NCBI GenBank assembly: GCA_965198235.1
Contig: OZ240248.1
Coordinates: 1,632,001 to 1,696,000 of the forward strand
DNA length: 64,000 bases
Direction of reading: 5' to 3'
From: Candidatus Poribacteria bacterium
Lineage (GTDB): Bacteria > Poribacteria > WGA-4E > WGA-3G
How positions within the stretch are numbered: the first letter of the stretch is position 1; every line of letters begins with the position of its first letter. The notes beneath the pieces were generated by a model, which saw only the letters and a list, made by a program, of their open reading frames with translations, had not been told where the DNA came from and did not search any database. Position numbers and translations under genes: made by a program. This document shows, one piece after another, positions 1 through 64,000 of this stretch.

Positions 1-23
1 ACGGTTTCGTTCCTGTCTTCTAT

Positions 24-45
24 ACCGAGGTCCCTATGCCTCGGT
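24..45. repeat. REP-like hairpin or terminator
   Basis: ACCGAGG-N8-CCTCGGT perfect 7-bp inverted repeat directly after the stop of the 46..177 ORF. Confidence 0.5.
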
Positions 46-177
46 TTAAGCCGCGACGAGTTGCGCAGCGAGTTCTAAAGCATCTCCCACGAGTTGTCCA
101 ATGAGACACCCTTGTGCTCTTGAGATCCGTTCTCTTTGGATATTGGAAATGTTTACTGTTGCTTGATTGTCTGACAT
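46..177 (-). pseudogene. ADP-ribosylglycohydrolase remnant (43 aa, probable internal deletion)
   Basis: Translated by hand: MSDNQATVNISNIQRERISRAQGCLIGQLVGDALELAAQLVAA*. RAQGCLIGQLVGDAL matches the ARH/DraG N-terminal motif, but the ORF stops almost at once. Confidence 0.6.
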
Positions 178-229
178 AGGTTTTCCTTGTATACGAGGAC
201 AGGTCTGCCCTAAACCGATTGGTGTGTGA

Positions 230-1402
230 CTATTCTAATGCTGTTGGCGGGACAGGCGGGTTAATAGAAGAAATGTGTCGTTGAAAAGCGCGGACAATTG
301 CTTGGGCAACGCCTATAATATATTCAGAATTAGAGAGTTTCTCTAAGTCCTCCACGTTGGAGAGATAGCCGAGTTCCAGAACGAGTGCCGGCATATAGGC
401 TTCAGATAACGCTACAAGTGGTAGTTCGGTAATCTTAACTGGTGTTTCCGTTAGGAAATTCAATTCCGTTTGCAGCGCGTGTGCGAAGTCTTGGCTCTGC
501 TTTAGGAAATTGGCTTGAGCAAGGATTTTTAACCGTTGTCCTGTAAGTGCTGCCTGGACGTTACTTGGAAATCGAAGTTGTCCTTTAGGGTTGTTGAGGT
601 AAATCTTAATCCCTTTTTCATGTGGTGAAAAAGATGCGTTGCAGTGTAGGCTGAGAAAGAGTTGTCCTTGATTCCGTTTTGCAACCTGAATGCGTTCAAA
701 GTGTGTCTTTTTCGTATCTGCCTGGCGTGTAAGGTAGACCTGTATTCCCTGCTCTTTGCTGATTGAGGAAAGTTGTTTTGCGATCGCAAGTACAATGTCT
801 TTCTCAAGGAGGCCTGTACTACTTTCACATCCGCGGTCGTCTGCACCACCGTGTCCTGGGTCGATGATGATTGCCCAATTCACAAAACCACCTGTCACGG
901 CTGGTGTCCATGTTCCCTTGGGTCTCAGCTGGACCCTTTTCAAACTGGGATTGTAGATGGCTTCGAGGTTATAGAAATCTGGTAGAATTTGCGTGAAAAA
1001 AGCGATAGGCAACATCGGTTGTTGCGCGATGATTATCGGGGGAGTCAGAAGGGTGCGTGTCAGCCCACTGGGATCGATACCGACGATCGGGTGCCCGATT
1101 TGTAAGCGGATTTGCTTGTCTTTGGTTTTCAGGGTAAGTCGTTTTCGCGGATGATTGTATTGATCCGTCATTTCGGGATCGAAGACCTGTCTCACGGTGT
1201 CAACAGAGAGGTAAATCTGCTCCCCTTGGAGTTGGGCAGGCACCTCGGCGATGGTTTCTCCATTGACATCAATGAAGCGAACGGAGTTTTCTTGAGCGGG
1301 ACTGTTGAGTGTAATAATCCACGCGAGGATGCTTAAAAAAAGCGCGCTAACCGTTTTTCTAATGTTCCTTGCGGTTCGGTTAGATAGACTTAGGGCTTTC
1401 AC
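230..1402 (-). CDS. N-acetylmuramoyl-L-alanine amidase (Amidase_3) with signal/TM segment and N-terminal stalk domain
   Basis: IDPGHGG, LLEK, SLHCNA and VLELGY motifs; GTG at 1402 after AAGGA preferred to the ORF-track start at 1429. Confidence 0.85.
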   Translation of the reverse strand: MKALSLSNRTARNIRKTVSALFLSILAWIITLNSPAQENSVRFIDVNGETIAEVPAQLQGEQIYLSVDTVRQVFDPEMTDQYNHPRKRLTLKTKDKQIRLQIGHPIVGIDPSGLTRTLLTPPIIIAQQPMLPIAFFTQILPDFYNLEAIYNPSLKRVQLRPKGTWTPAVTGGFVNWAIIIDPGHGGADDRGCESSTGLLEKDIVLAIAKQLSSISKEQGIQVYLTRQADTKKTHFERIQVAKRNQGQLFLSLHCNASFSPHEKGIKIYLNNPKGQLRFPSNVQAALTGQRLKILAQANFLKQSQDFAHALQTELNFLTETPVKITELPLVALSEAYMPALVLELGYLSNVEDLEKLSNSEYIIGVAQAIVRAFQRHISSINPPVPPTALE

Positions 1403-1531
1403 GTTCCTTTCCGTATATCCGCTTTCCACTTCGTTCCAAGCTGCGCGCTTTGTTTAGAAAGAGTCGCGATCGGGAGATCGCTCCTATAGATTAAGTGCGC
1501 TTTGGATTTTTATTTGTTGGTGTAGACGACG

Positions 1532-2206
1532 TTATTCGTCGTCGTCATCATCGCGTCTACGGGAAATAACTTCTGGTTCCGTAGGTTCGTCAGTGGCTTC
1601 TTCCTCTTCTCCTTCGCCATCTTCAGCCTCTGTTACTTCATCAAGTAGGATGCGTGGTTGGCTCACCGTCGCAATAATTCGTTCTAAGTCATCTAAGATG
1701 TCAATTTCTTCGTCCAAGGTTAAGTCGCTGACATGGACGGAGTCACCGATTTCCAATTGACTGACGTCAATGGTGATATCGTTCGGCATTTGCCTCGGTA
1801 GGCAGTTAAGGGACACTTGGCGGAGAGGGAATTCAAGGACACCACCCTCTTGAATACCGAGTGGGTTGCCTACGAGAACCACCGGCACGGCTGATGTCAC
1901 AGGCTCATCCAAAGAGATTCTGATAAAATCCGCATGGAGTAGGGTCTGCTTATTTACCGGATGGCGCTGAATTTCTTTGATAATGACAGTTTCAGTATTG
2001 CCTGCACTGACTTCCATATTGATGATAACGTTTTCACCGTACGTTCGTAGGAATTGTTTGAAAGTCCGTGCGTCGAGTTGGATCGCCAAGGTGTCTTGTG
2101 CGCGACCGTACAGCACGGCAGGGACCCCGCCCTCTTTCCGAAGGTCCCGCGCGCCCTGTTTCCCGAAGGTATCGCGTTGTTGAGCCTCTAATTTTGCTTG
2201 TTGCAT
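1532..2206 (-). CDS. rplY: 50S ribosomal protein L25 / general stress protein Ctc
   Basis: ARDLRKEGGVPAVLYG, IQRHPV...HADF, acidic C-terminal tail. Confidence 0.97.
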   Translation of the reverse strand: MQQAKLEAQQRDTFGKQGARDLRKEGGVPAVLYGRAQDTLAIQLDARTFKQFLRTYGENVIINMEVSAGNTETVIIKEIQRHPVNKQTLLHADFIRISLDEPVTSAVPVVLVGNPLGIQEGGVLEFPLRQVSLNCLPRQMPNDITIDVSQLEIGDSVHVSDLTLDEEIDILDDLERIIATVSQPRILLDEVTEAEDGEGEEEEATDEPTEPEVISRRRDDDDDE

Positions 2207-2261
2207 TTTAAAATTCTAACCTTTTTTCTTTGTAGATTCAGTAGCCGTGTCAAAAAGGAGA

Positions 2262-2333
2262 CAGGGCGGGTAGGATTCGAACCTACGCATGCAGGTGCCA
2301 AAGACCTGAGCCTTACCGCTTGGCTACCGCCCT
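2262..2333 (-). tRNA. tRNA-Gln (anticodon TTG)
   Basis: AGGGCGGTAGCCAAGCGGTAAGGC...CAGGT-CTTTGGC-ACCTG...GGTTCGAATCC-TACCCGCCCTG; conserved position after ispE; CCA not encoded. Confidence 0.95.
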
Positions 2334-2462
2334 TTAATCGTCAATTTTTTAATTGATTGCTCCTGGGCAAAGAAACACCCAAGCAAAAACCCCTCCACTT
2401 CGTTTCAGGCAGGTTTTCGGGCATTCAAAACTGGGTTTGGGGATCCGTTTACCCCATAATCG

Positions 2463-3341
2463 TTAATATACGGACACACCGACGGGACTGGTTACCGTGG
2501 TTGTACAAAAACTGACTCTGTTTTTGAAGTGTGATTCACTCCGACGTGCTGCATCACCATTATGCATTACAGCGAACACTGTAGCACCGCTCCCTGACAT
2601 CAGCGCGCCACAAGCCCCAGTCTGCATAGATAACTCTGTTTTTAGCGCGGCAATTTCGGGATATTGGGAAAAAACTGGGACCTCAAGTAGGTTGTATAGG
2701 TTTTTCCCGATGCCTGTGACATCACCTTTCTCCAAACAAGCCTTTATAATTATACCTCTTTTTTCTCGTGTTGTCAAGGAAAAATTCAATTTCCTAAATA
2801 CAGTCGCTGTCGAAATTTCGATACCAGGATTTAAAAGGAGGAGCGGTACATCTGAGAGTGCGGGAAGGCGTGTTAACTGATCACCGATGCCGAGTCCGAA
2901 TGCAGCACCGCCGTGCAGGCAGAACGGGACATCTGCCCCCAACTGTGCTCCAAACTGCCTTAGGGTTTCCTGTGTGAAATTTAGCCCGAAAAGTTCGTTC
3001 ACGCCGTGGAGAACGGCAGCGGCGTTTGCACTCCCGCCTGCGAGTCCAGCCGCAACCGGAATCCGCTTATGGATGTCAATTGCGATCCCACCAATCCCAC
3101 CTACCGCATGACTGAGAAGCTGCGCCGCGCGATGTGCCAAATTACGTGAATCGCACGGAACCCCTGGGTGCTCACAGCGAACTGTTATGCCCTTTGTCTC
3201 CTGTTTGTAGATGGTGACATCATCGTGCAATCCAATTGAATGGAAGATCGTTTCGAGGTTGTGGTAGCCGTCCTCGCGTTTGCCTACGACATCCAGATAG
3301 AGGTTAATTTTCGCGTGGGCGCGGACCCTTATCTTTTTCAC
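2463..3341 (-). CDS. ispE: 4-(cytidine 5'-diphospho)-2-C-methyl-D-erythritol kinase
   Basis: AKINLYL, KRIPVAAGLAGGSANAA, GADVPF, MSGSG. Confidence 0.97.
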   Translation of the reverse strand: MKKIRVRAHAKINLYLDVVGKREDGYHNLETIFHSIGLHDDVTIYKQETKGITVRCEHPGVPCDSRNLAHRAAQLLSHAVGGIGGIAIDIHKRIPVAAGLAGGSANAAAVLHGVNELFGLNFTQETLRQFGAQLGADVPFCLHGGAAFGLGIGDQLTRLPALSDVPLLLLNPGIEISTATVFRKLNFSLTTREKRGIIIKACLEKGDVTGIGKNLYNLLEVPVFSQYPEIAALKTELSMQTGACGALMSGSGATVFAVMHNGDAARRSESHFKNRVSFCTTTVTSPVGVSVY

Positions 3342-3353
3342 GATTTTTGCCCA

Positions 3354-4217
3354 CTATTCCCGTAATTCTGACAAGGGGATGATTTCGACATCCTCGCCCA
3401 GAAAGGGTTCAGGGTCAAACTTGCTATCTTTAATCTCGACGTTCAGTTCAACTTTGGCAATTTTCACGGCGACCCGTGTTTGTTCAAGCGGACGTTCGAT
3501 TTCGACCTTGTGGGGGCGGAGGATACCACTCACCTCACGATAGTCAGTGAAAGTGGCGCGTTGTTCAAGCGTACCGTTCTCATTGTGGATATGCCATTCT
3601 GTAACTCGCGGTTCATCTTCGCGGATAAAGAGCGTGATGGTTTCCACATGTCCAGTTTGGATACCCGGACGCTTAAGGACAAATTTTGCCCCGGAGCTTT
3701 CAACGGATATGAAGTCATCGGTGCGTCCATGGAGAAACGGATTGGCGAAGATTGCACTCAACACATCTGACACGCGCAAATCCACACCAAAAATTTCTCG
3801 CAAAGCCCCGTCCGATAGTGGTCCAAGGTAGGCTTTCTGTTCATTCACAAGACGGAGTAGGAATTGGTTCTTGTCCTGATTGGCAATTACGATGCCACGT
3901 GGTGCGTTCATCGCTCCCAGTGCTTGGATGTGGAGCAATTCCCCGCCGTTCTCCGATTTTTTATACCACAACGATTCTCGGAGTTCCTCGCGTTGTTCGC
4001 CCTCCTCAATTGTTACCATCATCCGGGTGATCTTTAAGGATCCGGTCAGATCGTATCTCGCTTGCAGTGTGTTGAGGATAGCATTCAATTCCGTACGGGT
4101 CGCGGGTGACAATTCAATCGTGCTCGTGCCACTGAGGCATCCCACGACTGCGAGCAGGAAACAGAATACATAGATTTTTGCCCATGCAGCGCGGTCGAAC
4201 TTTTCGAGGTATCGCAT
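3354..4217 (-). CDS. Lipoprotein of LolA/LolB-like fold (DUF4292 / lipoprotein-sorting family)
   Basis: Lipobox LLAVVGC; 'FTDYREVSGILRPHKVEI' motif; occupies the lolB position upstream of ispE; start taken at MRYLEK (4217). Confidence 0.6.
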   Translation of the reverse strand: MRYLEKFDRAAWAKIYVFCFLLAVVGCLSGTSTIELSPATRTELNAILNTLQARYDLTGSLKITRMMVTIEEGEQREELRESLWYKKSENGGELLHIQALGAMNAPRGIVIANQDKNQFLLRLVNEQKAYLGPLSDGALREIFGVDLRVSDVLSAIFANPFLHGRTDDFISVESSGAKFVLKRPGIQTGHVETITLFIREDEPRVTEWHIHNENGTLEQRATFTDYREVSGILRPHKVEIERPLEQTRVAVKIAKVELNVEIKDSKFDPEPFLGEDVEIIPLSELRE

Positions 4218-4218
4218 C

Positions 4219-5409
4219 TTAAAGGGTTTCAGACATCGATTTTTCAACGATGTTAACGGCTTCCTCAACATGACCGGCATTGATATTGAGCGGTGGTAAG
4301 AACCGGAGGATATAATCGTTGGTGCAGATGGTGACCAGCCCGTTCTCAATGCATTTCGCAGCGAGCGGTTTGGCATCGACTTCCATGACTAAGCCGCGGA
4401 GCAAGCCTTTCCCACGTACCTCTTTGATTGGATACTTGTCCTTTAGTTCCATCAGTCCACCTGTGAGATAATTCCCCATTTTAACGGCGTTCACGGCGAG
4501 GTTTTCTTCCAGAATGGTTCTGACGGTTGTGGATGCCGCCGCGGTGACTAACGGATTACCTCCGAATGTCGCCGCGTGGGTGCCTGGCACAAAACTCTCT
4601 GCTATGTGTCGTTTCGCCAGCATCGCACCGATTGGCGCACCACTACCGAGAGCCTTCGCCATCGTAATCACATCTGGCACAACGCCGTAGCTTTGATACC
4701 CGAAAAAGGTGCCTAATCTCCCCATCGCGGTCTGGACTTCGTCGAAGATGAGTAGCAGGTTATGTTTGTCACACAGTTCTCGTAACCCTTGGAGATACCC
4801 ATCACTGGGGATATTAACGCCACCTTCGGACTGAATCGGCTCGACTAATATGGCGCACGTCTTTGAATTGATAGCGACTTCGGTTGCTTCGAGATCATCA
4901 AACGGCACGTATGTGAAGCCTTCGAGCATCGGCTCAAACCCGACGTGATATTTCGTTTGTGCCGTAGCGGTGATAGTCGCCATCGTCCGTCCATGGAACG
5001 AATTCTCCATCGTGATGATTTCGTAGGTGTCTGTTCTATCATTGTCCTTGGCGTATTTCCGCGCCAACTTAATCGCCGCTTCATTTGCTTCAGCACCGCT
5101 ATTGCAGAAGAAGCACTGATCCATATCGGAGTTGTCGATAAGCAGTTTCGCGAGTTCTGCCTGCGGTTGGATATAGTAAAGATTGGATGTGTGCAGCAGC
5201 TTGCCTGCCTGTTCACGGATAGCGGCGACAACCTTCGGGTGGCAGTGCCCTAAGCCGTTGACAGCGAGTCCACCGAGGAAGTCGAGGTATTTCTTGCCAT
5301 CGGCATCCCAGAGGTAGGGACCCTCGCCCTTGACGAATGCGAGACTTCTGTCACCGTAAGTATTGATGATATATTCCGTCGCCATCTCTTTGATTTCAGC
5401 TGTTGTCAT
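4219..5409 (-). CDS. argD: Acetylornithine aminotransferase (class III PLP)
   Basis: NSGAEANEAAIKLAR, SFHGRT, FDEVQT, AKALG, TFGGNP. Confidence 0.93.
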   Translation of the reverse strand: MTTAEIKEMATEYIINTYGDRSLAFVKGEGPYLWDADGKKYLDFLGGLAVNGLGHCHPKVVAAIREQAGKLLHTSNLYYIQPQAELAKLLIDNSDMDQCFFCNSGAEANEAAIKLARKYAKDNDRTDTYEIITMENSFHGRTMATITATAQTKYHVGFEPMLEGFTYVPFDDLEATEVAINSKTCAILVEPIQSEGGVNIPSDGYLQGLRELCDKHNLLLIFDEVQTAMGRLGTFFGYQSYGVVPDVITMAKALGSGAPIGAMLAKRHIAESFVPGTHAATFGGNPLVTAAASTTVRTILEENLAVNAVKMGNYLTGGLMELKDKYPIKEVRGKGLLRGLVMEVDAKPLAAKCIENGLVTICTNDYILRFLPPLNINAGHVEEAVNIVEKSMSETL

Positions 5410-5512
5410 TTTCCTAACTATGGCCTCCTGTTCTGCTCTCCATTACATTACGAGCAGGTTTCTGGTTAAGTCGTGATTCTTCTGGGGTTTGTGCGTTTCT
5501 GGACCTTTAAAA
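5410..5512 (-). repeat. Dispersed leader/hairpin element, copy A (ends at argD ATG)
   Basis: Nearly gap-free match to 9075..9177; stem CTGCTC/GAGCAG around 13-nt loop GTAATGTAATGGA. Confidence 0.8.
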
Positions 5513-5632
5513 CAGGACTTACGCAAATTGCGCGAAAAGCAATATATTTCCCCAAAAGAGTCGTTGTTTCAGTGATTTAACCCCCTCAATCTCCCTTATC
5601 AGGGAACTTTAAGAGGAGGTGCGTAAGTCCTA
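5513..5632. mobile_element. MITE with AGGACTTACGCA terminal inverted repeats and 5-bp TSD
   Basis: AGGACTTACGCA (5514-5525) ... TGCGTAAGTCCT (5620-5631); TAAAA on both flanks (5508-5512, 5633-5637). Confidence 0.8.
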
Positions 5633-5637
5633 TAAAA

Positions 5638-6771
5638 TCACCAATTCGTGTAGGCACCGTCATCGCGTTGATAACCGTAGGGTGGTCCATACCCTTGCGT
5701 TGAGACATCGGTAAGGGCATCTTCGTTAAATTCGATGCCGAGTCCAGGTGCTTCAGGCGGTAGGAGATACCCTGATTCAAACGGTACTTGCACCGGGAAC
5801 ACGTCGGTTAGCGTGGACATCGGGGCACGTGGGAGTTCCTGCACACCGACGAGTGGCGATGACAAACAGAGATGCAGACACGCTGCAGCGGATACAGGTC
5901 CCAAGGGGTTGTGTGGTGCCATATAGATATAATGCGTTTCGCACCATCCGGCGATTTTACGTGCCTCCGTTAACCCACCAGCGATGCAAAGGTCAACGCG
6001 GCAGTAATCGATGAGGTCTTCCTCGATGACTTCTCGGAACGTCCATTTGCTGTCAAATTGTTCGCCAACGGCAATCGGCACCGAGGTCTGCTGCCGAATC
6101 CGTCTGAGACTGGCAGGGTTTTCAGCCCGAAGCGGATCCTCGATGAAAAACGGATTGTAGGGTGCAACCTTGTTGCAGAAATCGAGGCTATCCGCCGGAT
6201 CGAGGCGGGTGTGCACGTCAACGAGTATTTCAATATCGTCACCTAATGCCTGACGGACGGCTTGTACTTGTTTAAGCCCGTTCTGGATGGCGCGTTTGGG
6301 TTCAAACGTCCCTGTATCTGTGCCGTCAGCCAAGCCCCATCGGACGAATTTCCAACCCGCTGCGTGAGTTTGTTTGCAATTCTCAACAAGTGCATCAATC
6401 GTGCCGCCGCCGTTGTGAGGATAGCAGACGACCTTGTCTCTGGTGCGTCCTCCTAAAAGTTCATAGACGGGAACGTTCAGTGCCTTTCCTTTGATGTCCC
6501 AGAGTGCGATGTCTACAGCACTCACTGCCGCGGATTGGACGACACCTCCGGGGAAAAAGCCGCCGCGGAACATCACTTGCCATAGGTGTTCAATTCGGAA
6601 CGGATCTGCGCCGATGAGAAACGGTTCAAATGAGCGAACGACTTCGGCTAAGGCGAGTGCGCGACGGCGAAGTCCGCCCTCACCGACACCGTAGATACCC
6701 GCATCGGTTTCGACCTTCACAAAAAAATAGCCGTCCGCTGAAGCAAACGATTTAACTTTGGTAATTTTCAT
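5638..6771 (-). CDS. Mandelate racemase/muconate lactonizing enzyme family (galactonate dehydratase-like)
   Basis: VETDAGIYGVGE, DIALWDIKGK, VDVH, FIEDP, AVGE, APHNP; start at MKITKV. Confidence 0.9.
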   Translation of the reverse strand: MKITKVKSFASADGYFFVKVETDAGIYGVGEGGLRRRALALAEVVRSFEPFLIGADPFRIEHLWQVMFRGGFFPGGVVQSAAVSAVDIALWDIKGKALNVPVYELLGGRTRDKVVCYPHNGGGTIDALVENCKQTHAAGWKFVRWGLADGTDTGTFEPKRAIQNGLKQVQAVRQALGDDIEILVDVHTRLDPADSLDFCNKVAPYNPFFIEDPLRAENPASLRRIRQQTSVPIAVGEQFDSKWTFREVIEEDLIDYCRVDLCIAGGLTEARKIAGWCETHYIYMAPHNPLGPVSAAACLHLCLSSPLVGVQELPRAPMSTLTDVFPVQVPFESGYLLPPEAPGLGIEFNEDALTDVSTQGYGPPYGYQRDDGAYTNW

Positions 6772-6980
6772 TTTTTTGACGATTAAGTTTTCGCTCCTTT
6801 TCGGCGTAGCTTGCAAGTCAAAACTTGCTGTTAAAGGTTCCGTTGTCGAAAACGGGTTTTCGCCAATTTTCAACAACATATTTTTAATGATTAGGTTTTC
6901 GCTCCGTTTTTTCTCCCCCTTCCCAGTAACGGGCGGGGACCCCTATCAACAACGGGTTTTCGGCGAGTTTCAACAATATT
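6772..6980. repeat. Two tandem ~108-bp units with conserved ends and different hairpin cores
   Basis: GATTA(A/G)GTTTTCGCTCC...AACGGGTTTTCG..TTTCAACAA at 6781 and 6889. Confidence 0.7.
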
Positions 6981-7014
6981 GGTTATCATCAAATTAATGG
7001 CACGCAACGAGTTG

Positions 7015-7821
7015 CTACACAGCATCCAATGTTGGCGTGTTGTCCTGACAGTGAACGGGCCGGAAGAGCGTCTGACGTTTGAACGGCATCTCTTCAACGT
7101 GTTTCGGATGCGGTTCCCACTTATGCCATTTATTTCCAACTGTATTGTAGCAGTGGAAAATTGCAACTCGATCGATCTCTTCATCTGTCCACTTTGCACC
7201 GGTATGTGTGATTGCCTCTGTGAAGATAAGCACGGACCCGGCAGGACAGGTATAATCCTCCCAGAGTGGGGAATCACGGTTCTCTGTTGACTGCGGTGCA
7301 GGAAACGCCCCTTTATGACTACCCGTGAGGAACATCGTTCCACCACCACCTGTCTGAACGGGATTGAGCTCCCAGACGACGCGCGTCAATCCACTGTGTG
7401 CACTATCGTGATGTAAATGATAGGTGTGCGAGTTGCCGGGAAAGTTGAGCATCCCACGTCCGCCGTGTGGCTGGAAGTTGTCATGTCCATTCGGACGAAT
7501 AGTTAGGAATGTGCCTTCCAATCGGAATCCGTAGCAGTTCTCGTTGGCATAGCCCGAAGTAAGGAATTCGTTCATGAATCCGAGCACAACCGGATGATCG
7601 GTTAGCGACTCAAGGGGACCGCCGATGGGAGAGCGGTGGTGTTCAGGGATTAACTCCGGTTCCTGTTTGAGCTGATAACAGAACTCGCGCATCTCTTTAA
7701 CCTCGGTTTCGCTGAGAAGGCTTGGAATCAGGAGCCATCCACGGGTGTCAAAAAGATAGCGTTGCTCTTCCGTAAGTGGGATCGGTGATAGATTGTCAGC
7801 ATTCGTCGTAGGATTCGGCAT
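7015..7821 (-). CDS. Phytanoyl-CoA dioxygenase (PhyH) family protein
   Basis: EEQRYLFDTRGWL, GGTMFLTGSHK, PAGSVLIFTEAITH. Confidence 0.85.
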   Translation of the reverse strand: MPNPTTNADNLSPIPLTEEQRYLFDTRGWLLIPSLLSETEVKEMREFCYQLKQEPELIPEHHRSPIGGPLESLTDHPVVLGFMNEFLTSGYANENCYGFRLEGTFLTIRPNGHDNFQPHGGRGMLNFPGNSHTYHLHHDSAHSGLTRVVWELNPVQTGGGGTMFLTGSHKGAFPAPQSTENRDSPLWEDYTCPAGSVLIFTEAITHTGAKWTDEEIDRVAIFHCYNTVGNKWHKWEPHPKHVEEMPFKRQTLFRPVHCQDNTPTLDAV

Positions 7822-7841
7822 AGTTTTGTCCTTAGAGGAAT

Positions 7842-7916
7842 GGTTATCAGTTGTCAGTTAAAGAAGGTTCTTGACGTATCAGGGATCTCTTTTAACTGAT
7901 AACTGATAACTAACAG
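7842..7916. repeat. Heptamer-repeat palindromic element (TATCAGT / ACTGATA arms)
   Basis: GGTTATCAGTTGTCAGTTAAAG ... CTTTTAACTGATAACTGATAAC; relatives at 22826-22948 and 28343-28425. Confidence 0.7.
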
Positions 7917-9074
7917 CTATTTGTATAAGCGTTCGTCTTCTAATGATAGCCAGGTGCCGTAATCGCGAGGCATATCCCTTATTTCACCCAAGCCGGCTTC
8001 AGCACGCCACCGCAGCAACGGATGCTCTCGGTTTTTCTGGGGCAACTCCACACGTGTGCCGTAGACAGCGGACTCAAAGATTGCCATTAGAATTTCAATG
8101 ACATGGCGACCCTCTTCGCCGTTAGATTCGTGTTCACGGTCCTCGTCTAATGCGTTTACATACTCTTCAACGAAGCAGTAATCGTCGGCATTTGCGCCTT
8201 TATCTGCGTCAAAATGCTCTGGATAGATAGACGCGAGTGCTTCCCACTGGTCGTGTGTGCCATCAGGGACGAAATGTGGTGTAGGTAGCCACCACGAACC
8301 TTTCAATTCCGACCAGAAGAGCCTGCCTTCAGTGCCGTAGAGTTCCATGACGTACGCATCGGTATCCACCTTCGGGAATCGATGCTGAATGAGAGTACCG
8401 GTGACGTTTCCGTCGAATTGGAGCGTCGCTGTGGTATATTCACCTGCGACTGTGCCCATGCCAGCCGGGGAGGGGAGCACATCGTCGTGTCCGATGGCGC
8501 GTCCGCCTGTCGTCGCTTGTGTCATGACGCTCCGGCAGTGCCCACCGAAACGCAGCATGTTGTTAATGACATGCGTTCCGATGTTCATTAACCCATAACC
8601 GGCGTAGTAGCCTTTTCCACTGGCGTAGATGTAACGCAGGTCGCCTATTTTTCCTTCGTTTAGGGCTTTGGCGACTGCCTGCATCGACGGACTCGTACGT
8701 CGTTGATGATGTACGGCGACGCGAGCGTTTTTCTCTTTCGCCTTTGCCAGCACCTCATCCGCTTGAGTGAGGTTAATACAGAGCGGTTTCTCTACCTCAA
8801 TGTTCACGCTGTGTTCAAGGACGCGCATGCAAAGCGGATAGTGTGCCTCTGTTGCTGTGGGAATTGCGACAATGTCGGGAGATGTCTGTTGGATCATCTC
8901 GTCTAAATCGGTGAAATGTGCGGAGACGTTCACGATATCGCCGAGGGTCTCTAACCGCTCTTGGACGAGGTCGCAAAGTGCTACGATCTCGGTGCGCGGA
9001 TGTGCGTGATATGCTTTTGCTGCCGAGGTGCCGCGACTCCGGCACCCCAATATAGCGACGCGGTAAGTTTTCAT
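7917..9074 (-). CDS. Gfo/Idh/MocA family oxidoreductase
   Basis: RVAILGCRSRG, VEKP, GTH; start at MKTYRV. Confidence 0.9.
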   Translation of the reverse strand: MKTYRVAILGCRSRGTSAAKAYHAHPRTEIVALCDLVQERLETLGDIVNVSAHFTDLDEMIQQTSPDIVAIPTATEAHYPLCMRVLEHSVNIEVEKPLCINLTQADEVLAKAKEKNARVAVHHQRRTSPSMQAVAKALNEGKIGDLRYIYASGKGYYAGYGLMNIGTHVINNMLRFGGHCRSVMTQATTGGRAIGHDDVLPSPAGMGTVAGEYTTATLQFDGNVTGTLIQHRFPKVDTDAYVMELYGTEGRLFWSELKGSWWLPTPHFVPDGTHDQWEALASIYPEHFDADKGANADDYCFVEEYVNALDEDREHESNGEEGRHVIEILMAIFESAVYGTRVELPQKNREHPLLRWRAEAGLGEIRDMPRDYGTWLSLEDERLYK

Positions 9075-9177
9075 TTTTCTAACTATGGGCTCCTGGACTG
9101 CGCTCCATTCCATTACGCGCAGGTTTTTGATTAATTCGTGACGCTTCTGCGGATTTGTACGTTTCTGTACTTTAAAG
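9075..9177 (-). repeat. Dispersed leader/hairpin element, copy B
   Basis: Stem CTGCGC/GCGCAG, loop GTAATGGAATGGA, 23-nt tail to the ATG. Confidence 0.8.
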
Positions 9178-9207
9178 TCTCGGACTCGTTCTGATATTAA
9201 TGTGGTA

Positions 9208-9236
9208 ATGTTAACCTATTTGGGATTTGCTGTCAA
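9208..9236 (-). promoter_or_regulatory. Sigma70-type promoter for the oxidoreductase
   Basis: TTGACA-N17-TAACAT on the minus strand. Confidence 0.55.
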
Positions 9237-9334
9237 GTTTTTTATCAGATGAACCAGAGGTATTCGGTTTTCAGCGGTCAGCCGCCGGCTTTGCCATATA
9301 GTAAAGTCTGCAATGACAAGGGACCTAAAATTGC

Positions 9335-10384
9335 CTATTCTACTGTGGCATTCCACTGCTTGGCACGTTTCATGAATACCGACGGATCCAGCAACCATTC
9401 GCCATAACCGATGTTCTTGTTATTTGTCAGATAGTCAAGTTTTTCATCAATGCAGGCGGCGAGATCGGCATCTTCGAGGGCGAGCGTAAATCCGCCATAC
9501 TCTATCTGCTCATCAAAGGCAGTGACGACAAGCTCACCGTGTGAGACGTGCGCGGCATCCTGACTACCAATCTCACCCCGCGCAATCGCATCAATACGAC
9601 CCGCGACGAGTGCCTCAAGCAACTCCGACTCCCCCAAGACATCACCGAGATAGATTATCTGTGGCAGGGTTTCCGTAGGTGGATAGAGATGCTGCCTACC
9701 CACGAGGTTCGGAGAGGCACCGGCGGCTGTAATCGTGTAAGCCGCTGTGCCATCGGCAACTACAGTCTTATCACGAGTCTCAACCCGGGTGCCCGATAGA
9801 AGGACCCCGTCAGCATCAACGAACCCGGTAAGTTGAAGTAAACGCGCCTCGCCCGTCGTGCTGGGAAGGGCACCAACGCGAACTTCACTGTTAAGGGCTG
9901 CATGCGTGGAGAGACGTTCCGCGTCTTCAGCACGAACCAAAAGCGTTTGCCGAAACCGGATATGTCCGGATGTAAAGGTGACGACGGGCATCCCTGTTGC
10001 ATCTTGCCTCCGGGATTCCAGAATAGTAATGCCGCCTCCGATAATATCATACGTGGGTTCAGCGGACTTTAGCCAGATACTATCCCATTCGGCGATAGCC
10101 GTTCGAGAGAACGTCAAACCCGCCCCTTCCATCGCTTCAAGTGCAGTCAATAGATCCGCTTCGTAACCGAGATGTGTATTGAACGCAGCCGAGACAGGAT
10201 CTTTGTTAGCACTGTAACTAATGGGTGCGAAATGGGCATAAAAGCCGACCTTCAACACGCGGGTTCCGTCCGTACAAGTACCCGTGGCTGTTCCCTTTTG
10301 TTGCGTAACGATCTGTCGCGCCTTCTCGCAACCTGAAAGCATCGCTGTTGTGAATATGAGTAAGATAAAAAGTCGAAAACGCAT
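9335..10384 (-). CDS. Solute-binding lipoprotein (SBP family 3-like)
   Basis: Lipobox MLSGC, LKVGFYAHFAPISY, GYEADLL, GRIDAIARG; AGGAGG before the ATG at 10384; no permease adjacent. Confidence 0.8.
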   Translation of the reverse strand: MRFRLFILLIFTTAMLSGCEKARQIVTQQKGTATGTCTDGTRVLKVGFYAHFAPISYSANKDPVSAAFNTHLGYEADLLTALEAMEGAGLTFSRTAIAEWDSIWLKSAEPTYDIIGGGITILESRRQDATGMPVVTFTSGHIRFRQTLLVRAEDAERLSTHAALNSEVRVGALPSTTGEARLLQLTGFVDADGVLLSGTRVETRDKTVVADGTAAYTITAAGASPNLVGRQHLYPPTETLPQIIYLGDVLGESELLEALVAGRIDAIARGEIGSQDAAHVSHGELVVTAFDEQIEYGGFTLALEDADLAACIDEKLDYLTNNKNIGYGEWLLDPSVFMKRAKQWNATVE

Positions 10385-10422
10385 TGAAATCCTCCTACTT
10401 TGACTTGAGTTTGACATACGCG

Positions 10423-11027
10423 AATTTCAGAGTATTCAGAGTAAATATGAAAAATTGATATGACAGGAAGAGGCTATGAACCTACGTTTTGACTGGACTC
10501 TTCGAGTCTTTGCAAAAGGTCTTTCAAAAGTTTACTCTGAAATTTTATGTGTGAGAGCTTGTTTAAAAATGTTACACTGGTGTTACATTGGATGTATAAT
10601 GGCTATCGGTAGAGAACGCAATAACTGTAAGGGTTCATAGGCTCCCTGTTTCTAATTTCCCGCTGTGAAAAAAATAATTTGGTGGAAAGTGTAACATTTT
10701 TATTCTACGTGAACATGAATCGTTTGAACAGTTTCGCAAATCTGACGATACTTTCACAGTTTTCATAGCAAAGCCAAGAAATCAATAGGTGTCGTGAATG
10801 GCGATAACCCCTGACTCCTATTGGGTTTTAGGCGGTTTTCATCAAAGGGGGCTATGAAAGTTGCTATGAAAATGTCAGACCGGTCAATATGCGTCATAAA
10901 ACTTCCTCGGTGCTGGACGGAAAATGTTCCGAAGGTCTCCTGACTTTCACGGAGGCTTCACGGAGGTTTTTGCGGACGTAGACGTGACGTGGGTTGCCAA
11001 GACGCAATATGCGGTCTCTCCGTGAAA
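10423..11027. repeat. Array of four non-coding inverted-repeat modules with 2+1 motif architecture
   Basis: Modules 10423-10544, 10565-10701, 10760-10872 and 10945-11027; see findings. Confidence 0.75.
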
Positions 11028-11139
11028 AAACGAATGTGAAAATTAAATTAACGCATCGTATCAGTGTTTTTAGGACAGGGAACTGTGAATGCCAAAAACT
11101 TTACACACCCTGTTTTTGGGTTTAGGGTTGGGGTATTGG

Positions 11140-11517
11140 TTAGGATTTGTCGGGATTCATTTTCAGGTTGGTTTTCGGTTTCCATTCGCGGATAAGTTCA
11201 GTTTCTAATAACACCGTTTCTTCCGCGTCCTCTGTGAATTCTACCGAAAATTGGACAATTGACCTGAACATTCGGAGTTGTGAATGGAGTCCGTCATTCT
11301 GTGCGTTTGAGTGGTGCTGCAACAACCGTCTTCGCACACAGGTTGTGGATTCCCCAACATAGAGACAGTCGTTCCGCCCCTCGGTGCCGGTTTTCCGCCA
11401 CAGGACATATACACCACTCCGTCCAGTCGGCAGTTGCAGGATCTCCTCGCGCGTGAAGGGACGGAGGTTACGTTTGAGTTGATACTGTAAGACGTAGGGG
11501 GTAACACTGTCAGACAT
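11140..11517 (-). CDS. GIY-YIG nuclease family protein
   Basis: SGVY...LYVGES...RRRLLQH...E..LIREWKPKTN. Confidence 0.8.
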   Translation of the reverse strand: MSDSVTPYVLQYQLKRNLRPFTREEILQLPTGRSGVYVLWRKTGTEGRNDCLYVGESTTCVRRRLLQHHSNAQNDGLHSQLRMFRSIVQFSVEFTEDAEETVLLETELIREWKPKTNLKMNPDKS

Positions 11518-11580
11518 AGGATACTTTCCACTGTCAGAATCAGGATTTACAGGATTGACGGATTTTCAGGATTATTACTT

Positions 11581-14379
11581 TTAAATATCAGCTGTCATCT
11601 GTTCTGGTGCCCGCATTGACTGTGAGATATACTGCCACTGAATCGCGAGGTTATTATAGTGTGCCGCGTTTTCTGCCTCGCCGCGGCGTTCATAGTAGGT
11701 ATACAATATCCCTGCCAAACGCTTTGCGGATTCGTAATCGCGCATCGCACGCGCAATGGTGGTACATCCCGAAATGCCGCCGCTCCTTTCTTCACCAGAT
11801 AGATGCCACACCATTCGCAGGCACCCCTCCCATGCTGTCATCTCTTCGCTGTTTGCATATGCCTCATATTCCTCACTCTGCAACAGTCGGACTCTACCCC
11901 GTGCGGCGATGAGGACCTTGTCGTGCATAGCGGCGACATCTACATCTTGTGCTGTTGCTAATACCTGAGCGTCTCCGAAATTACCTTCCATGTAACCGTG
12001 TTGCTTCAGCCATGTCAAGCAGAACTGACTCTCTGGATCTAATTCACCGGTCTCTTTTTCATGGTAGGCGGTGATCTCGTTGTTGATGTGCATGAGTGCC
12101 TCGCGTATCGGCACAATCTCACCGCTGATTCGTGTTACCTTACTATAGCGAGAATAGACCTCCATCCCCGGTCCGATGGCGGCTTGTGCTAAATCAACAG
12201 GTCTGATATTGGTGATGCGTGTGAGTCTGTCAAGCGCGGGTGGCATTTCTTTTTTCAGTTCTTGTAGGAACTCATTACGGGTTATGGCAGGCACATCCTC
12301 AGAACGCGGGCGGCAGACTAAAAGAATAGAAGATGCAAGTGCATTGGATCCAATTCCTCGATGTCTATTCACTAATTCAGTTCGCATGGGCCAGGTACCT
12401 ACTATCTGAAAACCGGCGTTCACGACTGCCGTTAGCATCGTCTCCCAACCGGTAGAGGTTTTCTTTCCATCCTGTTCCTTTTGCTGTTTATAGGCATAGA
12501 AAATAGAGGTAGGGAACCTGTCAGAACAGTGTTGTCGAATCCGCAGTAGTGTCTTGCCAAGTAATTCCTCAAAATGTTGTGCGGGATCTTCAAACCGGGG
12601 ACTGGCGGTTATTTCCTCATCCTTCGGAGTCATCATACTCCCAAATAGTTCTGGGTGGGTGTCTCGTAACAAAGGTCTCAACCAAACATAGAAGAAGTCG
12701 GAGAGATCCGCGTAGCCGATGTTATCGTAGTAGGGTGGATCAGTGACAATGACAGGTGCATCCATAGCATGAATAGTGGTGGCGGCATCTGCCTGATATG
12801 CTGTACCATCGTTTACTTCAGTGGGAAAACGCTCAACGACCTTGGCAACCCATTCGCCTTGGGATGTCCAGTTCCTTGTCGAACTAGAAAAAAGATTCGC
12901 TTCGGCAAAATCCCACACCATTGGAAGAGCAGGCAAGGAAAAAGCGTGGCAAATTTTGTGCCAAGTACTTGACCATGTCGCGGATGTACAACCGCTGTCA
13001 GCAATTCTGCCAATAACAAAGGTGAGATAGGTGGAAACAGCGGAAGCGTAGACGCTATCGCCTCCATCGAGCATTATAGCGTGATGAACATCTTTCAGCA
13101 AATCACTGAATGTAGTTAGAGTTGTGAGCTGCCTTTCTGTATACAGTTGATGCCAGTGGGAGAATCCATAATTTTGCAGACTGATTCCCAAAGCTTTTAC
13201 CGGTATTTTTCCTCTAGGCCTCCATTTAGGTTCGGCAAGTAGGGAGGCCTCAACGTGTTCATCAGTAGGGGAGATATACAAACGTCTTTGGTGGCCCTCA
13301 GCGATTATCGCTGTCATCATTTTTCCCATCTTTCCCACTTTGGCCTGTTCGCGCACATAAGACAATTTGACCGAACTCCCACAAGCAAAACAATAGGCAC
13401 CGCTGCGCCCTACGGTACCTCGCTTTGGGACCCCGTCTATATGTTTTTGCACTGTCCAGGAGATGGTGTTCGTTTCCCTGTCAACGACTGGTTTTGTCCA
13501 GTATTTGTTTCTTTCTTTAGTGGACAGTTGGAAGGTTTTCATCAGCGGCATCTGTAGTCCACAGGCCGGGTTGGAACATGGCACTGTGCGTGCCCAGAGC
13601 CACGCGATTACGGTGGCAGAAGTGCCGTCTGGTAGCTTTACTTTTGGGTAGAGGTGCCCAATTCGCTTATGTGCTTCCTCGCGCATCCATGCGCCATAGT
13701 AGCGGATGTCATTTGCTAAACCAGCAGTCCCTTTCCACGGCACGCGCGTTCGCCTTCGACCCGTGCCAGGGAACATACCCAACGGATCGGCATCGGGATT
13801 GACGGGGTTCTGATTGTGGAACTTCGGGGGCAGTTCAATCATCGCTTTGGTGAGTAGGACGGGCAGCGGATTCAGATCGGAGGCGCGGGCGCGCAATCCT
13901 AAGCGTTGTGCCTCAAGTGGAATGGAACCGCCCCCGCAAAACGGGTCGTAGACAGCGGGGCAGTGGTCGCGGAGGTATTGTAGAACCGCCTCTGGATCGT
14001 TCTGGAATCTCGTGCGAAAGGTAGTGATATCTTCCCCGTTGTTGCGGGCGACGGAGAACGCAATTTCATAACGTGCCTCCGCTAAGAGATTTTCATCGTT
14101 GCTGTCTTTCCAGATCACGAGTCGTTTGATGAGGTTGTGGAGACGGTTGTGTTCGGCGTTCTGTTCGGGTTCGGTTGGGAATTCGTCTTTGCATTCGGAG
14201 GGATCGTCCACCATGCTGGCGAAAATGACAGCGCGACATGCGGCCAAAGGACGGCGTGCCCAGTACAAGTGAAGTGTGGACGGATGGCCATGCCTGATGG
14301 ACTTTTCGCGTGTTGATTCACGGTTAATGGCTTGGAGGGGTATGTTGACCTCAATGAGTTTTTTTCGGTAATTGGACAT
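11581..14379 (-). CDS. DUF1156-domain adenine-specific DNA methyltransferase
   Basis: LHLYWARRPLAACRA, YDPFCGGGSIPLEA (motif I), TDPPY (motif IV), Zn-ribbon-like inserts CSNPAC and CFAC. Confidence 0.9.
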   Translation of the reverse strand: MSNYRKKLIEVNIPLQAINRESTREKSIRHGHPSTLHLYWARRPLAACRAVIFASMVDDPSECKDEFPTEPEQNAEHNRLHNLIKRLVIWKDSNDENLLAEARYEIAFSVARNNGEDITTFRTRFQNDPEAVLQYLRDHCPAVYDPFCGGGSIPLEAQRLGLRARASDLNPLPVLLTKAMIELPPKFHNQNPVNPDADPLGMFPGTGRRRTRVPWKGTAGLANDIRYYGAWMREEAHKRIGHLYPKVKLPDGTSATVIAWLWARTVPCSNPACGLQMPLMKTFQLSTKERNKYWTKPVVDRETNTISWTVQKHIDGVPKRGTVGRSGAYCFACGSSVKLSYVREQAKVGKMGKMMTAIIAEGHQRRLYISPTDEHVEASLLAEPKWRPRGKIPVKALGISLQNYGFSHWHQLYTERQLTTLTTFSDLLKDVHHAIMLDGGDSVYASAVSTYLTFVIGRIADSGCTSATWSSTWHKICHAFSLPALPMVWDFAEANLFSSSTRNWTSQGEWVAKVVERFPTEVNDGTAYQADAATTIHAMDAPVIVTDPPYYDNIGYADLSDFFYVWLRPLLRDTHPELFGSMMTPKDEEITASPRFEDPAQHFEELLGKTLLRIRQHCSDRFPTSIFYAYKQQKEQDGKKTSTGWETMLTAVVNAGFQIVGTWPMRTELVNRHRGIGSNALASSILLVCRPRSEDVPAITRNEFLQELKKEMPPALDRLTRITNIRPVDLAQAAIGPGMEVYSRYSKVTRISGEIVPIREALMHINNEITAYHEKETGELDPESQFCLTWLKQHGYMEGNFGDAQVLATAQDVDVAAMHDKVLIAARGRVRLLQSEEYEAYANSEEMTAWEGCLRMVWHLSGEERSGGISGCTTIARAMRDYESAKRLAGILYTYYERRGEAENAAHYNNLAIQWQYISQSMRAPEQMTADI

Positions 14380-14387
14380 AATATCGA

Positions 14388-14612
14388 TTAGTCAATCAGT
14401 TTTTGTGCGAAGGCTTGGATGCTACGTGCGTGAATTGACTGGATATAAAGATCCTTAAGTCGTTCCAGATCGTCTATATTTTCAAGTGCAGGCCTTAAGG
14501 CATCCACAAGTTCTGTCGAGAACTTCGTTTTAAGAACCACCGAGATGTGGCTGATAGTCGTTTCTTTGGTAATTCTCTCGTGTAGATGTTGGTAAGCCTT
14601 AGATTCTTGCAT
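14388..14612 (-). CDS. Stand-alone paralogue of the Rpn C-terminal domain (orphan RpnS-like)
   Basis: MQESKAYQ...NIDDLERLKDL...QKLID parallels MRESKGYQ...NIDDLERLKEL...QKLID; GAGGGA precedes the ATG. Confidence 0.7.
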   Translation of the reverse strand: MQESKAYQHLHERITKETTISHISVVLKTKFSTELVDALRPALENIDDLERLKDLYIQSIHARSIQAFAQKLID

Positions 14613-14630
14613 GTGTCCCTCGGGTATGCG

Positions 14631-15482
14631 TCAGTCAATCAGTTTTTGTGTGAAGGTTTCGATATTCGGCACCCGAGGTGCTGCGAGAAGGAGTTCCTTC
14701 AGCCGTTCCAAATCATCAATGTTTTGGAGCATAGGCGTTAAGGCACGCACCGCCTCCGTGTGAAACTGCTGTTCAAGCAGCGCGATGATGTGCTCGATAG
14801 TATTCTCTCTCAGCATGAGTTGGTAACCTTTAGATTCTCGCATGAGTTCCTCCGGTATGCGTCTTTTGAAAAGTTCGGGGTCATATACGATACTCCCAAA
14901 AATATAGAGGGCGTAAAGTAAATTTGCTTGTGTTTCTTGATCTACAGACGTTGCGCGCGTCGCATCAATACACGTTTGTACCCAACGATCTGAGTCTATG
15001 CCTGTAGGCGGTTTCATGAGCGGTGTGAAGGGTAGTATGCCTGGGGTCTGCGTCTCTAAAACCGCTTGTCCCTCTATCTCAATGAGCCGGATGACTTTAT
15101 AGTGGAGCGTGTATGTGTAACCGTTCCACTGATATTCATATCGTCCGGTGTCATTTCTTCCAGCATCTGGATGGAAATAGATGACGTTGGAGTAGACGGG
15201 CAACTGGTGTTCACCGATGAGGTGTCCGTGATAGGCTGCGTTTCGTGCCCACATCGGGCTGCGCGTGCTACTGCGGAGCTGGAATTCAACGTGCAAGATC
15301 GCTTCACCACCGGCGACGCGGATCCGTTTTGTGGTATCGGTGCGTTGTGCGATAATGCGCTGTTGTTCTGTATCCAGGTTTTCAAGGACTTCCACATCCG
15401 CCACGCCGAGTACGAATCGTGAGAGGTCGGTGGCATGATCCGTGAAGAGGTCCTTGGTCATGTTGTCGTAGTTTTGTGCCAT
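14631..15482 (-). CDS. Rpn family (recombination-promoting nuclease / putative transposase) PD-(D/E)xK protein
   Basis: YDNMTKDLF, RTD...ILHVEFQ, PVYSNVIYF, ILPFTPLM; start at MAQNYD. Confidence 0.85.
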   Translation of the reverse strand: MAQNYDNMTKDLFTDHATDLSRFVLGVADVEVLENLDTEQQRIIAQRTDTTKRIRVAGGEAILHVEFQLRSSTRSPMWARNAAYHGHLIGEHQLPVYSNVIYFHPDAGRNDTGRYEYQWNGYTYTLHYKVIRLIEIEGQAVLETQTPGILPFTPLMKPPTGIDSDRWVQTCIDATRATSVDQETQANLLYALYIFGSIVYDPELFKRRIPEELMRESKGYQLMLRENTIEHIIALLEQQFHTEAVRALTPMLQNIDDLERLKELLLAAPRVPNIETFTQKLID

Positions 15483-15488
15483 GGGTAT

Positions 15489-15518
15489 AGTGTAACCCAA
15501 AAAGTGAAGAAATGTCAA
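15489..15518 (-). promoter_or_regulatory. Promoter for a probably leaderless rpn transcript
   Basis: TTGACA-N18-TACACT, then only 6 nt to the ATG; no SD. Confidence 0.55.
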
Positions 15519-15572
15519 GCAGATTTGAAGTGGCACAAACTAACAGTTTATGCTACAAAAACTACAGATTTT

Positions 15573-18500
15573 TTAGTCGCTCTTGAATTCGGCGTTGAGG
15601 TGTTTGCTGTTTTGCTTGACAGCACGGGTGGTGTTTTCGGAAAAGCCGTCTGATTTGTTGGCAGTAATGGTAATTTCAATTTTCACATTTCCGCCATCTG
15701 CTTGTAGGGTGCGGGCAATCTCGTCTTGGATCATGTCAATCTCATCACCGAAAGGCAGTTCTAACTGCAAGGCTTTGGTAACAACGACGTGCGTAGGTCC
15801 CTTTGTTGGCGGGGGTTCGACCACAACGCCGGTTGGGTCGTCTCCCGTTTGCTTTTCTGTGTCTGGTGCTGATTCGGGAGCGTCCGATTTCTTCTGTTTT
15901 TCTTTTTCCTCCTTGAGGAGTTTTGCCATCTCAGGATTTATGAGGACAGCCGCGCTACCTTCAACCACTCGAAGCCCGCCGATCTGTTCTTCAAAACGGA
16001 AGTTGCGATAGTCGTCCCCCTCATAAGCACTGGCGTATCCGAAAGAGCCTGCCTGTACACCGTCTCTAAGGCACGTCGCCAAGACGTTTCGGTCCCTCAG
16101 TCGTGGCATGTAGACGTTTTGTGCCATGAGTTCCGAGAGCGTATCTAAGCCAATGTGCTCTTGATAGGTGTCGCTGCTCCAGATGTATTGCTGCAATTTT
16201 CCGGCAAAGATTTCAGGATCTATTTTTGTAACAATTGCGTCATCGTCAATGAATTTATCACGGAGCCGCCGTATAATTCTGCCATCTTCGGGTTTTGTGT
16301 CAGCGATAGAGAAGTCGTAGGCACTGTTTTGGGGATCTGATTGCGAAGGCGTGAGTGCCCATCGGTATGCCTTGAAGAGTGCAGTCGTTACGGCATCTTC
16401 AGCGGATTCAAGGTTTTCCGTCGTCTGATCTAACCTCGCGCCTTCGAGGTTGGTGAGCGCGCCGTGTAGGACATTTCCGTTCATGATGGAATCCCAAGAG
16501 AGGTAGTTTTTGACGAGATTTTTGAGGTCACGGATATCGTCTCGCCGTGCTGCGATGAAGAGGAGGGTGTTCCTGAAGGTGCGGGGTCTTTCATCGTCTG
16601 TGCTATATGTAAGCATTTTAAGCGCGGTTTCGCGTGCGATATCACTCTCTTTTTCACGGCTTGGCAGAGAGGACTGTGGATGAAGAATGATGTACTGAAT
16701 AGTTTGGGAATCCTGAATGGGATCTGGAGTCGTGGGACAGACCTTCACGTTTGAGGTGCTTTGAACTGTTCTTTCCAAGCGTGAAACGATTTCAGCGTAG
16801 ATATCTTCCTCGGTATATTCGGCTGCGCGGTCTGTAGCGACTTTATTGAGGTTTTCTTGGGTATGGAAGTAGTATCTATCGTCAAGGTTATAGAGGAAGT
16901 AGAGGTTACCGGTCATTCTACTGAGTGCGTCATTATACACAGAAACACCCTGTCCGGGTTCAACGACACCGAGGTGGATTTGCTGTTGAGATATACCTTT
17001 GACCGCACGTCCTGTTGCACTACCGAGGAATATCGTGCGAGCGATACGCCGCGCCGCGCTGCCCACCTCAATGAAGCTTTGAGAGTTTCGATCAATCTGG
17101 TCAGTGCGGGAACCGTGGCTGTCTACCTCTTGGACGACGGGGGCCCAATTTCCACCGGATCTTGCAAGCAGTCTGGTAAATTCATCAGCGAGTGCGGGAT
17201 CGTCAAGTGTGAGGTTCGCTGGCGTTATCAGCAGAGAGGGATCCTGTTCTTGAAACAGACGGGAAATGCAGGTCGCCATTATTCGGAGAACACTGCGGGT
17301 CCGCTGAAATCCGGGGATAACCGACCAATCCTCAAAGAGCCGATCAAATATCTCTGGGTGGATCGGATAGCAATCTTTCATCCGTTTCAGGTAGTCTTGA
17401 TTGCTAATGTTACTCGGATATTCGCTTCGGGAGTTCTGATACATCTTTCGGAACGCTTCACAGGTCAGGTCGCGTTCCGTTTCGTCAATTATGGGACCGA
17501 ACAATCGCCTGCGGACAACTTCATAAGCGTTATCCACTTCTAAGGGAATAGAAACGGCATCAACCCTTTCGAGGATAGATTCGAGGGTATCAAGGGCAGT
17601 CATTCCACCTTCACCACCTGCTTCGACCTGTGCTTCGGGAAGTGTTGCAACGAGTGTAACGTTCTGAGATCTGTTTACGGATTCTGTGAGGGTTTGAAAG
17701 AAGGTGTAGATACTCTCCTGTGTGACACCTTGGACATTACGGACATAAGCGACGAGTTCATCTATTAAGATGACAGAAGGGCCGACGTGTTCAAAGAGTG
17801 CGTCCAATTGCTTTCCGCCGGGGGCGATGCCTTCACGTGCGGCATCCCGTATGATGTTATAGGCATCTTGTCCGCCGAGTTGATTCGCCATCATCCCCCA
17901 GAGTGTGTTGAGCGGGTCGCCTTGTTTTGTTTCATCTGCATCAGTCGTAGAGAGGTAGGTGCCGACCAGAACAGCGACGTTGGCATTAAGGGGAGTGTTG
18001 GGGTCCCACGCCGCGTCTTGCAGGATGTCCGCTATTTCTTCTCGGAGCCGCTGGTATTCACCCTCTGCTGGCAGTTCTTTTAGCGCGTGAATTCCGGTAA
18101 CAAGATGATAGAGGGCAATGAGACTGTGGGTTTTCCCGCCCCCGAAACCTGTCTTGAGTTGGATGACTGGATCGCTATCTTTGCCGCCAAGTCTTTTGAG
18201 GGTATTCACCAACAATTGGCGAAGCCCAGGGGTGATGTATGTCTGGTTAAAAAAGATGTCGGTTTCGCCGTATTCTGGTGTTTTCGCGTTTCCTTCAAAA
18301 ACTTCTTGAAGGTCGGCGGCGAATTCCGATTTTCGGAAGGAGCCTTCAATGACATCGGTATTGGGGCGTATGACATCACGCCATGACTTGAGGTCAGCTG
18401 CCTTTCTACGCGGTAGTTTTGGTTTCGTGTCTACAGTTGGTGCCGCGCGGGTGAGTAATTTGTCGCGGATGACTTCAACTGCTCGCTTCTGTTCAGGCGC

Positions 18501-18854
18501 GTTGATTTGCCCAAGTATATCGCCAATTTCATGAAGCCGCGAAAGCGCGTAACTGGGATCGATGTCTCCTGTTTCCGGATGGGAAACGTTATTTCGGGCT
18601 TCGGTGATGAGACCTACAGCACTCCGAATATCGCGATCTGGATCGAAGCAGTGTTTAAAAACATCGTGCCAATACTCTCTGAAAAGGTATGGAAAATTGC
18701 CAATATCTATATCTGCTTCGTTTTGAAAGCGGTCTTCCGGTGCTAAGCCTTGCACGGTTTTCAGGTTTCTGAGAATAAACGGACGCATGGCATCGCGGTA
18801 GATATTGAGTGCTTGGTAGAGTGCATCTTGGGTTGGACGTTTGGGCGAATTCAC
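15573..18854 (-). CDS. DUF499 AAA+ ATPase with N-terminal Swt1-like HEPN domain
   Basis: EARNNVSH (Rx4H), SEFAADL, Walker A GFGGGKTH, Walker B ILIDE, YPIHPE, FQRTR. Confidence 0.9.
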   Translation of the reverse strand: MNSPKRPTQDALYQALNIYRDAMRPFILRNLKTVQGLAPEDRFQNEADIDIGNFPYLFREYWHDVFKHCFDPDRDIRSAVGLITEARNNVSHPETGDIDPSYALSRLHEIGDILGQINAPEQKRAVEVIRDKLLTRAAPTVDTKPKLPRRKAADLKSWRDVIRPNTDVIEGSFRKSEFAADLQEVFEGNAKTPEYGETDIFFNQTYITPGLRQLLVNTLKRLGGKDSDPVIQLKTGFGGGKTHSLIALYHLVTGIHALKELPAEGEYQRLREEIADILQDAAWDPNTPLNANVAVLVGTYLSTTDADETKQGDPLNTLWGMMANQLGGQDAYNIIRDAAREGIAPGGKQLDALFEHVGPSVILIDELVAYVRNVQGVTQESIYTFFQTLTESVNRSQNVTLVATLPEAQVEAGGEGGMTALDTLESILERVDAVSIPLEVDNAYEVVRRRLFGPIIDETERDLTCEAFRKMYQNSRSEYPSNISNQDYLKRMKDCYPIHPEIFDRLFEDWSVIPGFQRTRSVLRIMATCISRLFQEQDPSLLITPANLTLDDPALADEFTRLLARSGGNWAPVVQEVDSHGSRTDQIDRNSQSFIEVGSAARRIARTIFLGSATGRAVKGISQQQIHLGVVEPGQGVSVYNDALSRMTGNLYFLYNLDDRYYFHTQENLNKVATDRAAEYTEEDIYAEIVSRLERTVQSTSNVKVCPTTPDPIQDSQTIQYIILHPQSSLPSREKESDIARETALKMLTYSTDDERPRTFRNTLLFIAARRDDIRDLKNLVKNYLSWDSIMNGNVLHGALTNLEGARLDQTTENLESAEDAVTTALFKAYRWALTPSQSDPQNSAYDFSIADTKPEDGRIIRRLRDKFIDDDAIVTKIDPEIFAGKLQQYIWSSDTYQEHIGLDTLSELMAQNVYMPRLRDRNVLATCLRDGVQAGSFGYASAYEGDDYRNFRFEEQIGGLRVVEGSAAVLINPEMAKLLKEEKEKQKKSDAPESAPDTEKQTGDDPTGVVVEPPPTKGPTHVVVTKALQLELPFGDEIDMIQDEIARTLQADGGNVKIEITITANKSDGFSENTTRAVKQNSKHLNAEFKSD

Positions 18855-18881
18855 GTGTTTAAAGCTCCATTTATTCCGCGG

Positions 18882-19379
18882 TTATCTAAAAATCCAATTT
18901 TCTCTTTTTACAATACCAGATATCCTAACACATTCAATATTAGAAACTTTACATACATCAGGAATTCTTGGGTGTTGTAGATTTCCGGTCGATTTTTCTT
19001 CTGTTACTACAACGCTGTTTCGGAATTTCATTGCTAAAGCTACCACCCACGGATCTGCTCCCGATGTGCCTTTTTTAATATTTAGCATCCCTGGATACGT
19101 TGATAACATGTTACGAACGGCTCTTTGATCTGAATCATCAATTTTCAATTCAAGATACGGTTTCAAACCTTTTTCACGACACCACTTATCTAATACTTCA
19201 TCTTGCATAGCTTCCGCAAAAACAAACTCAGACATCTTGAGCCGATCATCTCTTATTAGTTTCTCTAATTCCTGCCACAAGGCCGGAAAATTTTCCATTG
19301 GATATAGGAAGCGATAAGCATCAATTAGCGAGCTTGTATCCAGACTATAAACTATCTGATTTTGATTAAATAAATTCAT
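18882..19379 (-). CDS. DUF4411 family (PIN-like) protein
   Basis: YSLDTSSLI, FPALW, ADPWVVALA, VVTEE, RIPDVC. Confidence 0.85.
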   Translation of the reverse strand: MNLFNQNQIVYSLDTSSLIDAYRFLYPMENFPALWQELEKLIRDDRLKMSEFVFAEAMQDEVLDKWCREKGLKPYLELKIDDSDQRAVRNMLSTYPGMLNIKKGTSGADPWVVALAMKFRNSVVVTEEKSTGNLQHPRIPDVCKVSNIECVRISGIVKRENWIFR

Positions 19380-20542
19380 GCAAAGATGGTACTCTCAATT
19401 TTAGAGAGATATTTTGTATCACAATTAGAAAAGGCGGAGGCTAACTCAGAGATTGTGATTTTATCCTCATAATAAGCCGTAAAAGCGGTCCTCGCGAAAT
19501 ACTCACCAGAGACATTAAGAAGCCGATTGTGGTAAAGTGGTGCTCCACCTGGTTGTTGTGGCGTGTCTTTATACTTCTTCTTCTGATTATTTCTATAAGT
19601 TTGGTATTTTCGTTGTGAGATTTTTTTGAGTATCAATAGCCGCCGCAGAATAACTTCAGGACTCACATGAAAGTGCTTGGAGATTTTAGATAAATTTTCT
19701 TCAGGGGTCTGCAGCTTTACAATTTCTAGTAATTCATCTTCGGGAACTAAGACTTCACCGGCTACATGATTGCAAAATGCTTCAATTGGATTCAGATCCG
19801 AGTGATCTATTTCTCTAAATCCTGTATTCTGAATGACACTTTCTCCAAGTGCAATATGAACCAATTCGTGGATGAGGGTAAAGATGCGACCGTAAGGGCT
19901 GTCCTTTGAATTTATTACAATTACCGGAAATGGTCTTTGTGCAATGCAAAACCCGCGTACTGTTCCTAGATTAACGGACAGGTGTGTGTTCGTCTGGCAG
20001 ACAAGAATACCTTTCGCTTCAACAATCCGTTTCCAAAATTTCAAAGCGGCGTGTGGGGTATTCGCTTCCTGTAGTTGCTCTCTGTTAACCTCAAGAAATT
20101 CTATTATTTTTTTCGCTGCTCGCTTCCGACTTGCGCGTCTGTCGAAATTCAGGTCAACCTCAGGCGGCGATTCCTCCAACAATTCGTATAATTCGATGAG
20201 CGTCTCTCGCCTTTTAAATGCTTCAACGATGTTGGCATTTAATCTATAGATCTGTTCCTCATCAGTTGCAGCTCGTTTAGGTAAGACACGATAGTCTGCC
20301 GGTCGCTGAAAACTAGTGGGGGGTACTGGCAAATAGAAAATAGAAATGTGGATTCTATAGAGTTTCGCAATCTTCTTTAATTGGGAGATAGTGGGTTGCT
20401 CTATCCCGTTTTCCCACGCCTCAAGACGTGCCGGGTCTACCTTTAATTTTTTTGCCGCGTAGTCGATCTCTAAGTCGATGTATTCTTCACGCGCCCACTT
20501 GAGAACTTCCGGCGTAATGAGTGCTTTTACAGATTTAGCCAT
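19376..20542 (-). CDS. XRE-HTH + ImmA/IrrE (M78) metallopeptidase
   Basis: LKWARE...WENGIEQPTISQLKKIAK HTH; FTLIHELVH (HExxH); EAFCN; ATGA overlap with the DUF4411 gene. Confidence 0.9.
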   Translation of the reverse strand: MAKSVKALITPEVLKWAREEYIDLEIDYAAKKLKVDPARLEAWENGIEQPTISQLKKIAKLYRIHISIFYLPVPPTSFQRPADYRVLPKRAATDEEQIYRLNANIVEAFKRRETLIELYELLEESPPEVDLNFDRRASRKRAAKKIIEFLEVNREQLQEANTPHAALKFWKRIVEAKGILVCQTNTHLSVNLGTVRGFCIAQRPFPVIVINSKDSPYGRIFTLIHELVHIALGESVIQNTGFREIDHSDLNPIEAFCNHVAGEVLVPEDELLEIVKLQTPEENLSKISKHFHVSPEVILRRLLILKKISQRKYQTYRNNQKKKYKDTPQQPGGAPLYHNRLLNVSGEYFARTAFTAYYEDKITISELASAFSNCDTKYLSKIESTIFA

Positions 20543-20697
20543 GGTTTGTATCCCCACGAACCGGTTGGTCAGTTCGTCGTAAAATCATCAATTAGAACGT
20601 TTTCAGATTGCGCTGTGTTAAACCCCAAGGGATCGCAAGCAAATAAAATGTGATAGTGGCGAAATTACTTAACATATCCTACTCAAAAGTGAATTAA

Positions 20698-20746
20698 AGT
20701 ATACCACAAAAGAGGTAAATTGTCAAAAGGTGGTTTTTGACAATTT
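20698..20746 (-). promoter_or_regulatory. Sigma70 promoter of the island with overlapping 12-bp perfect inverted repeat
   Basis: TTGACA-N17-TATACT with extended TG; AAATTGTCAAAA-N6-TTTTGACAATTT at 20717-20746. Confidence 0.6.
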
Positions 20747-21097
20747 GGCACTAAAGCGAGGCTGGGGCGAGACCGGCAAGGCAAACGCCGGATCGAACCA
20801 ATCTGCGTTGCCGTTATCACCTCGGTGTGTGAGCTGTTGCGGGACACCACCGTCCAAAGCGACTTTGAAGAGTTGGCCGACTTCACGAACCCGCTTGTCG
20901 TAAATGAGTTCATTCCCGTGGTGCTGGGTTAAGTTTATCTGATCAGATCCATCCGGGTTCATGATATAAATTTCAGAATTGCCATCACGCCTTGATGTAA
21001 ATACGATTTTGGCAGTTCCCGGGGCTTTTGCAAGAGCGGAAACCGAGAGAGGAGCAAAGATGAGGAAGGTGCTAAGCACATAACATAAGAGTTTCAT
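20723..21097 (-). pseudogene. TolB-like (PD40) secreted protein, internally deleted
   Basis: Signal peptide and KIVFTSRRDGNSEIYIMNPDGS joined to the last blade (QQLTHRGDNGNADWFDP); too short for a propeller; tail motif degenerate. Confidence 0.65.
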
Positions 21098-21193
21098 GAT
21101 GCTTTCCTCCATAGCGTTTTCTGTAGGGAGCAAGGTGTTTTGCTTGGGGTTTTTGATAGGTGTTTCCCTGCGGATTTCCCCCAAGAAACGCGC

Positions 21194-22966
21194 TTAGGGG
21201 CCGATTTCCTCAATGCGAATCTGTTGGTTGGGTTTGACATTCTTGCGTGTGCTGAGGGCACCGCTGGGCCACGTTACCTCAATTGTTTCAATGATAGTAT
21301 CGTCGTTTATACCGAAAATGGCGGCGAGTTCGCTCTGTGAGCAGTAACTGGAACCGCTCTTGACTGTGTGGGTCTGCGTCACCGACGCGGAGGTTATACG
21401 GATCTGTGCGCCGATACCGTCTCGGTTGCTTGTTTGTCCGACGAGTTGGATCTTAATCCAGGCGTTGCGGTTTCCGCCATCGTTTCGGAAGAGGTGTGCG
21501 GGTCCGTTGGAGGTCGTAACGAGCAGATCCCAGTCGCCGTCATTGTCGATATCGCCATAGGCACCACCTCTCCCAACCATCGGCTTTGCCAAGTCCGCGC
21601 CAACTTTATGAAGCACATCGGTGAATTTGCCTTGGGAATCGTTGTGAAATAGGTGTGGGGGTTGAGCATAGGTAACGTGGGTCTGGATGGCGTTGATGTC
21701 GTTTTCGACATGTCCGTTGGCGGTGAAGATGTCGAGGTTGCCGTCGAGATCGAAGTCGAAAAAGAAACATGCGAAGGTGAGCGTCAGTAAGGTCGCGTTT
21801 CCGATGTGTGCGACAGGTGCATCGTCGATGAAAAAGTCGCCTTCGTTGTGGTATAGGTTGAGCATCTCGTTGGAGAAGTTGCCGATGACGAGGCTCTCCT
21901 TGCCGATGCGATCGTAGTCTGCGGCATCAATACCCATTGCGCCGGTTGCGATGCCGCTTTCGTTATACGCGATCCCCGCGAGCATTCCGGTCTCGATAAA
22001 TGTGCCGTCGCCGTTGTTTTGGTAGAGTTTATTGGGTTGTGTGTCGTTCGCCTCGAAGATGTCCGGTAAGCCATCGGCATTGTAATCGAAGATGCAAACA
22101 CCGAGTGATTTGCTCGTGTTGTCCTCAATCCGTGCGATCCGGGAGACATCGGCAAATGTGCCGTCGCCGCGATTTCTGAAGAGTTTGCTGGACTGCCCTG
22201 TATAGGATTCAGGGGTGCAGTAGGATTTATTGATGCCGTCGAGGGTGCAGAATAGGTCGTTCTCTCTGCTCCATTCGACATAGTTCGCGACGTAGAGATC
22301 GAGGTGTCCGTCCCTGTTGTAATCGAACCATGCGCAGCTTGTGCCGAAGCCGGGGTTGTGAATACCGGCGGTTTCCGTGATGTCAACAAAAGTGCCATCA
22401 CCTTTGTTTTGGAAGAGTCGGTCGGTTTCGAGGGTGCTAATATAGATATCCGAATCACCATCGTTATCGTAATCGGCGACAGCGACACCCATACCGTAAA
22501 GCGGTGTGGTGAGACCTGCGGTTTCCGTGACATCGGTGAAGGTGCCGTCCCGGTCGTTGCGGTAGAGTGCCATTGTTTGCCGTTTCTGGGTCAGCTCGCC
22601 TTCCCAATCCTTTCCGTTGACGAGTAGGATATCCTGCCAACCGTCCGTGTCATAGTCGATGAAGGCGCATCCTGAGCCCATGGTTTCAGGCAGGTATTTC
22701 TTACCGAAGGCACCCGTGTTATGGACGAAGTCGATGCCTGCTTCGTGTGTGATGTCGGTGAATTGTGGCAAGGGTTGTGCAACGGCATTGAGGGAGATGA
22801 GCAGACAGCAGCAGAATATTATATTGGCTATCAGCAGTCGGAAACCTTCGGCTTTCAGCGTGCGGTAGTTACGTATCTTGCTGAAGTCTGAAGCCTGAAG
22901 CCCGATGGATATTTCTACTGATGGCTGATTGCCGATGGCTGATTGCCGTTTTATACGGAGATCCAC
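21194..22966 (-). CDS. CRTAC1 / ASPIC-UnbV family protein with FG-GAP repeats
   Basis: ETMGSG, repeated DYDNDG motifs, NRDGIGA, GSSYCSQ; GTG at 22966 after AGGAGG. Confidence 0.9.
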
Positions 22967-24114
22967 CGATCCTCCTTCCATGAGGTTTGGATGGCAGTTT
23001 GCACGTCAGCGACTGCGGCGGCTTCTCGGAAACCCGGATTTCCCTGTTTTCCTGTGTGGATGGCTTGCAAAAACTGATATGCTTCGATTGTCTTCAGGTC
23101 GTCGTAGCCTAATCCGACACCGGGACCGGGATTAAAATAACTGTGAAACGGGTGGCTCGGACCGCTTAATACGCGGGTGTATCCATCAGGGAAACCGTCC
23201 TCAGCGGGTAGGTACACTTCAAGTTCGTTCATCTGCTCGAAGTTCCAACGCAAAGCACCCTCTGTCCCATGCACCTCAAGCGCCATTTCGCATTTGGGTC
23301 CGGTGATAACTCTACACGCTTCCAGTGTGCCTCTGGCACCGTTTCCAAACCGGACCAGTGCTCCGACGTAGTCTTCGTTCGTGACGGCATCCATTTCGCC
23401 ATCTGCACCGAGGGTGAAGTGTGTGCCGGTCCCTGCTGTTACTATAGGACGTTCTGGGATAAATGTTTCCTGTTGTGAAACGACGCTATCAATACCACCG
23501 ACGATAAAATGCGCCATATCGATGACGTGAGAGATCAGATCCCCTAACGTTCCCAATCCAGCGATCTCTTTCTGAAATCGCCATGAAAGGACTGCGCGTG
23601 GATGACTCGCGTAACCCGCAAAAAATCTACCACGATAGTGGGTTAGTTTACCGAGTTTTCCGTCTGAGATCAGTTGGTGTGCGTATTGAACGACGGGTGC
23701 CCATCTATAGTTATAACCGACACAAGTCAAGACCCCCGCACGCTGTGCGGCGGCATAGATCGCCTTCGTTTCCGCTGGATTCCGTCCGACAGGTTTTTCA
23801 CAGAAGACATGTTTCCTCGCAGATGTCGCTGCCTTGACGATCTCAAGGTGCATGCTATTTGGTGCGGCGATGTTGACTACTTCTACGTCTTCATCATCTA
23901 TGACGTGTCGGTAGTCGGTCGTTGTGCGTTCAAATCTGAATCGTGTTTTCGCCTCGGTTGTGCGATCGACAACGTCGTCTGCGCAGATGATGAGTCTGGG
24001 ATGGAGAGGACTGTCGTGGAACCGGTCGCTGATCTGGTGATATGCGCGGGCGTGCGTCATACCCATCCATCCCATGCCGATAATGCCGATGCCAACCGTC
24101 TGTTTGGTCTCCAT
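22951..24114 (-). CDS. Gfo/Idh/MocA family oxidoreductase
   Basis: [26 protein letters not shown]. Confidence 0.9.
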
Positions 24115-24130
24115 TTTTCGTGTACCTTCG

Positions 24131-24832
24131 TTATTTCTTCTTCAGATGTCCCCACATAGTTGCGAGTTTAGTTTGCGGCTCGACAGGACGTGCTTTTCCC
24201 GGACCGCCATTGCCAATGTTCGCGCCTGTGATTTCGACATCGTCGAATCGTGCTTGTCCATCTGCGATAACGAGCCCGGCTTGTCCGCCTTTTAAGGGCT
24301 CATCGTCAATAACGGTAAATATCTCGTCGTCGACTTGAAATTCAAGCGTGCCGTCTTCGTGGATGGTGGCAGTTAGTTCATACCACGTATCGATTTCGGC
24401 ATCAAATGGATGGATAACGGGAAACCAGTTATCTCGAAGTGCTTTGACAATTCGGACGGTTCCGAAAACGTAGTCAATAAAAAAGAGATAACGGGTATCC
24501 TCCTCACCTCTGTCGTGGAGTGTCAACCCGATACTTGGGGGTTCGTTCTTGTCTTGCACTAATTTTGCGCGACAGGAAAGGGAGTAGTTCTTCCATGTGA
24601 GTTCACCTGTGATCCAGAGACTCATGAAACCGGGTAAGAAGATTTCTCCGACTGCTTCGCCATCACTAACCCACCACTTTTCAACCTGTCGGTCAATGTT
24701 AAAGATTTTCCATTCGCGGGTGTCTTTGTCTTCAAAGTCGTCGCGCCACGTTCCCGCAAAGGTGGGTTGCCACGCCCGTATTGAAAAGCAGACAATTATG
24801 ATGATTGCAAATATTGGTATTAATTTTTTCAT
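24131..24832 (-). CDS. Secreted DUF1080/concanavalin-like beta-sandwich protein with conserved C-terminal tail
   Basis: Signal peptide, [34 protein letters not shown]. Confidence 0.65.
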
Positions 24833-24833
24833 T

Positions 24834-27800
24834 TTATGCCTCCGTGATTATGCACTGTCCATCTGGATTCGCATAGGGGCAGGAACAACAGTGTTCAAGG
24901 TTCTTCTCATAAACCCCGCGCTGCAATGCCAAGATTTTTTCCTGCCACTGTTTCTGAACTTCCTGCAATTGTGCCGTGCTGAAGTACATCTGTTCCCACC
25001 GGCCGTGCCCAGTAAAGAAGAGATTAATTGTCACAGTCGATTGGTTTGGATAACGCCGATGCACGAGTAGACTGTAAAGTTCCATTTCTGGATGGGATGT
25101 ATCTAAATTTTGAGCTTCGTCGGTTTTATAATTGATTACCTGCCAGTTTCCTGTTTCATCTTTAAAGAGTCTATCGAACCTGCCGTCAACGATATGTCCG
25201 TTGATGTCTGCGTGAATGTGTTGATTGGTGTGAATCGTGGGTGCAGAGAATGCCGTTTCACCGAGTTCGGAGTTGATAAAATTGTTAACGTGTGTACGAA
25301 GTGTTGCTGTTGATTCAGTCGTTACTTCCGGATAATTTTCAAGTGCTTGATCAATCGTGGTGTCAAGATTTTCTATGTCTGATCGCTGTCGTATTTGTGC
25401 GAACGTGTAGCGGAGAGCGGCATCCATCTCGTTTTCATCCAAATCCGATTCTTCTTGTCCATTTACCGGAATTCGCAGCACATTTTCCAATTGATACCGT
25501 AGTGGACACCGTGCATAATTCGCGAGTTCAGAGACAGAAAAGGCTGCGGAAGTACCGGTTAGTTCCAGTTTTCGTAGAGACTCAGGAAAATCAATAGGTG
25601 TTGTTTCGTCGGAAACCTCATCTGCGGATGTAGTCTCTGCTAGTGCCTGATGGATCGGGATTTGGAGTTCGAAGGATTCAGAACTTGTGATGTTTCCTGT
25701 GAACACTTCCAATGCGACGGACAGGTTCAGTAAACTGTCCTCTTCATCAATGTCGAGGTGTTTGTAGAGCCAGTCAAGCATGTTCATTGCTGGGAGTGTG
25801 CCTGATAAGATGAGCCGATCACAAGCACGTGTTGTCCCGACATAAAACAGTCGTTTCTTTTCGGCGATTTCTTTTTCATTTGCCCGATTTTTCATGTGTG
25901 TAACAATCTCTGGTGCGGTTTTTCTGTAGTCTTTATCGGAATTAAGGGGGCTGAAGCCGATACCGAGTGCTTCATCGATGAAAGGTTCCATGTCCGTTTG
26001 CCCTTTCCGGTCAAGCCTTGGGAGGATGACGATTGGGAATTGCTTCCCTTTGGCGGCATGGATCGTCATAATTTGGACCGCGCCGCTACCTGCCTCAACT
26101 GGTGCCTCTCCCTCTTGGGGTTCCTCCGTAATTAATGTATCCAGAAATTCAACAAAGTCTGGAAGGGTTTGCTTGTTTTCATCTCCGTCAAAATTTCTGG
26201 CGAGTTCCAAGAGTTTTTGGTAGTTTGCCCAGCGTTGTTGTCCGTATTTCCCCGCTCGCAACGTTCCAATCATTCCTGTTTCATTAACGAGGGTTAGGAT
26301 GAGTTGGTTTACAGGCATTCGGTGTGCAAGTTGGCTATGCCTTTTTAAAGTGGTTATGGCGCGGTTAAGGTTATGAGACCGGTCTTGATAGTTCTGCGCT
26401 TGATCCCAGAAATTTTCTCTTTCCTGGAGTGAAATTTCGTAGAGTTCAGCGTCGGAGATACCGAAAGCGGGACCGCGGAGAACTGCGGCGAGAGATGCTT
26501 GATTTTTTGTGGGTGCCTCGAGGAAGTGGAGGTAGTTCCAGATGTCGTAGATTTCCTGTCGTTGATAGAAACCGACACCCCCAGTGGTGAGGTAAGGTAT
26601 ACCTGCTTCAAGTAGAGCGTGCTCTATATCAGGGAGATGCCTTCTACTCCGGATGAGGATAGCAATGTCGCCGTACTGAATTGGACGTTCCGCTTCCACG
26701 CCCTTGCTCTCTTCACTGGCACCCCGCACCCACACCGTTTCTTCGTTTGCTTTCATGTTTATGATGTGGTGTGCGATAAGCGAGTATTCACTTGCTGCTT
26801 CCTCGCCCTGTTTTCCAAGCAGAATTTCAACTGCGCCGTTTGCATTGACGGGTCGAGCTTGCGTAAGAGCTTCATACTGCACTTCAAATTCAGTTTCTTT
26901 TCCGTCCCCCATCAAGCGATTGAAAAAGTAATTGACGAACCCGACAGTATCACGCAAGGATCGGAAATTCTCTGTGAGACGGATATCTCTTCCTCTGTCG
27001 TCGACGATTTTTTCCTTTGTCTTTTCAAATACGCGGACATCTGCGCCTCGGAACGCGTAAATACTCTGTTTCGGATCACCGACGATAAAAAGATTTGCTT
27101 CTTTGAGTTCGTTTGTGAGAAGCATCACCAATTCGTACTGTAGTTCATTTGTATCTTGGTATTCGTCTACCATATAGTACTTGTGCCGGGACACTAATTT
27201 CTGTCGGATTTCTTCGTTGTTGCGCAGCAAATCTCGGGTTTTCAGTTGCAGGTCAGCAAAGTCGAGTTCACCTTGAGAGAGTTTGGCAATTCTGTACGCA
27301 TTCGAGATTCGGGTGTATAGTGTGAGTAGGTCTCGAATTGTGCTCAGCAGGAAATCATCATCGGTTTCATTTTCATCTGTCCCATTTTCGTTGTCTTCAA
27401 TAAGGGGTACGGCTTTAATCTTTCTCGCAGTTGATACGAGAAAATTGATCTCAGCCTCAATGCCTGTTATTGTAACACGGTTCCCCAGAAAGTCTCTTTT
27501 TGCAATGGCACTACGTCCAGTTGTAATTAGGAACGCAATATCTCTAAGTAGGTTCAACGCTCCAGACGGGTCTGGGTTTTGTCCATATAGTGTTTCTAAC
27601 TGTTGGGTCGAGTCTCTAACTGCCTCTGCATTTTTACCTTTAGCAACCTGCAAAACAGCATTTAAACATCGGATGAATTCGGCAACGTCCATTGTTGACA
27701 TCAATGTGTCATGGACCCGCTGTTCCAAGCCTTTGCGTATCTCTGTATCGTTTGGATTACTATAAATTTTCTGCATTAGGTGTTCGAGGACATCACGTTG

Positions 27801-28334
27801 ATTTATCATAGTGGAGAAGAAATCCACCAGTTTTTTCTGTCCGCCATAGCGTCGTAGGAGCCGAGTGAGTCTCGCACGGTGTAGATCGTTAGGGTTTATG
27901 GCAATGTCCTTGAGGGTTTCCCGAATGATTTGCTGTAATGAGAGTTTCTGATCAATGCCTTGTAGAATGCTGAAGTTGGCTGGTACACCCGCTTGGAAGG
28001 GGAATTCTCGCAGGATACGTGAGCAGAATGCATGGATAGTTGAGATGTGTGCCGTGCTCATCTTTTCGCGAAAGCCTTGTAGCGAATTGTCCTGTTCTGA
28101 GCCATCACGCTCTTCTTGAGGCGACAGTTCTTCGATAACGCGCTCCTTCATCTCGGCGGCGGCTTTCTCTGTGAAGGTGATGGCGACAATCTCTTGCGGG
28201 TTGGCGTTACCTGCACGCAAAATTTTGAGGTAACGCTCGACCAATACCGTGGTTTTTCCGGATCCGGCACCAGCGGTTACGCAGATGTGTCTGTCTATGT
28301 CAAGGGCTTGTTGTTGACTCGGTGTTAGTCGCAT
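24834..28334 (-). CDS. AddA/UvrD-like helicase with C-terminal PD-(D/E)xK-type domain
   Basis: AGAGSGKT, TFTEKAA, VDEYQD, VGDPKQSIYAFRGAD, TIHAAKG, RLFYVGTTRA; C-terminal GRFD...INYKT plus Cys cluster. Confidence 0.9.
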   Translation of the reverse strand: MRLTPSQQQALDIDRHICVTAGAGSGKTTVLVERYLKILRAGNANPQEIVAITFTEKAAAEMKERVIEELSPQEERDGSEQDNSLQGFREKMSTAHISTIHAFCSRILREFPFQAGVPANFSILQGIDQKLSLQQIIRETLKDIAINPNDLHRARLTRLLRRYGGQKKLVDFFSTMINQRDVLEHLMQKIYSNPNDTEIRKGLEQRVHDTLMSTMDVAEFIRCLNAVLQVAKGKNAEAVRDSTQQLETLYGQNPDPSGALNLLRDIAFLITTGRSAIAKRDFLGNRVTITGIEAEINFLVSTARKIKAVPLIEDNENGTDENETDDDFLLSTIRDLLTLYTRISNAYRIAKLSQGELDFADLQLKTRDLLRNNEEIRQKLVSRHKYYMVDEYQDTNELQYELVMLLTNELKEANLFIVGDPKQSIYAFRGADVRVFEKTKEKIVDDRGRDIRLTENFRSLRDTVGFVNYFFNRLMGDGKETEFEVQYEALTQARPVNANGAVEILLGKQGEEAASEYSLIAHHIINMKANEETVWVRGASEESKGVEAERPIQYGDIAILIRSRRHLPDIEHALLEAGIPYLTTGGVGFYQRQEIYDIWNYLHFLEAPTKNQASLAAVLRGPAFGISDAELYEISLQERENFWDQAQNYQDRSHNLNRAITTLKRHSQLAHRMPVNQLILTLVNETGMIGTLRAGKYGQQRWANYQKLLELARNFDGDENKQTLPDFVEFLDTLITEEPQEGEAPVEAGSGAVQIMTIHAAKGKQFPIVILPRLDRKGQTDMEPFIDEALGIGFSPLNSDKDYRKTAPEIVTHMKNRANEKEIAEKKRLFYVGTTRACDRLILSGTLPAMNMLDWLYKHLDIDEEDSLLNLSVALEVFTGNITSSESFELQIPIHQALAETTSADEVSDETTPIDFPESLRKLELTGTSAAFSVSELANYARCPLRYQLENVLRIPVNGQEESDLDENEMDAALRYTFAQIRQRSDIENLDTTIDQALENYPEVTTESTATLRTHVNNFINSELGETAFSAPTIHTNQHIHADINGHIVDGRFDRLFKDETGNWQVINYKTDEAQNLDTSHPEMELYSLLVHRRYPNQSTVTINLFFTGHGRWEQMYFSTAQLQEVQKQWQEKILALQRGVYEKNLEHCCSCPYANPDGQCIITEA

Positions 28335-28342
28335 TTTTTTCT

Positions 28343-28425
28343 GGCTATCAGTTATCGGCTTTCAGCCCTCAGAAAAAGGCTTCGGTTCACCGAAAACCTC
28401 TTTACCGACCGCTGATTGCTATTCT
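28343..28425. repeat. Heptamer-repeat palindromic element
   Basis: GGCTATCAGTTATCGGCTTTCAGC ... CCGACCGCTGATTGCT. Confidence 0.55.
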
Positions 28426-28426
28426 C

Positions 28427-29506
28427 CTAATCCGGTAGTGGGATAATTGCCTCTGATGATATTGCAAGTTGAACAGTGTCTCCGGGTTTTTTTGTTTCTA
28501 CACCGGGATTGTAGTGGACGGCTTTAAGGGGAATATCTGCGGATATCAATTGATATTCCTCTACCCTGCCCAAATAGTTGACCGCAGTAACTTTCGCAGT
28601 TATCCTGTTTTCGACGGGATTTCCGCCATTCTGGACGTTGTCAATAATGAGTGCCTCTGGTCGAATTGAACACCGCACGGATGTCCCTTGTGTTAGTTCG
28701 TGATAAACGGTTGTGGAGTGGAGTGTTCCGGCGGGTGTTTCTATAGTAGCACTACCGTTTGAGGCGTGCTCGACCTTGCCTGAAATAAAATTGGTTTCCC
28801 CGACGAAGTTTGCAACAAAAGCGTTCTTTGGAAACTTATATACTTCGCGCGGTGTGCCAACTTGGATAACGACCCCGTCCTGCATAATTGCCATCCGATC
28901 CGCCATAGAGAGGGCATCCACCTGATCGTGTGTGACGTAGAACATTGTAATATTGGTGCGGTCATGGATCTGCTTTATTTCGTCGCGCATTTGCTGTCGG
29001 AGTGCGGCATCAAGGTTACTAATCGGTTCGTCAAGGAGTAGGACACTCGGTTCAATGACGAGGGCACGGGCGAGGGCGATTCGCTGCTGTTGTCCGCCAG
29101 AGAGTGTGTTGACAGCGCGATCACGAAAATCTTCCATCTGCACCATTTCGAGTGCGCGCGTGATTTTTTCGTTTCGTTCCGTTTTTTCGAGTTTCCGAAG
29201 CGTGAGTCCGTATTCGATGTTTTCGGCAACGGACATGTGGGGCCATAGGGCATAGTTCTGGAATACCATCCCTGTGTTGCGTTGATGTGGCGGTACGTCG
29301 TTGATGACGGTATCATCGAATCGTAGTTCGCCAGTGTCGGGCTTGTAGAATCCGGCGACGATTCGGAGAAAGGTTGATTTGCCGCATCCGGAGGGACCGA
29401 GGAGGAAGAAGAATTCGCCTTTCTCAATTTTCAAGCTCACGTCGTTGACGGCGAGCGTCGTATCGAAGGCTTTTGTGACATGGGTAAGTTGAACTGCAAC
29501 TGCCAT
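28427..29506 (-). CDS. ABC transporter ATP-binding protein (PotA/FbpC-like, TOBE)
   Basis: GPSGCGKS, LSGGQQQR, LLLDEP, VTHDQ. Confidence 0.92.
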   Translation of the reverse strand: MAVAVQLTHVTKAFDTTLAVNDVSLKIEKGEFFFLLGPSGCGKSTFLRIVAGFYKPDTGELRFDDTVINDVPPHQRNTGMVFQNYALWPHMSVAENIEYGLTLRKLEKTERNEKITRALEMVQMEDFRDRAVNTLSGGQQQRIALARALVIEPSVLLLDEPISNLDAALRQQMRDEIKQIHDRTNITMFYVTHDQVDALSMADRMAIMQDGVVIQVGTPREVYKFPKNAFVANFVGETNFISGKVEHASNGSATIETPAGTLHSTTVYHELTQGTSVRCSIRPEALIIDNVQNGGNPVENRITAKVTAVNYLGRVEEYQLISADIPLKAVHYNPGVETKKPGDTVQLAISSEAIIPLPD

Positions 29507-29687
29507 TTTTTAATTTTCCTTGCGGATAAGTAACGTGTGTTTGGCATTTGATGTGCCTTTGTGCCGAGTCGCTTTCCACTTCGTTTCAAGCTTGGTTTCT
29601 TTGGCTAAGAAGAGATATCCAAGCAAAACCGCTGCCACATCAGTAACAAGAGGTGTTAGGATTCCCATTACTTTCTTTAGTTGACGA

Positions 29688-30506
29688 CTACTCTTCTGTT
29701 TGTGTGATGTCTTTTACGCACCGAAATCCAATAGTGCTTCCGGATGAGAGGTGATACCATCGGTCTGCGACACGGAGATCTTCAGGACTCCCGCCCCATC
29801 CACCGCCCCGTAGGATGCGAAAGTTTTCACTATCAGGAGCAATTTCCCTGCCGAAGCGCGGGTTACTTTGTGGACTGATGCTATAGAATTCACTGTTGTA
29901 TTCGTCAAAGCACCACTCCCACACATTGCCTGCCATATCGTAGAGATTATAGCCGTTAGGTGGGAAGCTGCCAACCGGTGCTGTCCACTTCCATCTATCC
30001 GCTCCGCCTGTATTACCGAAATTGGCATCTGCATAAGTTATTATATCACCATTCGGGTATCGTTTGCCAGTGAGACCTCCGCGTGCGGCGTATTCCCACT
30101 CTGCTTCGGTAGGCAGCCGTTTATTTGCCCACGCTGCGTACGCAGCCGCATCGCGCCAGTTCACCCGAACGACAGGGACATCGGGGGCATTGAATCTTGG
30201 ATTATGCGACAGCGGTGGCTGAGGATAACCTGTGCTTTGGACGAACTTCTGATAGTGGGCATTCGTTACCTCGTATGTGTCCATGTAGAATGCATCGAGG
30301 GTGGCGGTATGCACGGGTCGTTCATCGCTATCCCCGGTGGCGGAGCCCATCTGAAACGTGCCTGCCGGAATTAACACCATTGTTGCACCATCGACTTCAG
30401 AGACAATTTCTGTGGTTGGTTCAATGGGTGAACCCTCCTCGTTTTGCGTGCAGGCGCACACACCAACACTGACAATGCTGATAAGAAGGATTCCTACAAT
30501 TCTCAT
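29688..30506 (-). CDS. Formylglycine-generating enzyme (SUMF1/FGE-sulfatase) domain lipoprotein
   Basis: FQMG, EVTN, RLPTEAEWEYAARGG, DMAGNVWEW, GFRC; ATGA overlap with selA. Confidence 0.88.
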   Translation of the reverse strand: MRIVGILLISIVSVGVCACTQNEEGSPIEPTTEIVSEVDGATMVLIPAGTFQMGSATGDSDERPVHTATLDAFYMDTYEVTNAHYQKFVQSTGYPQPPLSHNPRFNAPDVPVVRVNWRDAAAYAAWANKRLPTEAEWEYAARGGLTGKRYPNGDIITYADANFGNTGGADRWKWTAPVGSFPPNGYNLYDMAGNVWEWCFDEYNSEFYSISPQSNPRFGREIAPDSENFRILRGGGWGGSPEDLRVADRWYHLSSGSTIGFRCVKDITQTEE

Positions 30507-31912
30507 AAATCTTTTGCGATTTGTGTGGCAGTTTCGACGATCCAAGCCTGTTCTCTCTCATAGACTGTCCGCAGATCCAACCAAAAAAGACCGTCCTTGA
30601 TTCTGCCGATGACGGGAATTGTAGCGTTTCGGAATTGTGCAGCGAGCATTTCAGCGGAAGACTCCGAGGGTTCAAGGACAAGTGCGATACTCGGTAACGT
30701 CTCAACGGGGAGGGCACCACTCCCGATTTGCCCGTAGGTTTCCGAGACCTGAATACCGACCTTTTCTCCGAAGAGGGGTTCTAACTGCGTCTTGAGTGCT
30801 ATTGCAACGGCATGGAGTGCCTCTATCGGTCGGGTGTAGCGGTTGAGCATCGGAAACCGTTCAGTGATGGTGGCATCCTCTGTGAGATAGAGTTGCAATG
30901 TGGCTGACAAACCGGCAATAATAAGTTTATCGACTCGGAGTGCCCGCATCATCGGGTTTTTACGCATCTTCTCGATCCATTCCGCTTTACCCACGATAAT
31001 TCCTGCTTGGGGTCCGCCGAGCAGCTTATCGCCGCTAAAGGTAACAATGTCAACACCGCTGGCGATTCGCTCTCCGACGAGCGGTTCATGCGGAAGTCCG
31101 TATGTTGTCATGTCGATGAGCGCACCACTCCCAAGATCTTCCATCGTTGGAATGCCGTGCTGTGCACCGAGTTCCGTCAGTTCTCCCATCGAAGGCGTTG
31201 AGGTGAAACCGAGAATTTTGTAATTGCTCGGATGCACCTTAAGCAATAACCCTGTGTTCTCATTAATAGCCTCGGCGTAATCGCGGAGATGGGTTCGGTT
31301 GGTGGTGCCTACTTCGCGGAGGACTGCGCCGCTTGCTGCCATTACGTCAGGAACTCGGAACGCCCCACCGATTTCGATCAGTTCTCCTCGTGAGACGATA
31401 ACCTCTTTACCGCGTGCGATCGTTTGAAGCGCGATCAGAACCGCCGCTGCATTATTATTAACGACCGTGGATGCCTCACAGCCGGTCAACTGCTGTAAGA
31501 GGGGTTCGGTAATCCTATCCCGATGTCCTCGCCTACCTGTTGTAATGTCGTATTCGAGGTTGACATAGTTTTGTGCGGCTTGCTGGATTGCTTCACAGGT
31601 AGAATTGCTTAACAGCGATCTGCCTAAGTTGGTGTGTGTAATCGTACCTGTCGCATTGACGACGGGACGCATGCGGGCACCTATCTTTGCCTCAATTTTC
31701 TGGCGCGTTCGTTCGGCGTATTCCGTGTGTTCTGGCAGTTGTGTACTGCCACTCAGAATGTCGTTTCGGATGTCGGCGACGACGGCGCGCAATGCCTCCG
31801 TCACAAGAGAACGGGCGTAGGTGGCTTGCAAGTCAAGCATTTCCTGTGTGTTCAGGAGTTTTTCGATGGCGGGCAAGTGCCGTAGGAGGTTTTTTGTATC
31901 GACGGTTGTCAA
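30503..31912 (-). CDS. selA: L-seryl-tRNA(Sec) selenium transferase
   Basis: VVNATG..HTNLGR, VVNNNAAA, SRGELIEIGG, FSGDKLLGGPQAG, RALRVDK; start (TTG 31912) uncertain. Confidence 0.96.
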   Translation of the reverse strand: MTTVDTKNLLRHLPAIEKLLNTQEMLDLQATYARSLVTEALRAVVADIRNDILSGSTQLPEHTEYAERTRQKIEAKIGARMRPVVNATGTITHTNLGRSLLSNSTCEAIQQAAQNYVNLEYDITTGRRGHRDRITEPLLQQLTGCEASTVVNNNAAAVLIALQTIARGKEVIVSRGELIEIGGAFRVPDVMAASGAVLREVGTTNRTHLRDYAEAINENTGLLLKVHPSNYKILGFTSTPSMGELTELGAQHGIPTMEDLGSGALIDMTTYGLPHEPLVGERIASGVDIVTFSGDKLLGGPQAGIIVGKAEWIEKMRKNPMMRALRVDKLIIAGLSATLQLYLTEDATITERFPMLNRYTRPIEALHAVAIALKTQLEPLFGEKVGIQVSETYGQIGSGALPVETLPSIALVLEPSESSAEMLAAQFRNATIPVIGRIKDGLFWLDLRTVYEREQAWIVETATQIAKDL

Positions 31913-32015
31913 GATAGTTTCCAAGAAGTAAGTTTTTTTAAGGATTAAGATGCTTTCCACATTGGACGGACTCACGATCTGATATGTTCGTATTATAGCC
32001 GTGATGTTCTTCTAA

Positions 32016-32108
32016 TAGGACTTACGCAATTTTCTTATCAGCACCTACATGCGCACGCCGCTGGCGAGGTTTCAAACCTCGCCAGCAAAGGAAGCTGCGT
32101 AAGTCCCG
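32016..32108. mobile_element. MITE (AGGACTTACGCA family) with 5-bp TSD and internal hairpin
   Basis: TAGGACTTACGCA ... TGCGTAAGTCCCG; TCTAA on both flanks; internal GCTGGCGAGGTTT-C-AAACCTCGCCAGC. Confidence 0.85.
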
Positions 32109-32132
32109 TCTAATCAAGGACAGTCTATTTTT

Positions 32133-32161
32133 AGGATAGCATATTGTAGGCGGATTGTCAA
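32133..32161 (-). promoter_or_regulatory. Sigma70-type promoter upstream of selA
   Basis: TTGACA-N17-TATCCT with extended TG. Confidence 0.55.
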
Positions 32162-32164
32162 GTT

Positions 32165-32947
32165 CTACACTGACATCGGTGCATATTCATCCAGCAAGTT
32201 TCTTAGAGAGTTTGCTTTGTCTAAAATCTCATGGCTTTCAAAGCTGCGGATCTCGAACAGGCGTGGCAACTGTTGGTAGAGTGCCGGTAGTTCTAAAATC
32301 TCTACAATCTGTTCTTGGATCCACTTGTCGTAGGTGATAGGGTAGGTGCGTCGAGCGATAAAGAGGGCTTGTAGAAACTCACGGAACGCATCGTAAAAGC
32401 GGTTGAAGCACTGAAAATGGAGTCGGCGTTCAATGTAGAGTGGGATATGGTCGAGATTGTTGAGACAATACTTCTGTACCATTGATAGGCGATCGCGGCG
32501 CAGCGTTTCATCGTAGTAGGGCAACCACTTTGCCTTGAGTTCGTCGAGATAATTGCCTCTCTGGTAGAGTGGAACGCTATAGACTAAATAATTGCCAATC
32601 ACGAGTTCAAACTCATCCGGTCCACCGACCCAATAGTGTTCCGTCGGCACGAAGTGTCCATCGCTGAATTCGAGATCGACGTGTGCATATTTCCCGACAG
32701 CGGCGAGCTTTTGAAAAATAGGGGCAGTTGTATAAAATTCGTCCCAAATTTTCTGAATTTCCTCCTGTGCTGTAGACATGGCTTCAGGTCTGCCGAGGAC
32801 GAGGATATCCAGACAACTGTCTCGGCTTGCTTTGCGGCGGGCACATGAACAGATTAAGCAGACCGCTTCAATTTCTGGGATTGCGGTGAAGAACTCGACA
32901 ATCGCTTCAGCGGTACTCCGGTGTTCGGGGGTTGGATAGAGATTCAT
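32165..32947 (-). CDS. Nucleotidyltransferase-domain protein (Pol-beta-like, atypical motif)
   Basis: CSCARRKASRDSCLDILV in place of GS..DxD; helical C-terminal domain; start at MNLYPT preferred. Confidence 0.6.
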   Translation of the reverse strand: MNLYPTPEHRSTAEAIVEFFTAIPEIEAVCLICSCARRKASRDSCLDILVLGRPEAMSTAQEEIQKIWDEFYTTAPIFQKLAAVGKYAHVDLEFSDGHFVPTEHYWVGGPDEFELVIGNYLVYSVPLYQRGNYLDELKAKWLPYYDETLRRDRLSMVQKYCLNNLDHIPLYIERRLHFQCFNRFYDAFREFLQALFIARRTYPITYDKWIQEQIVEILELPALYQQLPRLFEIRSFESHEILDKANSLRNLLDEYAPMSV

Positions 32948-35618
32948 AACCGTTGGTATGTTCATGAATTCGTTGACGTTCACGGTTGACATCTGCATCT
33001 GCCCGGCGAGGAATACCCGTGATTGCGTCGACGGATTCGTCTGCCTTAAAGCGTAGGTAGAGTTTTTGGGATTTCGCGGCAAGCGAGGGGTTCTTGAGGG
33101 CGCGGTAGCAACGCATCATATTGTAATGTGCGTCCAGATCTTCTGGGTCGACGGTAAGCGTCTTTTGGAATTCAGCCAGAGCGGTTTCGTAGTTGCGTTT
33201 CAGAAAGTGTATACGTCCAAGTTTATTTCGGACACGGGTATCGCGTGGGAATTGCGAGACAGCGTGCTCCAGATGCTCAATCGCTGTGTCGTAATTGCCG
33301 TAGACCTCTTGAATGAGTGCGTAAAAGTAATGGACCTTCGCGCGGTGTGGATTTTCAGGTGGCAATGTCTTTTGGATTTCAAACGCCTTTTCAAGCATCG
33401 ATTCTGCGCCTTGCATGTCTCCTTCTTGGATTCTGGCTCTTGCCACGTTTACCCATCCATCGAGGTATGCTGGCTCTATCTCGGTTACTTTGAGAAATGC
33501 GGTCTCTGCGGCTTTCAGATCGCCCTGTAGGAGTAGCCCGATGCCGTAGTCGTTCCACCGTTCGCGCGTATTTTTAGACTTTGGTTGTGAGTCCACCGGG
33601 TCCACTACTTCGGCTGACGGCACAGGGACTGTGCCTGCTACCTTTAAGGTTGTTTTGGTAGATGCCATTACGATAGTGGGTAGGTTTGGGATCGCTTTGA
33701 TTTTTCCTGCGACATCTGAGGTATCCCCGGTCCAGACCCACTTGCCATCATCGTAGCCTTTATCTACCTGAAAATCTGTGTCTTCTGGGTCGCGCACGCC
33801 GGCGTAAGCCCACTGTGTATGCCACCAATTGAATTTGCGATAGTTGAGTTTCGCCTCCACTGTGAGAAAATTTCCACAATCCGTTGGGATTTCGAGTCGG
33901 TAGCGTGCGGTATCGGCGGCACCCGGCGGAATTGTGTTTGAGTAGAGGACGGTTCGAGTTGCCCAGGCATTTCGTTTATTAATCAGATTTCCGTGTGCAT
34001 CCAGCATATAGGCGCGATAAAAGTGTGCGCTTGGATCGACGGGTCCGTTACCATTGGGTGCGGCGATTCTGCCGTTCCAGAAGACAATTTTTCCGTTTTC
34101 ATCAGTGGCTTTCACTTCCAGCCAGATGTCGAATGCGTCAATCGTGCCAGCTGGAAAGCGGTGACCGACCCCCCGTGTGCGGACTACGACATCGACCCGT
34201 GTGTCCTCACCTCGGACAACTTCAGTACCGTCGCGTGGGATCGGTGTGCCGTCTGCAAACAAATCTAACGTTACGACTTCATCCTGCAAAAATTCTGTTA
34301 TGATTTTGAGTTGCTCTGGATGTTGATTCACAAAAGGCAGGGCTGTGTTCGCGGCTGGGAATCGGTGGTTGTGGACCTTGCCGTTGATATTCCCGGCGTC
34401 TGTGGAGTCAACGAGTGGCATGTGACAATCGACACACTTCTTCGCCGTTTCGGGATAGTAGAAGGACAACGCGCCTTGATGTGAGACACCGCTTTTCTGC
34501 CACTGATCGTAGTCGTCAAAACCTCGTATCCATCGAAAATTGTTGACCGGTTCGTCGAGATGCACTTTATGACAGGTTGAACAGAATTCGGCGGTGTTTT
34601 CACGGTGGAACGGTTTGAGAAAACTTTTTTTGTGAGGCTCCGGATCAAGCCGAATGAGATAGTTGTGCAAATTGCGGATAACAGGATTATCGCTGGCAGC
34701 GATGTCGTGAAGGGGAGGGTATTTAATCACGTATCCGCTGTTGCCCATCGTGTCTTTGACCTTTTCAATAGAGTGGCAAGCAGTACATGCAAGTCCGGCT
34801 TGGGCGGCGGGTGTGTGCAGGTTTTCACGAATGGGTCTGTCCATCACACCGTTGAGTAGGATTGCTGGATCGTGGCATCCCCCGCACCATTTGGAAGGTT
34901 GAATGCCGTTGACATCCTGCATATAGATAATTGACTTACGATACCACTGGTTATTGAAAGAAGAGAAATGGTGGGCGGATTCGTTCCACTGCTGATAGAT
35001 GTCTGAATGGCATCCCTTGGTAGCGCAGGTTTCCGAGGTGAGAAAGAAATCGGTTGGAATCAGCGCACCCGTCTCTGTTTCGACGGATGCGGGGAAGAAA
35101 TGACCGGTTGTACCACCGCCCTCCTCATACATACTCGTAGGGGGTAGTGCGGGGTTCTCGACGAGATATGTTTCATTCGGTAAATAGTGTTGTGTGAGTT
35201 TCGCGCCTACCGGGAAAAGGACGACAACAGTTAGCACGCCGATGCTTATTTTTCTCAACGATGGCGTGAGGAGTTCCTTGTCTCTTAATAGGTGAACACA
35301 GAGGAGAATACTCCCCGCGCTTACACTGACGATGTGTGTGATGAGTAGCCATCGATACGGAGTTGTCGCGCCGACAATCATCAGATAGCCACCACTGATG
35401 ACACCAACGGCTATTCCGATAATTCCTATTCGTCCGAGCGTTGAGATTCGCTTGAATTGTCGGTAGATGTAGATACTGAATGGAATTATCAGAACAATAC
35501 CAAGTCCAACGTGAAGGAGGACGTTGGAGATGTAAAAGAGCGTCGGTTCGCCGAAGCTAAACAGGTACGCGCTGTTTATGAGTAGAATGAGGAAAGTAAT
35601 CAAGGAAAGTTTACGCAT
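32907..35618 (-). CDS. Membrane-anchored multiheme c-type cytochrome with C-terminal TPR repeats
   Basis: N-terminal TM helices; CATKGCH, CGGCH, CTACH, CSTCH, CVDCH; TPR repeats. Confidence 0.85.
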   Translation of the reverse strand: MRKLSLITFLILLINSAYLFSFGEPTLFYISNVLLHVGLGIVLIIPFSIYIYRQFKRISTLGRIGIIGIAVGVISGGYLMIVGATTPYRWLLITHIVSVSAGSILLCVHLLRDKELLTPSLRKISIGVLTVVVLFPVGAKLTQHYLPNETYLVENPALPPTSMYEEGGGTTGHFFPASVETETGALIPTDFFLTSETCATKGCHSDIYQQWNESAHHFSSFNNQWYRKSIIYMQDVNGIQPSKWCGGCHDPAILLNGVMDRPIRENLHTPAAQAGLACTACHSIEKVKDTMGNSGYVIKYPPLHDIAASDNPVIRNLHNYLIRLDPEPHKKSFLKPFHRENTAEFCSTCHKVHLDEPVNNFRWIRGFDDYDQWQKSGVSHQGALSFYYPETAKKCVDCHMPLVDSTDAGNINGKVHNHRFPAANTALPFVNQHPEQLKIITEFLQDEVVTLDLFADGTPIPRDGTEVVRGEDTRVDVVVRTRGVGHRFPAGTIDAFDIWLEVKATDENGKIVFWNGRIAAPNGNGPVDPSAHFYRAYMLDAHGNLINKRNAWATRTVLYSNTIPPGAADTARYRLEIPTDCGNFLTVEAKLNYRKFNWWHTQWAYAGVRDPEDTDFQVDKGYDDGKWVWTGDTSDVAGKIKAIPNLPTIVMASTKTTLKVAGTVPVPSAEVVDPVDSQPKSKNTRERWNDYGIGLLLQGDLKAAETAFLKVTEIEPAYLDGWVNVARARIQEGDMQGAESMLEKAFEIQKTLPPENPHRAKVHYFYALIQEVYGNYDTAIEHLEHAVSQFPRDTRVRNKLGRIHFLKRNYETALAEFQKTLTVDPEDLDAHYNMMRCYRALKNPSLAAKSQKLYLRFKADESVDAITGIPRRADADVNRERQRIHEHTNGYESLSNPRTPEYR

Positions 35619-35625
35619 CTTTTTT

Positions 35626-35768
35626 TATGGTGTGCCGCTGTGGTTGTGCGATTGAATAGATCATTGGTTCCTGATGCGGTCTGTAGGTCGTGAGAGTAGT
35701 TCTCCGTATTGTTTAAGGAATTCTTCTTTGGACAATATCTGACGGTTTACCAGAACCATGGCACCATA
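35626..35768. mobile_element. Possible MITE with imperfect TATGGTGCCATGGTT-like ends
   Basis: TATGGTGTGCCGCTGTGGTT ... AACCATGGCACCATA; TA at both ends. Confidence 0.45.
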
Positions 35769-35841
35769 CAGAAAAGTAAAAAACGAATCGGCTTTATATT
35801 TAAAAGGAACATCGGTTTTCTCCTAATCTCTTTAAGCAGGC

Positions 35842-36534
35842 TTATTGAGACGTTCCACTGGGGGTAACCCGCATCGGTAGGGGTTCTGTCAGTTCATAAA
35901 TCCATCCGCCGGGGAGTAGTGGATTTTCCGCCACACCTGTCACCTTCAAATAGGAAGTATATCTCGTAATTTTTCCAGTGTGAGCGACATCGTTGAACAG
36001 CCGCTTTACCTCTTGCCACGTCTCATCACGCCATGCGATGAGCTCGGGCGACTTTCCAGCCACTCCATCCGTACTTCTCAGTTCCGTATAGAGTTCTACG
36101 GCTTTGGTTAGGTTCGTGCGAATTTCCTCCTCAAGCACGGGGATTTTCTCTTCAATTTCAATGAGCGTTAATCCATAGTAACGTTCTTCTTTAGACTCGG
36201 AGACGTTTTCCGTTTCGGTGCTATCGGACGGAGTGCTTTCTTCAGTCGTCACTTCCGCTTCGGAAAGTTGTGTATCTTGCGGTGTGAGACCTTCAGAATC
36301 AATAGACACGCGGGAATCCACGGATGTAGAGGTGTCTTCTGTTTCATTGGCATCTTCTTTTGTTTGTTCCTTTTGTTTATCTACGGACTGAACTGTAGCG
36401 CGCCGTTCTGGCACGACAATTTTATAAATTTTTATCGGTTCCTGAGGTGGCTGGTTTGTTCTATAAAGCAGAATACCGACGAACACCGCTACACAGAGCA
36501 ATATGCCACCCCAGAATAACTTTGAGTTAAACAT
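35842..36534 (-). CDS. Hypothetical membrane-anchored protein
   Basis: N-terminal TM, acidic low-complexity linker, helical C-terminus; AGGGAG SD. Confidence 0.75.
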   Translation of the reverse strand: MFNSKLFWGGILLCVAVFVGILLYRTNQPPQEPIKIYKIVVPERRATVQSVDKQKEQTKEDANETEDTSTSVDSRVSIDSEGLTPQDTQLSEAEVTTEESTPSDSTETENVSESKEERYYGLTLIEIEEKIPVLEEEIRTNLTKAVELYTELRSTDGVAGKSPELIAWRDETWQEVKRLFNDVAHTGKITRYTSYLKVTGVAENPLLPGGWIYELTEPLPMRVTPSGTSQ

Positions 36535-36654
36535 GGTGCAAAGCTCCCTTTATGGTGGATTGGTGTGTCGTATCTACTCTTAACGTCAGGTTGAGTCAGA
36601 AGATACCGATTATAGAACCTTTCAGTTTTCGGTTGTACTGTGCCGTACAGAATT

Positions 36655-37404
36655 TTATCCTGCGGTATAACCACCATCAATCGGTAAAGCGATGCCTGTA
36701 ACGAAAGCAGACTCGTCGGAGGCGAGGTATAGTGCGCCGTAGGCGATCTCTTCGGGTTGAGCGAGCCGCCGCATCGGGTGCTTGTCCGCGAGTGTCCGAT
36801 ATTCCTCTGGCGTTTTGATGACACCGGCAACTAACGGCGTTTCAACGAAGCCGGGGCAGATGCAATTAACCCGAATGTTATCCTCCGCGTAATCAAGTGC
36901 CATCCCGCGTGTGAGGTTCGTCACACCGCCTTTGGAAGCGACATACGCTGCCCGAACGCCCGCACCGACGATTCCGTAGATGGAGGATAGGTTGATGATG
37001 GAACCACCACCGTTTTTCTGCATTGCGGGAATCGCTGCTTTGGCGCAAAGATAGACCCCAGTGAGGTTAACATTTAGACAGCGGTGCCAGTCGTCCTCTG
37101 GCAGATCGGCAACAGGGAGCCGCATTGCAATTCCAGCACTGCTGATCAGGATATCAAGTTTTCCATAGTTGTTAAGGGTCTCCTGCACCATACGCTCAGC
37201 GTTGTCTAAAATTGTCACATCGGTTTGGACATAGATCGCTTCGTTGCCTGCGTCTCGGATAGTGGTGACGGTCTGGTTGGCGCGATCTTCATCGATGTCG
37301 GCGACGACTACCTCCGCACCGTGTTCGGCGAAAAGGATCGCTGTGGCTTTTCCGATACCGGATGCGGCACCTGTAACGATGGCTACCTTGTCTTTGAGTC
37401 GCAT
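36655..37404 (-). CDS. SDR family oxidoreductase
   Basis: TGAASGIG, YVASK, NIRVNCICPG, DGG. Confidence 0.93.
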   Translation of the reverse strand: MRLKDKVAIVTGAASGIGKATAILFAEHGAEVVVADIDEDRANQTVTTIRDAGNEAIYVQTDVTILDNAERMVQETLNNYGKLDILISSAGIAMRLPVADLPEDDWHRCLNVNLTGVYLCAKAAIPAMQKNGGGSIINLSSIYGIVGAGVRAAYVASKGGVTNLTRGMALDYAEDNIRVNCICPGFVETPLVAGVIKTPEEYRTLADKHPMRRLAQPEEIAYGALYLASDESAFVTGIALPIDGGYTAG

Positions 37405-37460
37405 TTTAATTTATGGTCCTCTGGACTGCCCTCCACTATGTTAAGGGCAGGTTCTTGATG
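37405..37460 (-). repeat. Dispersed leader/hairpin element, copy C
   Basis: Stem CTGCCC/GGGCAG, loop TTAACATAGTGGA, 21-nt tail to the ATG. Confidence 0.75.
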
Positions 37461-37551
37461 GACTCAGCAGTAAGCGCAACCAACGGGCGCGCTGGATATA
37501 CGCCGAGGATCGTTATTCATTCAACCCACCTCACCGATCCGCAAGGGAAAA

Positions 37552-38481
37552 TTAAAGACCTTTTTCCGTCCATTCCGCGGGGTTCACGTCAGGTTCACCG
37601 ATTTGGTTTCTGAGTACGCCGATGTTTTCAACCTCAAGTTCAATGACATCCCCAGGTTGAATCCAGCGGTCGAGTTCCCACCCGCACCCTTTTCCGACGG
37701 TGCCGGAGCCTAAAAACTCGCCGGGATGGAGCGTCTCTGATTGTGATACGAACGAAATCATTTCTTCAAACGAGTAATACATATCCGAAGTATTGCCATC
37801 TGCCCAGACTTCGCCGTTGACTCTGGCGATCATTCGGAGGTTGTACGGGTCGCGGATTTCATCTGGTGTAACGAGGCAGGGTCCCATAATGTTGCTATTG
37901 TCGAAATCCTTCCCTTTAGCGGGACCGAGTGCCATGGTCATGTGCCGAAATTGAATATCCCGCGCACTGATGTCGTTGTAAATGGTATAACCAGCGATGT
38001 ACTCGGAGGCTTCTGCTACGGAGATATTTTTTCCAGTTTTGCCGATATAGATGCCCCACTCCAGTTCAAAATCGAGTTTTTGGGTGTAGTTGGGCCAAGT
38101 GACAACGGCTTCGTGTCCGGTAATGGAGGATGGACTCGTGCTGCCGCGGTAATAGTTGGGCAGTTTGAACCATTCAGGCGAGATCTCTTTGCCGGTAATC
38201 CGCGCGGCGGCATCCATGTGGGTTTTGAATACGCCGAAATCGCGTAGGCTTGCAGGACGTGGAAACGGCGCGAGCAGTTGCACATCAGCCACAGGGAAAA
38301 CAACATCGGACAGGTCTGTGCGTTCAATGTACCTTTGCGCGTCGGCTATGCAATTCTGTTCAAAGAATTGGCACATATCTGGGGCAACTGCGGTGAGGTC
38401 AACAATCTGATCGCCGTCAATCCGAGTGCCGAGCCTTGGTGTAGTAGGTGTTGATTTGGTTTGAAAGGTAACGAGTTTCAT
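37552..38481 (-). CDS. Fumarylacetoacetate hydrolase family protein
   Basis: LDFELE, YNDISARD, KGKDF, GSGT. Confidence 0.92.
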   Translation of the reverse strand: MKLVTFQTKSTPTTPRLGTRIDGDQIVDLTAVAPDMCQFFEQNCIADAQRYIERTDLSDVVFPVADVQLLAPFPRPASLRDFGVFKTHMDAAARITGKEISPEWFKLPNYYRGSTSPSSITGHEAVVTWPNYTQKLDFELEWGIYIGKTGKNISVAEASEYIAGYTIYNDISARDIQFRHMTMALGPAKGKDFDNSNIMGPCLVTPDEIRDPYNLRMIARVNGEVWADGNTSDMYYSFEEMISFVSQSETLHPGEFLGSGTVGKGCGWELDRWIQPGDVIELEVENIGVLRNQIGEPDVNPAEWTEKGL

Positions 38482-38537
38482 AAGCGTTCTGTATTACGAC
38501 AATTACAACTCCTTGTTCAAATAGTTGTATAGTGTTG

Positions 38538-38627
38538 ATTATACGATAGATACATTTAGAAATCAAGATTTTTTTTGAAAGTTTAGATAAGATTTTTCTT
38601 GCGTCTACGACGGAGATGCGGCATAAT
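38538..38627. promoter_or_regulatory. Divergent sigma70 promoters
   Basis: Minus strand TTGATT-N17-TATAAT (38538-38566); plus strand TTGCGT-N17-CATAAT (38599-38627). Confidence 0.5.
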
Positions 38628-38710
38628 GAGTTGTATACGTTTTACACATTTGCGGGTGTTCCTGTTGATATCGCTGACCCTGTGATAGACCTGCCGAAAT
38701 AAAAGAGGGA

Positions 38711-39469
38711 ATGAGTATGGTTACCCGGCAAGACATTCAAGCTACATGTGATGACATCGTACGCGAATTCGCGCCACTACAAATTATTCTTTTCGGTTCT
38801 TATGCGTACGGCACACCCTCGGAATACTCTGATGTTGATTTGTTGATAGTGATGCCGGGTCCGAAATCAGAGACGCGCAGGCAGGAAATAGAGATTCAAG
38901 AACGTATTCCGCGCCGCTTCCGCATGGACTTGCTCGTGCGTTCGTCTGAGGAGATAGCGTATCGCCTCTCTTATAACGACTGGTTTCTCCGCGAGGTCAC
39001 TGAAAAGGGTGAAGTCCTCTATGAATCTGCCAATTTTCTCTTGAAACCGCCGAAAAAGGAACAGTGTGCCATGAATCCGTTGGCATTGGAATGGGTAGAG
39101 AACGCCGAAGAGGATTATCTTGGGATGCGGCAGCTTCAGCAAGGGCAGCATCCGCTATATAATATTGTATGCTTCCATGCCCAGCAATGTGTCGAGAAGT
39201 ATCTAAAGGCATGGCTTCAAGAGCGGAACATTCCCTTTCCGAGAACACATGATTTAAAAGAATTGCTGGAACTGGTTCTTCCTGCGATGCCTATTTGGCG
39301 GGTTTGGCAGCCCGATTTTACATTGCTTTCCAAATACGCGGTGGCGACTCGCTATCCCGGTGCCTCTGCTACAGCCGACGATGCAGAACACACGGCGCGC
39401 ATCTGTACTGAGGTGCGTCAAGCCGTGCGCGAGCATTTAAAACTACCGCTTGATGGAACAGCTGACTAA
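38711..39469 (+). CDS. MNT (minimal nucleotidyltransferase)-HEPN fusion
   Basis: FGSYAYG...SDVDLL, then W...AEEDY...CFHAQQCVEKYLKA...RTHDL...RYP. Confidence 0.88.
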   Translation: MSMVTRQDIQATCDDIVREFAPLQIILFGSYAYGTPSEYSDVDLLIVMPGPKSETRRQEIEIQERIPRRFRMDLLVRSSEEIAYRLSYNDWFLREVTEKGEVLYESANFLLKPPKKEQCAMNPLALEWVENAEEDYLGMRQLQQGQHPLYNIVCFHAQQCVEKYLKAWLQERNIPFPRTHDLKELLELVLPAMPIWRVWQPDFTLLSKYAVATRYPGASATADDAEHTARICTEVRQAVREHLKLPLDGTAD

Positions 39470-40734
39470 GGAAGTTTCGGCTTTGTTAGCAGATGCACAA
39501 GTGGTGGTTCGCCTGTCAACGTTTCTAAAAACTCGACAAGATCTCTTTTTTCCTGTTCACTGAGATGGAGGGGTTCCACTGGGCCTGCGCTTCTGCCGAC
39601 AAATTCGTTTGTGGTGCCGCCTACGTCATTGAATTCAATCACAGAAGCGAGTGTTGGAAATTCGCCGGTGTGGAAATAGGGTGGCGTTAGTGCGACGTTA
39701 CGGAGGGTTGGCGTTTTGAATTCGCCTTGATGTTCCAGTCTCGGCTCCAGGAGACTCAGCATGCGTGTGGCATCCGCCCTTGAATCGCTATAGATGCTGG
39801 TACTGTTAAACGGATCGGCTAAGAGTTTCGCGATTCCTTGGAAACGTCCGGTATCTTCTGGCAGCGCGCCTTGTGGTATCCCAAGGTTATGGAAATCGTT
39901 GTCTCTAAAGTGTGGTGTTCCATGGCAGAGGACACAGACACCTTTTCCGATGAATATCTTTAAGCCGCGCTTTGCTTCAGGTGTAATCGCCTCTTCATCG
40001 CCTGCTACATACTGATCGAAAGGTGCGTTCCGACTAATCAAAAGGCGTTCGTAGGCTTCAATTGCCTTACCGATGTTTGCAAAGACAGTGTTCGCAGCAA
40101 CCTGATCAGCTTCGGACATGTTATCGAACACCGCATCGCCGGGTTTACCATTAGGCGGGAAACGTGTGGCATCTTCGAGTTCAGGAAGGGTGCCGAAGAC
40201 GGCTTCATATTCTGCTTCATAATGCCCTTTGATGAGGTGTGCGTACTGGAGTCGTGTGCCGGCTTGTTCTTCGCCACCTTCGAGTGCGAATAGTGCTTGT
40301 GCCCAGAGGGTCTCCGCGCGTCCGTCCCAAAATTGCCATTTGTTATAGGCAGCATTGAGAACGGTTGGTGCATTTCTTGTGCCGCGTCTGGTCCCTAATG
40401 AAGTGGCTTCAACATCGGCAAAGCCATGGAATGGTGAATGGCATGTTGCACAGGAAATTGTGCCTTCCTTTGAGAATCGTGTGTCAAAGAAAAACATCTG
40501 CCCTAACTGTGCCGCATCTGGATTATCAGCGACGCGATTTGTGAGACTTGGTGGTGGTTTGTCAGGTAGAGGCGATAAACTTTCAATCACTGCCCATTCG
40601 CTCTCGGTAAAGAGATTGGGAGTCTCCGTGAGGTGTTCTGGCTCAGATTCGGGTTGCATCTCTTCAATGCTTTCTTCACCGCACCCAAAGAGAAGTAGGG
40701 CGACGTTGCCTATAATCCAGATGATTAGACGCAT
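39466..40734 (-). CDS. Di-heme cytochrome c peroxidase (CcpA/MauG family) lipoprotein
   Basis: LFGC lipobox, SCATCH, RNAPT, FWDGRA, CVLCH, FKTPTLRN, PYFHTG. Confidence 0.9.
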   Translation of the reverse strand: MRLIIWIIGNVALLLFGCGEESIEEMQPESEPEHLTETPNLFTESEWAVIESLSPLPDKPPPSLTNRVADNPDAAQLGQMFFFDTRFSKEGTISCATCHSPFHGFADVEATSLGTRRGTRNAPTVLNAAYNKWQFWDGRAETLWAQALFALEGGEEQAGTRLQYAHLIKGHYEAEYEAVFGTLPELEDATRFPPNGKPGDAVFDNMSEADQVAANTVFANIGKAIEAYERLLISRNAPFDQYVAGDEEAITPEAKRGLKIFIGKGVCVLCHGTPHFRDNDFHNLGIPQGALPEDTGRFQGIAKLLADPFNSTSIYSDSRADATRMLSLLEPRLEHQGEFKTPTLRNVALTPPYFHTGEFPTLASVIEFNDVGGTTNEFVGRSAGPVEPLHLSEQEKRDLVEFLETLTGEPPLVHLLTKPKLP

Positions 40735-40787
40735 GATTGACGTTTCCAACGGGCGGGATGAACCGATGTCGTAGCAGACAGCACACA

Positions 40788-41762
40788 CTATATCGTCAAG
40801 GACAGGAACAGTTCCTCAAGTGACATTTCAGTCGTGTGCATTTCAAGCAGTTGCCATCCACGTTTGACGATGGTTGCTGCTACTTCTGAACGGATGTCGG
40901 TCGCCAGTGTATAGTGAAGGTGGAACGTCGCCGTGTCATCCGTATCAGTATCGATCTGATCGACTTGAATCACGTTTGGTATGTCGTGGAGTTCGGTTGA
41001 TATATCGTCTGCTGGTGCTCCTGCTACCTCAAGTGCAAGAATGGAGGAGGCAACTTGCAAATTCTCTGTATTACGGGTAGATCCATCGCTCTGTCTGGGG
41101 GCGGCACGTCCATCTTTCAACAGAACATCCCCTGTAATTTTACCACGACTGATGATAATCAACCGTTCGCATGTGAGACTGGCTTCGGGTAAGATGTGGG
41201 TGCTGAACAGGATAGTCCGTTCCTTGCCGAGTGCTTTGATTAGTTCTCGAATTTCGACAATCTGCCGTGGATCCAATCCGGAGGTGGGTTCATCGAGAAT
41301 TAAAACGTCAGGCTCGTGAATGAGTGCTTGTGCTAAGCCGACGCGTTGTCGAAAACCGCGCGATAGTTGTCCGATAATCTGATGCCGGCGTTCGGTGAGA
41401 CCGCATGCCTCAATGGCATTATCCAGTTGCCCTTTGATGCTATTACGCGGCACACTGCGGATCTTTGCCATGTACATCAAGTACTTCGTCACCGTCATTT
41501 CCGGATAGAGCGGAACGTTTTCGGGGAGGTAACCGATGCGTTTCCGAACCTCTCGCGATTCTTTGAAAACATCATATCCGGCGACGGTAACGCGTCCGCT
41601 ACTCGCCGGCATAAAACAGGTGAGGATTCGCATTGTCGTTGTTTTTCCTGCTCCATTAGGACCGAGGAAGCCGACAATTTGTCCCTTGTCTACTTGGAAG
41701 GAGATGCCCTTGAGTGCTTGGAAGGGACCGTAGTTTTTGGTGATATTTTGAACTTCAATCAT
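40788..41762 (-). CDS. ABC-2 type transporter ATP-binding protein (GldA-like)
   Basis: GPNGAGKTT, LSRGFRQR, LDEP. Confidence 0.92.
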   Translation of the reverse strand: MIEVQNITKNYGPFQALKGISFQVDKGQIVGFLGPNGAGKTTTMRILTCFMPASSGRVTVAGYDVFKESREVRKRIGYLPENVPLYPEMTVTKYLMYMAKIRSVPRNSIKGQLDNAIEACGLTERRHQIIGQLSRGFRQRVGLAQALIHEPDVLILDEPTSGLDPRQIVEIRELIKALGKERTILFSTHILPEASLTCERLIIISRGKITGDVLLKDGRAAPRQSDGSTRNTENLQVASSILALEVAGAPADDISTELHDIPNVIQVDQIDTDTDDTATFHLHYTLATDIRSEVAATIVKRGWQLLEMHTTEMSLEELFLSLTI

Positions 41763-41968
41763 TTTTTAATTATTGGGCTTCTGGTCTGCCTTCCAAATGT
41801 AAAGCATTCTCACTGCGAAGCAAAATTATGCCGTTTAAGGAAACCTAATTTCATTTCAGGCAGGTTTTCGGTAATCCTAACGCCTCCATCACCGCTCTCT
41901 GTCAAGAATTAATCAGAAACCATCGCGAAACGTAGTGGAGCAGTGCCCAGATTTAATCGTTAAAAAAT
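41763..41968. repeat. Back-to-back copies F (minus, expanded loop) and E (plus) of the hairpin element
   Basis: F: CTGCCT...AGGCAG plus 23-nt tail to the ATG at 41762; E: CATCGC-GAAACGTAGTGGA-GCAGTG. Confidence 0.7.
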
Positions 41969-41990
41969 CGTTCGTTAAGCGGGGCGCGGT

Positions 41991-42890
41991 TCACACCTCA
42001 TCAATAGAAGTTTGTAAGTTCCGAGGAATATTGAAGTTTAGATCTCGGTCTCTGCCCAATAGATAAGGATTGTTATCCGGATTGACTGCTGCTGATTCAG
42101 CGAGGACATCCGGTAAGTTGACCGGCACGGACTTCACGTCAACTCTATCGGGATATACCAGGACCTGTCGCCACATCATCGGATAACAGATAATGCCAGA
42201 GGAGACGATACACAGCATACCTTGCTCTCTGAAGACGCGATTGAGATGCAGGTGTCCACAGAAAAATGCCAAAATTTGTCTTTCAAAGGGGGCGGTAATT
42301 TCGAGAACCTCTGCGGAGTTGGCAACTCTTGAACCAATCCCCTGGAATTCGACACTTGGAAACGGGAGTTGATGTGAGAAAATGAAAACCTCTTGGTTGT
42401 AATCACGCGCCCTTTTCAATTCTCGCTCTGTCCACGCCAGTTGGTTAGTGCTGATATACCCGTGTGTGAGGTCTTCGGGCACCTCCTGCGAATCGAGGAG
42501 GAGAAACCGGATATTTTCGTGCACAAAACTGACAGAGCCCATGCCGTTGGTACTGAAGCGTGCCAAATAATCGTCTTTAGAACCGGTTTCCGGATGCAAA
42601 TCGTGGTTGCCGGGGATGTAATAGCAAGGAGCATTCATACGCTGCCCGAGTTGTTGCGCACCGTCAAGTGTGGCTTCGTATTCTTCTGCGAACATGTCAA
42701 AACTGTTACCACCGCACACGATATCCCCGCCATGAATTACAAAGGCAGGCTCAAACGCGTTCAGTTGTTCAACTAATTTTTCATAGAGTGCAAGACTATT
42801 TTTTTGCTGTTGAAGTCCGCTTGCGAAGTTCTTCGGCGCGTTTAAATACAGATGTGTGTCCGTAATAAAAGCAAATTTAAAAAGTATCAT
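41991..42890 (-). CDS. Calcineurin-like metallophosphoesterase (CpdA-like)
   Basis: DTH, GGD, GNHD, HQ, GHLH. Confidence 0.9.
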   Translation of the reverse strand: MILFKFAFITDTHLYLNAPKNFASGLQQQKNSLALYEKLVEQLNAFEPAFVIHGGDIVCGGNSFDMFAEEYEATLDGAQQLGQRMNAPCYYIPGNHDLHPETGSKDDYLARFSTNGMGSVSFVHENIRFLLLDSQEVPEDLTHGYISTNQLAWTERELKRARDYNQEVFIFSHQLPFPSVEFQGIGSRVANSAEVLEITAPFERQILAFFCGHLHLNRVFREQGMLCIVSSGIICYPMMWRQVLVYPDRVDVKSVPVNLPDVLAESAAVNPDNNPYLLGRDRDLNFNIPRNLQTSIDEV

Positions 42891-42996
42891 GACATATCTC
42901 GTCTTTCGGGAAGGCTCCTAATCTGATTAGCAAAGATGTTTTTAACAGATGGGGTTCCCAACCTCTCCAATGATGCACCTACCGAGACTATTATAA

Positions 42997-43740
42997 TCAG
43001 GAATGCACATGTTTGGATAGAATTGCGACATAAGTCGGTGTATCGGCTGCGTCAATGTAGCGTTCGACCCGCCACGCTGTTCCGTCAAGGATGTCTTCGA
43101 TCTCCGCTTTTGAAACAAACAGATAATCGAACCATGGTGTAGCGTATTGTTTGTATCGGATCCGTAGTTTCAACTGACCGCTCATCCGTCCTCTATCTCT
43201 ATTGAATTGATGATAGGCGAGATGACCTGGATCTGTCGTTTCGTAAGGGTCCATTGTTTCAGCGATAATTTTTGCGGTATCTGTTGTCATAGCAGCGAAG
43301 CGTCTCAATAGCCATTTTGCTCTTTTATAACTTCCAGCGAGTCCGAAATTGTGTCCTATCATGAGAATCGTGTCAAAGGTGCCAATTTTGGAATTCAACT
43401 GCGTGACAGGCGCGACAAGAGCATTTTTGAGCCCACGGCTTTGGCAGGTCTGGATGGCTAATGGTGAGATGTCCGTTCCTAAAACATCATGTCCCTGTCC
43501 TTGGAGATAGAGGCAGTGCCGCCCTGCACCACAACCGATATCCAAGACCCGTCCTATAGCGTGCGCTATTGCGAGTTTTTGATGTTCAGCCCAGTCCTCA
43601 TATTCAGCGAAATAGTTGAAAGGTCCCAGGCGGCTTACATCAATGAATCCGTCTTCTCTCTCCACAATTTCGACGTTTTTTTGACCGTTATGATAATCTG
43701 AAAGGAGGTGCCCATAGGCATCTTGGATGTCGGTTAGCAT
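42997..43740 (-). CDS. Class I SAM-dependent methyltransferase
   Basis: VLDIGCGAG; start at MLTDIQ. Confidence 0.88.
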   Translation of the reverse strand: MLTDIQDAYGHLLSDYHNGQKNVEIVEREDGFIDVSRLGPFNYFAEYEDWAEHQKLAIAHAIGRVLDIGCGAGRHCLYLQGQGHDVLGTDISPLAIQTCQSRGLKNALVAPVTQLNSKIGTFDTILMIGHNFGLAGSYKRAKWLLRRFAAMTTDTAKIIAETMDPYETTDPGHLAYHQFNRDRGRMSGQLKLRIRYKQYATPWFDYLFVSKAEIEDILDGTAWRVERYIDAADTPTYVAILSKHVHS

Positions 43741-43741
43741 T

Positions 43742-45094
43742 TTACTGTTCCTTGACGTAACCGGTTGTACCGTTCGGGTTGACCCATTCGGTCTCCCAAT
43801 GCGTTTCAATGCCTTCGCGCCACGTTTGAGCGGCTCCTGTCAATTCAGTGGTGAGTTCCGGGTGTTCATCTTTCAGGTTCTTCGTTTCACCCATGTCGGT
43901 GTCGAGGTTTGCGAGATGCACATCGTCTTCTGGAGGCGCGCCCTCTACCAATTGACCGTTGAGTACCAATTTCCAATTACCACGACGCACAGCAGTCTGC
44001 TTACCCATCTCCCAATAGATTTCGCGATGTGGTGTGGGTTCGCCGTTTGTCACCATAGGGAGTCCATCGAGTCCATCGAGTTCGTAGGCAGAGGGATCTC
44101 CACCTGCCGCTGCGAGAAAAGTCGGGAACACATCCATTGCTGCGCCGACTTCATTGATTACCTGTCCTGCGGGAATTTGTTGGGGCCAATTCATGATTCC
44201 GGGTGAACGGATGCCGCCTTCATAGAGACTAAATTTATGTCCTTTCAGTTTACCGGCAGTGCCGCCGTAATACGGGTCCTGTGTGCCATCTAACCAATTT
44301 CGGGTTTCACGCGAGGGACCATTGTCGCTTTGGAAATAGGAGAAGGTGTTTTCTGCAAGTCCGAGTCTCTCAAGTTCGGCAAAAATTTCGCCGACGCTAT
44401 CGTCAACGGCACTGAGCATTGCCGCCATAATCTGTCTGTCCCACGGCAGGTTCGGGAATCGGTCCACGTACTTCTGAGGCGCGTGCATCGGATAGTGCGG
44501 TGCGTTGTAAGGCACGTAGAGAAAAAAAGGTTTACCGAGTTCAACAGACTTTCGGATATATCTGATGGCGTATTCGGTGATAAGTTCGGTGAAGTATTCA
44601 CCGTTGCGGTAGATTTCTTCGCCGTTTTCCCAGAGGTCATGTGTTTGATCGATGCCAGGTTGTCCTAAGCCCCAATAGAAGATGTGCGAGAAGAAATCGA
44701 TGCACCCTGCCATGAATCCGAACCAATCGTCAAACCCGTGGTGTTCCGGACGTGAACCCTCTGCGAGCCCCAGATGCCATTTTCCAGACATCGCCGTGTA
44801 ATAGCCTCGTTCCTTCAGTGCTGTTGCGAGCGACGGAATAGAAGGCGGTAACCCTGTAGCAGTGCGATGCCCTGATAAAATGGAACGGACCCCAGCATGG
44901 CACGGGTATCGTCCTGTCAGTAATGCTGCGCGCGAAGGGGAACAGACGGGTGAATTTGAGTACCAGTCCGTGAAGCGTGCTCCCTCTGCTGCCATTCTGT
45001 CGAGATGTGGCGTTTTGAAATCAGTCGCGCCCATGCAGGACAGATCACCGTATCCTTGATCGTCGGTTAGGAAGATAATAAAATTAGGTTGCAT
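43742..45094 (-). CDS. Arylsulfatase (Cys-type)
   Basis: DDQGYGD, CSPSRAALLTG, GKWHLG, APHYP, SDNG. Confidence 0.95.
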   Translation of the reverse strand: MQPNFIIFLTDDQGYGDLSCMGATDFKTPHLDRMAAEGARFTDWYSNSPVCSPSRAALLTGRYPCHAGVRSILSGHRTATGLPPSIPSLATALKERGYYTAMSGKWHLGLAEGSRPEHHGFDDWFGFMAGCIDFFSHIFYWGLGQPGIDQTHDLWENGEEIYRNGEYFTELITEYAIRYIRKSVELGKPFFLYVPYNAPHYPMHAPQKYVDRFPNLPWDRQIMAAMLSAVDDSVGEIFAELERLGLAENTFSYFQSDNGPSRETRNWLDGTQDPYYGGTAGKLKGHKFSLYEGGIRSPGIMNWPQQIPAGQVINEVGAAMDVFPTFLAAAGGDPSAYELDGLDGLPMVTNGEPTPHREIYWEMGKQTAVRRGNWKLVLNGQLVEGAPPEDDVHLANLDTDMGETKNLKDEHPELTTELTGAAQTWREGIETHWETEWVNPNGTTGYVKEQ

Positions 45095-45198
45095 TTTTCC
45101 TTTCTTTTAATTAGTCGCCAAGCGTAGCGGAAATGGCTTTGTGCATGCACCATTCCTGTTTGCTTTTGCTAATTTTAAGAAAACTTCTCTTTGTAGGG

Positions 45199-46767
45199 TT
45201 ACTTTTTCCAGAAGCTTCGGTCGAGACTCCGATATTGTATAGCTTCAGAGACATGGAGTGCCTCTATATGCGGGTTTTCGTCTAAGTCAGCGATGGTGCG
45301 TGCGACTTTCAAAATCCGGTCGTAGGCACGTGCACTCAACCCTAATTGGTTAATCGCGACTCGGAGAAGCTCTTGTGCTTGGGAATCAATTTTGCAATAT
45401 TCTCGTATCTGCTTAGATTCCATGTTTGCGTTGGCGTGTATTGCTGTGTCTGCAAAGCGTTGGTGTTGGATTTGACGTGCCTTTTCAACGCGTTCTTGGA
45501 CGTGTGCCGAAGGTTCACCGGTTGTTTCATTAGCAAGTTCTGCATATTTCACCGCTGGCACTTCAACTTGGATGTCGATTCTGTCTAAGAGCGGTCCAGA
45601 GATACGGGAGACGTAGTTTTGAATCTGATTGGGTGAGCATTTGCAATCTCTGGTAGGGTCGCTAAAAAACCCACAAGGGCAAGGGTTCATGGCAGCGACG
45701 AGCATGAAGTTCGCCGGATAAGTGAGAGATGCGGATGCGCGAGAGATGGTCACTTGCAGGTCTTCAAGGGGTTGCCGCATGACTTCAAGAACGTTTCGCC
45801 GGAATTCGGGGAGTTCATCCAAAAAGAGCACACCGTTATGTGCGAGGCTCACCTCACCGGGACGCGGTACTTTTCCACCGCCAATTAAACCTGCGTCTGA
45901 AATCGTATGGTGTGGTGAACGATATGGGCGGGTCACAATCAAAGGTGTGTCGCTCGGCAAAATGCCGATAATACTTTGGATTTTCGTTGTTTCTAAGGAT
46001 TCATCCATGGATAGTTTCGGCAGAATCGACGGAATTCGCTTCGCTATCATGGTCTTTCCGGAACCGGGCGGTCCGATCATGATGAGGTTATGCCCACCAG
46101 CAGCGGCGACTTCAATGGCGCGTTTAACATGTTCCTGCCCTTTCACGTCGAGCAGGTCAAGATGTGCTTCGGAATGCTCGTTGTGCCCATCAGTGGGCGA
46201 ATGCGCGTGTGGCATTCGCCAAGATGTATGCGATTCTGGCTCGATCTCTTTATCCGAGTTAAGAAATGCAGCAGCCTCTGTTAAGTTTGTGACCGGATAA
46301 ACATTCACACCTTCTACGATTGCTGCTTCTTTTGCGTTTTCAACAGGCAAGATGATATTTTGGATGCCGTTCTCTTTTGCAGCAATGGCGATAGGGAGTC
46401 CACCTTGTATGCCGCGAATGCTGCCATCAAGTGCGAGTTCACCTAAAATTATTGCGTTTTCAAGCCTCGCGAGATTCACTTGATTGGTAGCTGCCATAAC
46501 ACCGATTGCGATGGGGAGGTCAAACGCCGATCCTGCTTTTCGGATATCCGCGGGTGCTAAGTTCGCCGTGATTCGGGTTGGCGGAAAGTAGAAACCGGAG
46601 TTTTTAATGGCTGCAGTAACCCGATCCCGACTCTCTTTGATGGCGTTGTCGGGTAAGCCGACAGTACTGAAGGACGGCATTCCACCGGCAACGTCTACTT
46701 CAACTTTCACGATATAAGCATCAATTCCCAGCATTGCACTGCTTAGGACTGTTGCGAGCATAGGCAT
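45199..46767 (-). CDS. comM: YifB/ComM Mg-chelatase-like AAA ATPase
   Basis: NLAPAD, GPPGSGKT, RSPHH, PGEVSLAHNGVLFLDE, NPCPCG. Confidence 0.93.
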   Translation of the reverse strand: MPMLATVLSSAMLGIDAYIVKVEVDVAGGMPSFSTVGLPDNAIKESRDRVTAAIKNSGFYFPPTRITANLAPADIRKAGSAFDLPIAIGVMAATNQVNLARLENAIILGELALDGSIRGIQGGLPIAIAAKENGIQNIILPVENAKEAAIVEGVNVYPVTNLTEAAAFLNSDKEIEPESHTSWRMPHAHSPTDGHNEHSEAHLDLLDVKGQEHVKRAIEVAAAGGHNLIMIGPPGSGKTMIAKRIPSILPKLSMDESLETTKIQSIIGILPSDTPLIVTRPYRSPHHTISDAGLIGGGKVPRPGEVSLAHNGVLFLDELPEFRRNVLEVMRQPLEDLQVTISRASASLTYPANFMLVAAMNPCPCGFFSDPTRDCKCSPNQIQNYVSRISGPLLDRIDIQVEVPAVKYAELANETTGEPSAHVQERVEKARQIQHQRFADTAIHANANMESKQIREYCKIDSQAQELLRVAINQLGLSARAYDRILKVARTIADLDENPHIEALHVSEAIQYRSLDRSFWKK

Positions 46768-46873
46768 GTTCCTTCCAATTTGCGATAATTTAAAAATATA
46801 TTGCGATATTGTGTTTTGTGAGCGTGTGTTTTACAGCGGCGAGATTCAACCTCGTTCAGTAAAATCTAACACT

Positions 46874-46903
46874 ATTGTATCACAGTGGAAGATAACAGGT
46901 CAA
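46874..46903 (-). promoter_or_regulatory. Sigma70-type promoter for comM
   Basis: TTGACC-N18-TACAAT with extended TG. Confidence 0.5.
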
Positions 46904-46913
46904 CGCTTTTCCT

Positions 46914-47933
46914 TTAACTTGAATCTCCGGTAAGTTTGTGCAATGTTTGTAGTTGCTTCTGATTGGCTATTACCAACAAGGCATCACCGGCTGCAATTTT
47001 CTTATCCCCCGGTGGGTTATAGAGGAACGTCCCGTCGTTATCATGAATTGCGATGACAACTAACCCAGCCTGTTCTGGGATACTGGCGGCTTTGAGTGAG
47101 ATTCCATCGAGAGCAGCGCCTTCTTGAATAATGGATTCCGTGAATCGAGCCCCGTCTTGATTTTGGGTGATATTTTCCAAAAATCCTACGAGTTGAGGCT
47201 GCAGTATTCCAGATGCGAGGCGGAGTCCACCAATGTGATCGGGAAGGACGACCTCATCTGCTCCGGCAGTGATGAGTTTTCCGGGGGAATTATCTTCAAC
47301 GGCTTTAGAGGCTATCCTTAAACGTGGGTTGATTTTTCTTGCGGAGATCACGACAAACAGATTATCTTGGTCACGGCTAAGGCATGTGACGAGCCCTTTG
47401 GCGCGCTCGATCCCCGCTCGCGTGAGTAATTCGTCATCGGTTGCGTCACCATGGAGGTATAGAAAATTTCGTGTGTCAGAAAGGTGGGTGAGCCGTTCTT
47501 CCTCGAATTCAATACCGACGAAATCTACTTCTGCCTTTAGCATCTCATCAAGCACATGTACGCCGGTATCACCGAGTCCACAGACAATATAATGGTTTGA
47601 TAATTTATCGACAGTTCGAATCATTTTTTGTTGTCGGAAAAAACTTTGTAGCTGCCCTTCAATCAGAAATGCAGTAGCGATCGTAACACTATAGGTGAAT
47701 ACACCGATCCCGCCAATGAGGAGTAGTATTGTGAATACACGCCCGCTATCGCTCATTTCGAGGTCCTCATGACCGGCGGTTGTTAAGGTAATGACAGTCA
47801 TATAGATTGCATCAAGGAGATGCCATCCGCGTTGCGGATTGTCTCTTTCAAGCGCCAGGTACCCAATGGTTCCAGTCAAGAGCAAACCGACGATCATAGC
47901 GAAAGCGATGATAATCTTGCGTTGATAATTCAT
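46914..47933 (-). CDS. Potassium channel protein (2TM pore + RCK/TrkA-N, TrkA-C)
   Basis: DAIYMTVITLTTAGHED pore region, VCGLGDTG, GDAT, RCK-C. Confidence 0.9.
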   Translation of the reverse strand: MNYQRKIIIAFAMIVGLLLTGTIGYLALERDNPQRGWHLLDAIYMTVITLTTAGHEDLEMSDSGRVFTILLLIGGIGVFTYSVTIATAFLIEGQLQSFFRQQKMIRTVDKLSNHYIVCGLGDTGVHVLDEMLKAEVDFVGIEFEEERLTHLSDTRNFLYLHGDATDDELLTRAGIERAKGLVTCLSRDQDNLFVVISARKINPRLRIASKAVEDNSPGKLITAGADEVVLPDHIGGLRLASGILQPQLVGFLENITQNQDGARFTESIIQEGAALDGISLKAASIPEQAGLVVIAIHDNDGTFLYNPPGDKKIAAGDALLVIANQKQLQTLHKLTGDSS

Positions 47934-47954
47934 TCTCCTCTTTTCGAGTTGATT

Positions 47955-48177
47955 CTAATTCCGCTTTTTAGCGATGCGTTTAACAGTGGGATTTGGGTCA
48001 TGCCGTGCGATGTCGAAGAGCGTGCGGTGCTCAATTTTTCCGTCGCGCCTTTTGTTCGGCGCGGTTTTTCGCATAACCCCGATAATTTGTAAACCAGACG
48101 GTTCCGCCGCGTGGACGGAACCCGTTTTCAATGATCCCTCTCGCACTGCTTAATGTTGTGCCATGATAGAATTCCAT
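47955..48177 (-). pseudogene. ADP-ribosyltransferase-like N-terminus joined out of frame to a HEAT-like C-terminus
   Basis: 48177..48031 reads MEFYHGTTLSSARGIIENGFRPRGGTVWFTNYRGYAKNRAEQKARRKN* after AAGGAG; another frame gives LFDIARHDPNPTVKRIAK. Confidence 0.6.
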
Positions 48178-48298
48178 AAATGATTCTCCTTGAGAGTTTA
48201 ACGGAGTTAACCCAATTTATGGCAGACAATTCATAAAAATAGACAGTGTTGAGGCTTGTATGGTAGATCGCTTGTCTCAGTGGTTGCTGAGCCTGCGA

Positions 48299-48664
48299 TT
48301 AAGAGGGATTTTCAGTGTTTTCAGTGGAGACCTCTTCCTCGGTTTCTTCAGTTTGTCCTTCTTGCTGTGCGACTTTTTCCTGTCTATTGATGGCACGGAC
48401 GTAACCCATTCTGAGTTCATAGAGGGTGTTTGCCAAGAAGTTGGTTTCTGGTGCAGTGAGATTTCCCTTCGTCTTTTCTTCGAGCATCTCAATAGTATCA
48501 ATAATATGTTTCACGAGCGGGAGGTTTATAACTACCTCGTCCGTTTCGGGGTTAGGGATCCCCTCTAAGTAGAGCCGTCCTGTTTCTACAAGGTTGGCAA
48601 GATAACTCATAAAATCGACAGGAGGAAGTTGTTGAGTTTCCTCCTGAGCCGTAGTTTCTTCCAT
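48299..48664 (-). CDS. DUF1844 domain protein
   Basis: KHIIDTIEMLEEKTKGNLT..E...L...LYELRM. Confidence 0.85.
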   Translation of the reverse strand: MEETTAQEETQQLPPVDFMSYLANLVETGRLYLEGIPNPETDEVVINLPLVKHIIDTIEMLEEKTKGNLTAPETNFLANTLYELRMGYVRAINRQEKVAQQEGQTEETEEEVSTENTENPS

Positions 48665-48724
48665 ACATTGCTCCTGATTCCGATTCGCCCAATATAGGCA
48701 GTAGATATTTGTAGAGAAATTTCC

Positions 48725-49096
48725 CTATTCGTCATCAAAAATGATGATTTGTGCGAGTAAGCTTCCTGCTTGGTTATTATTGTTTGGGCTTTCGTTCATT
48801 GCGAGAAAAATAACACCGTCAGCGGGGGCAGGATTGTCGTAGCGTGAGCCAACAGCGAAGACGACATTTCCGATCTTAGCGATGAGGGCACCGATGTTTG
48901 TGCCGGGAAGCAGATAATCGCTGGAACCCGGTGTCTTGGGAACACCATCCCCACCGCACCATCCGATCCGATTTTGCAAATCCGGTGACCATGCGCCTTC
49001 CGCATCAATAATGAGTCGTTGCCCTTTTTCCACGCGCACGTAACTTTCCTGCCAAACGGGACTTGGGCGAGCCGTGCGGATAACTGTTAATGCCAT
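48725..49096 (-). CDS. LecA/PA-IL-like beta-sandwich protein
   Basis: GQRLIIDAEGAW, GALIAKIG, GVIFLAMNE, NQAGSL; GGAGG SD. Confidence 0.55.
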   Translation of the reverse strand: MALTVIRTARPSPVWQESYVRVEKGQRLIIDAEGAWSPDLQNRIGWCGGDGVPKTPGSSDYLLPGTNIGALIAKIGNVVFAVGSRYDNPAPADGVIFLAMNESPNNNNQAGSLLAQIIIFDDE

Positions 49097-49141
49097 GCAT
49101 GCCTCCATTTAAATTAGAATCTATGATTAAAATCCAGAATT

Positions 49142-49171
49142 GCTGGGCGAAGTTCGGGAACCTCGCCCAGC
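49142..49171. repeat. REP-like hairpin
   Basis: GCTGGGCGA-N12-TCGCCCAGC; resembles the hairpin inside the MITE at 32060. Confidence 0.6.
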
Positions 49172-49222
49172 GGTGAATTACAGGTTACGGTTAGTTTTGC
49201 ACCAACCCTTAGATTGTGATTG

Positions 49223-49825
49223 CTATTCCTTGTCTCGAATGGTGATGTTTGTAATTACGTCATCGACTACGATGCTGTCAACCACATCCATCCCGTTGAT
49301 GACGTTTCCGAAAATGGTGTAATCACTGTCGAGGATCGCATCACCTCGGCAGATAAAGAATTCGGATGCATACGAAACGCTTGCGCCATCCTCTTTCGCC
49401 ATGGCGACGACACCTCGCGACATCTCTTGCGAACCGTTCTCAATGGGGAGTGTATCTCCAGCGGCAAGCTTTGAACCCGCTTGGATGAGGAGTTCTTCAG
49501 CGCGATTAAACTTCTCACCCTTGTAATACATCACCTGCGCGTTTTTGATGAAATTCTTAGAAGTTTCTGGAGCTTCGGCTGCAAGGAATTCAAATTCAAT
49601 AGTACCCTTTGCCGTTTCAATGACCGCAACCACCGTTGCTGGATCGATCTGAGGTTTTGCTGGGGTTGTTGCGGTGCCTGTGCCGGCGCGACGTGCTCGC
49701 GGTACAGGTGCCGGTTTATCCTCTTGTGCGCAACTCAGCACGAAGGTCGCGAAGAATGTCGCTAAAACGAAGAGTGCTGCGGCTGCGAACTGCCGATGTT
49801 GCTTATTCTGCTGTTGCCTTAACAT
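49223..49825 (-). CDS. Cyclophilin-type peptidylprolyl isomerase lipoprotein (divergent)
   Basis: VLSC lipobox, ETAKG, APETSKNF, YTIFGNVINGMDVV. Confidence 0.82.
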   Translation of the reverse strand: MLRQQQNKQHRQFAAAALFVLATFFATFVLSCAQEDKPAPVPRARRAGTGTATTPAKPQIDPATVVAVIETAKGTIEFEFLAAEAPETSKNFIKNAQVMYYKGEKFNRAEELLIQAGSKLAAGDTLPIENGSQEMSRGVVAMAKEDGASVSYASEFFICRGDAILDSDYTIFGNVINGMDVVDSIVVDDVITNITIRDKE

Positions 49826-50408
49826 ATTTTGACTTCGCCTCCAATCGGATCTTTGTCATGACATCGCCCATCGATAACTGATCGACGATATCCATCCCTT
49901 GAATTACACCACCGAAAGTAGTGTAGTCTCCGTCAAGATGGGGTTGGGGTTTCAAGCAGATGTAGAATTGGCTCCCGGATGAGTTCGGTGCGGAAGTCCG
50001 AGCCATCGCGACTGTACCTCTAACATGTGGGCGTTGGTTCGGATTTGTGTACTCGTCGGTAATAGTCCAACCGGGACCACCTGTTCCATCGCCTTCTGGA
50101 CACCCGCCCTGAATAATATTCAAACCGGGTGCATCAACTTTCCGATGGAATGTTAAGCCATCGTAAAACTTCTGGTTAATTAACTTGATGAAGTTATCCA
50201 CTGCCACGGGTGCAGCATCCTGATAAAACTCAAGCACAAAAATGCCTTTGTCGGTTGTGACGACCGCGACCTGTTCTTCAGGAGTTAGGTTCTGGCTGAA
50301 GGGAAGCGCGCAGCCGATTAGGGTTAGTAGTAAAAGAAGAAACGTTGGACTTTTATAAAGCACATTTTGGCTTGTAAGCTCCACCAAAAGATAGCGTGTT
50401 GTTTTCAT
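49803..50408 (-). CDS. Cyclophilin-type peptidylprolyl isomerase
   Basis: FYDGLTFHR, IQGG, GTVAMAR, SGSQFYI, HLDGDYTTFG. Confidence 0.93.
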   Translation of the reverse strand: MKTTRYLLVELTSQNVLYKSPTFLLLLLTLIGCALPFSQNLTPEEQVAVVTTDKGIFVLEFYQDAAPVAVDNFIKLINQKFYDGLTFHRKVDAPGLNIIQGGCPEGDGTGGPGWTITDEYTNPNQRPHVRGTVAMARTSAPNSSGSQFYICLKPQPHLDGDYTTFGGVIQGMDIVDQLSMGDVMTKIRLEAKSKYVKATAE

Positions 50409-50430
50409 TAACCCTCCTTTGCTGTCCTGA

Positions 50431-51180
50431 TTAATCGATTTTGAGACGTGCCCAGACGGTTGTCAGTTTGTCCTGTGCGTCAACATGCAGCGTGACAGGC
50501 TCTTCCATATCCTTGAGCAACTCTGCCTTGGTTAAGGCGTAGTTGTACATTTTGATTTCATCCATGGCTCCGGTGAGAAAGCGTCCACTTCCACCACGGG
50601 CACCGATGAAAAGCGGATCATTGTTCGGTTTCAGTTCACCCTTACACGGCATCTCCGTTTCAAGTTCGCCATCAATGTAAAGTAGGATGTCTTCACCATC
50701 CCACGTTCCAGCGAGAAAATGCCATTCTCCATCTTGGATGCTGGGACCGATATTATCGTCGTTACACGGTTCGGGTAAGTCAAAAAATTGAAGGATAGTT
50801 CCACCGTTATAAAGCGCGGCGAGGTTATATAGACCGGAAACCCAAGCTGCACCTTTCTCAACGCCGCTCTGGAGTGCTTCTCCGCCTTCGAGGGTCGCCC
50901 AGAATTCGATGGTAATACCATCGACTATATCAAGGCTTGCATGGTCGGGAATTTGCCCGAAAGTTTTTCCATCAAACTCCAGTGCTTTTTCAAATACGCC
51001 TTCAATGAGTTTGGGTGAACCTTTGAAGGTTGCGTCGTTACCAAATTCCGAACTGTCCTTTGCGACCTTTCCATCTAATGCATCAAAGGAGAGATGTAGC
51101 ACCAGTTCTTGTGCCTCACAGACCGCTGAAACGCTTATCAAAATGAGAGAGAGTAACCAGAAAATAGCACGCTGTTTCAA
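50431..51180 (-). CDS. Secreted LamG-like jellyroll protein with conserved C-terminal tail
   Basis: Signal peptide, LHLSFD, WHFLAGTWDG, LYIDG, DEIKMYN, HVDAQDKLTTVWARLK. Confidence 0.85.
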   Translation of the reverse strand: MKQRAIFWLLSLILISVSAVCEAQELVLHLSFDALDGKVAKDSSEFGNDATFKGSPKLIEGVFEKALEFDGKTFGQIPDHASLDIVDGITIEFWATLEGGEALQSGVEKGAAWVSGLYNLAALYNGGTILQFFDLPEPCNDDNIGPSIQDGEWHFLAGTWDGEDILLYIDGELETEMPCKGELKPNNDPLFIGARGGSGRFLTGAMDEIKMYNYALTKAELLKDMEEPVTLHVDAQDKLTTVWARLKID

Positions 51181-51201
51181 GCTTCGATCTCCTAAAGTAG
51201 A

Positions 51202-51230
51202 ATTATAAGCGACATCTTTACAGATGTCAA
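51202..51230 (-). promoter_or_regulatory. Consensus sigma70 promoter with overlapping palindromic operator
   Basis: TTGACA-N17-TATAAT; GACATCT-ttac-AGATGTC at 51211-51228. Confidence 0.7.
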
Positions 51231-51434
51231 CAAAAATTGAAAATTTCTAAACGGTTAACACAATTTTAAGATAGCAACAGTCAAAAAAAAAGTCAAGGGT
51301 TTTCAGACATCGCTTAAGGTGTTTAGTTTTCGGTTGTCGGTAACGAGAAATTTTTTACTCCAATGCTCCAAAAAGGGAATATCGATATCTTTACGCGAAA
51401 TGTATTAGAATAAGGCTGCTATATTAACAGCCGA

Positions 51435-51517
51435 ATTCACGGAGCTTTCACGGAGGGCTTTTTATCGTAGGTATTTCAGGAGTTTCCTGAACTTGAATCT
51501 GTTTTTTCTCCGTGAAT
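51435..51517. repeat. Dispersed copy of the TTCACGGAG 2+1 module
   Basis: ATTCACGGAG-CT-TTCACGGAG ... CTCCGTGAAT; same 83-bp span as 10945-11027. Confidence 0.75.
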
Positions 51518-51584
51518 ACGAATATGAGTTATATTTATTTCAACGAATAGATGTTTTTAAATCTGAAACCTTCCTAACCGAATA

Positions 51585-51713
51585 CAGGGTCATTCAGTTT
51601 TAAGAAATTATCGGATTTCACGTCTTTTTTTGACGGTCCGGTGCGGTTAGGAAACCACACCTACCGGGCCTGGGGCAAAACTAGACCGAAGAATGGAAAA
51701 CTAAATGACCCTA
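51585..51713. mobile_element. MITE with 17-bp TIRs and 9-bp TSD
   Basis: CAGGGTCATTCAGTTTT ... AAAACTAAATGACCCTA; AACCGAATA on both flanks. Confidence 0.88.
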
Positions 51714-51731
51714 AACCGAATAGGCGTTTTC

Positions 51732-51760
51732 TTGAAACAATTTTTTACTTGTGCTAATAT
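51732..51760 (+). promoter_or_regulatory. Sigma70-type promoter
   Basis: TTGAAA-N17-TAATAT with extended TG. Confidence 0.45.
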
Positions 51761-51799
51761 GCATAGCAAGTACTACCTCAAAAAACGGAGGGATGTCCA

Positions 51800-52513
51800 A
51801 TGAAATGGGCAAAGTATATATGGCTTGTGATGATAGCGATGCTGATAAGCACGCTTGCTGTCTTTGCGGTCCATGACGAAAATAAGGGACCTGAAAAGTT
51901 AGGGCGTTACGAGTTTAAGGAGCAGGACATCAAAGCGGCAACGGATGAATGTGACGCTGGAGGCAAGCCGGGACCTGAATTTGTGCCGACGGTCCGGGAC
52001 AAAGAACCCAACTTGGCATTACTCAAAGATGCGAAAGGGGAAGCTTCCACGCAGCTGGAGGGATGGTGTCCTCGTAGACACTGTATCGAATATCTCAATG
52101 ACGGTTTTTACAACAACTGCCGGAGCTGGATCATCGGTGCGATACCCGGTTGGGCACAGATCGATATAGGTGATGTTGCCAATGTGAATCGCATCTACTT
52201 CGCCAGCGATCATTCGCAGGGATTTCTCGACCGGACAACTGCTGACTTTGATATCCTTGTCGCGACCTCAAAGGCGGATCCAAACTCCGATGCGAACACA
52301 TGGACAAAGGTTTACACTCACAAGGGCGATCCAATTAGTGAAACCACTGAGTTCACCTTCAAAGATGTAGAGGCACGGTGGTTGCGCCTTCATATTCGCA
52401 CCAATGGCGGTGCTCGCGTCGATGAAATCGAAATTTACGGTGGCAGAGACCCGATGGCTGTTGAACCGAACGGGAAGCTTACCACGACATGGGCAGAGGT
52501 TAAGACAGAGTGA
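51800..52513 (+). CDS. Secreted discoidin/F5-8-type C (galactose-binding-like) protein with conserved C-terminal tail
   Basis: Signal peptide, NLAL, YLNDG, WAQIDIG, ARWLRL, DEIEIYG, AVEPNGKLTTTWAEVK. Confidence 0.75.
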   Translation: MKWAKYIWLVMIAMLISTLAVFAVHDENKGPEKLGRYEFKEQDIKAATDECDAGGKPGPEFVPTVRDKEPNLALLKDAKGEASTQLEGWCPRRHCIEYLNDGFYNNCRSWIIGAIPGWAQIDIGDVANVNRIYFASDHSQGFLDRTTADFDILVATSKADPNSDANTWTKVYTHKGDPISETTEFTFKDVEARWLRLHIRTNGGARVDEIEIYGGRDPMAVEPNGKLTTTWAEVKTE

Positions 52514-52524
52514 CACCGTTGGCT

Positions 52525-52563
52525 GTAGGCACGATTTTATAGAACAGGATAAATCGTGCCTAC
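52525..52563. repeat. GTAG-type REP palindrome
   Basis: GTAGGCACGATTT-N13-AAATCGTGCCTAC. Confidence 0.75.
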
Positions 52564-52586
52564 GGAAAATAAGAATGATCCTATAA

Positions 52587-52715
52587 GGTGGAGACAGAGC
52601 TGGTGAACACGCACAGTACGATAATATCGTCGTTGTCACGCCTGACTTCGACCCTACACCTGTTGAACCCCAACGGAAGTTGGCATTAACGTGGGGGAAG
52701 CTCAAAATACAATGA
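52587..52715 (+). pseudogene. C-terminal remnant of a secreted tail-motif protein
   Basis: GGDRAGEHAQYDNIVVVTPDFDPTPVEPQRKLALTWGKLKIQ*; in-frame TAA immediately upstream. Confidence 0.7.
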
Positions 52716-53722
52716 GACCTCAAAAACCGTTAGCAATAGGCATCATCGGTGCTGGCAGTATGGGAAGACATCATCACAGAGCGGTAACCGATTACGGTGC
52801 GCGTGTCGTTGCAGTCCATGATGTGCGGCTTGAAGCAGCGCGCGAACTCGCAGCACATTCTGAAGAAGCGCTTGCCACTACTGCATTGGATGCTTTTTTC
52901 GGCGTAGATATGGACGGAGTGGTTATCACGACACCACCCCCTGTCCGTCTTGAACCAATCCAGATGGCGTGCGATCGTGAGATTCCTGTGATGGTTGAAA
53001 AACCACCTGCCTTGAACATGGCTGAAGGTAGAAAGTGCCTTGCATGCATTGAGAAAGCGGATGTCATCGCTGCTGTCGGGTTCCAACTGCGCTATCATCC
53101 GCTCTATGAACGGCTGAAAGCGTTAATCGCTTCGGAACCGGTCCACCTCGTCCGGACGGTGTGCACTGTTGATTATTACCTGAGTTTCCGGATGTCGCCT
53201 TGGTTTCTGCAATATGAGATAAGCGGTGGTCCCTTGCCAGAGCAGGCGGTGCATGTGTTGGATTGCGCACGGTTCGTTATGGGAAACCCGAAACCTGTGC
53301 AGGCACATGCGTTTGCTATCAAGAACATGGCGTTGGACCGAACCGAATTCGATGCCGAAAATGCCATCCAGATGACCTATCAATTGGACAACGGTGTCTT
53401 CGGAACACACATGAATCACTGCGGTACCGAGGGATTTAGTTTTGAGGTTGAAGTCGTCGGACCACATTTGCGATTACAGGCGAATATGACGGATAACGCT
53501 ATTCGTGGATACCTTAACGGTGAAATCGTCAATAAACCGGCGGTTTCAGAAAATAGTCTGGGTTTAGACAAATCCGGAGCATGGTTGCGCGCTATTGAAA
53601 CAGGGGACAGGACGCTGATTCGCTCGCCGTTCGCTGATGCAATTGAGACACTTGCCCTGATTGATGCTGCGGTCCAGAGCCGCAACACCGGCAGATTTAT
53701 CAACGTGGAGGAACTGTCATGA
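52712..53722 (+). CDS. Gfo/Idh/MocA family oxidoreductase
   Basis: GIIGAGSMG, VEKP, GFQLRY, HVLD; start at MRPQKP. Confidence 0.9.
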   Translation: MRPQKPLAIGIIGAGSMGRHHHRAVTDYGARVVAVHDVRLEAARELAAHSEEALATTALDAFFGVDMDGVVITTPPPVRLEPIQMACDREIPVMVEKPPALNMAEGRKCLACIEKADVIAAVGFQLRYHPLYERLKALIASEPVHLVRTVCTVDYYLSFRMSPWFLQYEISGGPLPEQAVHVLDCARFVMGNPKPVQAHAFAIKNMALDRTEFDAENAIQMTYQLDNGVFGTHMNHCGTEGFSFEVEVVGPHLRLQANMTDNAIRGYLNGEIVNKPAVSENSLGLDKSGAWLRAIETGDRTLIRSPFADAIETLALIDAAVQSRNTGRFINVEELS

Positions 53723-54051
53723 TAGATTGGATTTATTTTCGGAATAGCTGAAACTCGTGTAAAAAAGTGCAAGAGTTTCTTGACGAACACAAATTACAAC
53801 CAGAGAGTCGGACTGATGCGCGAAAAGAGAAAATGGATGCAACAGCGGTATGGGATTTAATGGGCAGTGCGGAGCGAATTGTTGTTGCGAAAGGGAGGCG
53901 CGTGGAAACCTTCGTACCAACCGAAGACATGCAGGAATCAATCTTAAAAGCGGTGATAGGACGAAGCGGCAGCCTACGTGCACCGACAATACAAAGCGGG
54001 AATGTCTTCCTTGTTGGTTTCAACGAGACACTCTATAAAACAAATTTTTAA
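53719..54051 (+). CDS. ArsC/Spx-like thioredoxin-fold selenoprotein (UGA at codon 11)
   Basis: GGAGG-N7-ATG; MIDWIYFRNS-U-NSCKK (UxxC), continuing into GRSGSLRAPT...VGFN. Confidence 0.85.
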
Positions 54052-54139
54052 CGATTCGTAAGGCGTTAAATCAAGCGATGGGTTCCATAAGGGTTTTCGC
54101 TAAAGGGTCGCCTGCGCCTTTGTTGCAGGCTGCCATCAC

Positions 54140-54240
54140 TTTCTGACTTAGAAACCGTACATCTCCTCGGTCTCGTCGGAATTAACCGAAAACCGTTGTG
54201 AAACGTAGTGGAACAACGCCCAGGAGCCAATAAATTAAAA
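54140..54240 (+). repeat. Dispersed leader/hairpin element, copy D
   Basis: Stem CGTTGT/ACAACG, loop GAAACGTAGTGGA, 22-nt tail to the ATG at 54241. Confidence 0.75.
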
Positions 54241-54870
54241 ATGTCTATTGAAAAGATTCTGATTACCGGTGCGAATGGGTATCTGGCACAATTTATCATT
54301 GATCGGTTGCGTGGCAAGTATGAACTTACGCTAACTGACATTGTTGAACTGGATCGGGCGATTACAGGCACGACTTTTATCAAAGCAGATGTGACGGATG
54401 CCTCCGAAATCGAAGCAGCGTGTGTGAATCAAGATGCTGTCGTCCATCTTGTTGCTTTGGTACGGGGGCGGTCTAATAAACCAGCCCCGCTGTTTGCGGA
54501 TGTCATGGTGAAAGGTACATGGAACGTCGCAGAAGCCTGTGTAAAGCAAGGCATTGTGTTAACATCTCAAGTATTTCGGCGTGCTCCCCTGCCCCAAGTG
54601 CAAAGTTACCTTACGAGGTGGACGATGACTTCCAGTTCGGTCCGGGAGCTTTACTACGCACTGGCAAAGTACCTCGGCGAGCAGATCGGAGTGGCGTATC
54701 ATCAGGCGCATGGGTTGGATGTAATCCATGATAGATGGAGATGGACAGAATCCCGGTCCACGGCTCCTGAAGTTGTGACAGATCCTTGGTTTGTTTACGT
54801 GGATCCGAGGGATGTTGCGCAGTGTGTTCAGAGACGGTGAAGTATGGTGCGTGAAACCAGAAGAGGATTT
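54241..54870 (+). pseudogene. NAD-dependent epimerase/dehydratase, frameshifted (or mis-assembled)
   Basis: ILITGANGYLA, DAVVHL, YYALAK; frame changes near 54550-54640. Confidence 0.7.
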
Positions 54871-54899
54871 AGGGTATTAAATTGGCCAAGATCCCTGGT

Positions 54900-55560
54900 G
54901 GTGCATAAGAAATTGAAACTGTCGAACATCGTTGTGGACGCTGAACTCGCCAAGGACTTTAAAACAATTGTCAGTTTTCAGGGAAATAAAGGCAAACCCG
55001 CCTATAGTTGGTACAAATATAAGGAAGCTTTTTCAGCGGGACGTTGAATATTTTCTGGGTAGTTATGTTGGGCGTCCTGCCCCGCTAATGTCCGTGAAAA
55101 TACCTTGCAAGTTCCCAAGGAGCTGATGGTATAGAATTATTGCCTGTAGGTCAGGAGATTATCCGTACCCGTTTTTTGTCAGAAAGGAACGACATCGAAT
55201 GACATCGCTCCAACTTGAACGCTGGATAACGTCTCTGCCTTGGAAGGAATTTCCGGGAGTTCCGTTTAGCACCATCCGGATTACAGAGAACGCTTATCCA
55301 CCAGAAACGATAGAAGCGATTGAACGGTACAGGGGTGCCCTTCAACAGGAAAATGAGAAAATTCAAGCAATCTTGAGACTTGCCCTTCTGTGCAAGGGCG
55401 TTACCTTACGAGAGATCCGGCAAACGACGCCCGGAGCGAAATTCTCGCTTTTGATGCTGCGTATAATCAAAGAAATCGGATATCCGCGATGTTCAGATGC
55501 CTGTAACGCTTTTCCCTGGCAGACTATGGAGGATATTCGGTTATTTGAAGGATCATGTCT
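54900..55560 (+). pseudogene. Fragments of a site-specific DNA methyltransferase
   Basis: VSFQGNKGKPAYSWYKYKEAFS and ITENAYPPET fragments in different frames. Confidence 0.5.
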
Positions 55561-55945
55561 TGATCCATGTCCGTCCGGGGGTTATAGATGGAGTTGAGCG
55601 GACAGAATCCCGGGAAAAGGTCCTGACGGCTCCTGGGGAAGTTGTGACGGAGATCCTTGGTTTCGCGTTTACAAGTTTTTCATGGAATCCGAGGGATGTT
55701 GCGCAGTTTTGAAGTGTGGTGCGGGGAAAAAGGGAAATAGTAGTCCGCGCCATCGAAACCGAGGACGGTGAGTCGTCAGTATGGTGCGTATAACGACCTG
55801 TCGCGGGTCGTGCGGATTCCCGTTTCGCGTGGAAACAGGCAGAAGAGGAACCAGCGGGTACGAATTTTTCGAGGAGGGTATTTCTGTTGACACGCGGAGA
55901 CGGTTCGGAGCACAATTGGCCAGATATCCCGGACGGTGACACGTA
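55560..55945 (+). repeat. Second, insertion-riddled copy of the epimerase 3' end
   Basis: GGACAGAATCCCGG, GATCCTTGGTTT, ATCCGAGGGATGTTGCGCAGT and AGTATGGTGCGT shared, in order, with 54715-54870. Confidence 0.75.
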
Positions 55946-56000
55946 AAGATCCTGTTTTGATAATCATCTCATTTCTCACCTGTTAATGATCCCGTGTCCC

Positions 56001-57701
56001 TCAGAACGGCTTTTGCCAATCAGAACCTTTCGCCAGATAGTTAATTGGAATTTGGTTCGACTTCAGGTTGGAAAACCGCTCTGTGAGTCCGCTTTGCCAA
56101 TGAATTTCAAGGGTCTCGACTACCGGATTCTTTCCCAATCCAAAGTGGACGCGGAGATCGCTTTGTGAAAGGTAACTCGCACCGCTCCGTACCTCTTTGG
56201 TAAGAGACAAATTACCCGCTTTCACAACTATTTTTGTACCGATCCCGGACGTGTTGCTTTGGGTCCCGACGGGTTGAATTGTCAGCCAGTGATTGCTATT
56301 ACCGCCCTCATTTCGGAGAAGTGTTGCGTGTTGATTGGAGTTGTTGAGAAAAATATCGACATCTCCGTCATTATCGTAGTCCCCGAATGCGGCAGCGCGG
56401 CTGACTTTTTTGGGGAGTTGTGCCAATCCGATGTCAGTAGACGTATCAGTAAAATGGTATGTGCCGTCTTGCCTACGTACGTTGCGGAAAACCAAATCTC
56501 TCTGTGGATAGGTACTCTCCGAAAAGAGCGAAATGTTTTCTTGGAGATGTCCGTTCGCAACGAAGAGGTCAAGGAGACCATCGTTGTTGTAATCTATAAA
56601 TTCGACTGCCCATTTAAAGTAGGGAAGAGTCACTGCTCCAATTCCTGAGACAAAAGAGACATCGGTAAAAAATGCAGCATTTTCATTTTGATAGAGAAGT
56701 GCAGGCAGTCCAGAGGCGTTGCTGACGACGAGGTCGAGGTAACCATCGTTATTATAATCACCGAATGCGTTTCCCATACCGCTTCCCGGGAAACCGTTTT
56801 CATCATATCCTGTCCCGGTAAGATCAGCAGTTTCGGTGAAGGTGCCATCGCCGTTATTATGGTAAAAGAGGTCTGCTTCCATATCGTTAGCGATGTGCAG
56901 GTCTGGATAGCCATCGTTATCGTAGTCTCCGACTGCGACGGCGAGACCGAGGGCACGATGTGAAATCCCCGCAGTTTTGGTGACATCTGTGAAGGTTCCG
57001 TCTCCATTGTTGCGATAGAGGATATCAGGCTCGCTTACAAAGTGGCTGCCAGCAATCTGATCTGTCGGGCTGCAATATGTTCTGATACCCCGAGTTTCCC
57101 ACCATTCGTTCTCCGCAACGGAAAATTTCATGTAATTGACGACGTATAAGTCAACATACCCGTCTAAGTCGTAATCCAGAAAGGCAGAACTTGTGCTCCA
57201 GCGTTCATCACCGACTCTCGCTTTTTGTGTCACATCTGTAAAAGTGCCATCACCGTTGTTGTAATAGAGGCGGTTGCGTCCGTAGTTGGTTACGTAAATT
57301 TCGGGATAACCGTCATTATTGACATCGGCGGCTGCGCATCCGACTCCATAGCCGGTATCTCCAACCCCTGCACTGTCTGTAATATCAGTAAAAGTGCCGT
57401 TGCCGTTGTTTCGGTAGAGTTTGTTTCGCGGAAGTGGGGGATGTATTTGTGAGGTTTTTTCGCTGGCTGGTGACGGGATATGGGTAGCATTCACTACATA
57501 AAGATCCAAAGCCCCATCAACATCGAAATCGAAAAAAAGTGCGCCAGAACCGAGCGTTTCGATGAGAAATTTCTCACCGGTTCTGCCATCAACATGTCGA
57601 AACGTGATTCCTGCAGCAGTGGTCGTCTCGACGAATTGAACCTCTGCGGAAGTGGATATGCTCAGAAGGAAAGAGAGGATAATATAGCAGAAGCATCTCA
57701 T
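56001..57701 (-). CDS. CRTAC1 / ASPIC-UnbV family protein
   Basis: Signal peptide, ETLGSG, DYDNDG repeats, GASYLSQSD..VHFGLG; last residues run into the garbled zone. Confidence 0.9.
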   Translation of the reverse strand: MRCFCYIILSFLLSISTSAEVQFVETTTAAGITFRHVDGRTGEKFLIETLGSGALFFDFDVDGALDLYVVNATHIPSPASEKTSQIHPPLPRNKLYRNNGNGTFTDITDSAGVGDTGYGVGCAAADVNNDGYPEIYVTNYGRNRLYYNNGDGTFTDVTQKARVGDERWSTSSAFLDYDLDGYVDLYVVNYMKFSVAENEWWETRGIRTYCSPTDQIAGSHFVSEPDILYRNNGDGTFTDVTKTAGISHRALGLAVAVGDYDNDGYPDLHIANDMEADLFYHNNGDGTFTETADLTGTGYDENGFPGSGMGNAFGDYNNDGYLDLVVSNASGLPALLYQNENAAFFTDVSFVSGIGAVTLPYFKWAVEFIDYNNDGLLDLFVANGHLQENISLFSESTYPQRDLVFRNVRRQDGTYHFTDTSTDIGLAQLPKKVSRAAAFGDYDNDGDVDIFLNNSNQHATLLRNEGGNSNHWLTIQPVGTQSNTSGIGTKIVVKAGNLSLTKEVRSGASYLSQSDLRVHFGLGKNPVVETLEIHWQSGLTERFSNLKSNQIPINYLAKGSDWQKPF

Positions 57702-58846
57702 TGTTCGTTAGCGTATTTTTCCTGTTTTTCACGCGCTTGTTGCGCCTCACTTTTCAATCCGAGGAGGGTGCAAATTTGGGAGAGCGTGTCCCAATAGTTC
57801 GCTTCAGTCGGGACAAGACGAACAGCGGTTCGGGCATGGGAGAGTGCTTGGTCCAAATCTATCCCCGATTCTATATAGCAGACAGCGACATTATTATGCG
57901 CAATCGCGAGTGTGGTGTCGATGGTGAGTGCTTGTTGGTAAGCCGCGATAGCGAGTTTAGCTTTTCCCAGTTTATGGTAAGCATGTCCCAAGTTGTAATG
58001 TGCTGTGGCTAAAGCAGGGGCAAGAGAAATGGCGCGTTTGTAGTTCTCAATCGCGTCCTCAGAACGACGGCGTGCGAGGTAAACAATACCGAGATTGTTG
58101 TAACCTCTTGCGTCATCGGGATGGCTTTTCACCCATATCTCGGCTTGCTCAAGAAGCGGATCTGTTTGACGGAGGACTTTGAAGAATGCCATTGCCGAGG
58201 CGGCTTTCTCCTTTTCGCCACGTTTAATATAAATTTGAGCGAGTTGGTAGTGTGCTTCTGTGTTGTCCACCTGAATTTCAATTGCCTTCTCAACCGCGGT
58301 GATTGCGTCATCCAAGCGTCCCTGCTTTGCATAGACCTTACCTAACCCGAAAATAGCACTCGGATTTCCGTTCGGATTGAGACGTGTGGCTTGCTTATAG
58401 GCGCGAGCAGCCTGTCCGAAATCGCCCTGCTTCAAATAGACCTCGCCGAGTCCCGTATAGGCATCTCCCCATTCGACATCAATAGCAATCGCGCGTTTAA
58501 ACGCCTCAAGGGCACGCGGGAAATCGCCTTGCTTGAGGTGAACCAGCCCTATATTATAGTGTGGTTCAGCCGTCATGGGAGACAACGCAAGTGCCTTCTG
58601 GTAGGCATCAAGTGCGGCATCGTATTGCTTCAGTTCGGAATATGCGACACCGAGTCTGTTGTAGATGATAGGGGAGTTTGGATTAAGCGCGATGGCTTTT
58701 CTGTATTCGGAGATAGCTTGCTCGAATTCTCCGAGATTATGGTAGGCAGCGGCACTCTTATAATACTTTTCAGCAGGTGAAGTATCGGATAAAGCGATGT
58801 TTATGAAAGCACTACAGAGGATGAATATGGTGAGATATTTTAGCAT
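57698..58846 (-). CDS. Secreted tetratricopeptide repeat protein
   Basis: Signal peptide and multiple TPRs; translationally coupled to the ASPIC/UnbV gene. Confidence 0.9.
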   Translation of the reverse strand: MLKYLTIFILCSAFINIALSDTSPAEKYYKSAAAYHNLGEFEQAISEYRKAIALNPNSPIIYNRLGVAYSELKQYDAALDAYQKALALSPMTAEPHYNIGLVHLKQGDFPRALEAFKRAIAIDVEWGDAYTGLGEVYLKQGDFGQAARAYKQATRLNPNGNPSAIFGLGKVYAKQGRLDDAITAVEKAIEIQVDNTEAHYQLAQIYIKRGEKEKAASAMAFFKVLRQTDPLLEQAEIWVKSHPDDARGYNNLGIVYLARRRSEDAIENYKRAISLAPALATAHYNLGHAYHKLGKAKLAIAAYQQALTIDTTLAIAHNNVAVCYIESGIDLDQALSHARTAVRLVPTEANYWDTLSQICTLLGLKSEAQQAREKQEKYANEQ

Positions 58847-58862
58847 ACGCTTCCCTCTAATG

Positions 58863-58887
58863 TAAGGGCGGCGTTTCCCCGCCCTTA
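58863..58887. repeat. REP-like hairpin or terminator
   Basis: TAAGGGCGG-N7-CCGCCCTTA. Confidence 0.55.
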
Positions 58888-58899
58888 TTAAGCGTATTT

Positions 58900-59676
58900 C
58901 TAATCGCGATCCGCTTTAATGCTGCCCCACGTCGTCGCGAGTTTCTCCGCGGGTTCCACGGGCAGAAAATCGCCACTCATAATTTCGTCGATCTCTGCCT
59001 CGGTGATGATCCGGTTGAAGAGAAATACCTCGTCAATGATGCCTGTGAAAAATTCTTCGCCAGGGTGACGCGCACCAACCATAACGGAGCCATCAATTTC
59101 ATCAACAACTGGCGGTTTAGCTCCACCGCCGGCTTCTTTCCCATCATTATAGATGACCACTTTTGATTTCGTATCATGTGTGACTACCAAGTGCACCCAG
59201 TCATCGGGTTGAACGTCATCGGTGACGGCTTTTTGTGCCCAACCACCACCAGATGTAGACCAGAAATAGGTTTTACTGTCGCTATTTCTAAAAATTGATG
59301 CCCATTTCAAGGAGCCTGCTGTCACCATGTAATTCCACTCCCGAATTTGGGCATCGTCACGTTTAACCCAGAAAGCGATGGAGAACTGTTCTCTTAACTG
59401 TAAGGTGTCGTTTATAGGCACCATTACATGTTCTCCCTTGGTCCCATCAAACTCCAATGCTTTACCGAACTGTCCATCTACCCATGTGGGATTTTGGACA
59501 AATTCACCATCATGACCATGGACAGAACCATCTGCAACCTTCCCTCCCTTTCCTTCATCAAAGGAGAGGTATAAAACGAGGGATTTGTCATCTAACCCTG
59601 CCTGTAAAGGTGTCGTCAAGGTGAACAGTACGCATGCTACGACGAGTCCACCTATAAATTTTTCAAATTTGTGCAC
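58900..59676 (-). CDS. Secreted LamG-like jellyroll protein with conserved C-terminal tail
   Basis: GTG after AGGAGG; LYLSFDEG, WVDGQFGKALEFDG, IDEV, PVEPAEKLATTWGSIK. Confidence 0.85.
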   Translation of the reverse strand: MHKFEKFIGGLVVACVLFTLTTPLQAGLDDKSLVLYLSFDEGKGGKVADGSVHGHDGEFVQNPTWVDGQFGKALEFDGTKGEHVMVPINDTLQLREQFSIAFWVKRDDAQIREWNYMVTAGSLKWASIFRNSDSKTYFWSTSGGGWAQKAVTDDVQPDDWVHLVVTHDTKSKVVIYNDGKEAGGGAKPPVVDEIDGSVMVGARHPGEEFFTGIIDEVFLFNRIITEAEIDEIMSGDFLPVEPAEKLATTWGSIKADRD

Positions 59677-59810
59677 AGTGAATTCCTCCTTCCAATCATA
59701 CGAAATACGGTAAGATTTGCCCAAACGGCAAATTGGATATTAAGAGAGAAATCTGATTTAAACTTGGACGACCGAGTGATTATTCGACTGGTGTTAGGTG
59801 AGATAAAAAG

Positions 59811-61535
59811 TTAGCAGGCACCACACTTCTTACAAACAGTCGTATCGCATTCACTGGTCGTAAAACCTTTTTTGTGCTTGTGGAACTCAAGTTGTAGGAA
59901 TTGCGGTTTAACGTTAAGGTCAAGATGGTCCCACGGATTGCTCTCATGCAGGGGGCGTTGACGGGTTGCATAAAAATGTGGGACTAATTCATGCTTGCGG
60001 AAGGCTTGGTTCCATGGTACCCCGTGTGCAAGCTCAAGGATGACTTTCCCAAGTCGCCGGTCGCCACGTGCGAAGACGGCTTCTTGGTGTGCGAGTCTTG
60101 CACTGGCAGAGCCAACTTTTATGCTACCAAGCTGGTTAATTTCGCGCTTCAGAAAATCAAGTTTTCGGGAGATGGTTTTCGGGGGTTCCATCGCTACCCA
60201 TTGAAAAGGCGTATGTGGTTTTGGGACCATGGGTGAAATCGTAAAGTTGATACGGGCGATTTTTCCTGTTCGCTTCGCATGGGGGAGAAGTATGGTTCGC
60301 ATCTCCTTTGCCATATCAACAATGGCTTCTACATCCGCTGGTGTTTCATGTGGGACCCCGATGAGGAAGTATAGACGAAGGTTGAGAATGTCGCGTTTCA
60401 ATGCTTCCTCAAAAACATAATAGAGGCGTTCACGTGGAATAGCTTTATTGACAACTTTTTGGAGTTTTTCGGTCGCAACTTCTGGGGCAATTGTGATAGT
60501 CCCTTGTTCGCTGTCTGCGAGTGCGTCAAGCAGCGGGGTGCGAACAGTTTCAGCGCGGAGTGAGGCACAAGAGATGCGAAATCCACGTTCGACGAGACCT
60601 GTAGCAATCTCGTCGATTTGGGGATGGTCAGAGATAGAGGCACCGACAAGTCCGATTCTGTCTGTAATGCCGCGTGCGCGTTCCGCAAGTGCGAGTGTAT
60701 TCTCTACAGAACGATGTCTCGGCCATCGGCGTGCATAGTCTGCGACACAGAACCGGCACTGCCTACCACACCCGCGCACGATTTCAATGAGATGAGCGTT
60801 TGCGAATTCGGTATTGGGTGTGTGGATGTGCGTACAAGTTTCGACATCGTCAAGTTTTGGGACGGCTCCTGCATGGATCCGAGGCGATATGCCAGGCTTT
60901 GGAGAGACAGTATCAATGGTGCCATCATCGCGATAAGTTACGTCGTAGAAATGTGGCACGTAAAGCCCTGGAACAGTCGCGAGCGTTTCAAGCAATTCAC
61001 TCTTCGGTGCGCCGGATCTTTTCCATTCGTTGAAATGTGCCATGAGTTGATGGATGACAAGTTCGGCTTCTCCGACGACAAAAACATCAACAAAGTCAGC
61101 AATAGGTTCTGGATTGTAAGATATATTAATCCCACCTGCAATAACAAGTGGGTCCCATTCCGTACGTGCCTCAGCAAGCGGTGGGATGTTCGCCAACTCT
61201 AACGTTCGAGGAATGTTCACATAATCTGATTCGAAGGAGACTGAAAATCCGATGATGTCAAATTGGTTCAAGGCAGTCTGCGTCTCAAACGAGAAAAGAG
61301 CCTTTTTCTGGGAGGCAAGTTTCCGAAGATAGTCAGGCTCAGGAATAAAAACACGTTCGCAGGCGGTGTCCGCTCGACTGTTGAGGATTGCGTACATAAC
61401 TTGAACGCCAAGACTTGACATACCGAGCGCATACGTGCTCGGATAGACGAGCGCGAATTTGTTAGGTTTTCTGAAATTATTATGTGCGCCGTGTTCCTCA
61501 CTGCGCAAATGTTGGTAATGCTGATGTAGGTTCAC
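59811..61535 (-). CDS. B12-binding-type radical SAM protein (TIGR03960-like)
   Basis: YPSTY..GMSSLG, RGCGRQCRFC (CxxxCxxC), PKPHTPFQW. Confidence 0.88.
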   Translation of the reverse strand: MNLHQHYQHLRSEEHGAHNNFRKPNKFALVYPSTYALGMSSLGVQVMYAILNSRADTACERVFIPEPDYLRKLASQKKALFSFETQTALNQFDIIGFSVSFESDYVNIPRTLELANIPPLAEARTEWDPLVIAGGINISYNPEPIADFVDVFVVGEAELVIHQLMAHFNEWKRSGAPKSELLETLATVPGLYVPHFYDVTYRDDGTIDTVSPKPGISPRIHAGAVPKLDDVETCTHIHTPNTEFANAHLIEIVRGCGRQCRFCVADYARRWPRHRSVENTLALAERARGITDRIGLVGASISDHPQIDEIATGLVERGFRISCASLRAETVRTPLLDALADSEQGTITIAPEVATEKLQKVVNKAIPRERLYYVFEEALKRDILNLRLYFLIGVPHETPADVEAIVDMAKEMRTILLPHAKRTGKIARINFTISPMVPKPHTPFQWVAMEPPKTISRKLDFLKREINQLGSIKVGSASARLAHQEAVFARGDRRLGKVILELAHGVPWNQAFRKHELVPHFYATRQRPLHESNPWDHLDLNVKPQFLQLEFHKHKKGFTTSECDTTVCKKCGAC

Positions 61536-61552
61536 TGTTTGCCTCAGGTTTT

Positions 61553-61580
61553 GTAGGAGGGGTTTTTAACCCCGATTCCT
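61553..61580. repeat. GTAG-type REP-like hairpin
   Basis: GTAGGAGGGGTTTTTAACCCCGATTCCT. Confidence 0.5.
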
Positions 61581-61773
61581 TTACTTGGAATGTGCCCGTA
61601 AGCAAAGGTCCGCGCTAAAAAGTGTATTTGCAGGCGAAAAATGAAAAAGCGATGCACGCCGCACTATGTTATCGAAACACGGTGCGGCGTTAGTTCTTAA
61701 GGAATCTCAATCAGGAAATCGGGAACTACACTCAAACAATCAGAAGCGATAGGAGTCGGTATAGAGGTAGTTC

Positions 61774-63075
61774 CTATTTATCGTTTCCACGTCTTTTTTG
61801 AACGCGCAGAAAAGCGGGAATTTCCCAATCTGTTTCACGCTGCTGCGAGCCTTGGTCTCTCCCTCGGGCAGGTTTCTGCGGGTTGCTTTGGGGTACATTC
61901 TCCTCCTCTGTAGATGGTTCGGCGTTTGCCCTTTGCCCACGACCCGGAATCCTGGATCTGTCGGATGGCGTTCTGGCGACACTCTGTCTCACCCTGCTTG
62001 GACTTGGTACACGCTGTTCGGGAAGTGCCGGTGTTTGCCTTTGATAGGTATCTGCGTCATCATATCGTGCGGCTGTATTTCTGTCATCGATTTCGTGGAC
62101 TTCCTCTTCAACAGTATCAAATCCTGTTGCAATGACGGTTACAAGGACTTCATCTTCAAGTTCCAATTCACCTTTGTAAACAAGTCCAAAAATAATTTGT
62201 GCCTCGGGGGCGGTATCCTGAATGACACCCATAGCGTCATCGAGTTCGTGCATCATGAAATCGGGCGGTGCGGTAATGTTCACAATCATACCGACGGCTC
62301 CGGCAATATTAGTTTGCTCAAGGAGGGGTGAGCTGATCGCTTGTTCTGCGGCGATTTGAGCGCGGTTGTCTCCTGTAGCATGCCCCATGCCCATCAATGC
62401 ACTTCCTGCATTTCGCATGATGGATTCAACATCAGCAAAGTCAACGTTGATTTCACCGGATTCAGTGACGATGTCGGATATGCTTTTAACACCATGTAAG
62501 AGAATCTGATCTCCCATACGAAATGCTTCCCGGATAGGAAGTTTCCTGTCCATGGTGTCGATGAGACGCTGGTTTGGTACAACAATTACGGAATCAGCAG
62601 CTGCTCGGAGTTCCTCAAGTCCTGCTTCGGCGGCGGCTGCGCGACGTTGTCCCTCAAAGTTGAAAGGACGTGTCACGACCCCGATGGTAAGTGCGCCACG
62701 CTCTTTTGCTTGTGTAGCGATGAGTGGTGCCGCGCCGGTGCCAGTTCCACCCCCCATACCTGCGGTGATGAAGACCATATTTGCGTTTTCTACGATAGTT
62801 TGAAGATGTTCTCTGTCTTCTTCAGCAGCTTTTCTGCCAATATCGGGGTTTGCACCGGAGCCTAAGCCCTCGGTGGTGTTGACACCAATCTGGATTTGGG
62901 TAGCACCGCGGCAGGTCACCAGTGCTTGTTGGTCAGTATTGACGGCATAAAATTCTATGCCGGTAAGTCCTGCTTCAATCATACGTTTGACAGCGTTTCC
63001 ACCTGCTCCACCGATCCCAATAACTTTAATTTTCGCACGTAGACTTTCGAATTCTTCCTGTTCAAATTCTATCAT
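61774..63075 (-). CDS. ftsZ: Cell division protein FtsZ
   Basis: GIGGAGGNA, GMGGGTGTG, INVDFAD, C-terminal EIPAFLR. Confidence 0.98.
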   Translation of the reverse strand: MIEFEQEEFESLRAKIKVIGIGGAGGNAVKRMIEAGLTGIEFYAVNTDQQALVTCRGATQIQIGVNTTEGLGSGANPDIGRKAAEEDREHLQTIVENANMVFITAGMGGGTGTGAAPLIATQAKERGALTIGVVTRPFNFEGQRRAAAAEAGLEELRAAADSVIVVPNQRLIDTMDRKLPIREAFRMGDQILLHGVKSISDIVTESGEINVDFADVESIMRNAGSALMGMGHATGDNRAQIAAEQAISSPLLEQTNIAGAVGMIVNITAPPDFMMHELDDAMGVIQDTAPEAQIIFGLVYKGELELEDEVLVTVIATGFDTVEEEVHEIDDRNTAARYDDADTYQRQTPALPEQRVPSPSRVRQSVARTPSDRSRIPGRGQRANAEPSTEEENVPQSNPQKPARGRDQGSQQRETDWEIPAFLRVQKRRGNDK

Positions 63076-63193
63076 CTTAGATTTCAGTTACTATAACTAA
63101 AGACACAGCAACCTAATTCCTCCTATCATTATAGCCTCAATCTCCAGACCGAGGTTCTTTAATAACTTTCATGGATTCGCTTTTTCACATTAA

Positions 63194-63222
63194 ATTATAC
63201 GCTATTAGCAAAGTTAAGTCAA
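63194..63222 (-). promoter_or_regulatory. Sigma70 promoter between ftsA and ftsZ
   Basis: TTGACT-N17-TATAAT. Confidence 0.65.
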
Positions 63223-63280
63223 GCGTTGCGGCAAGTTTGGCATAAGTGGGGTTCGTCCTATTAAATAATGAGGAGGACGC

Positions 63281-64000
63281 TTAATATCCAAACCATTCTT
63301 TGATGCGTTGCAGGAGTGATCCAAAGGCGTTCCCTCCATGGCGTGCGTTGTGTTCGCGTTCTAACTGCCGCAAAGTCTCACCGTAAAGAGCGAGTCCGAT
63401 TCCTGTCGAGTACATTGGATGGTTCACTCGGTCGGTTAAGCCTTGTAAGCCACGCGGATATCCGATCTGGACGCGCAACTGGAGTATAGCTTCAGCGAGT
63501 TCTTGCAAACCGTCCATGAGTGCAGTACCCCCCGTGAGCACGAGTCCACCTGGAAGCGGAATATCACCTAATTCGTCACCGATTGCATCTAAGATTTCAG
63601 CCATACGGTACTCAATAATTTGGGCAAGTTCAATCCGGTCGATGAAACGCGGTGGCGTTGAATCACTCGCGACTGGAATAGATCTAACTTCATCGGGATC
63701 AACTAATTCTGTCCAAGCGCAGCCGCGATGAAGTTTAAGTTCCTCCGCTTCTGGAAGGGTGACTTTTAAGTATTGCGCAATGTCATTGGTAACGTGTTGT
63801 CCTCCAACAGGAATTACGGCTGTATGTTCGATAGAATCCTCTTTGTAAACAATAATTTCAGTTGTTCCATCACCGATGTCAACAAGTGCGATGCCGACTT
63901 CACGCTCATCCTTTGAGAGGGTAGCTTGTGTTGCTGCGAGCGGTGCAGCGACAAGCGTTTCAACTATAGGCACGCCTGCCTTTTCGATACTATTGAGCAA
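63281..64000 (-). CDS. ftsA: Cell division protein FtsA (5' end outside the window)
   Basis: VDIGDGTT, GGQHVTNDI, AEELK, VLTGG, YSTGIGL; upstream of ftsZ. Confidence 0.95.
   Translation of the reverse strand: MLNSIEKAGVPIVETLVAAPLAATQATLSKDEREVGIALVDIGDGTTEIIVYKEDSIEHTAVIPVGGQHVTNDIAQYLKVTLPEAEELKLHRGCAWTELVDPDEVRSIPVASDSTPPRFIDRIELAQIIEYRMAEILDAIGDELGDIPLPGGLVLTGGTALMDGLQELAEAILQLRVQIGYPRGLQGLTDRVNHPMYSTGIGLALYGETLRQLEREHNARHGGNAFGSLLQRIKEWFGY

Follow-up and report, generated by a model that had tools for sequence, protein, structure and literature searches.

The window, a 64,000-nt stretch of a Candidatus Poribacteria genome, raises the question of why five unrelated genes should begin directly after copies of one small hairpin, which an earlier note had interpreted as either a cis-regulatory leader RNA or a hairpin-forming mobile repeat that had been domesticated into a translation-initiation cassette. 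The most likely answer is that the element, situated at gene boundaries, supplies a ready-made mRNA leader.

Architecture and copies in the window

Each arm of the element spans ~65 nt and consists of GAATTAACCRRAAAC, a 6-bp stem, a 13-nt loop, the other strand of the stem and a tail that is oriented toward coding sequence; arms frequently occur as head-to-head pairs. The 25-nt hairpin is made up of the 6-bp helix P1, a 3x3 purine-rich internal loop (GNA/GGA), the 2-bp helix P2 and a GNA triloop, and is followed by an unstructured, A/U-rich tail of 21-23 nt ending in TTAAAAA. The earlier layout started at AAC and is corrected by the finding that the conserved unit takes in ~12 nt 5' of it as well (GAATTAACCRR).

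All five copies described as abutting an ATG are present, with their stems, loops and 21-23-nt tails just as described. Copy A (5407..5472, minus strand; 72.7 bits) carries the 5' block, a hairpin at 5433-5457 (CTGCTC/GAGCAG) and a 23-nt tail abutting the ATG of argD at 5409; copy B (9072..9137, minus strand; hairpin 9098-9122, CTGCGC/GCGCAG; 23-nt tail; 80.8 bits) abuts the ATG of a Gfo/Idh/MocA oxidoreductase gene at 9074; copy C (37402..37465, minus strand; hairpin 37426-37450, CTGCCC/GGGCAG; 21-nt tail; 62.3 bits) that of an SDR oxidoreductase gene at 37404; and copy D (54179..54243, plus strand; hairpin 54194-54218, CGTTGT/ACAACG; 22-nt tail; 80.4 bits) that of a gene for an NAD-binding epimerase-like protein at 54241. 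In copy F (41760..41872, minus strand), whose 23-nt tail abuts the ATG of an ABC ATPase gene at 41762, P1 is formed by 41858-41863 with 41786-41791 (CTGCCT/AGGCAG), and the loop is expanded to 66 nt with a nested insert at its apex that recurs in loci L018 and L074. Its divergent partner, copy E (41906..41971, plus strand; hairpin 41921-41945 with 5/6 pairs; 73.6 bits), is followed by no ORF and faces the 3' end of a convergent phosphodiesterase gene (stop 41991). Scanned for hairpins, the window yielded 6/6 stems after AAC only four times, in A-D, and covariance models matched A-E at E 1e-9 to 1e-16 with no comparable match in the rest of the window.

The forms reported away from start codons were likewise recovered. 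A remodelled copy (2342..2416, minus strand; 20.9 bits) upstream of tRNA-Gln (2262-2333) keeps the 5' block, loop and tail, while a ~22-nt insert displaces the 3' strand of its stem. The short-stem hairpin at 29571..29591 (minus strand; GCTT-GAAACGAAGTGGA-AAGC) lies ~45 nt upstream of AAAATTAAAAAATG, which resembles a tail and terminates in the ATG of an ABC ATPase gene (29506), and that at 1419..1443 (minus strand; CAGCTT-GGAACGAAGTGGA-AAGCGG) sits in the leader of an amidase gene, with an SD-containing leader in place of the tail. Two hairpin-less relics (6768..6909, minus strand), each AGCGAAAAC plus tail plus ATG, form part of a ~108-nt tandem duplication, the second ending in the true start of galactonate dehydratase (ATG 6771; NCBIfam match from residue 37). 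Pairwise alignment points to a probable decayed copy before addA (28335..28400, minus strand; GTGAACCGAA ... GATAGCCAG-AAAAAAATG), whose ortholog in L079 has an intact copy abutting the same ATG; the canonical hairpin would thus not be indispensable for addA. A weak divergent match upstream of D (54040..54107, minus strand; 14.9 bits, E 2.3) may be due to chance.

A covarying hairpin specific to Poribacteria

At least 31 Candidatus Poribacteria assemblies contain the element, which is specific to this group and carried by many of its species; the hosts are sponge symbionts. This specificity goes beyond the earlier note, whose description of the element as unrecognised agrees with a search of Rfam that found no matching family: it is a recurrent unit without an Rfam counterpart. 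Pattern selection yielded 105 copies among the matches listed, 93 of them testable for boundary position, and this sample is biased by a pattern that fixed the loop and CAG. Loop invariance is therefore partly circular, and the independent copies are those of the window together with 24 found by the covariance model only (21 testable).

Among the matches listed, 103 copies from the window and from Poribacteria genomes have 98.2% paired cells, versus 70.7% in shuffles, none of 500 of which reaches that value, and 18-57% in slid controls, bearing out the proposal that stems change while keeping their pairing. Both-sided changes occur at 5/6 P1 pairs and at the variable P2 pair, RNAalifold independently predicts the same two helices, and at two pairs of orthologous genes (L032/L054 and L058/L085) the stems differ with pairing preserved. 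The suggested covariation at the loop centre also holds, with C-G in 58, U-A in 45, U-G in 2 and C-A in none of the 105 listed copies; C-A was permitted by the search pattern and expected ~25 times under independence. The hairpin is under selection.

Because G-U pairs (10) do not outnumber A-C mismatches (12) on the sense strand of the matches listed, either strand may be the one that folds. Were the constraint on RNA alone, G-U would normally be favoured, so this balance counts against a leader, as does the ordinary hairpin energy of -7 to -10 kcal/mol (z near 0). Both the missing G-U enrichment and the high stability of C-GAA-G mini-hairpins in DNA would suit a selfish, non-autonomous REP/REPIN-type or MITE-type repeat, whose single-stranded DNA hairpin would be recognised by a transposase encoded elsewhere and whose copies would persist where they are harmless, at gene boundaries, with only incidental effects on expression.

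Arms at start and stop codons

In 56 of the 105 listed copies, a start codon (53 ATG, 2 TTG, 1 GTG) lies 19-27 nt past the hairpin and opens an ORF that is 60 codons or longer; these START arms, all in sense orientation and ending 21-25 nt before the codon, represent 56/93 testable listed copies, and 10/24 model-only copies are placed likewise. The distance is sharply fixed, at 22-23 nt in 48/105 listed copies, and scattered in the antisense control. Of the 52 ORFs at the loci, 41 were submitted to Pfam and 34 of these matched a family, with alignments that begin at residue 1-20, which identifies the abutting ATGs as true starts. The downstream genes are unrelated, diverse housekeeping genes without a common theme. 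Tails truncated at start codons were never seen among the matches listed, and where the ATG is displaced by ~10 nt (L031/L096, L087) a normal SD is present. The core shows 97-98% identity between orthologs at three START sites, versus 78-95% for coding sequence and 57-79% for upstream DNA, so that START arms at these sites are conserved above the level of the neighbouring coding sequence.

The tail itself looks like a translation start region: the 56 listed START copies have A at -3 in every case and at -4 in 54, and their tails carry A at -1 to -5 without predicted structure. A published study (PMC6847099) reports that adenine at -3 promotes initiation in bacteria poor in SD sequences. The AGGAG pointed out in the tail does lie 14-15 nt from the ATG, farther than a normal SD, but only 47/105 listed copies carry it (CAGGAG/CAGAGG tails); in another 32/105 the tail is CAGATT, with no SD-like sequence.

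The abutment of tail and ATG to within 1-2 nt has an origin that a leader does not explain. A leaderless-mRNA promoter, in which RTGGA and TA..T(T/A) would serve as the -35-like and -10-like elements, respectively, and the hairpin would be a DNA-level feature, would explain the exact spacing by starting transcription at the A of ATG. Its fixity to ±1 nt, the prevalence of ATG and the CAGATT tails all fit, as do a consensus hit in copy F (TTGGAA-16-AATAAT, its end 7 nt from the ATG) and the remodelled copy before a tRNA gene, where a promoter is required but a ribosome site is not. We nevertheless regard this as very unlikely, since TANNNT is correctly placed in only 15/56 listed START copies, the best-conserved bases (T at -7, T at -11, A at -10) span one base less than a canonical hexamer, and RTGGAN agrees with TTGACA at 2-3/6 positions by eye; moreover, the conserved CCAGGAG would sit in the promoter spacer, the insert in the tRNA copy breaks the supposed -35/-10 spacing, and covarying variable stems need single-strand pairing, which a duplex promoter leaves unexplained.

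A further 27/93 testable listed copies, together with 6/21 testable model-only copies, end instead on the stop codon of a gene oriented convergently; such reversed copies, about a third of the total, are new with respect to the earlier note. These STOP arms still carry the loop, 5' block and tail, and 22 of the 27 listed genes match a Pfam family, several alignments reaching the C-terminus. Orientation is thus non-random (56 START versus 27 STOP; p = 0.002), and perfect stems are found in 53/56 START but 19/27 STOP arms (p = 0.004), in both cases among the matches listed. A leader function would be meaningless at stop codons, and STOP arms count against it. Reversed arms could act as intrinsic terminators of the upstream gene, making the two-armed unit a terminator-promoter-leader cassette: in reverse complement the hairpin, ~15-23 nt past the stop codon, is followed by GUUUYYGGU, with its short U-run. 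This is highly improbable given a 13-nt loop, a U-run of only 3-5 nt, a consensus scan that found no terminator at E/F or at B, the harm that termination would cause between rplR and rpsE or inside nuo, the unexplained conservation of the flanking GG and AA, and the fact that STOP arms are the less conserved class.

Leader module or mobile repeat

Taken together, the results point to a blend of both original alternatives, in which the label of translation-initiation cassette, given the reversed and paired arms, covers sense arms only. We give a probability of about 0.5 to an intergenic module that has spread by duplication in the manner of a MITE, its sense arm forming a transcribed 5' leader that combines a stem-loop with an A-rich ribosome landing pad lacking a nearby Shine-Dalgarno, and its reversed arms being passengers or 3' hairpins. 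An arm whose tail faces a gene start would be transcribed as the 5' or intercistronic leader of that gene; its hairpin would fold in RNA, cap or insulate the leader and end just beyond the reach of the initiating ribosome, and the single-stranded tail would position the ribosome on the abutting AUG, making a nearby Shine-Dalgarno dispensable. By bringing its own translation start, the module would be tolerated inside operons without silencing the next gene, whereas arms facing a stop codon would be less constrained, as passengers of a two-armed unit or as hairpins after the stop.

Transcription through the arm is plausible from sequence; like the transcript starts and a role in translation and mRNA stability, it is inferred. 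The promoter predicted upstream of copy B was found by a consensus scan as a sigma-70-like match (9208..9236, minus strand; TTGACA-17-TAACAT, 10/12 positions, a consensus match only) ~127 nt upstream of the ATG; use of this promoter would place copy B inside a 5' UTR. An AAC-N17-20-GTY motif with ECF-type spacing occurs at the expected place in 23/105 listed copies, versus ~2 in shuffles, the strict motif being missing in 82/105. Arms also lie between nuoE and nuoF, nuoJ and nuoK, and rplR and rpsE, neighbours within the nuo and spc operons that are co-transcribed in other bacteria.

These operon copies also fit insertion of a selfish repeat, as do head-to-head arm pairs at fixed spacing in 26/95 loci (counted by eye among the matches listed). 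The pairs, also beyond the earlier note, comprise ~10 START+STOP, 4 STOP+STOP and 1 START+START among the matches listed; their geometry is independent of flanking gene orientation, and divergent pairs fill the whole intergenic space, even between convergent genes and within the nuo and spc operons. Where convergent genes flank a STOP+STOP pair, the standard spacer is retained (L015, L025, L037), which resembles a structural part of a mobile element more than it does promoters. Also in line with such a repeat are subfamilies in which stems, tails and upstream blocks are linked, tandem partial duplicates, small palindromes nested at the loop apex (F, L018 and L074; L015, L068 and L078) and between-species differences in the presence of a copy at orthologs of addA and a TPR gene. 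We still consider a purely selfish repeat unlikely: orthologous START copies are conserved beyond adjacent coding sequence, START arms are more intact and twice as frequent as STOP arms, and their tails escape truncation. Paired arms have different stems and loops, so that the long hairpin of a REPIN cannot form, and they do not resemble matched ends of a single transposon. In addition, no target-site duplication was found at two junctions examined, no transposase family occurs among 52 window ORFs, and the linked gene envisaged earlier did not materialise, the window containing no HUH/RAYT gene and a sole GIY-YIG-like ORF in a defence island, unlinked to any copy.

Finally, the hairpin, with or without a downstream GGA, could be the site of a nuclease or of a global, CsrA-like RNA-binding regulator, the carrier genes forming a post-transcriptional regulon, which is compatible with the leader module. 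CsrA-type proteins bind paired GGA motifs, and in the element the loop and purine-rich internal loop are invariant (at positions fixed by the search pattern) while stems vary freely, a second GGA following the loop GGA by 13-14 nt in the 47/105 listed CAGGAG/CAGAGG tails. This is very doubtful, as the second GGA is missing in 32/105 listed tails and the carrier genes share no theme; compared with a CsrA-like site, the loop GGA abuts the stem instead of being centred in a small loop.

Fold, covariation and taxonomic range of the repeat

Read site by site, the five copies that abut an ATG in the window (A, before argD at 5409; B, 9074; C, 37404; D, 54241; F, 41762) have the layout that the earlier note described for them: AAC, a 6-bp stem (P1), a 13-nt loop ending in RTGGA, the second stem strand and a 21–23-nt tail leading to the ATG, with the loop enlarged to 66 nt in F. 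The adjoining genes are as unrelated as that note had stated, their NCBIfam assignments being argD, a Gfo/Idh/MocA oxidoreductase, an SDR, a NAD-binding epimerase-like protein and an ABC ATPase, in a window whose gene content also includes FtsZ/FtsA, sulfatases and many Gfo/Idh/MocA genes, in keeping with a poribacterium. Its further copies, namely E on the plus strand (41906–41971), one before tRNA-Gln and two short hairpins, are all present. A scan of the window for 13-nt loops that close with TGGA and are flanked by 6-nt stem strands returned perfect (6/6) stems preceded by AAC for A–D only; likeness between copies reaches ~12 nt upstream of AAC, as GAATTAACCRR. Window counts of RTGGA or of the tail patterns alone do not exceed chance, and only the composite with the stem does. 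In a covariance-model search of the window with Rfam 15, only tRNA-Gln passed the gathering score, and at E ≤ 5 nothing overlapped any copy.

Contigs of other genomes were scanned with a 33-nt pattern in which AACC, the loop consensus, its closing G and CAG were fixed while stem and tail were left free; the resulting sample is therefore biased towards the fixed loop and CAG and towards 13-nt loops, and its gene calls are ORF-based. At least 103 stretches matched. Among the matches listed, 92 are titled Candidatus or uncultured Poribacteria, three come from one ‘uncultured bacterium’ MAG and eight belong to other taxa, these last with only 1–4 of the six stem pairs, as chance predicts. Counted from contig names, at least 31 Poribacteria assemblies carry the element. 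With those eight set aside, 105 unique copies remain, the window’s five included; 88 of them form all six pairs, 15 form 5/6 and two form 4/6. The element is a clean phylum marker, with an intact stem in no other taxon among the matches listed; at the level of titles and abstracts, no description of it was found in the Poribacteria literature.

The proposal that the stems vary while pairing is kept is borne out by an alignment of 103 copies, from which the two 4/6-pair copies were dropped: 98.2% of its stem cells are standard pairs, versus 70.7% in shuffles (0 of 500 reach 98.2%) and 18–57% in slid controls, and a single pair, 17/39, is AU in 41 copies, UA in 38, GC in 11 and CG in 10. Covariation at the loop centre, which had also been claimed, is seen at a pair that the search pattern left free (any Y/R combination), with C-G in 58 of 105 copies, U-A in 45, U-G in two and C-A in none, where ~25 C-A would be expected under independence. 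RNAalifold independently returns exactly P1 and an inner helix, P2; its prediction lacks the outer helix between 5′ block and tail that had been considered by eye. The fold consists of P1 (6 bp), a 3×3 internal loop with GNA opposite GGA, P2 (2 bp) and a GNA triloop. Hairpin stability is ordinary (−7 to −10 kcal/mol, z near 0), and single-sequence folding gives no signal for plain copies (z −0.3 to +0.7). On the sense strand, G-U pairs (10) are not commoner than A-C (12), so these counts do not tell which strand folds.

Inserts are confined to the apex of the loop, and two types of them recur, one in F and the retrieved loci L018 and L074, the other in L015, L068 and L078. A palindrome, TGCAAGCC-TATAGA-GGCTTGCA, occurs both in the apical loop of the latter three and free in nearby intergenic DNA, which points to nested insertion of another repeat. 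A loop–tail pseudoknot (UGG with CCA) was ruled out on geometry, by reasoning rather than computation, with one linker base across the 6-bp stem, and a resemblance to the K-turn or 11-nt receptor motifs fails on strand order. Sites for CsrA/Rsm combine a GGA in a hairpin loop with a second GGA near the ribosome site; here the loop GGA is invariant, though fixed by the search pattern, and a second GGA is found in 47 of 105 tails.

Placement at start and stop codons

In 54 of the 105 copies the hairpin is followed after 21–25 nt by a start codon with an ORF of at least 60 codons, the distance being 22–23 nt in 48 of these; the antisense control is scattered. Within a 19–27-nt range there are 56 such codons (53 ATG, 2 TTG and 1 GTG), which define START arms, whose tails point at a gene start. 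Pfam was searched with 41 of 52 locus ORFs, leaving out eleven 93-aa fragments, and 34 of the 41 START ORFs gave matches whose alignments begin at residue 1–20; the abutting ATGs are therefore real starts. The genes concerned are diverse, encoding NuoF, NuoK, RibH, TrpF, KsgA, AccC, sulfatases, sulfotransferases, PfkB, MoxR, an ECF sigma factor, AddA, RecD2 and others.

Among 37 copies that lack such an ORF and have enough flank, 27 face a convergent ORF (at least 100 codons) that terminates close to the tail end, its stop codon lying between −9 and +7 nt from there. In these STOP arms the stop codon is usually the TTA of TTAAAAA on the opposite strand, and 22 of the 27 ORFs match Pfam, several alignments (L18, URO-D, AHAS small subunit) reaching the C-terminus. 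Overall, the 105 copies comprise 56 START, 27 STOP and 10 other arms, along with 12 whose flanks are too short to classify; 24 copies found only by covariance model, and so free of the pattern bias, divide into 10 START, 6 STOP, 5 other and 3 untestable. The sense orientation prevails by ~2:1 (p = 0.002 and 0.001) without being universal.

START tails carry A at −1 to −5, and the A at −3 is present in 56 of 56. Where the ATG is displaced ~10 nt farther (L031/L096, L087), an ordinary Shine-Dalgarno (SD) sequence appears, and such sequences are used at other genes of the window organism. An upstream ORF or N-terminal extension opening at the loop RUG was rejected: the RUG lies 33 or 34 nt from the ATG in similar numbers of copies, and there is no constant frame.

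Since the tail marks true start codons, the repeat can aid start-codon annotation in Poribacteria, as at ATG 9074 and ATG 6771, both favoured over longer ORFs. The longest-ORF starts at 9113 (ORF 7917–9113) and 6879 (ORF 5638–6879) are probably wrong, the element tail marking ATG 9074 in the first case. In the second, which is galactonate dehydratase, the NCBIfam match does not begin until residue 37, which places the true start at ATG 6771 and not at 6879; this ATG is also marked by a tail-like relic. Upstream of this gene lies a ~108-nt tandem duplication (6760–6990, minus strand), in which a near-palindrome, CGAAAACCCGTT(T/G)T(C/T)G, occurs twice and may be an operator.

Upstream sequence, paired arms and conservation

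Conservation beyond −12 is weak overall and splits into classes tied to stem and tail type: stems of the CTGC type go with CCAGGAG tails and an AAC...GTCG-GAATT block, and CAYCGY and CACTGC stems with AACC...GGTT blocks and CCAGATTTAATAGTT tails. Of the 105 copies, 23, a minority, have a strict AAC-N17-20-GTY motif, spaced as in ECF-type promoters, at the position predicted for it, versus a shuffle mean of 1.8 and 0–6 at control offsets. One START copy, in L077, directly precedes a gene for an ECF-type sigma factor (413–982, minus strand; Sigma70_r2 and r4_2, 190 aa), an adjacency that may be relevant if the upstream AAC...GTY motifs are ECF promoters.

Other transcription signals were considered. 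A sigma-70 promoter giving leaderless mRNA, which would call for TANNNT ending 6–7 nt ahead of the start codon and a −35 hexamer 16–18 nt further upstream, fits poorly: TANNNT is found at −11 in only 15 of 56 START copies, and only copy F passes a consensus promoter scan. A sigma-54 promoter does not fit the spacing by eye. For the reversed arms, an intrinsic terminator (GC-rich stem, 3–8-nt loop, five or more T among the 8 nt beyond the stem) also fits poorly, with no terminator-like site at 41700–42050 or 9040–9340. The suggestion that copy B lies downstream of a promoter agrees with a good sigma-70-like match found further upstream. Elsewhere, at 51202–51230 (minus strand), a perfect TTGACA-17-TATAAT precedes an ORF starting at 51180, from which the organism appears to use canonical sigma-70 promoters too.

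At 26 of 95 loci, counted by eye, inverted arms of the same family form head-to-head pairs with their 5′ ends ~30 or 55 nt apart, E/F being the window example, but their stems and loops differ (for instance in L048, L052, L063 and L081), and many copies are solo. Classified pairs include about ten START+STOP, four STOP+STOP (L002, L015, L025, L037) and one START+START (L018). In L048 two genes read in the same direction are separated by nothing but a pair: the upstream gene takes its stop from one tail, gaining a Phe relative to the window ortholog, and the other tail meets the ATG, whereas the orthologous window site has a 53-nt spacer with an ordinary SD instead. No target-site duplication was seen at the L048 junctions on comparison with that ortholog, the one full unit examined. 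Similarly, a pair constitutes the 146 nt separating rplR (L18) and rpsE (S5) in L010, and single arms occupy the nuoE/nuoF (L016/L094) and nuoJ/nuoK (L017) gaps.

At orthologous START sites (L053/L071, L016/L094, L035/L057) the core is 97–98% identical, versus 78–95% for coding and 57–79% for upstream DNA, and in the more distant ortholog pairs L032/L054 and L058/L085 the stems differ with pairing kept. The sole STOP ortholog pair is no better conserved (86%) than its flanks (83–89%), and perfect stems are found in 53 of 56 START arms versus 19 of 27 STOP arms (p = 0.004). The window addA leader resembles a decayed version of an intact copy in L079.

Other repeats accompany the element. A second hairpin with a conserved loop, GCCTGC-GCCGTTGT-TGCAGGC, is found in the window at 54108–54131 (plus strand) and ~60–95 nt upstream of the element in L009, L029, L046, L047, L049, L062, L072, L088 and L097, often followed by a T-rich run as in L088; it resembles a terminator or a further repeat family lying upstream of solo arms. 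Inverted pairs of TGCGTAAGTCCT ~80–118 nt apart (window 5514–5631 and 32017–32107; L002 1046–1164; L091 476–594), a motif with four window matches versus 0.22 expected, look like a separate small MITE-like intergenic repeat. In addition, a probable defence island (11140–20557, minus strand) encodes anti-phage-associated DUF1156 and DUF499 proteins and an spr1629-like repressor/antitoxin, and includes a small GIY-YIG/UvrC-N-like ORF at 11140–11517.

A proposed duplicative module and the element’s likeness to known systems

With a selected hairpin followed by an A-rich tail and the AUG, the sense arms resemble a copied 5′ leader; adenine at −3 promotes initiation in SD-poor bacteria, according to PMC6847099. 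In other respects the family acts as a small mobile repeat would: it has pairs, subfamilies, nested inserts, tandem duplicates, presence differences between species and insertions within operons. Taken together, these two sets of traits are best read as those of a module that spreads by duplication, with a genuine role in expression for its sense arm and weaker constraint on its reversed arms; in this reading we infer transcription through the hairpin, the transcript start and an effect on translation or stability. A further reading, to which we give roughly one chance in five, is that the module punctuates cistrons, its hairpin arms bracketing coding sequences at ribosome-footprint distance. 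The sense arm would then provide both a 5′ cap and a structure-anchored, SD-independent signal for ribosome entry, the reversed arm would cap the 3′ side beyond the stop codon, and the spacer between arms would be a processing or re-initiation site, with a dedicated putative factor recognizing the module via its invariant loop. Since it would carry its own translation start, such a module could colonize even essential operons (spc, nuo) and cause no polarity.

Were the sense arm a portable leader, it would amount to a natural bacterial ‘expression cassette’, a copied unit that, with no SD close by, sets the 5′ structure and ribosome entry site of numerous housekeeping genes in an uncultivated phylum. 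It would bear on how translation starts are defined in SD-poor contexts and on how small mobile repeats enter operons harmlessly.

Like the element, the CREE/NEMIS of Neisseria are small dispersed non-coding intergenic repeats with inverted ends that adjoin genes, and they too vary in presence between related genomes. In a CREE the terminal inverted repeats match and a TA target is duplicated; the paired arms of the present element have unlike stems and loops and showed no target duplication at the junctions examined. According to PMC2649163, CREE can create promoters at one or both ends, are transcribed and bound by RNase III, and alter the expression of neighbours. CREE are not known to have a small hairpin with a conserved 13-nt loop and a tail meeting start or stop codons within a few bases.

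REP, BIME and REPIN sequences share with the element short extragenic hairpins, variable stems with pairing kept and frequent inverted doublets. A genome may hold hundreds of REP elements, which probably fold as single strands; they have a 5′ GTAG before the stem and mostly lie after genes, and REPIN arms are near-identical and pair with each other. In contrast, the element is flanked 5′ by RRAAAC, with GTAG only inside some loops, its paired arms are not similar enough to pair as one long hairpin, and two thirds of its arms point at gene starts. No RAYT (Y1 HUH) gene was found among the 52 window ORFs.

The A-rich ‘Kozak-like’ start regions of SD-poor bacteria resemble the tail in being unstructured and A-rich before the AUG, with adenine at −3 having a positive effect (PMC6847099). 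Such regions are a per-gene statistical preference, whereas the element is a copied 65-nt unit with its hairpin at a fixed distance. Common ground with mRNA-stabilizing 5′ stem-loops such as the ompA leader, and with 3′ REP stabilizers, would be a hairpin near the mRNA end that could block RNases; a hairpin just outside the ribosome footprint would fit a stabilizer role. Known 5′ stabilizer leaders are individual, and to our knowledge none is a conserved-loop family common to many genes across a phylum.

Finally, integron attC sites are likewise imperfect hairpins of conserved structure and variable sequence. A further likeness is that they start on, or run into, the stop codon of the ORF before them and are recognized as folded single strands. 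They lie in cassette arrays beside an integrase, after promoterless accessory genes; copies of the element, in contrast, are scattered beside housekeeping genes, mostly ahead of start codons.
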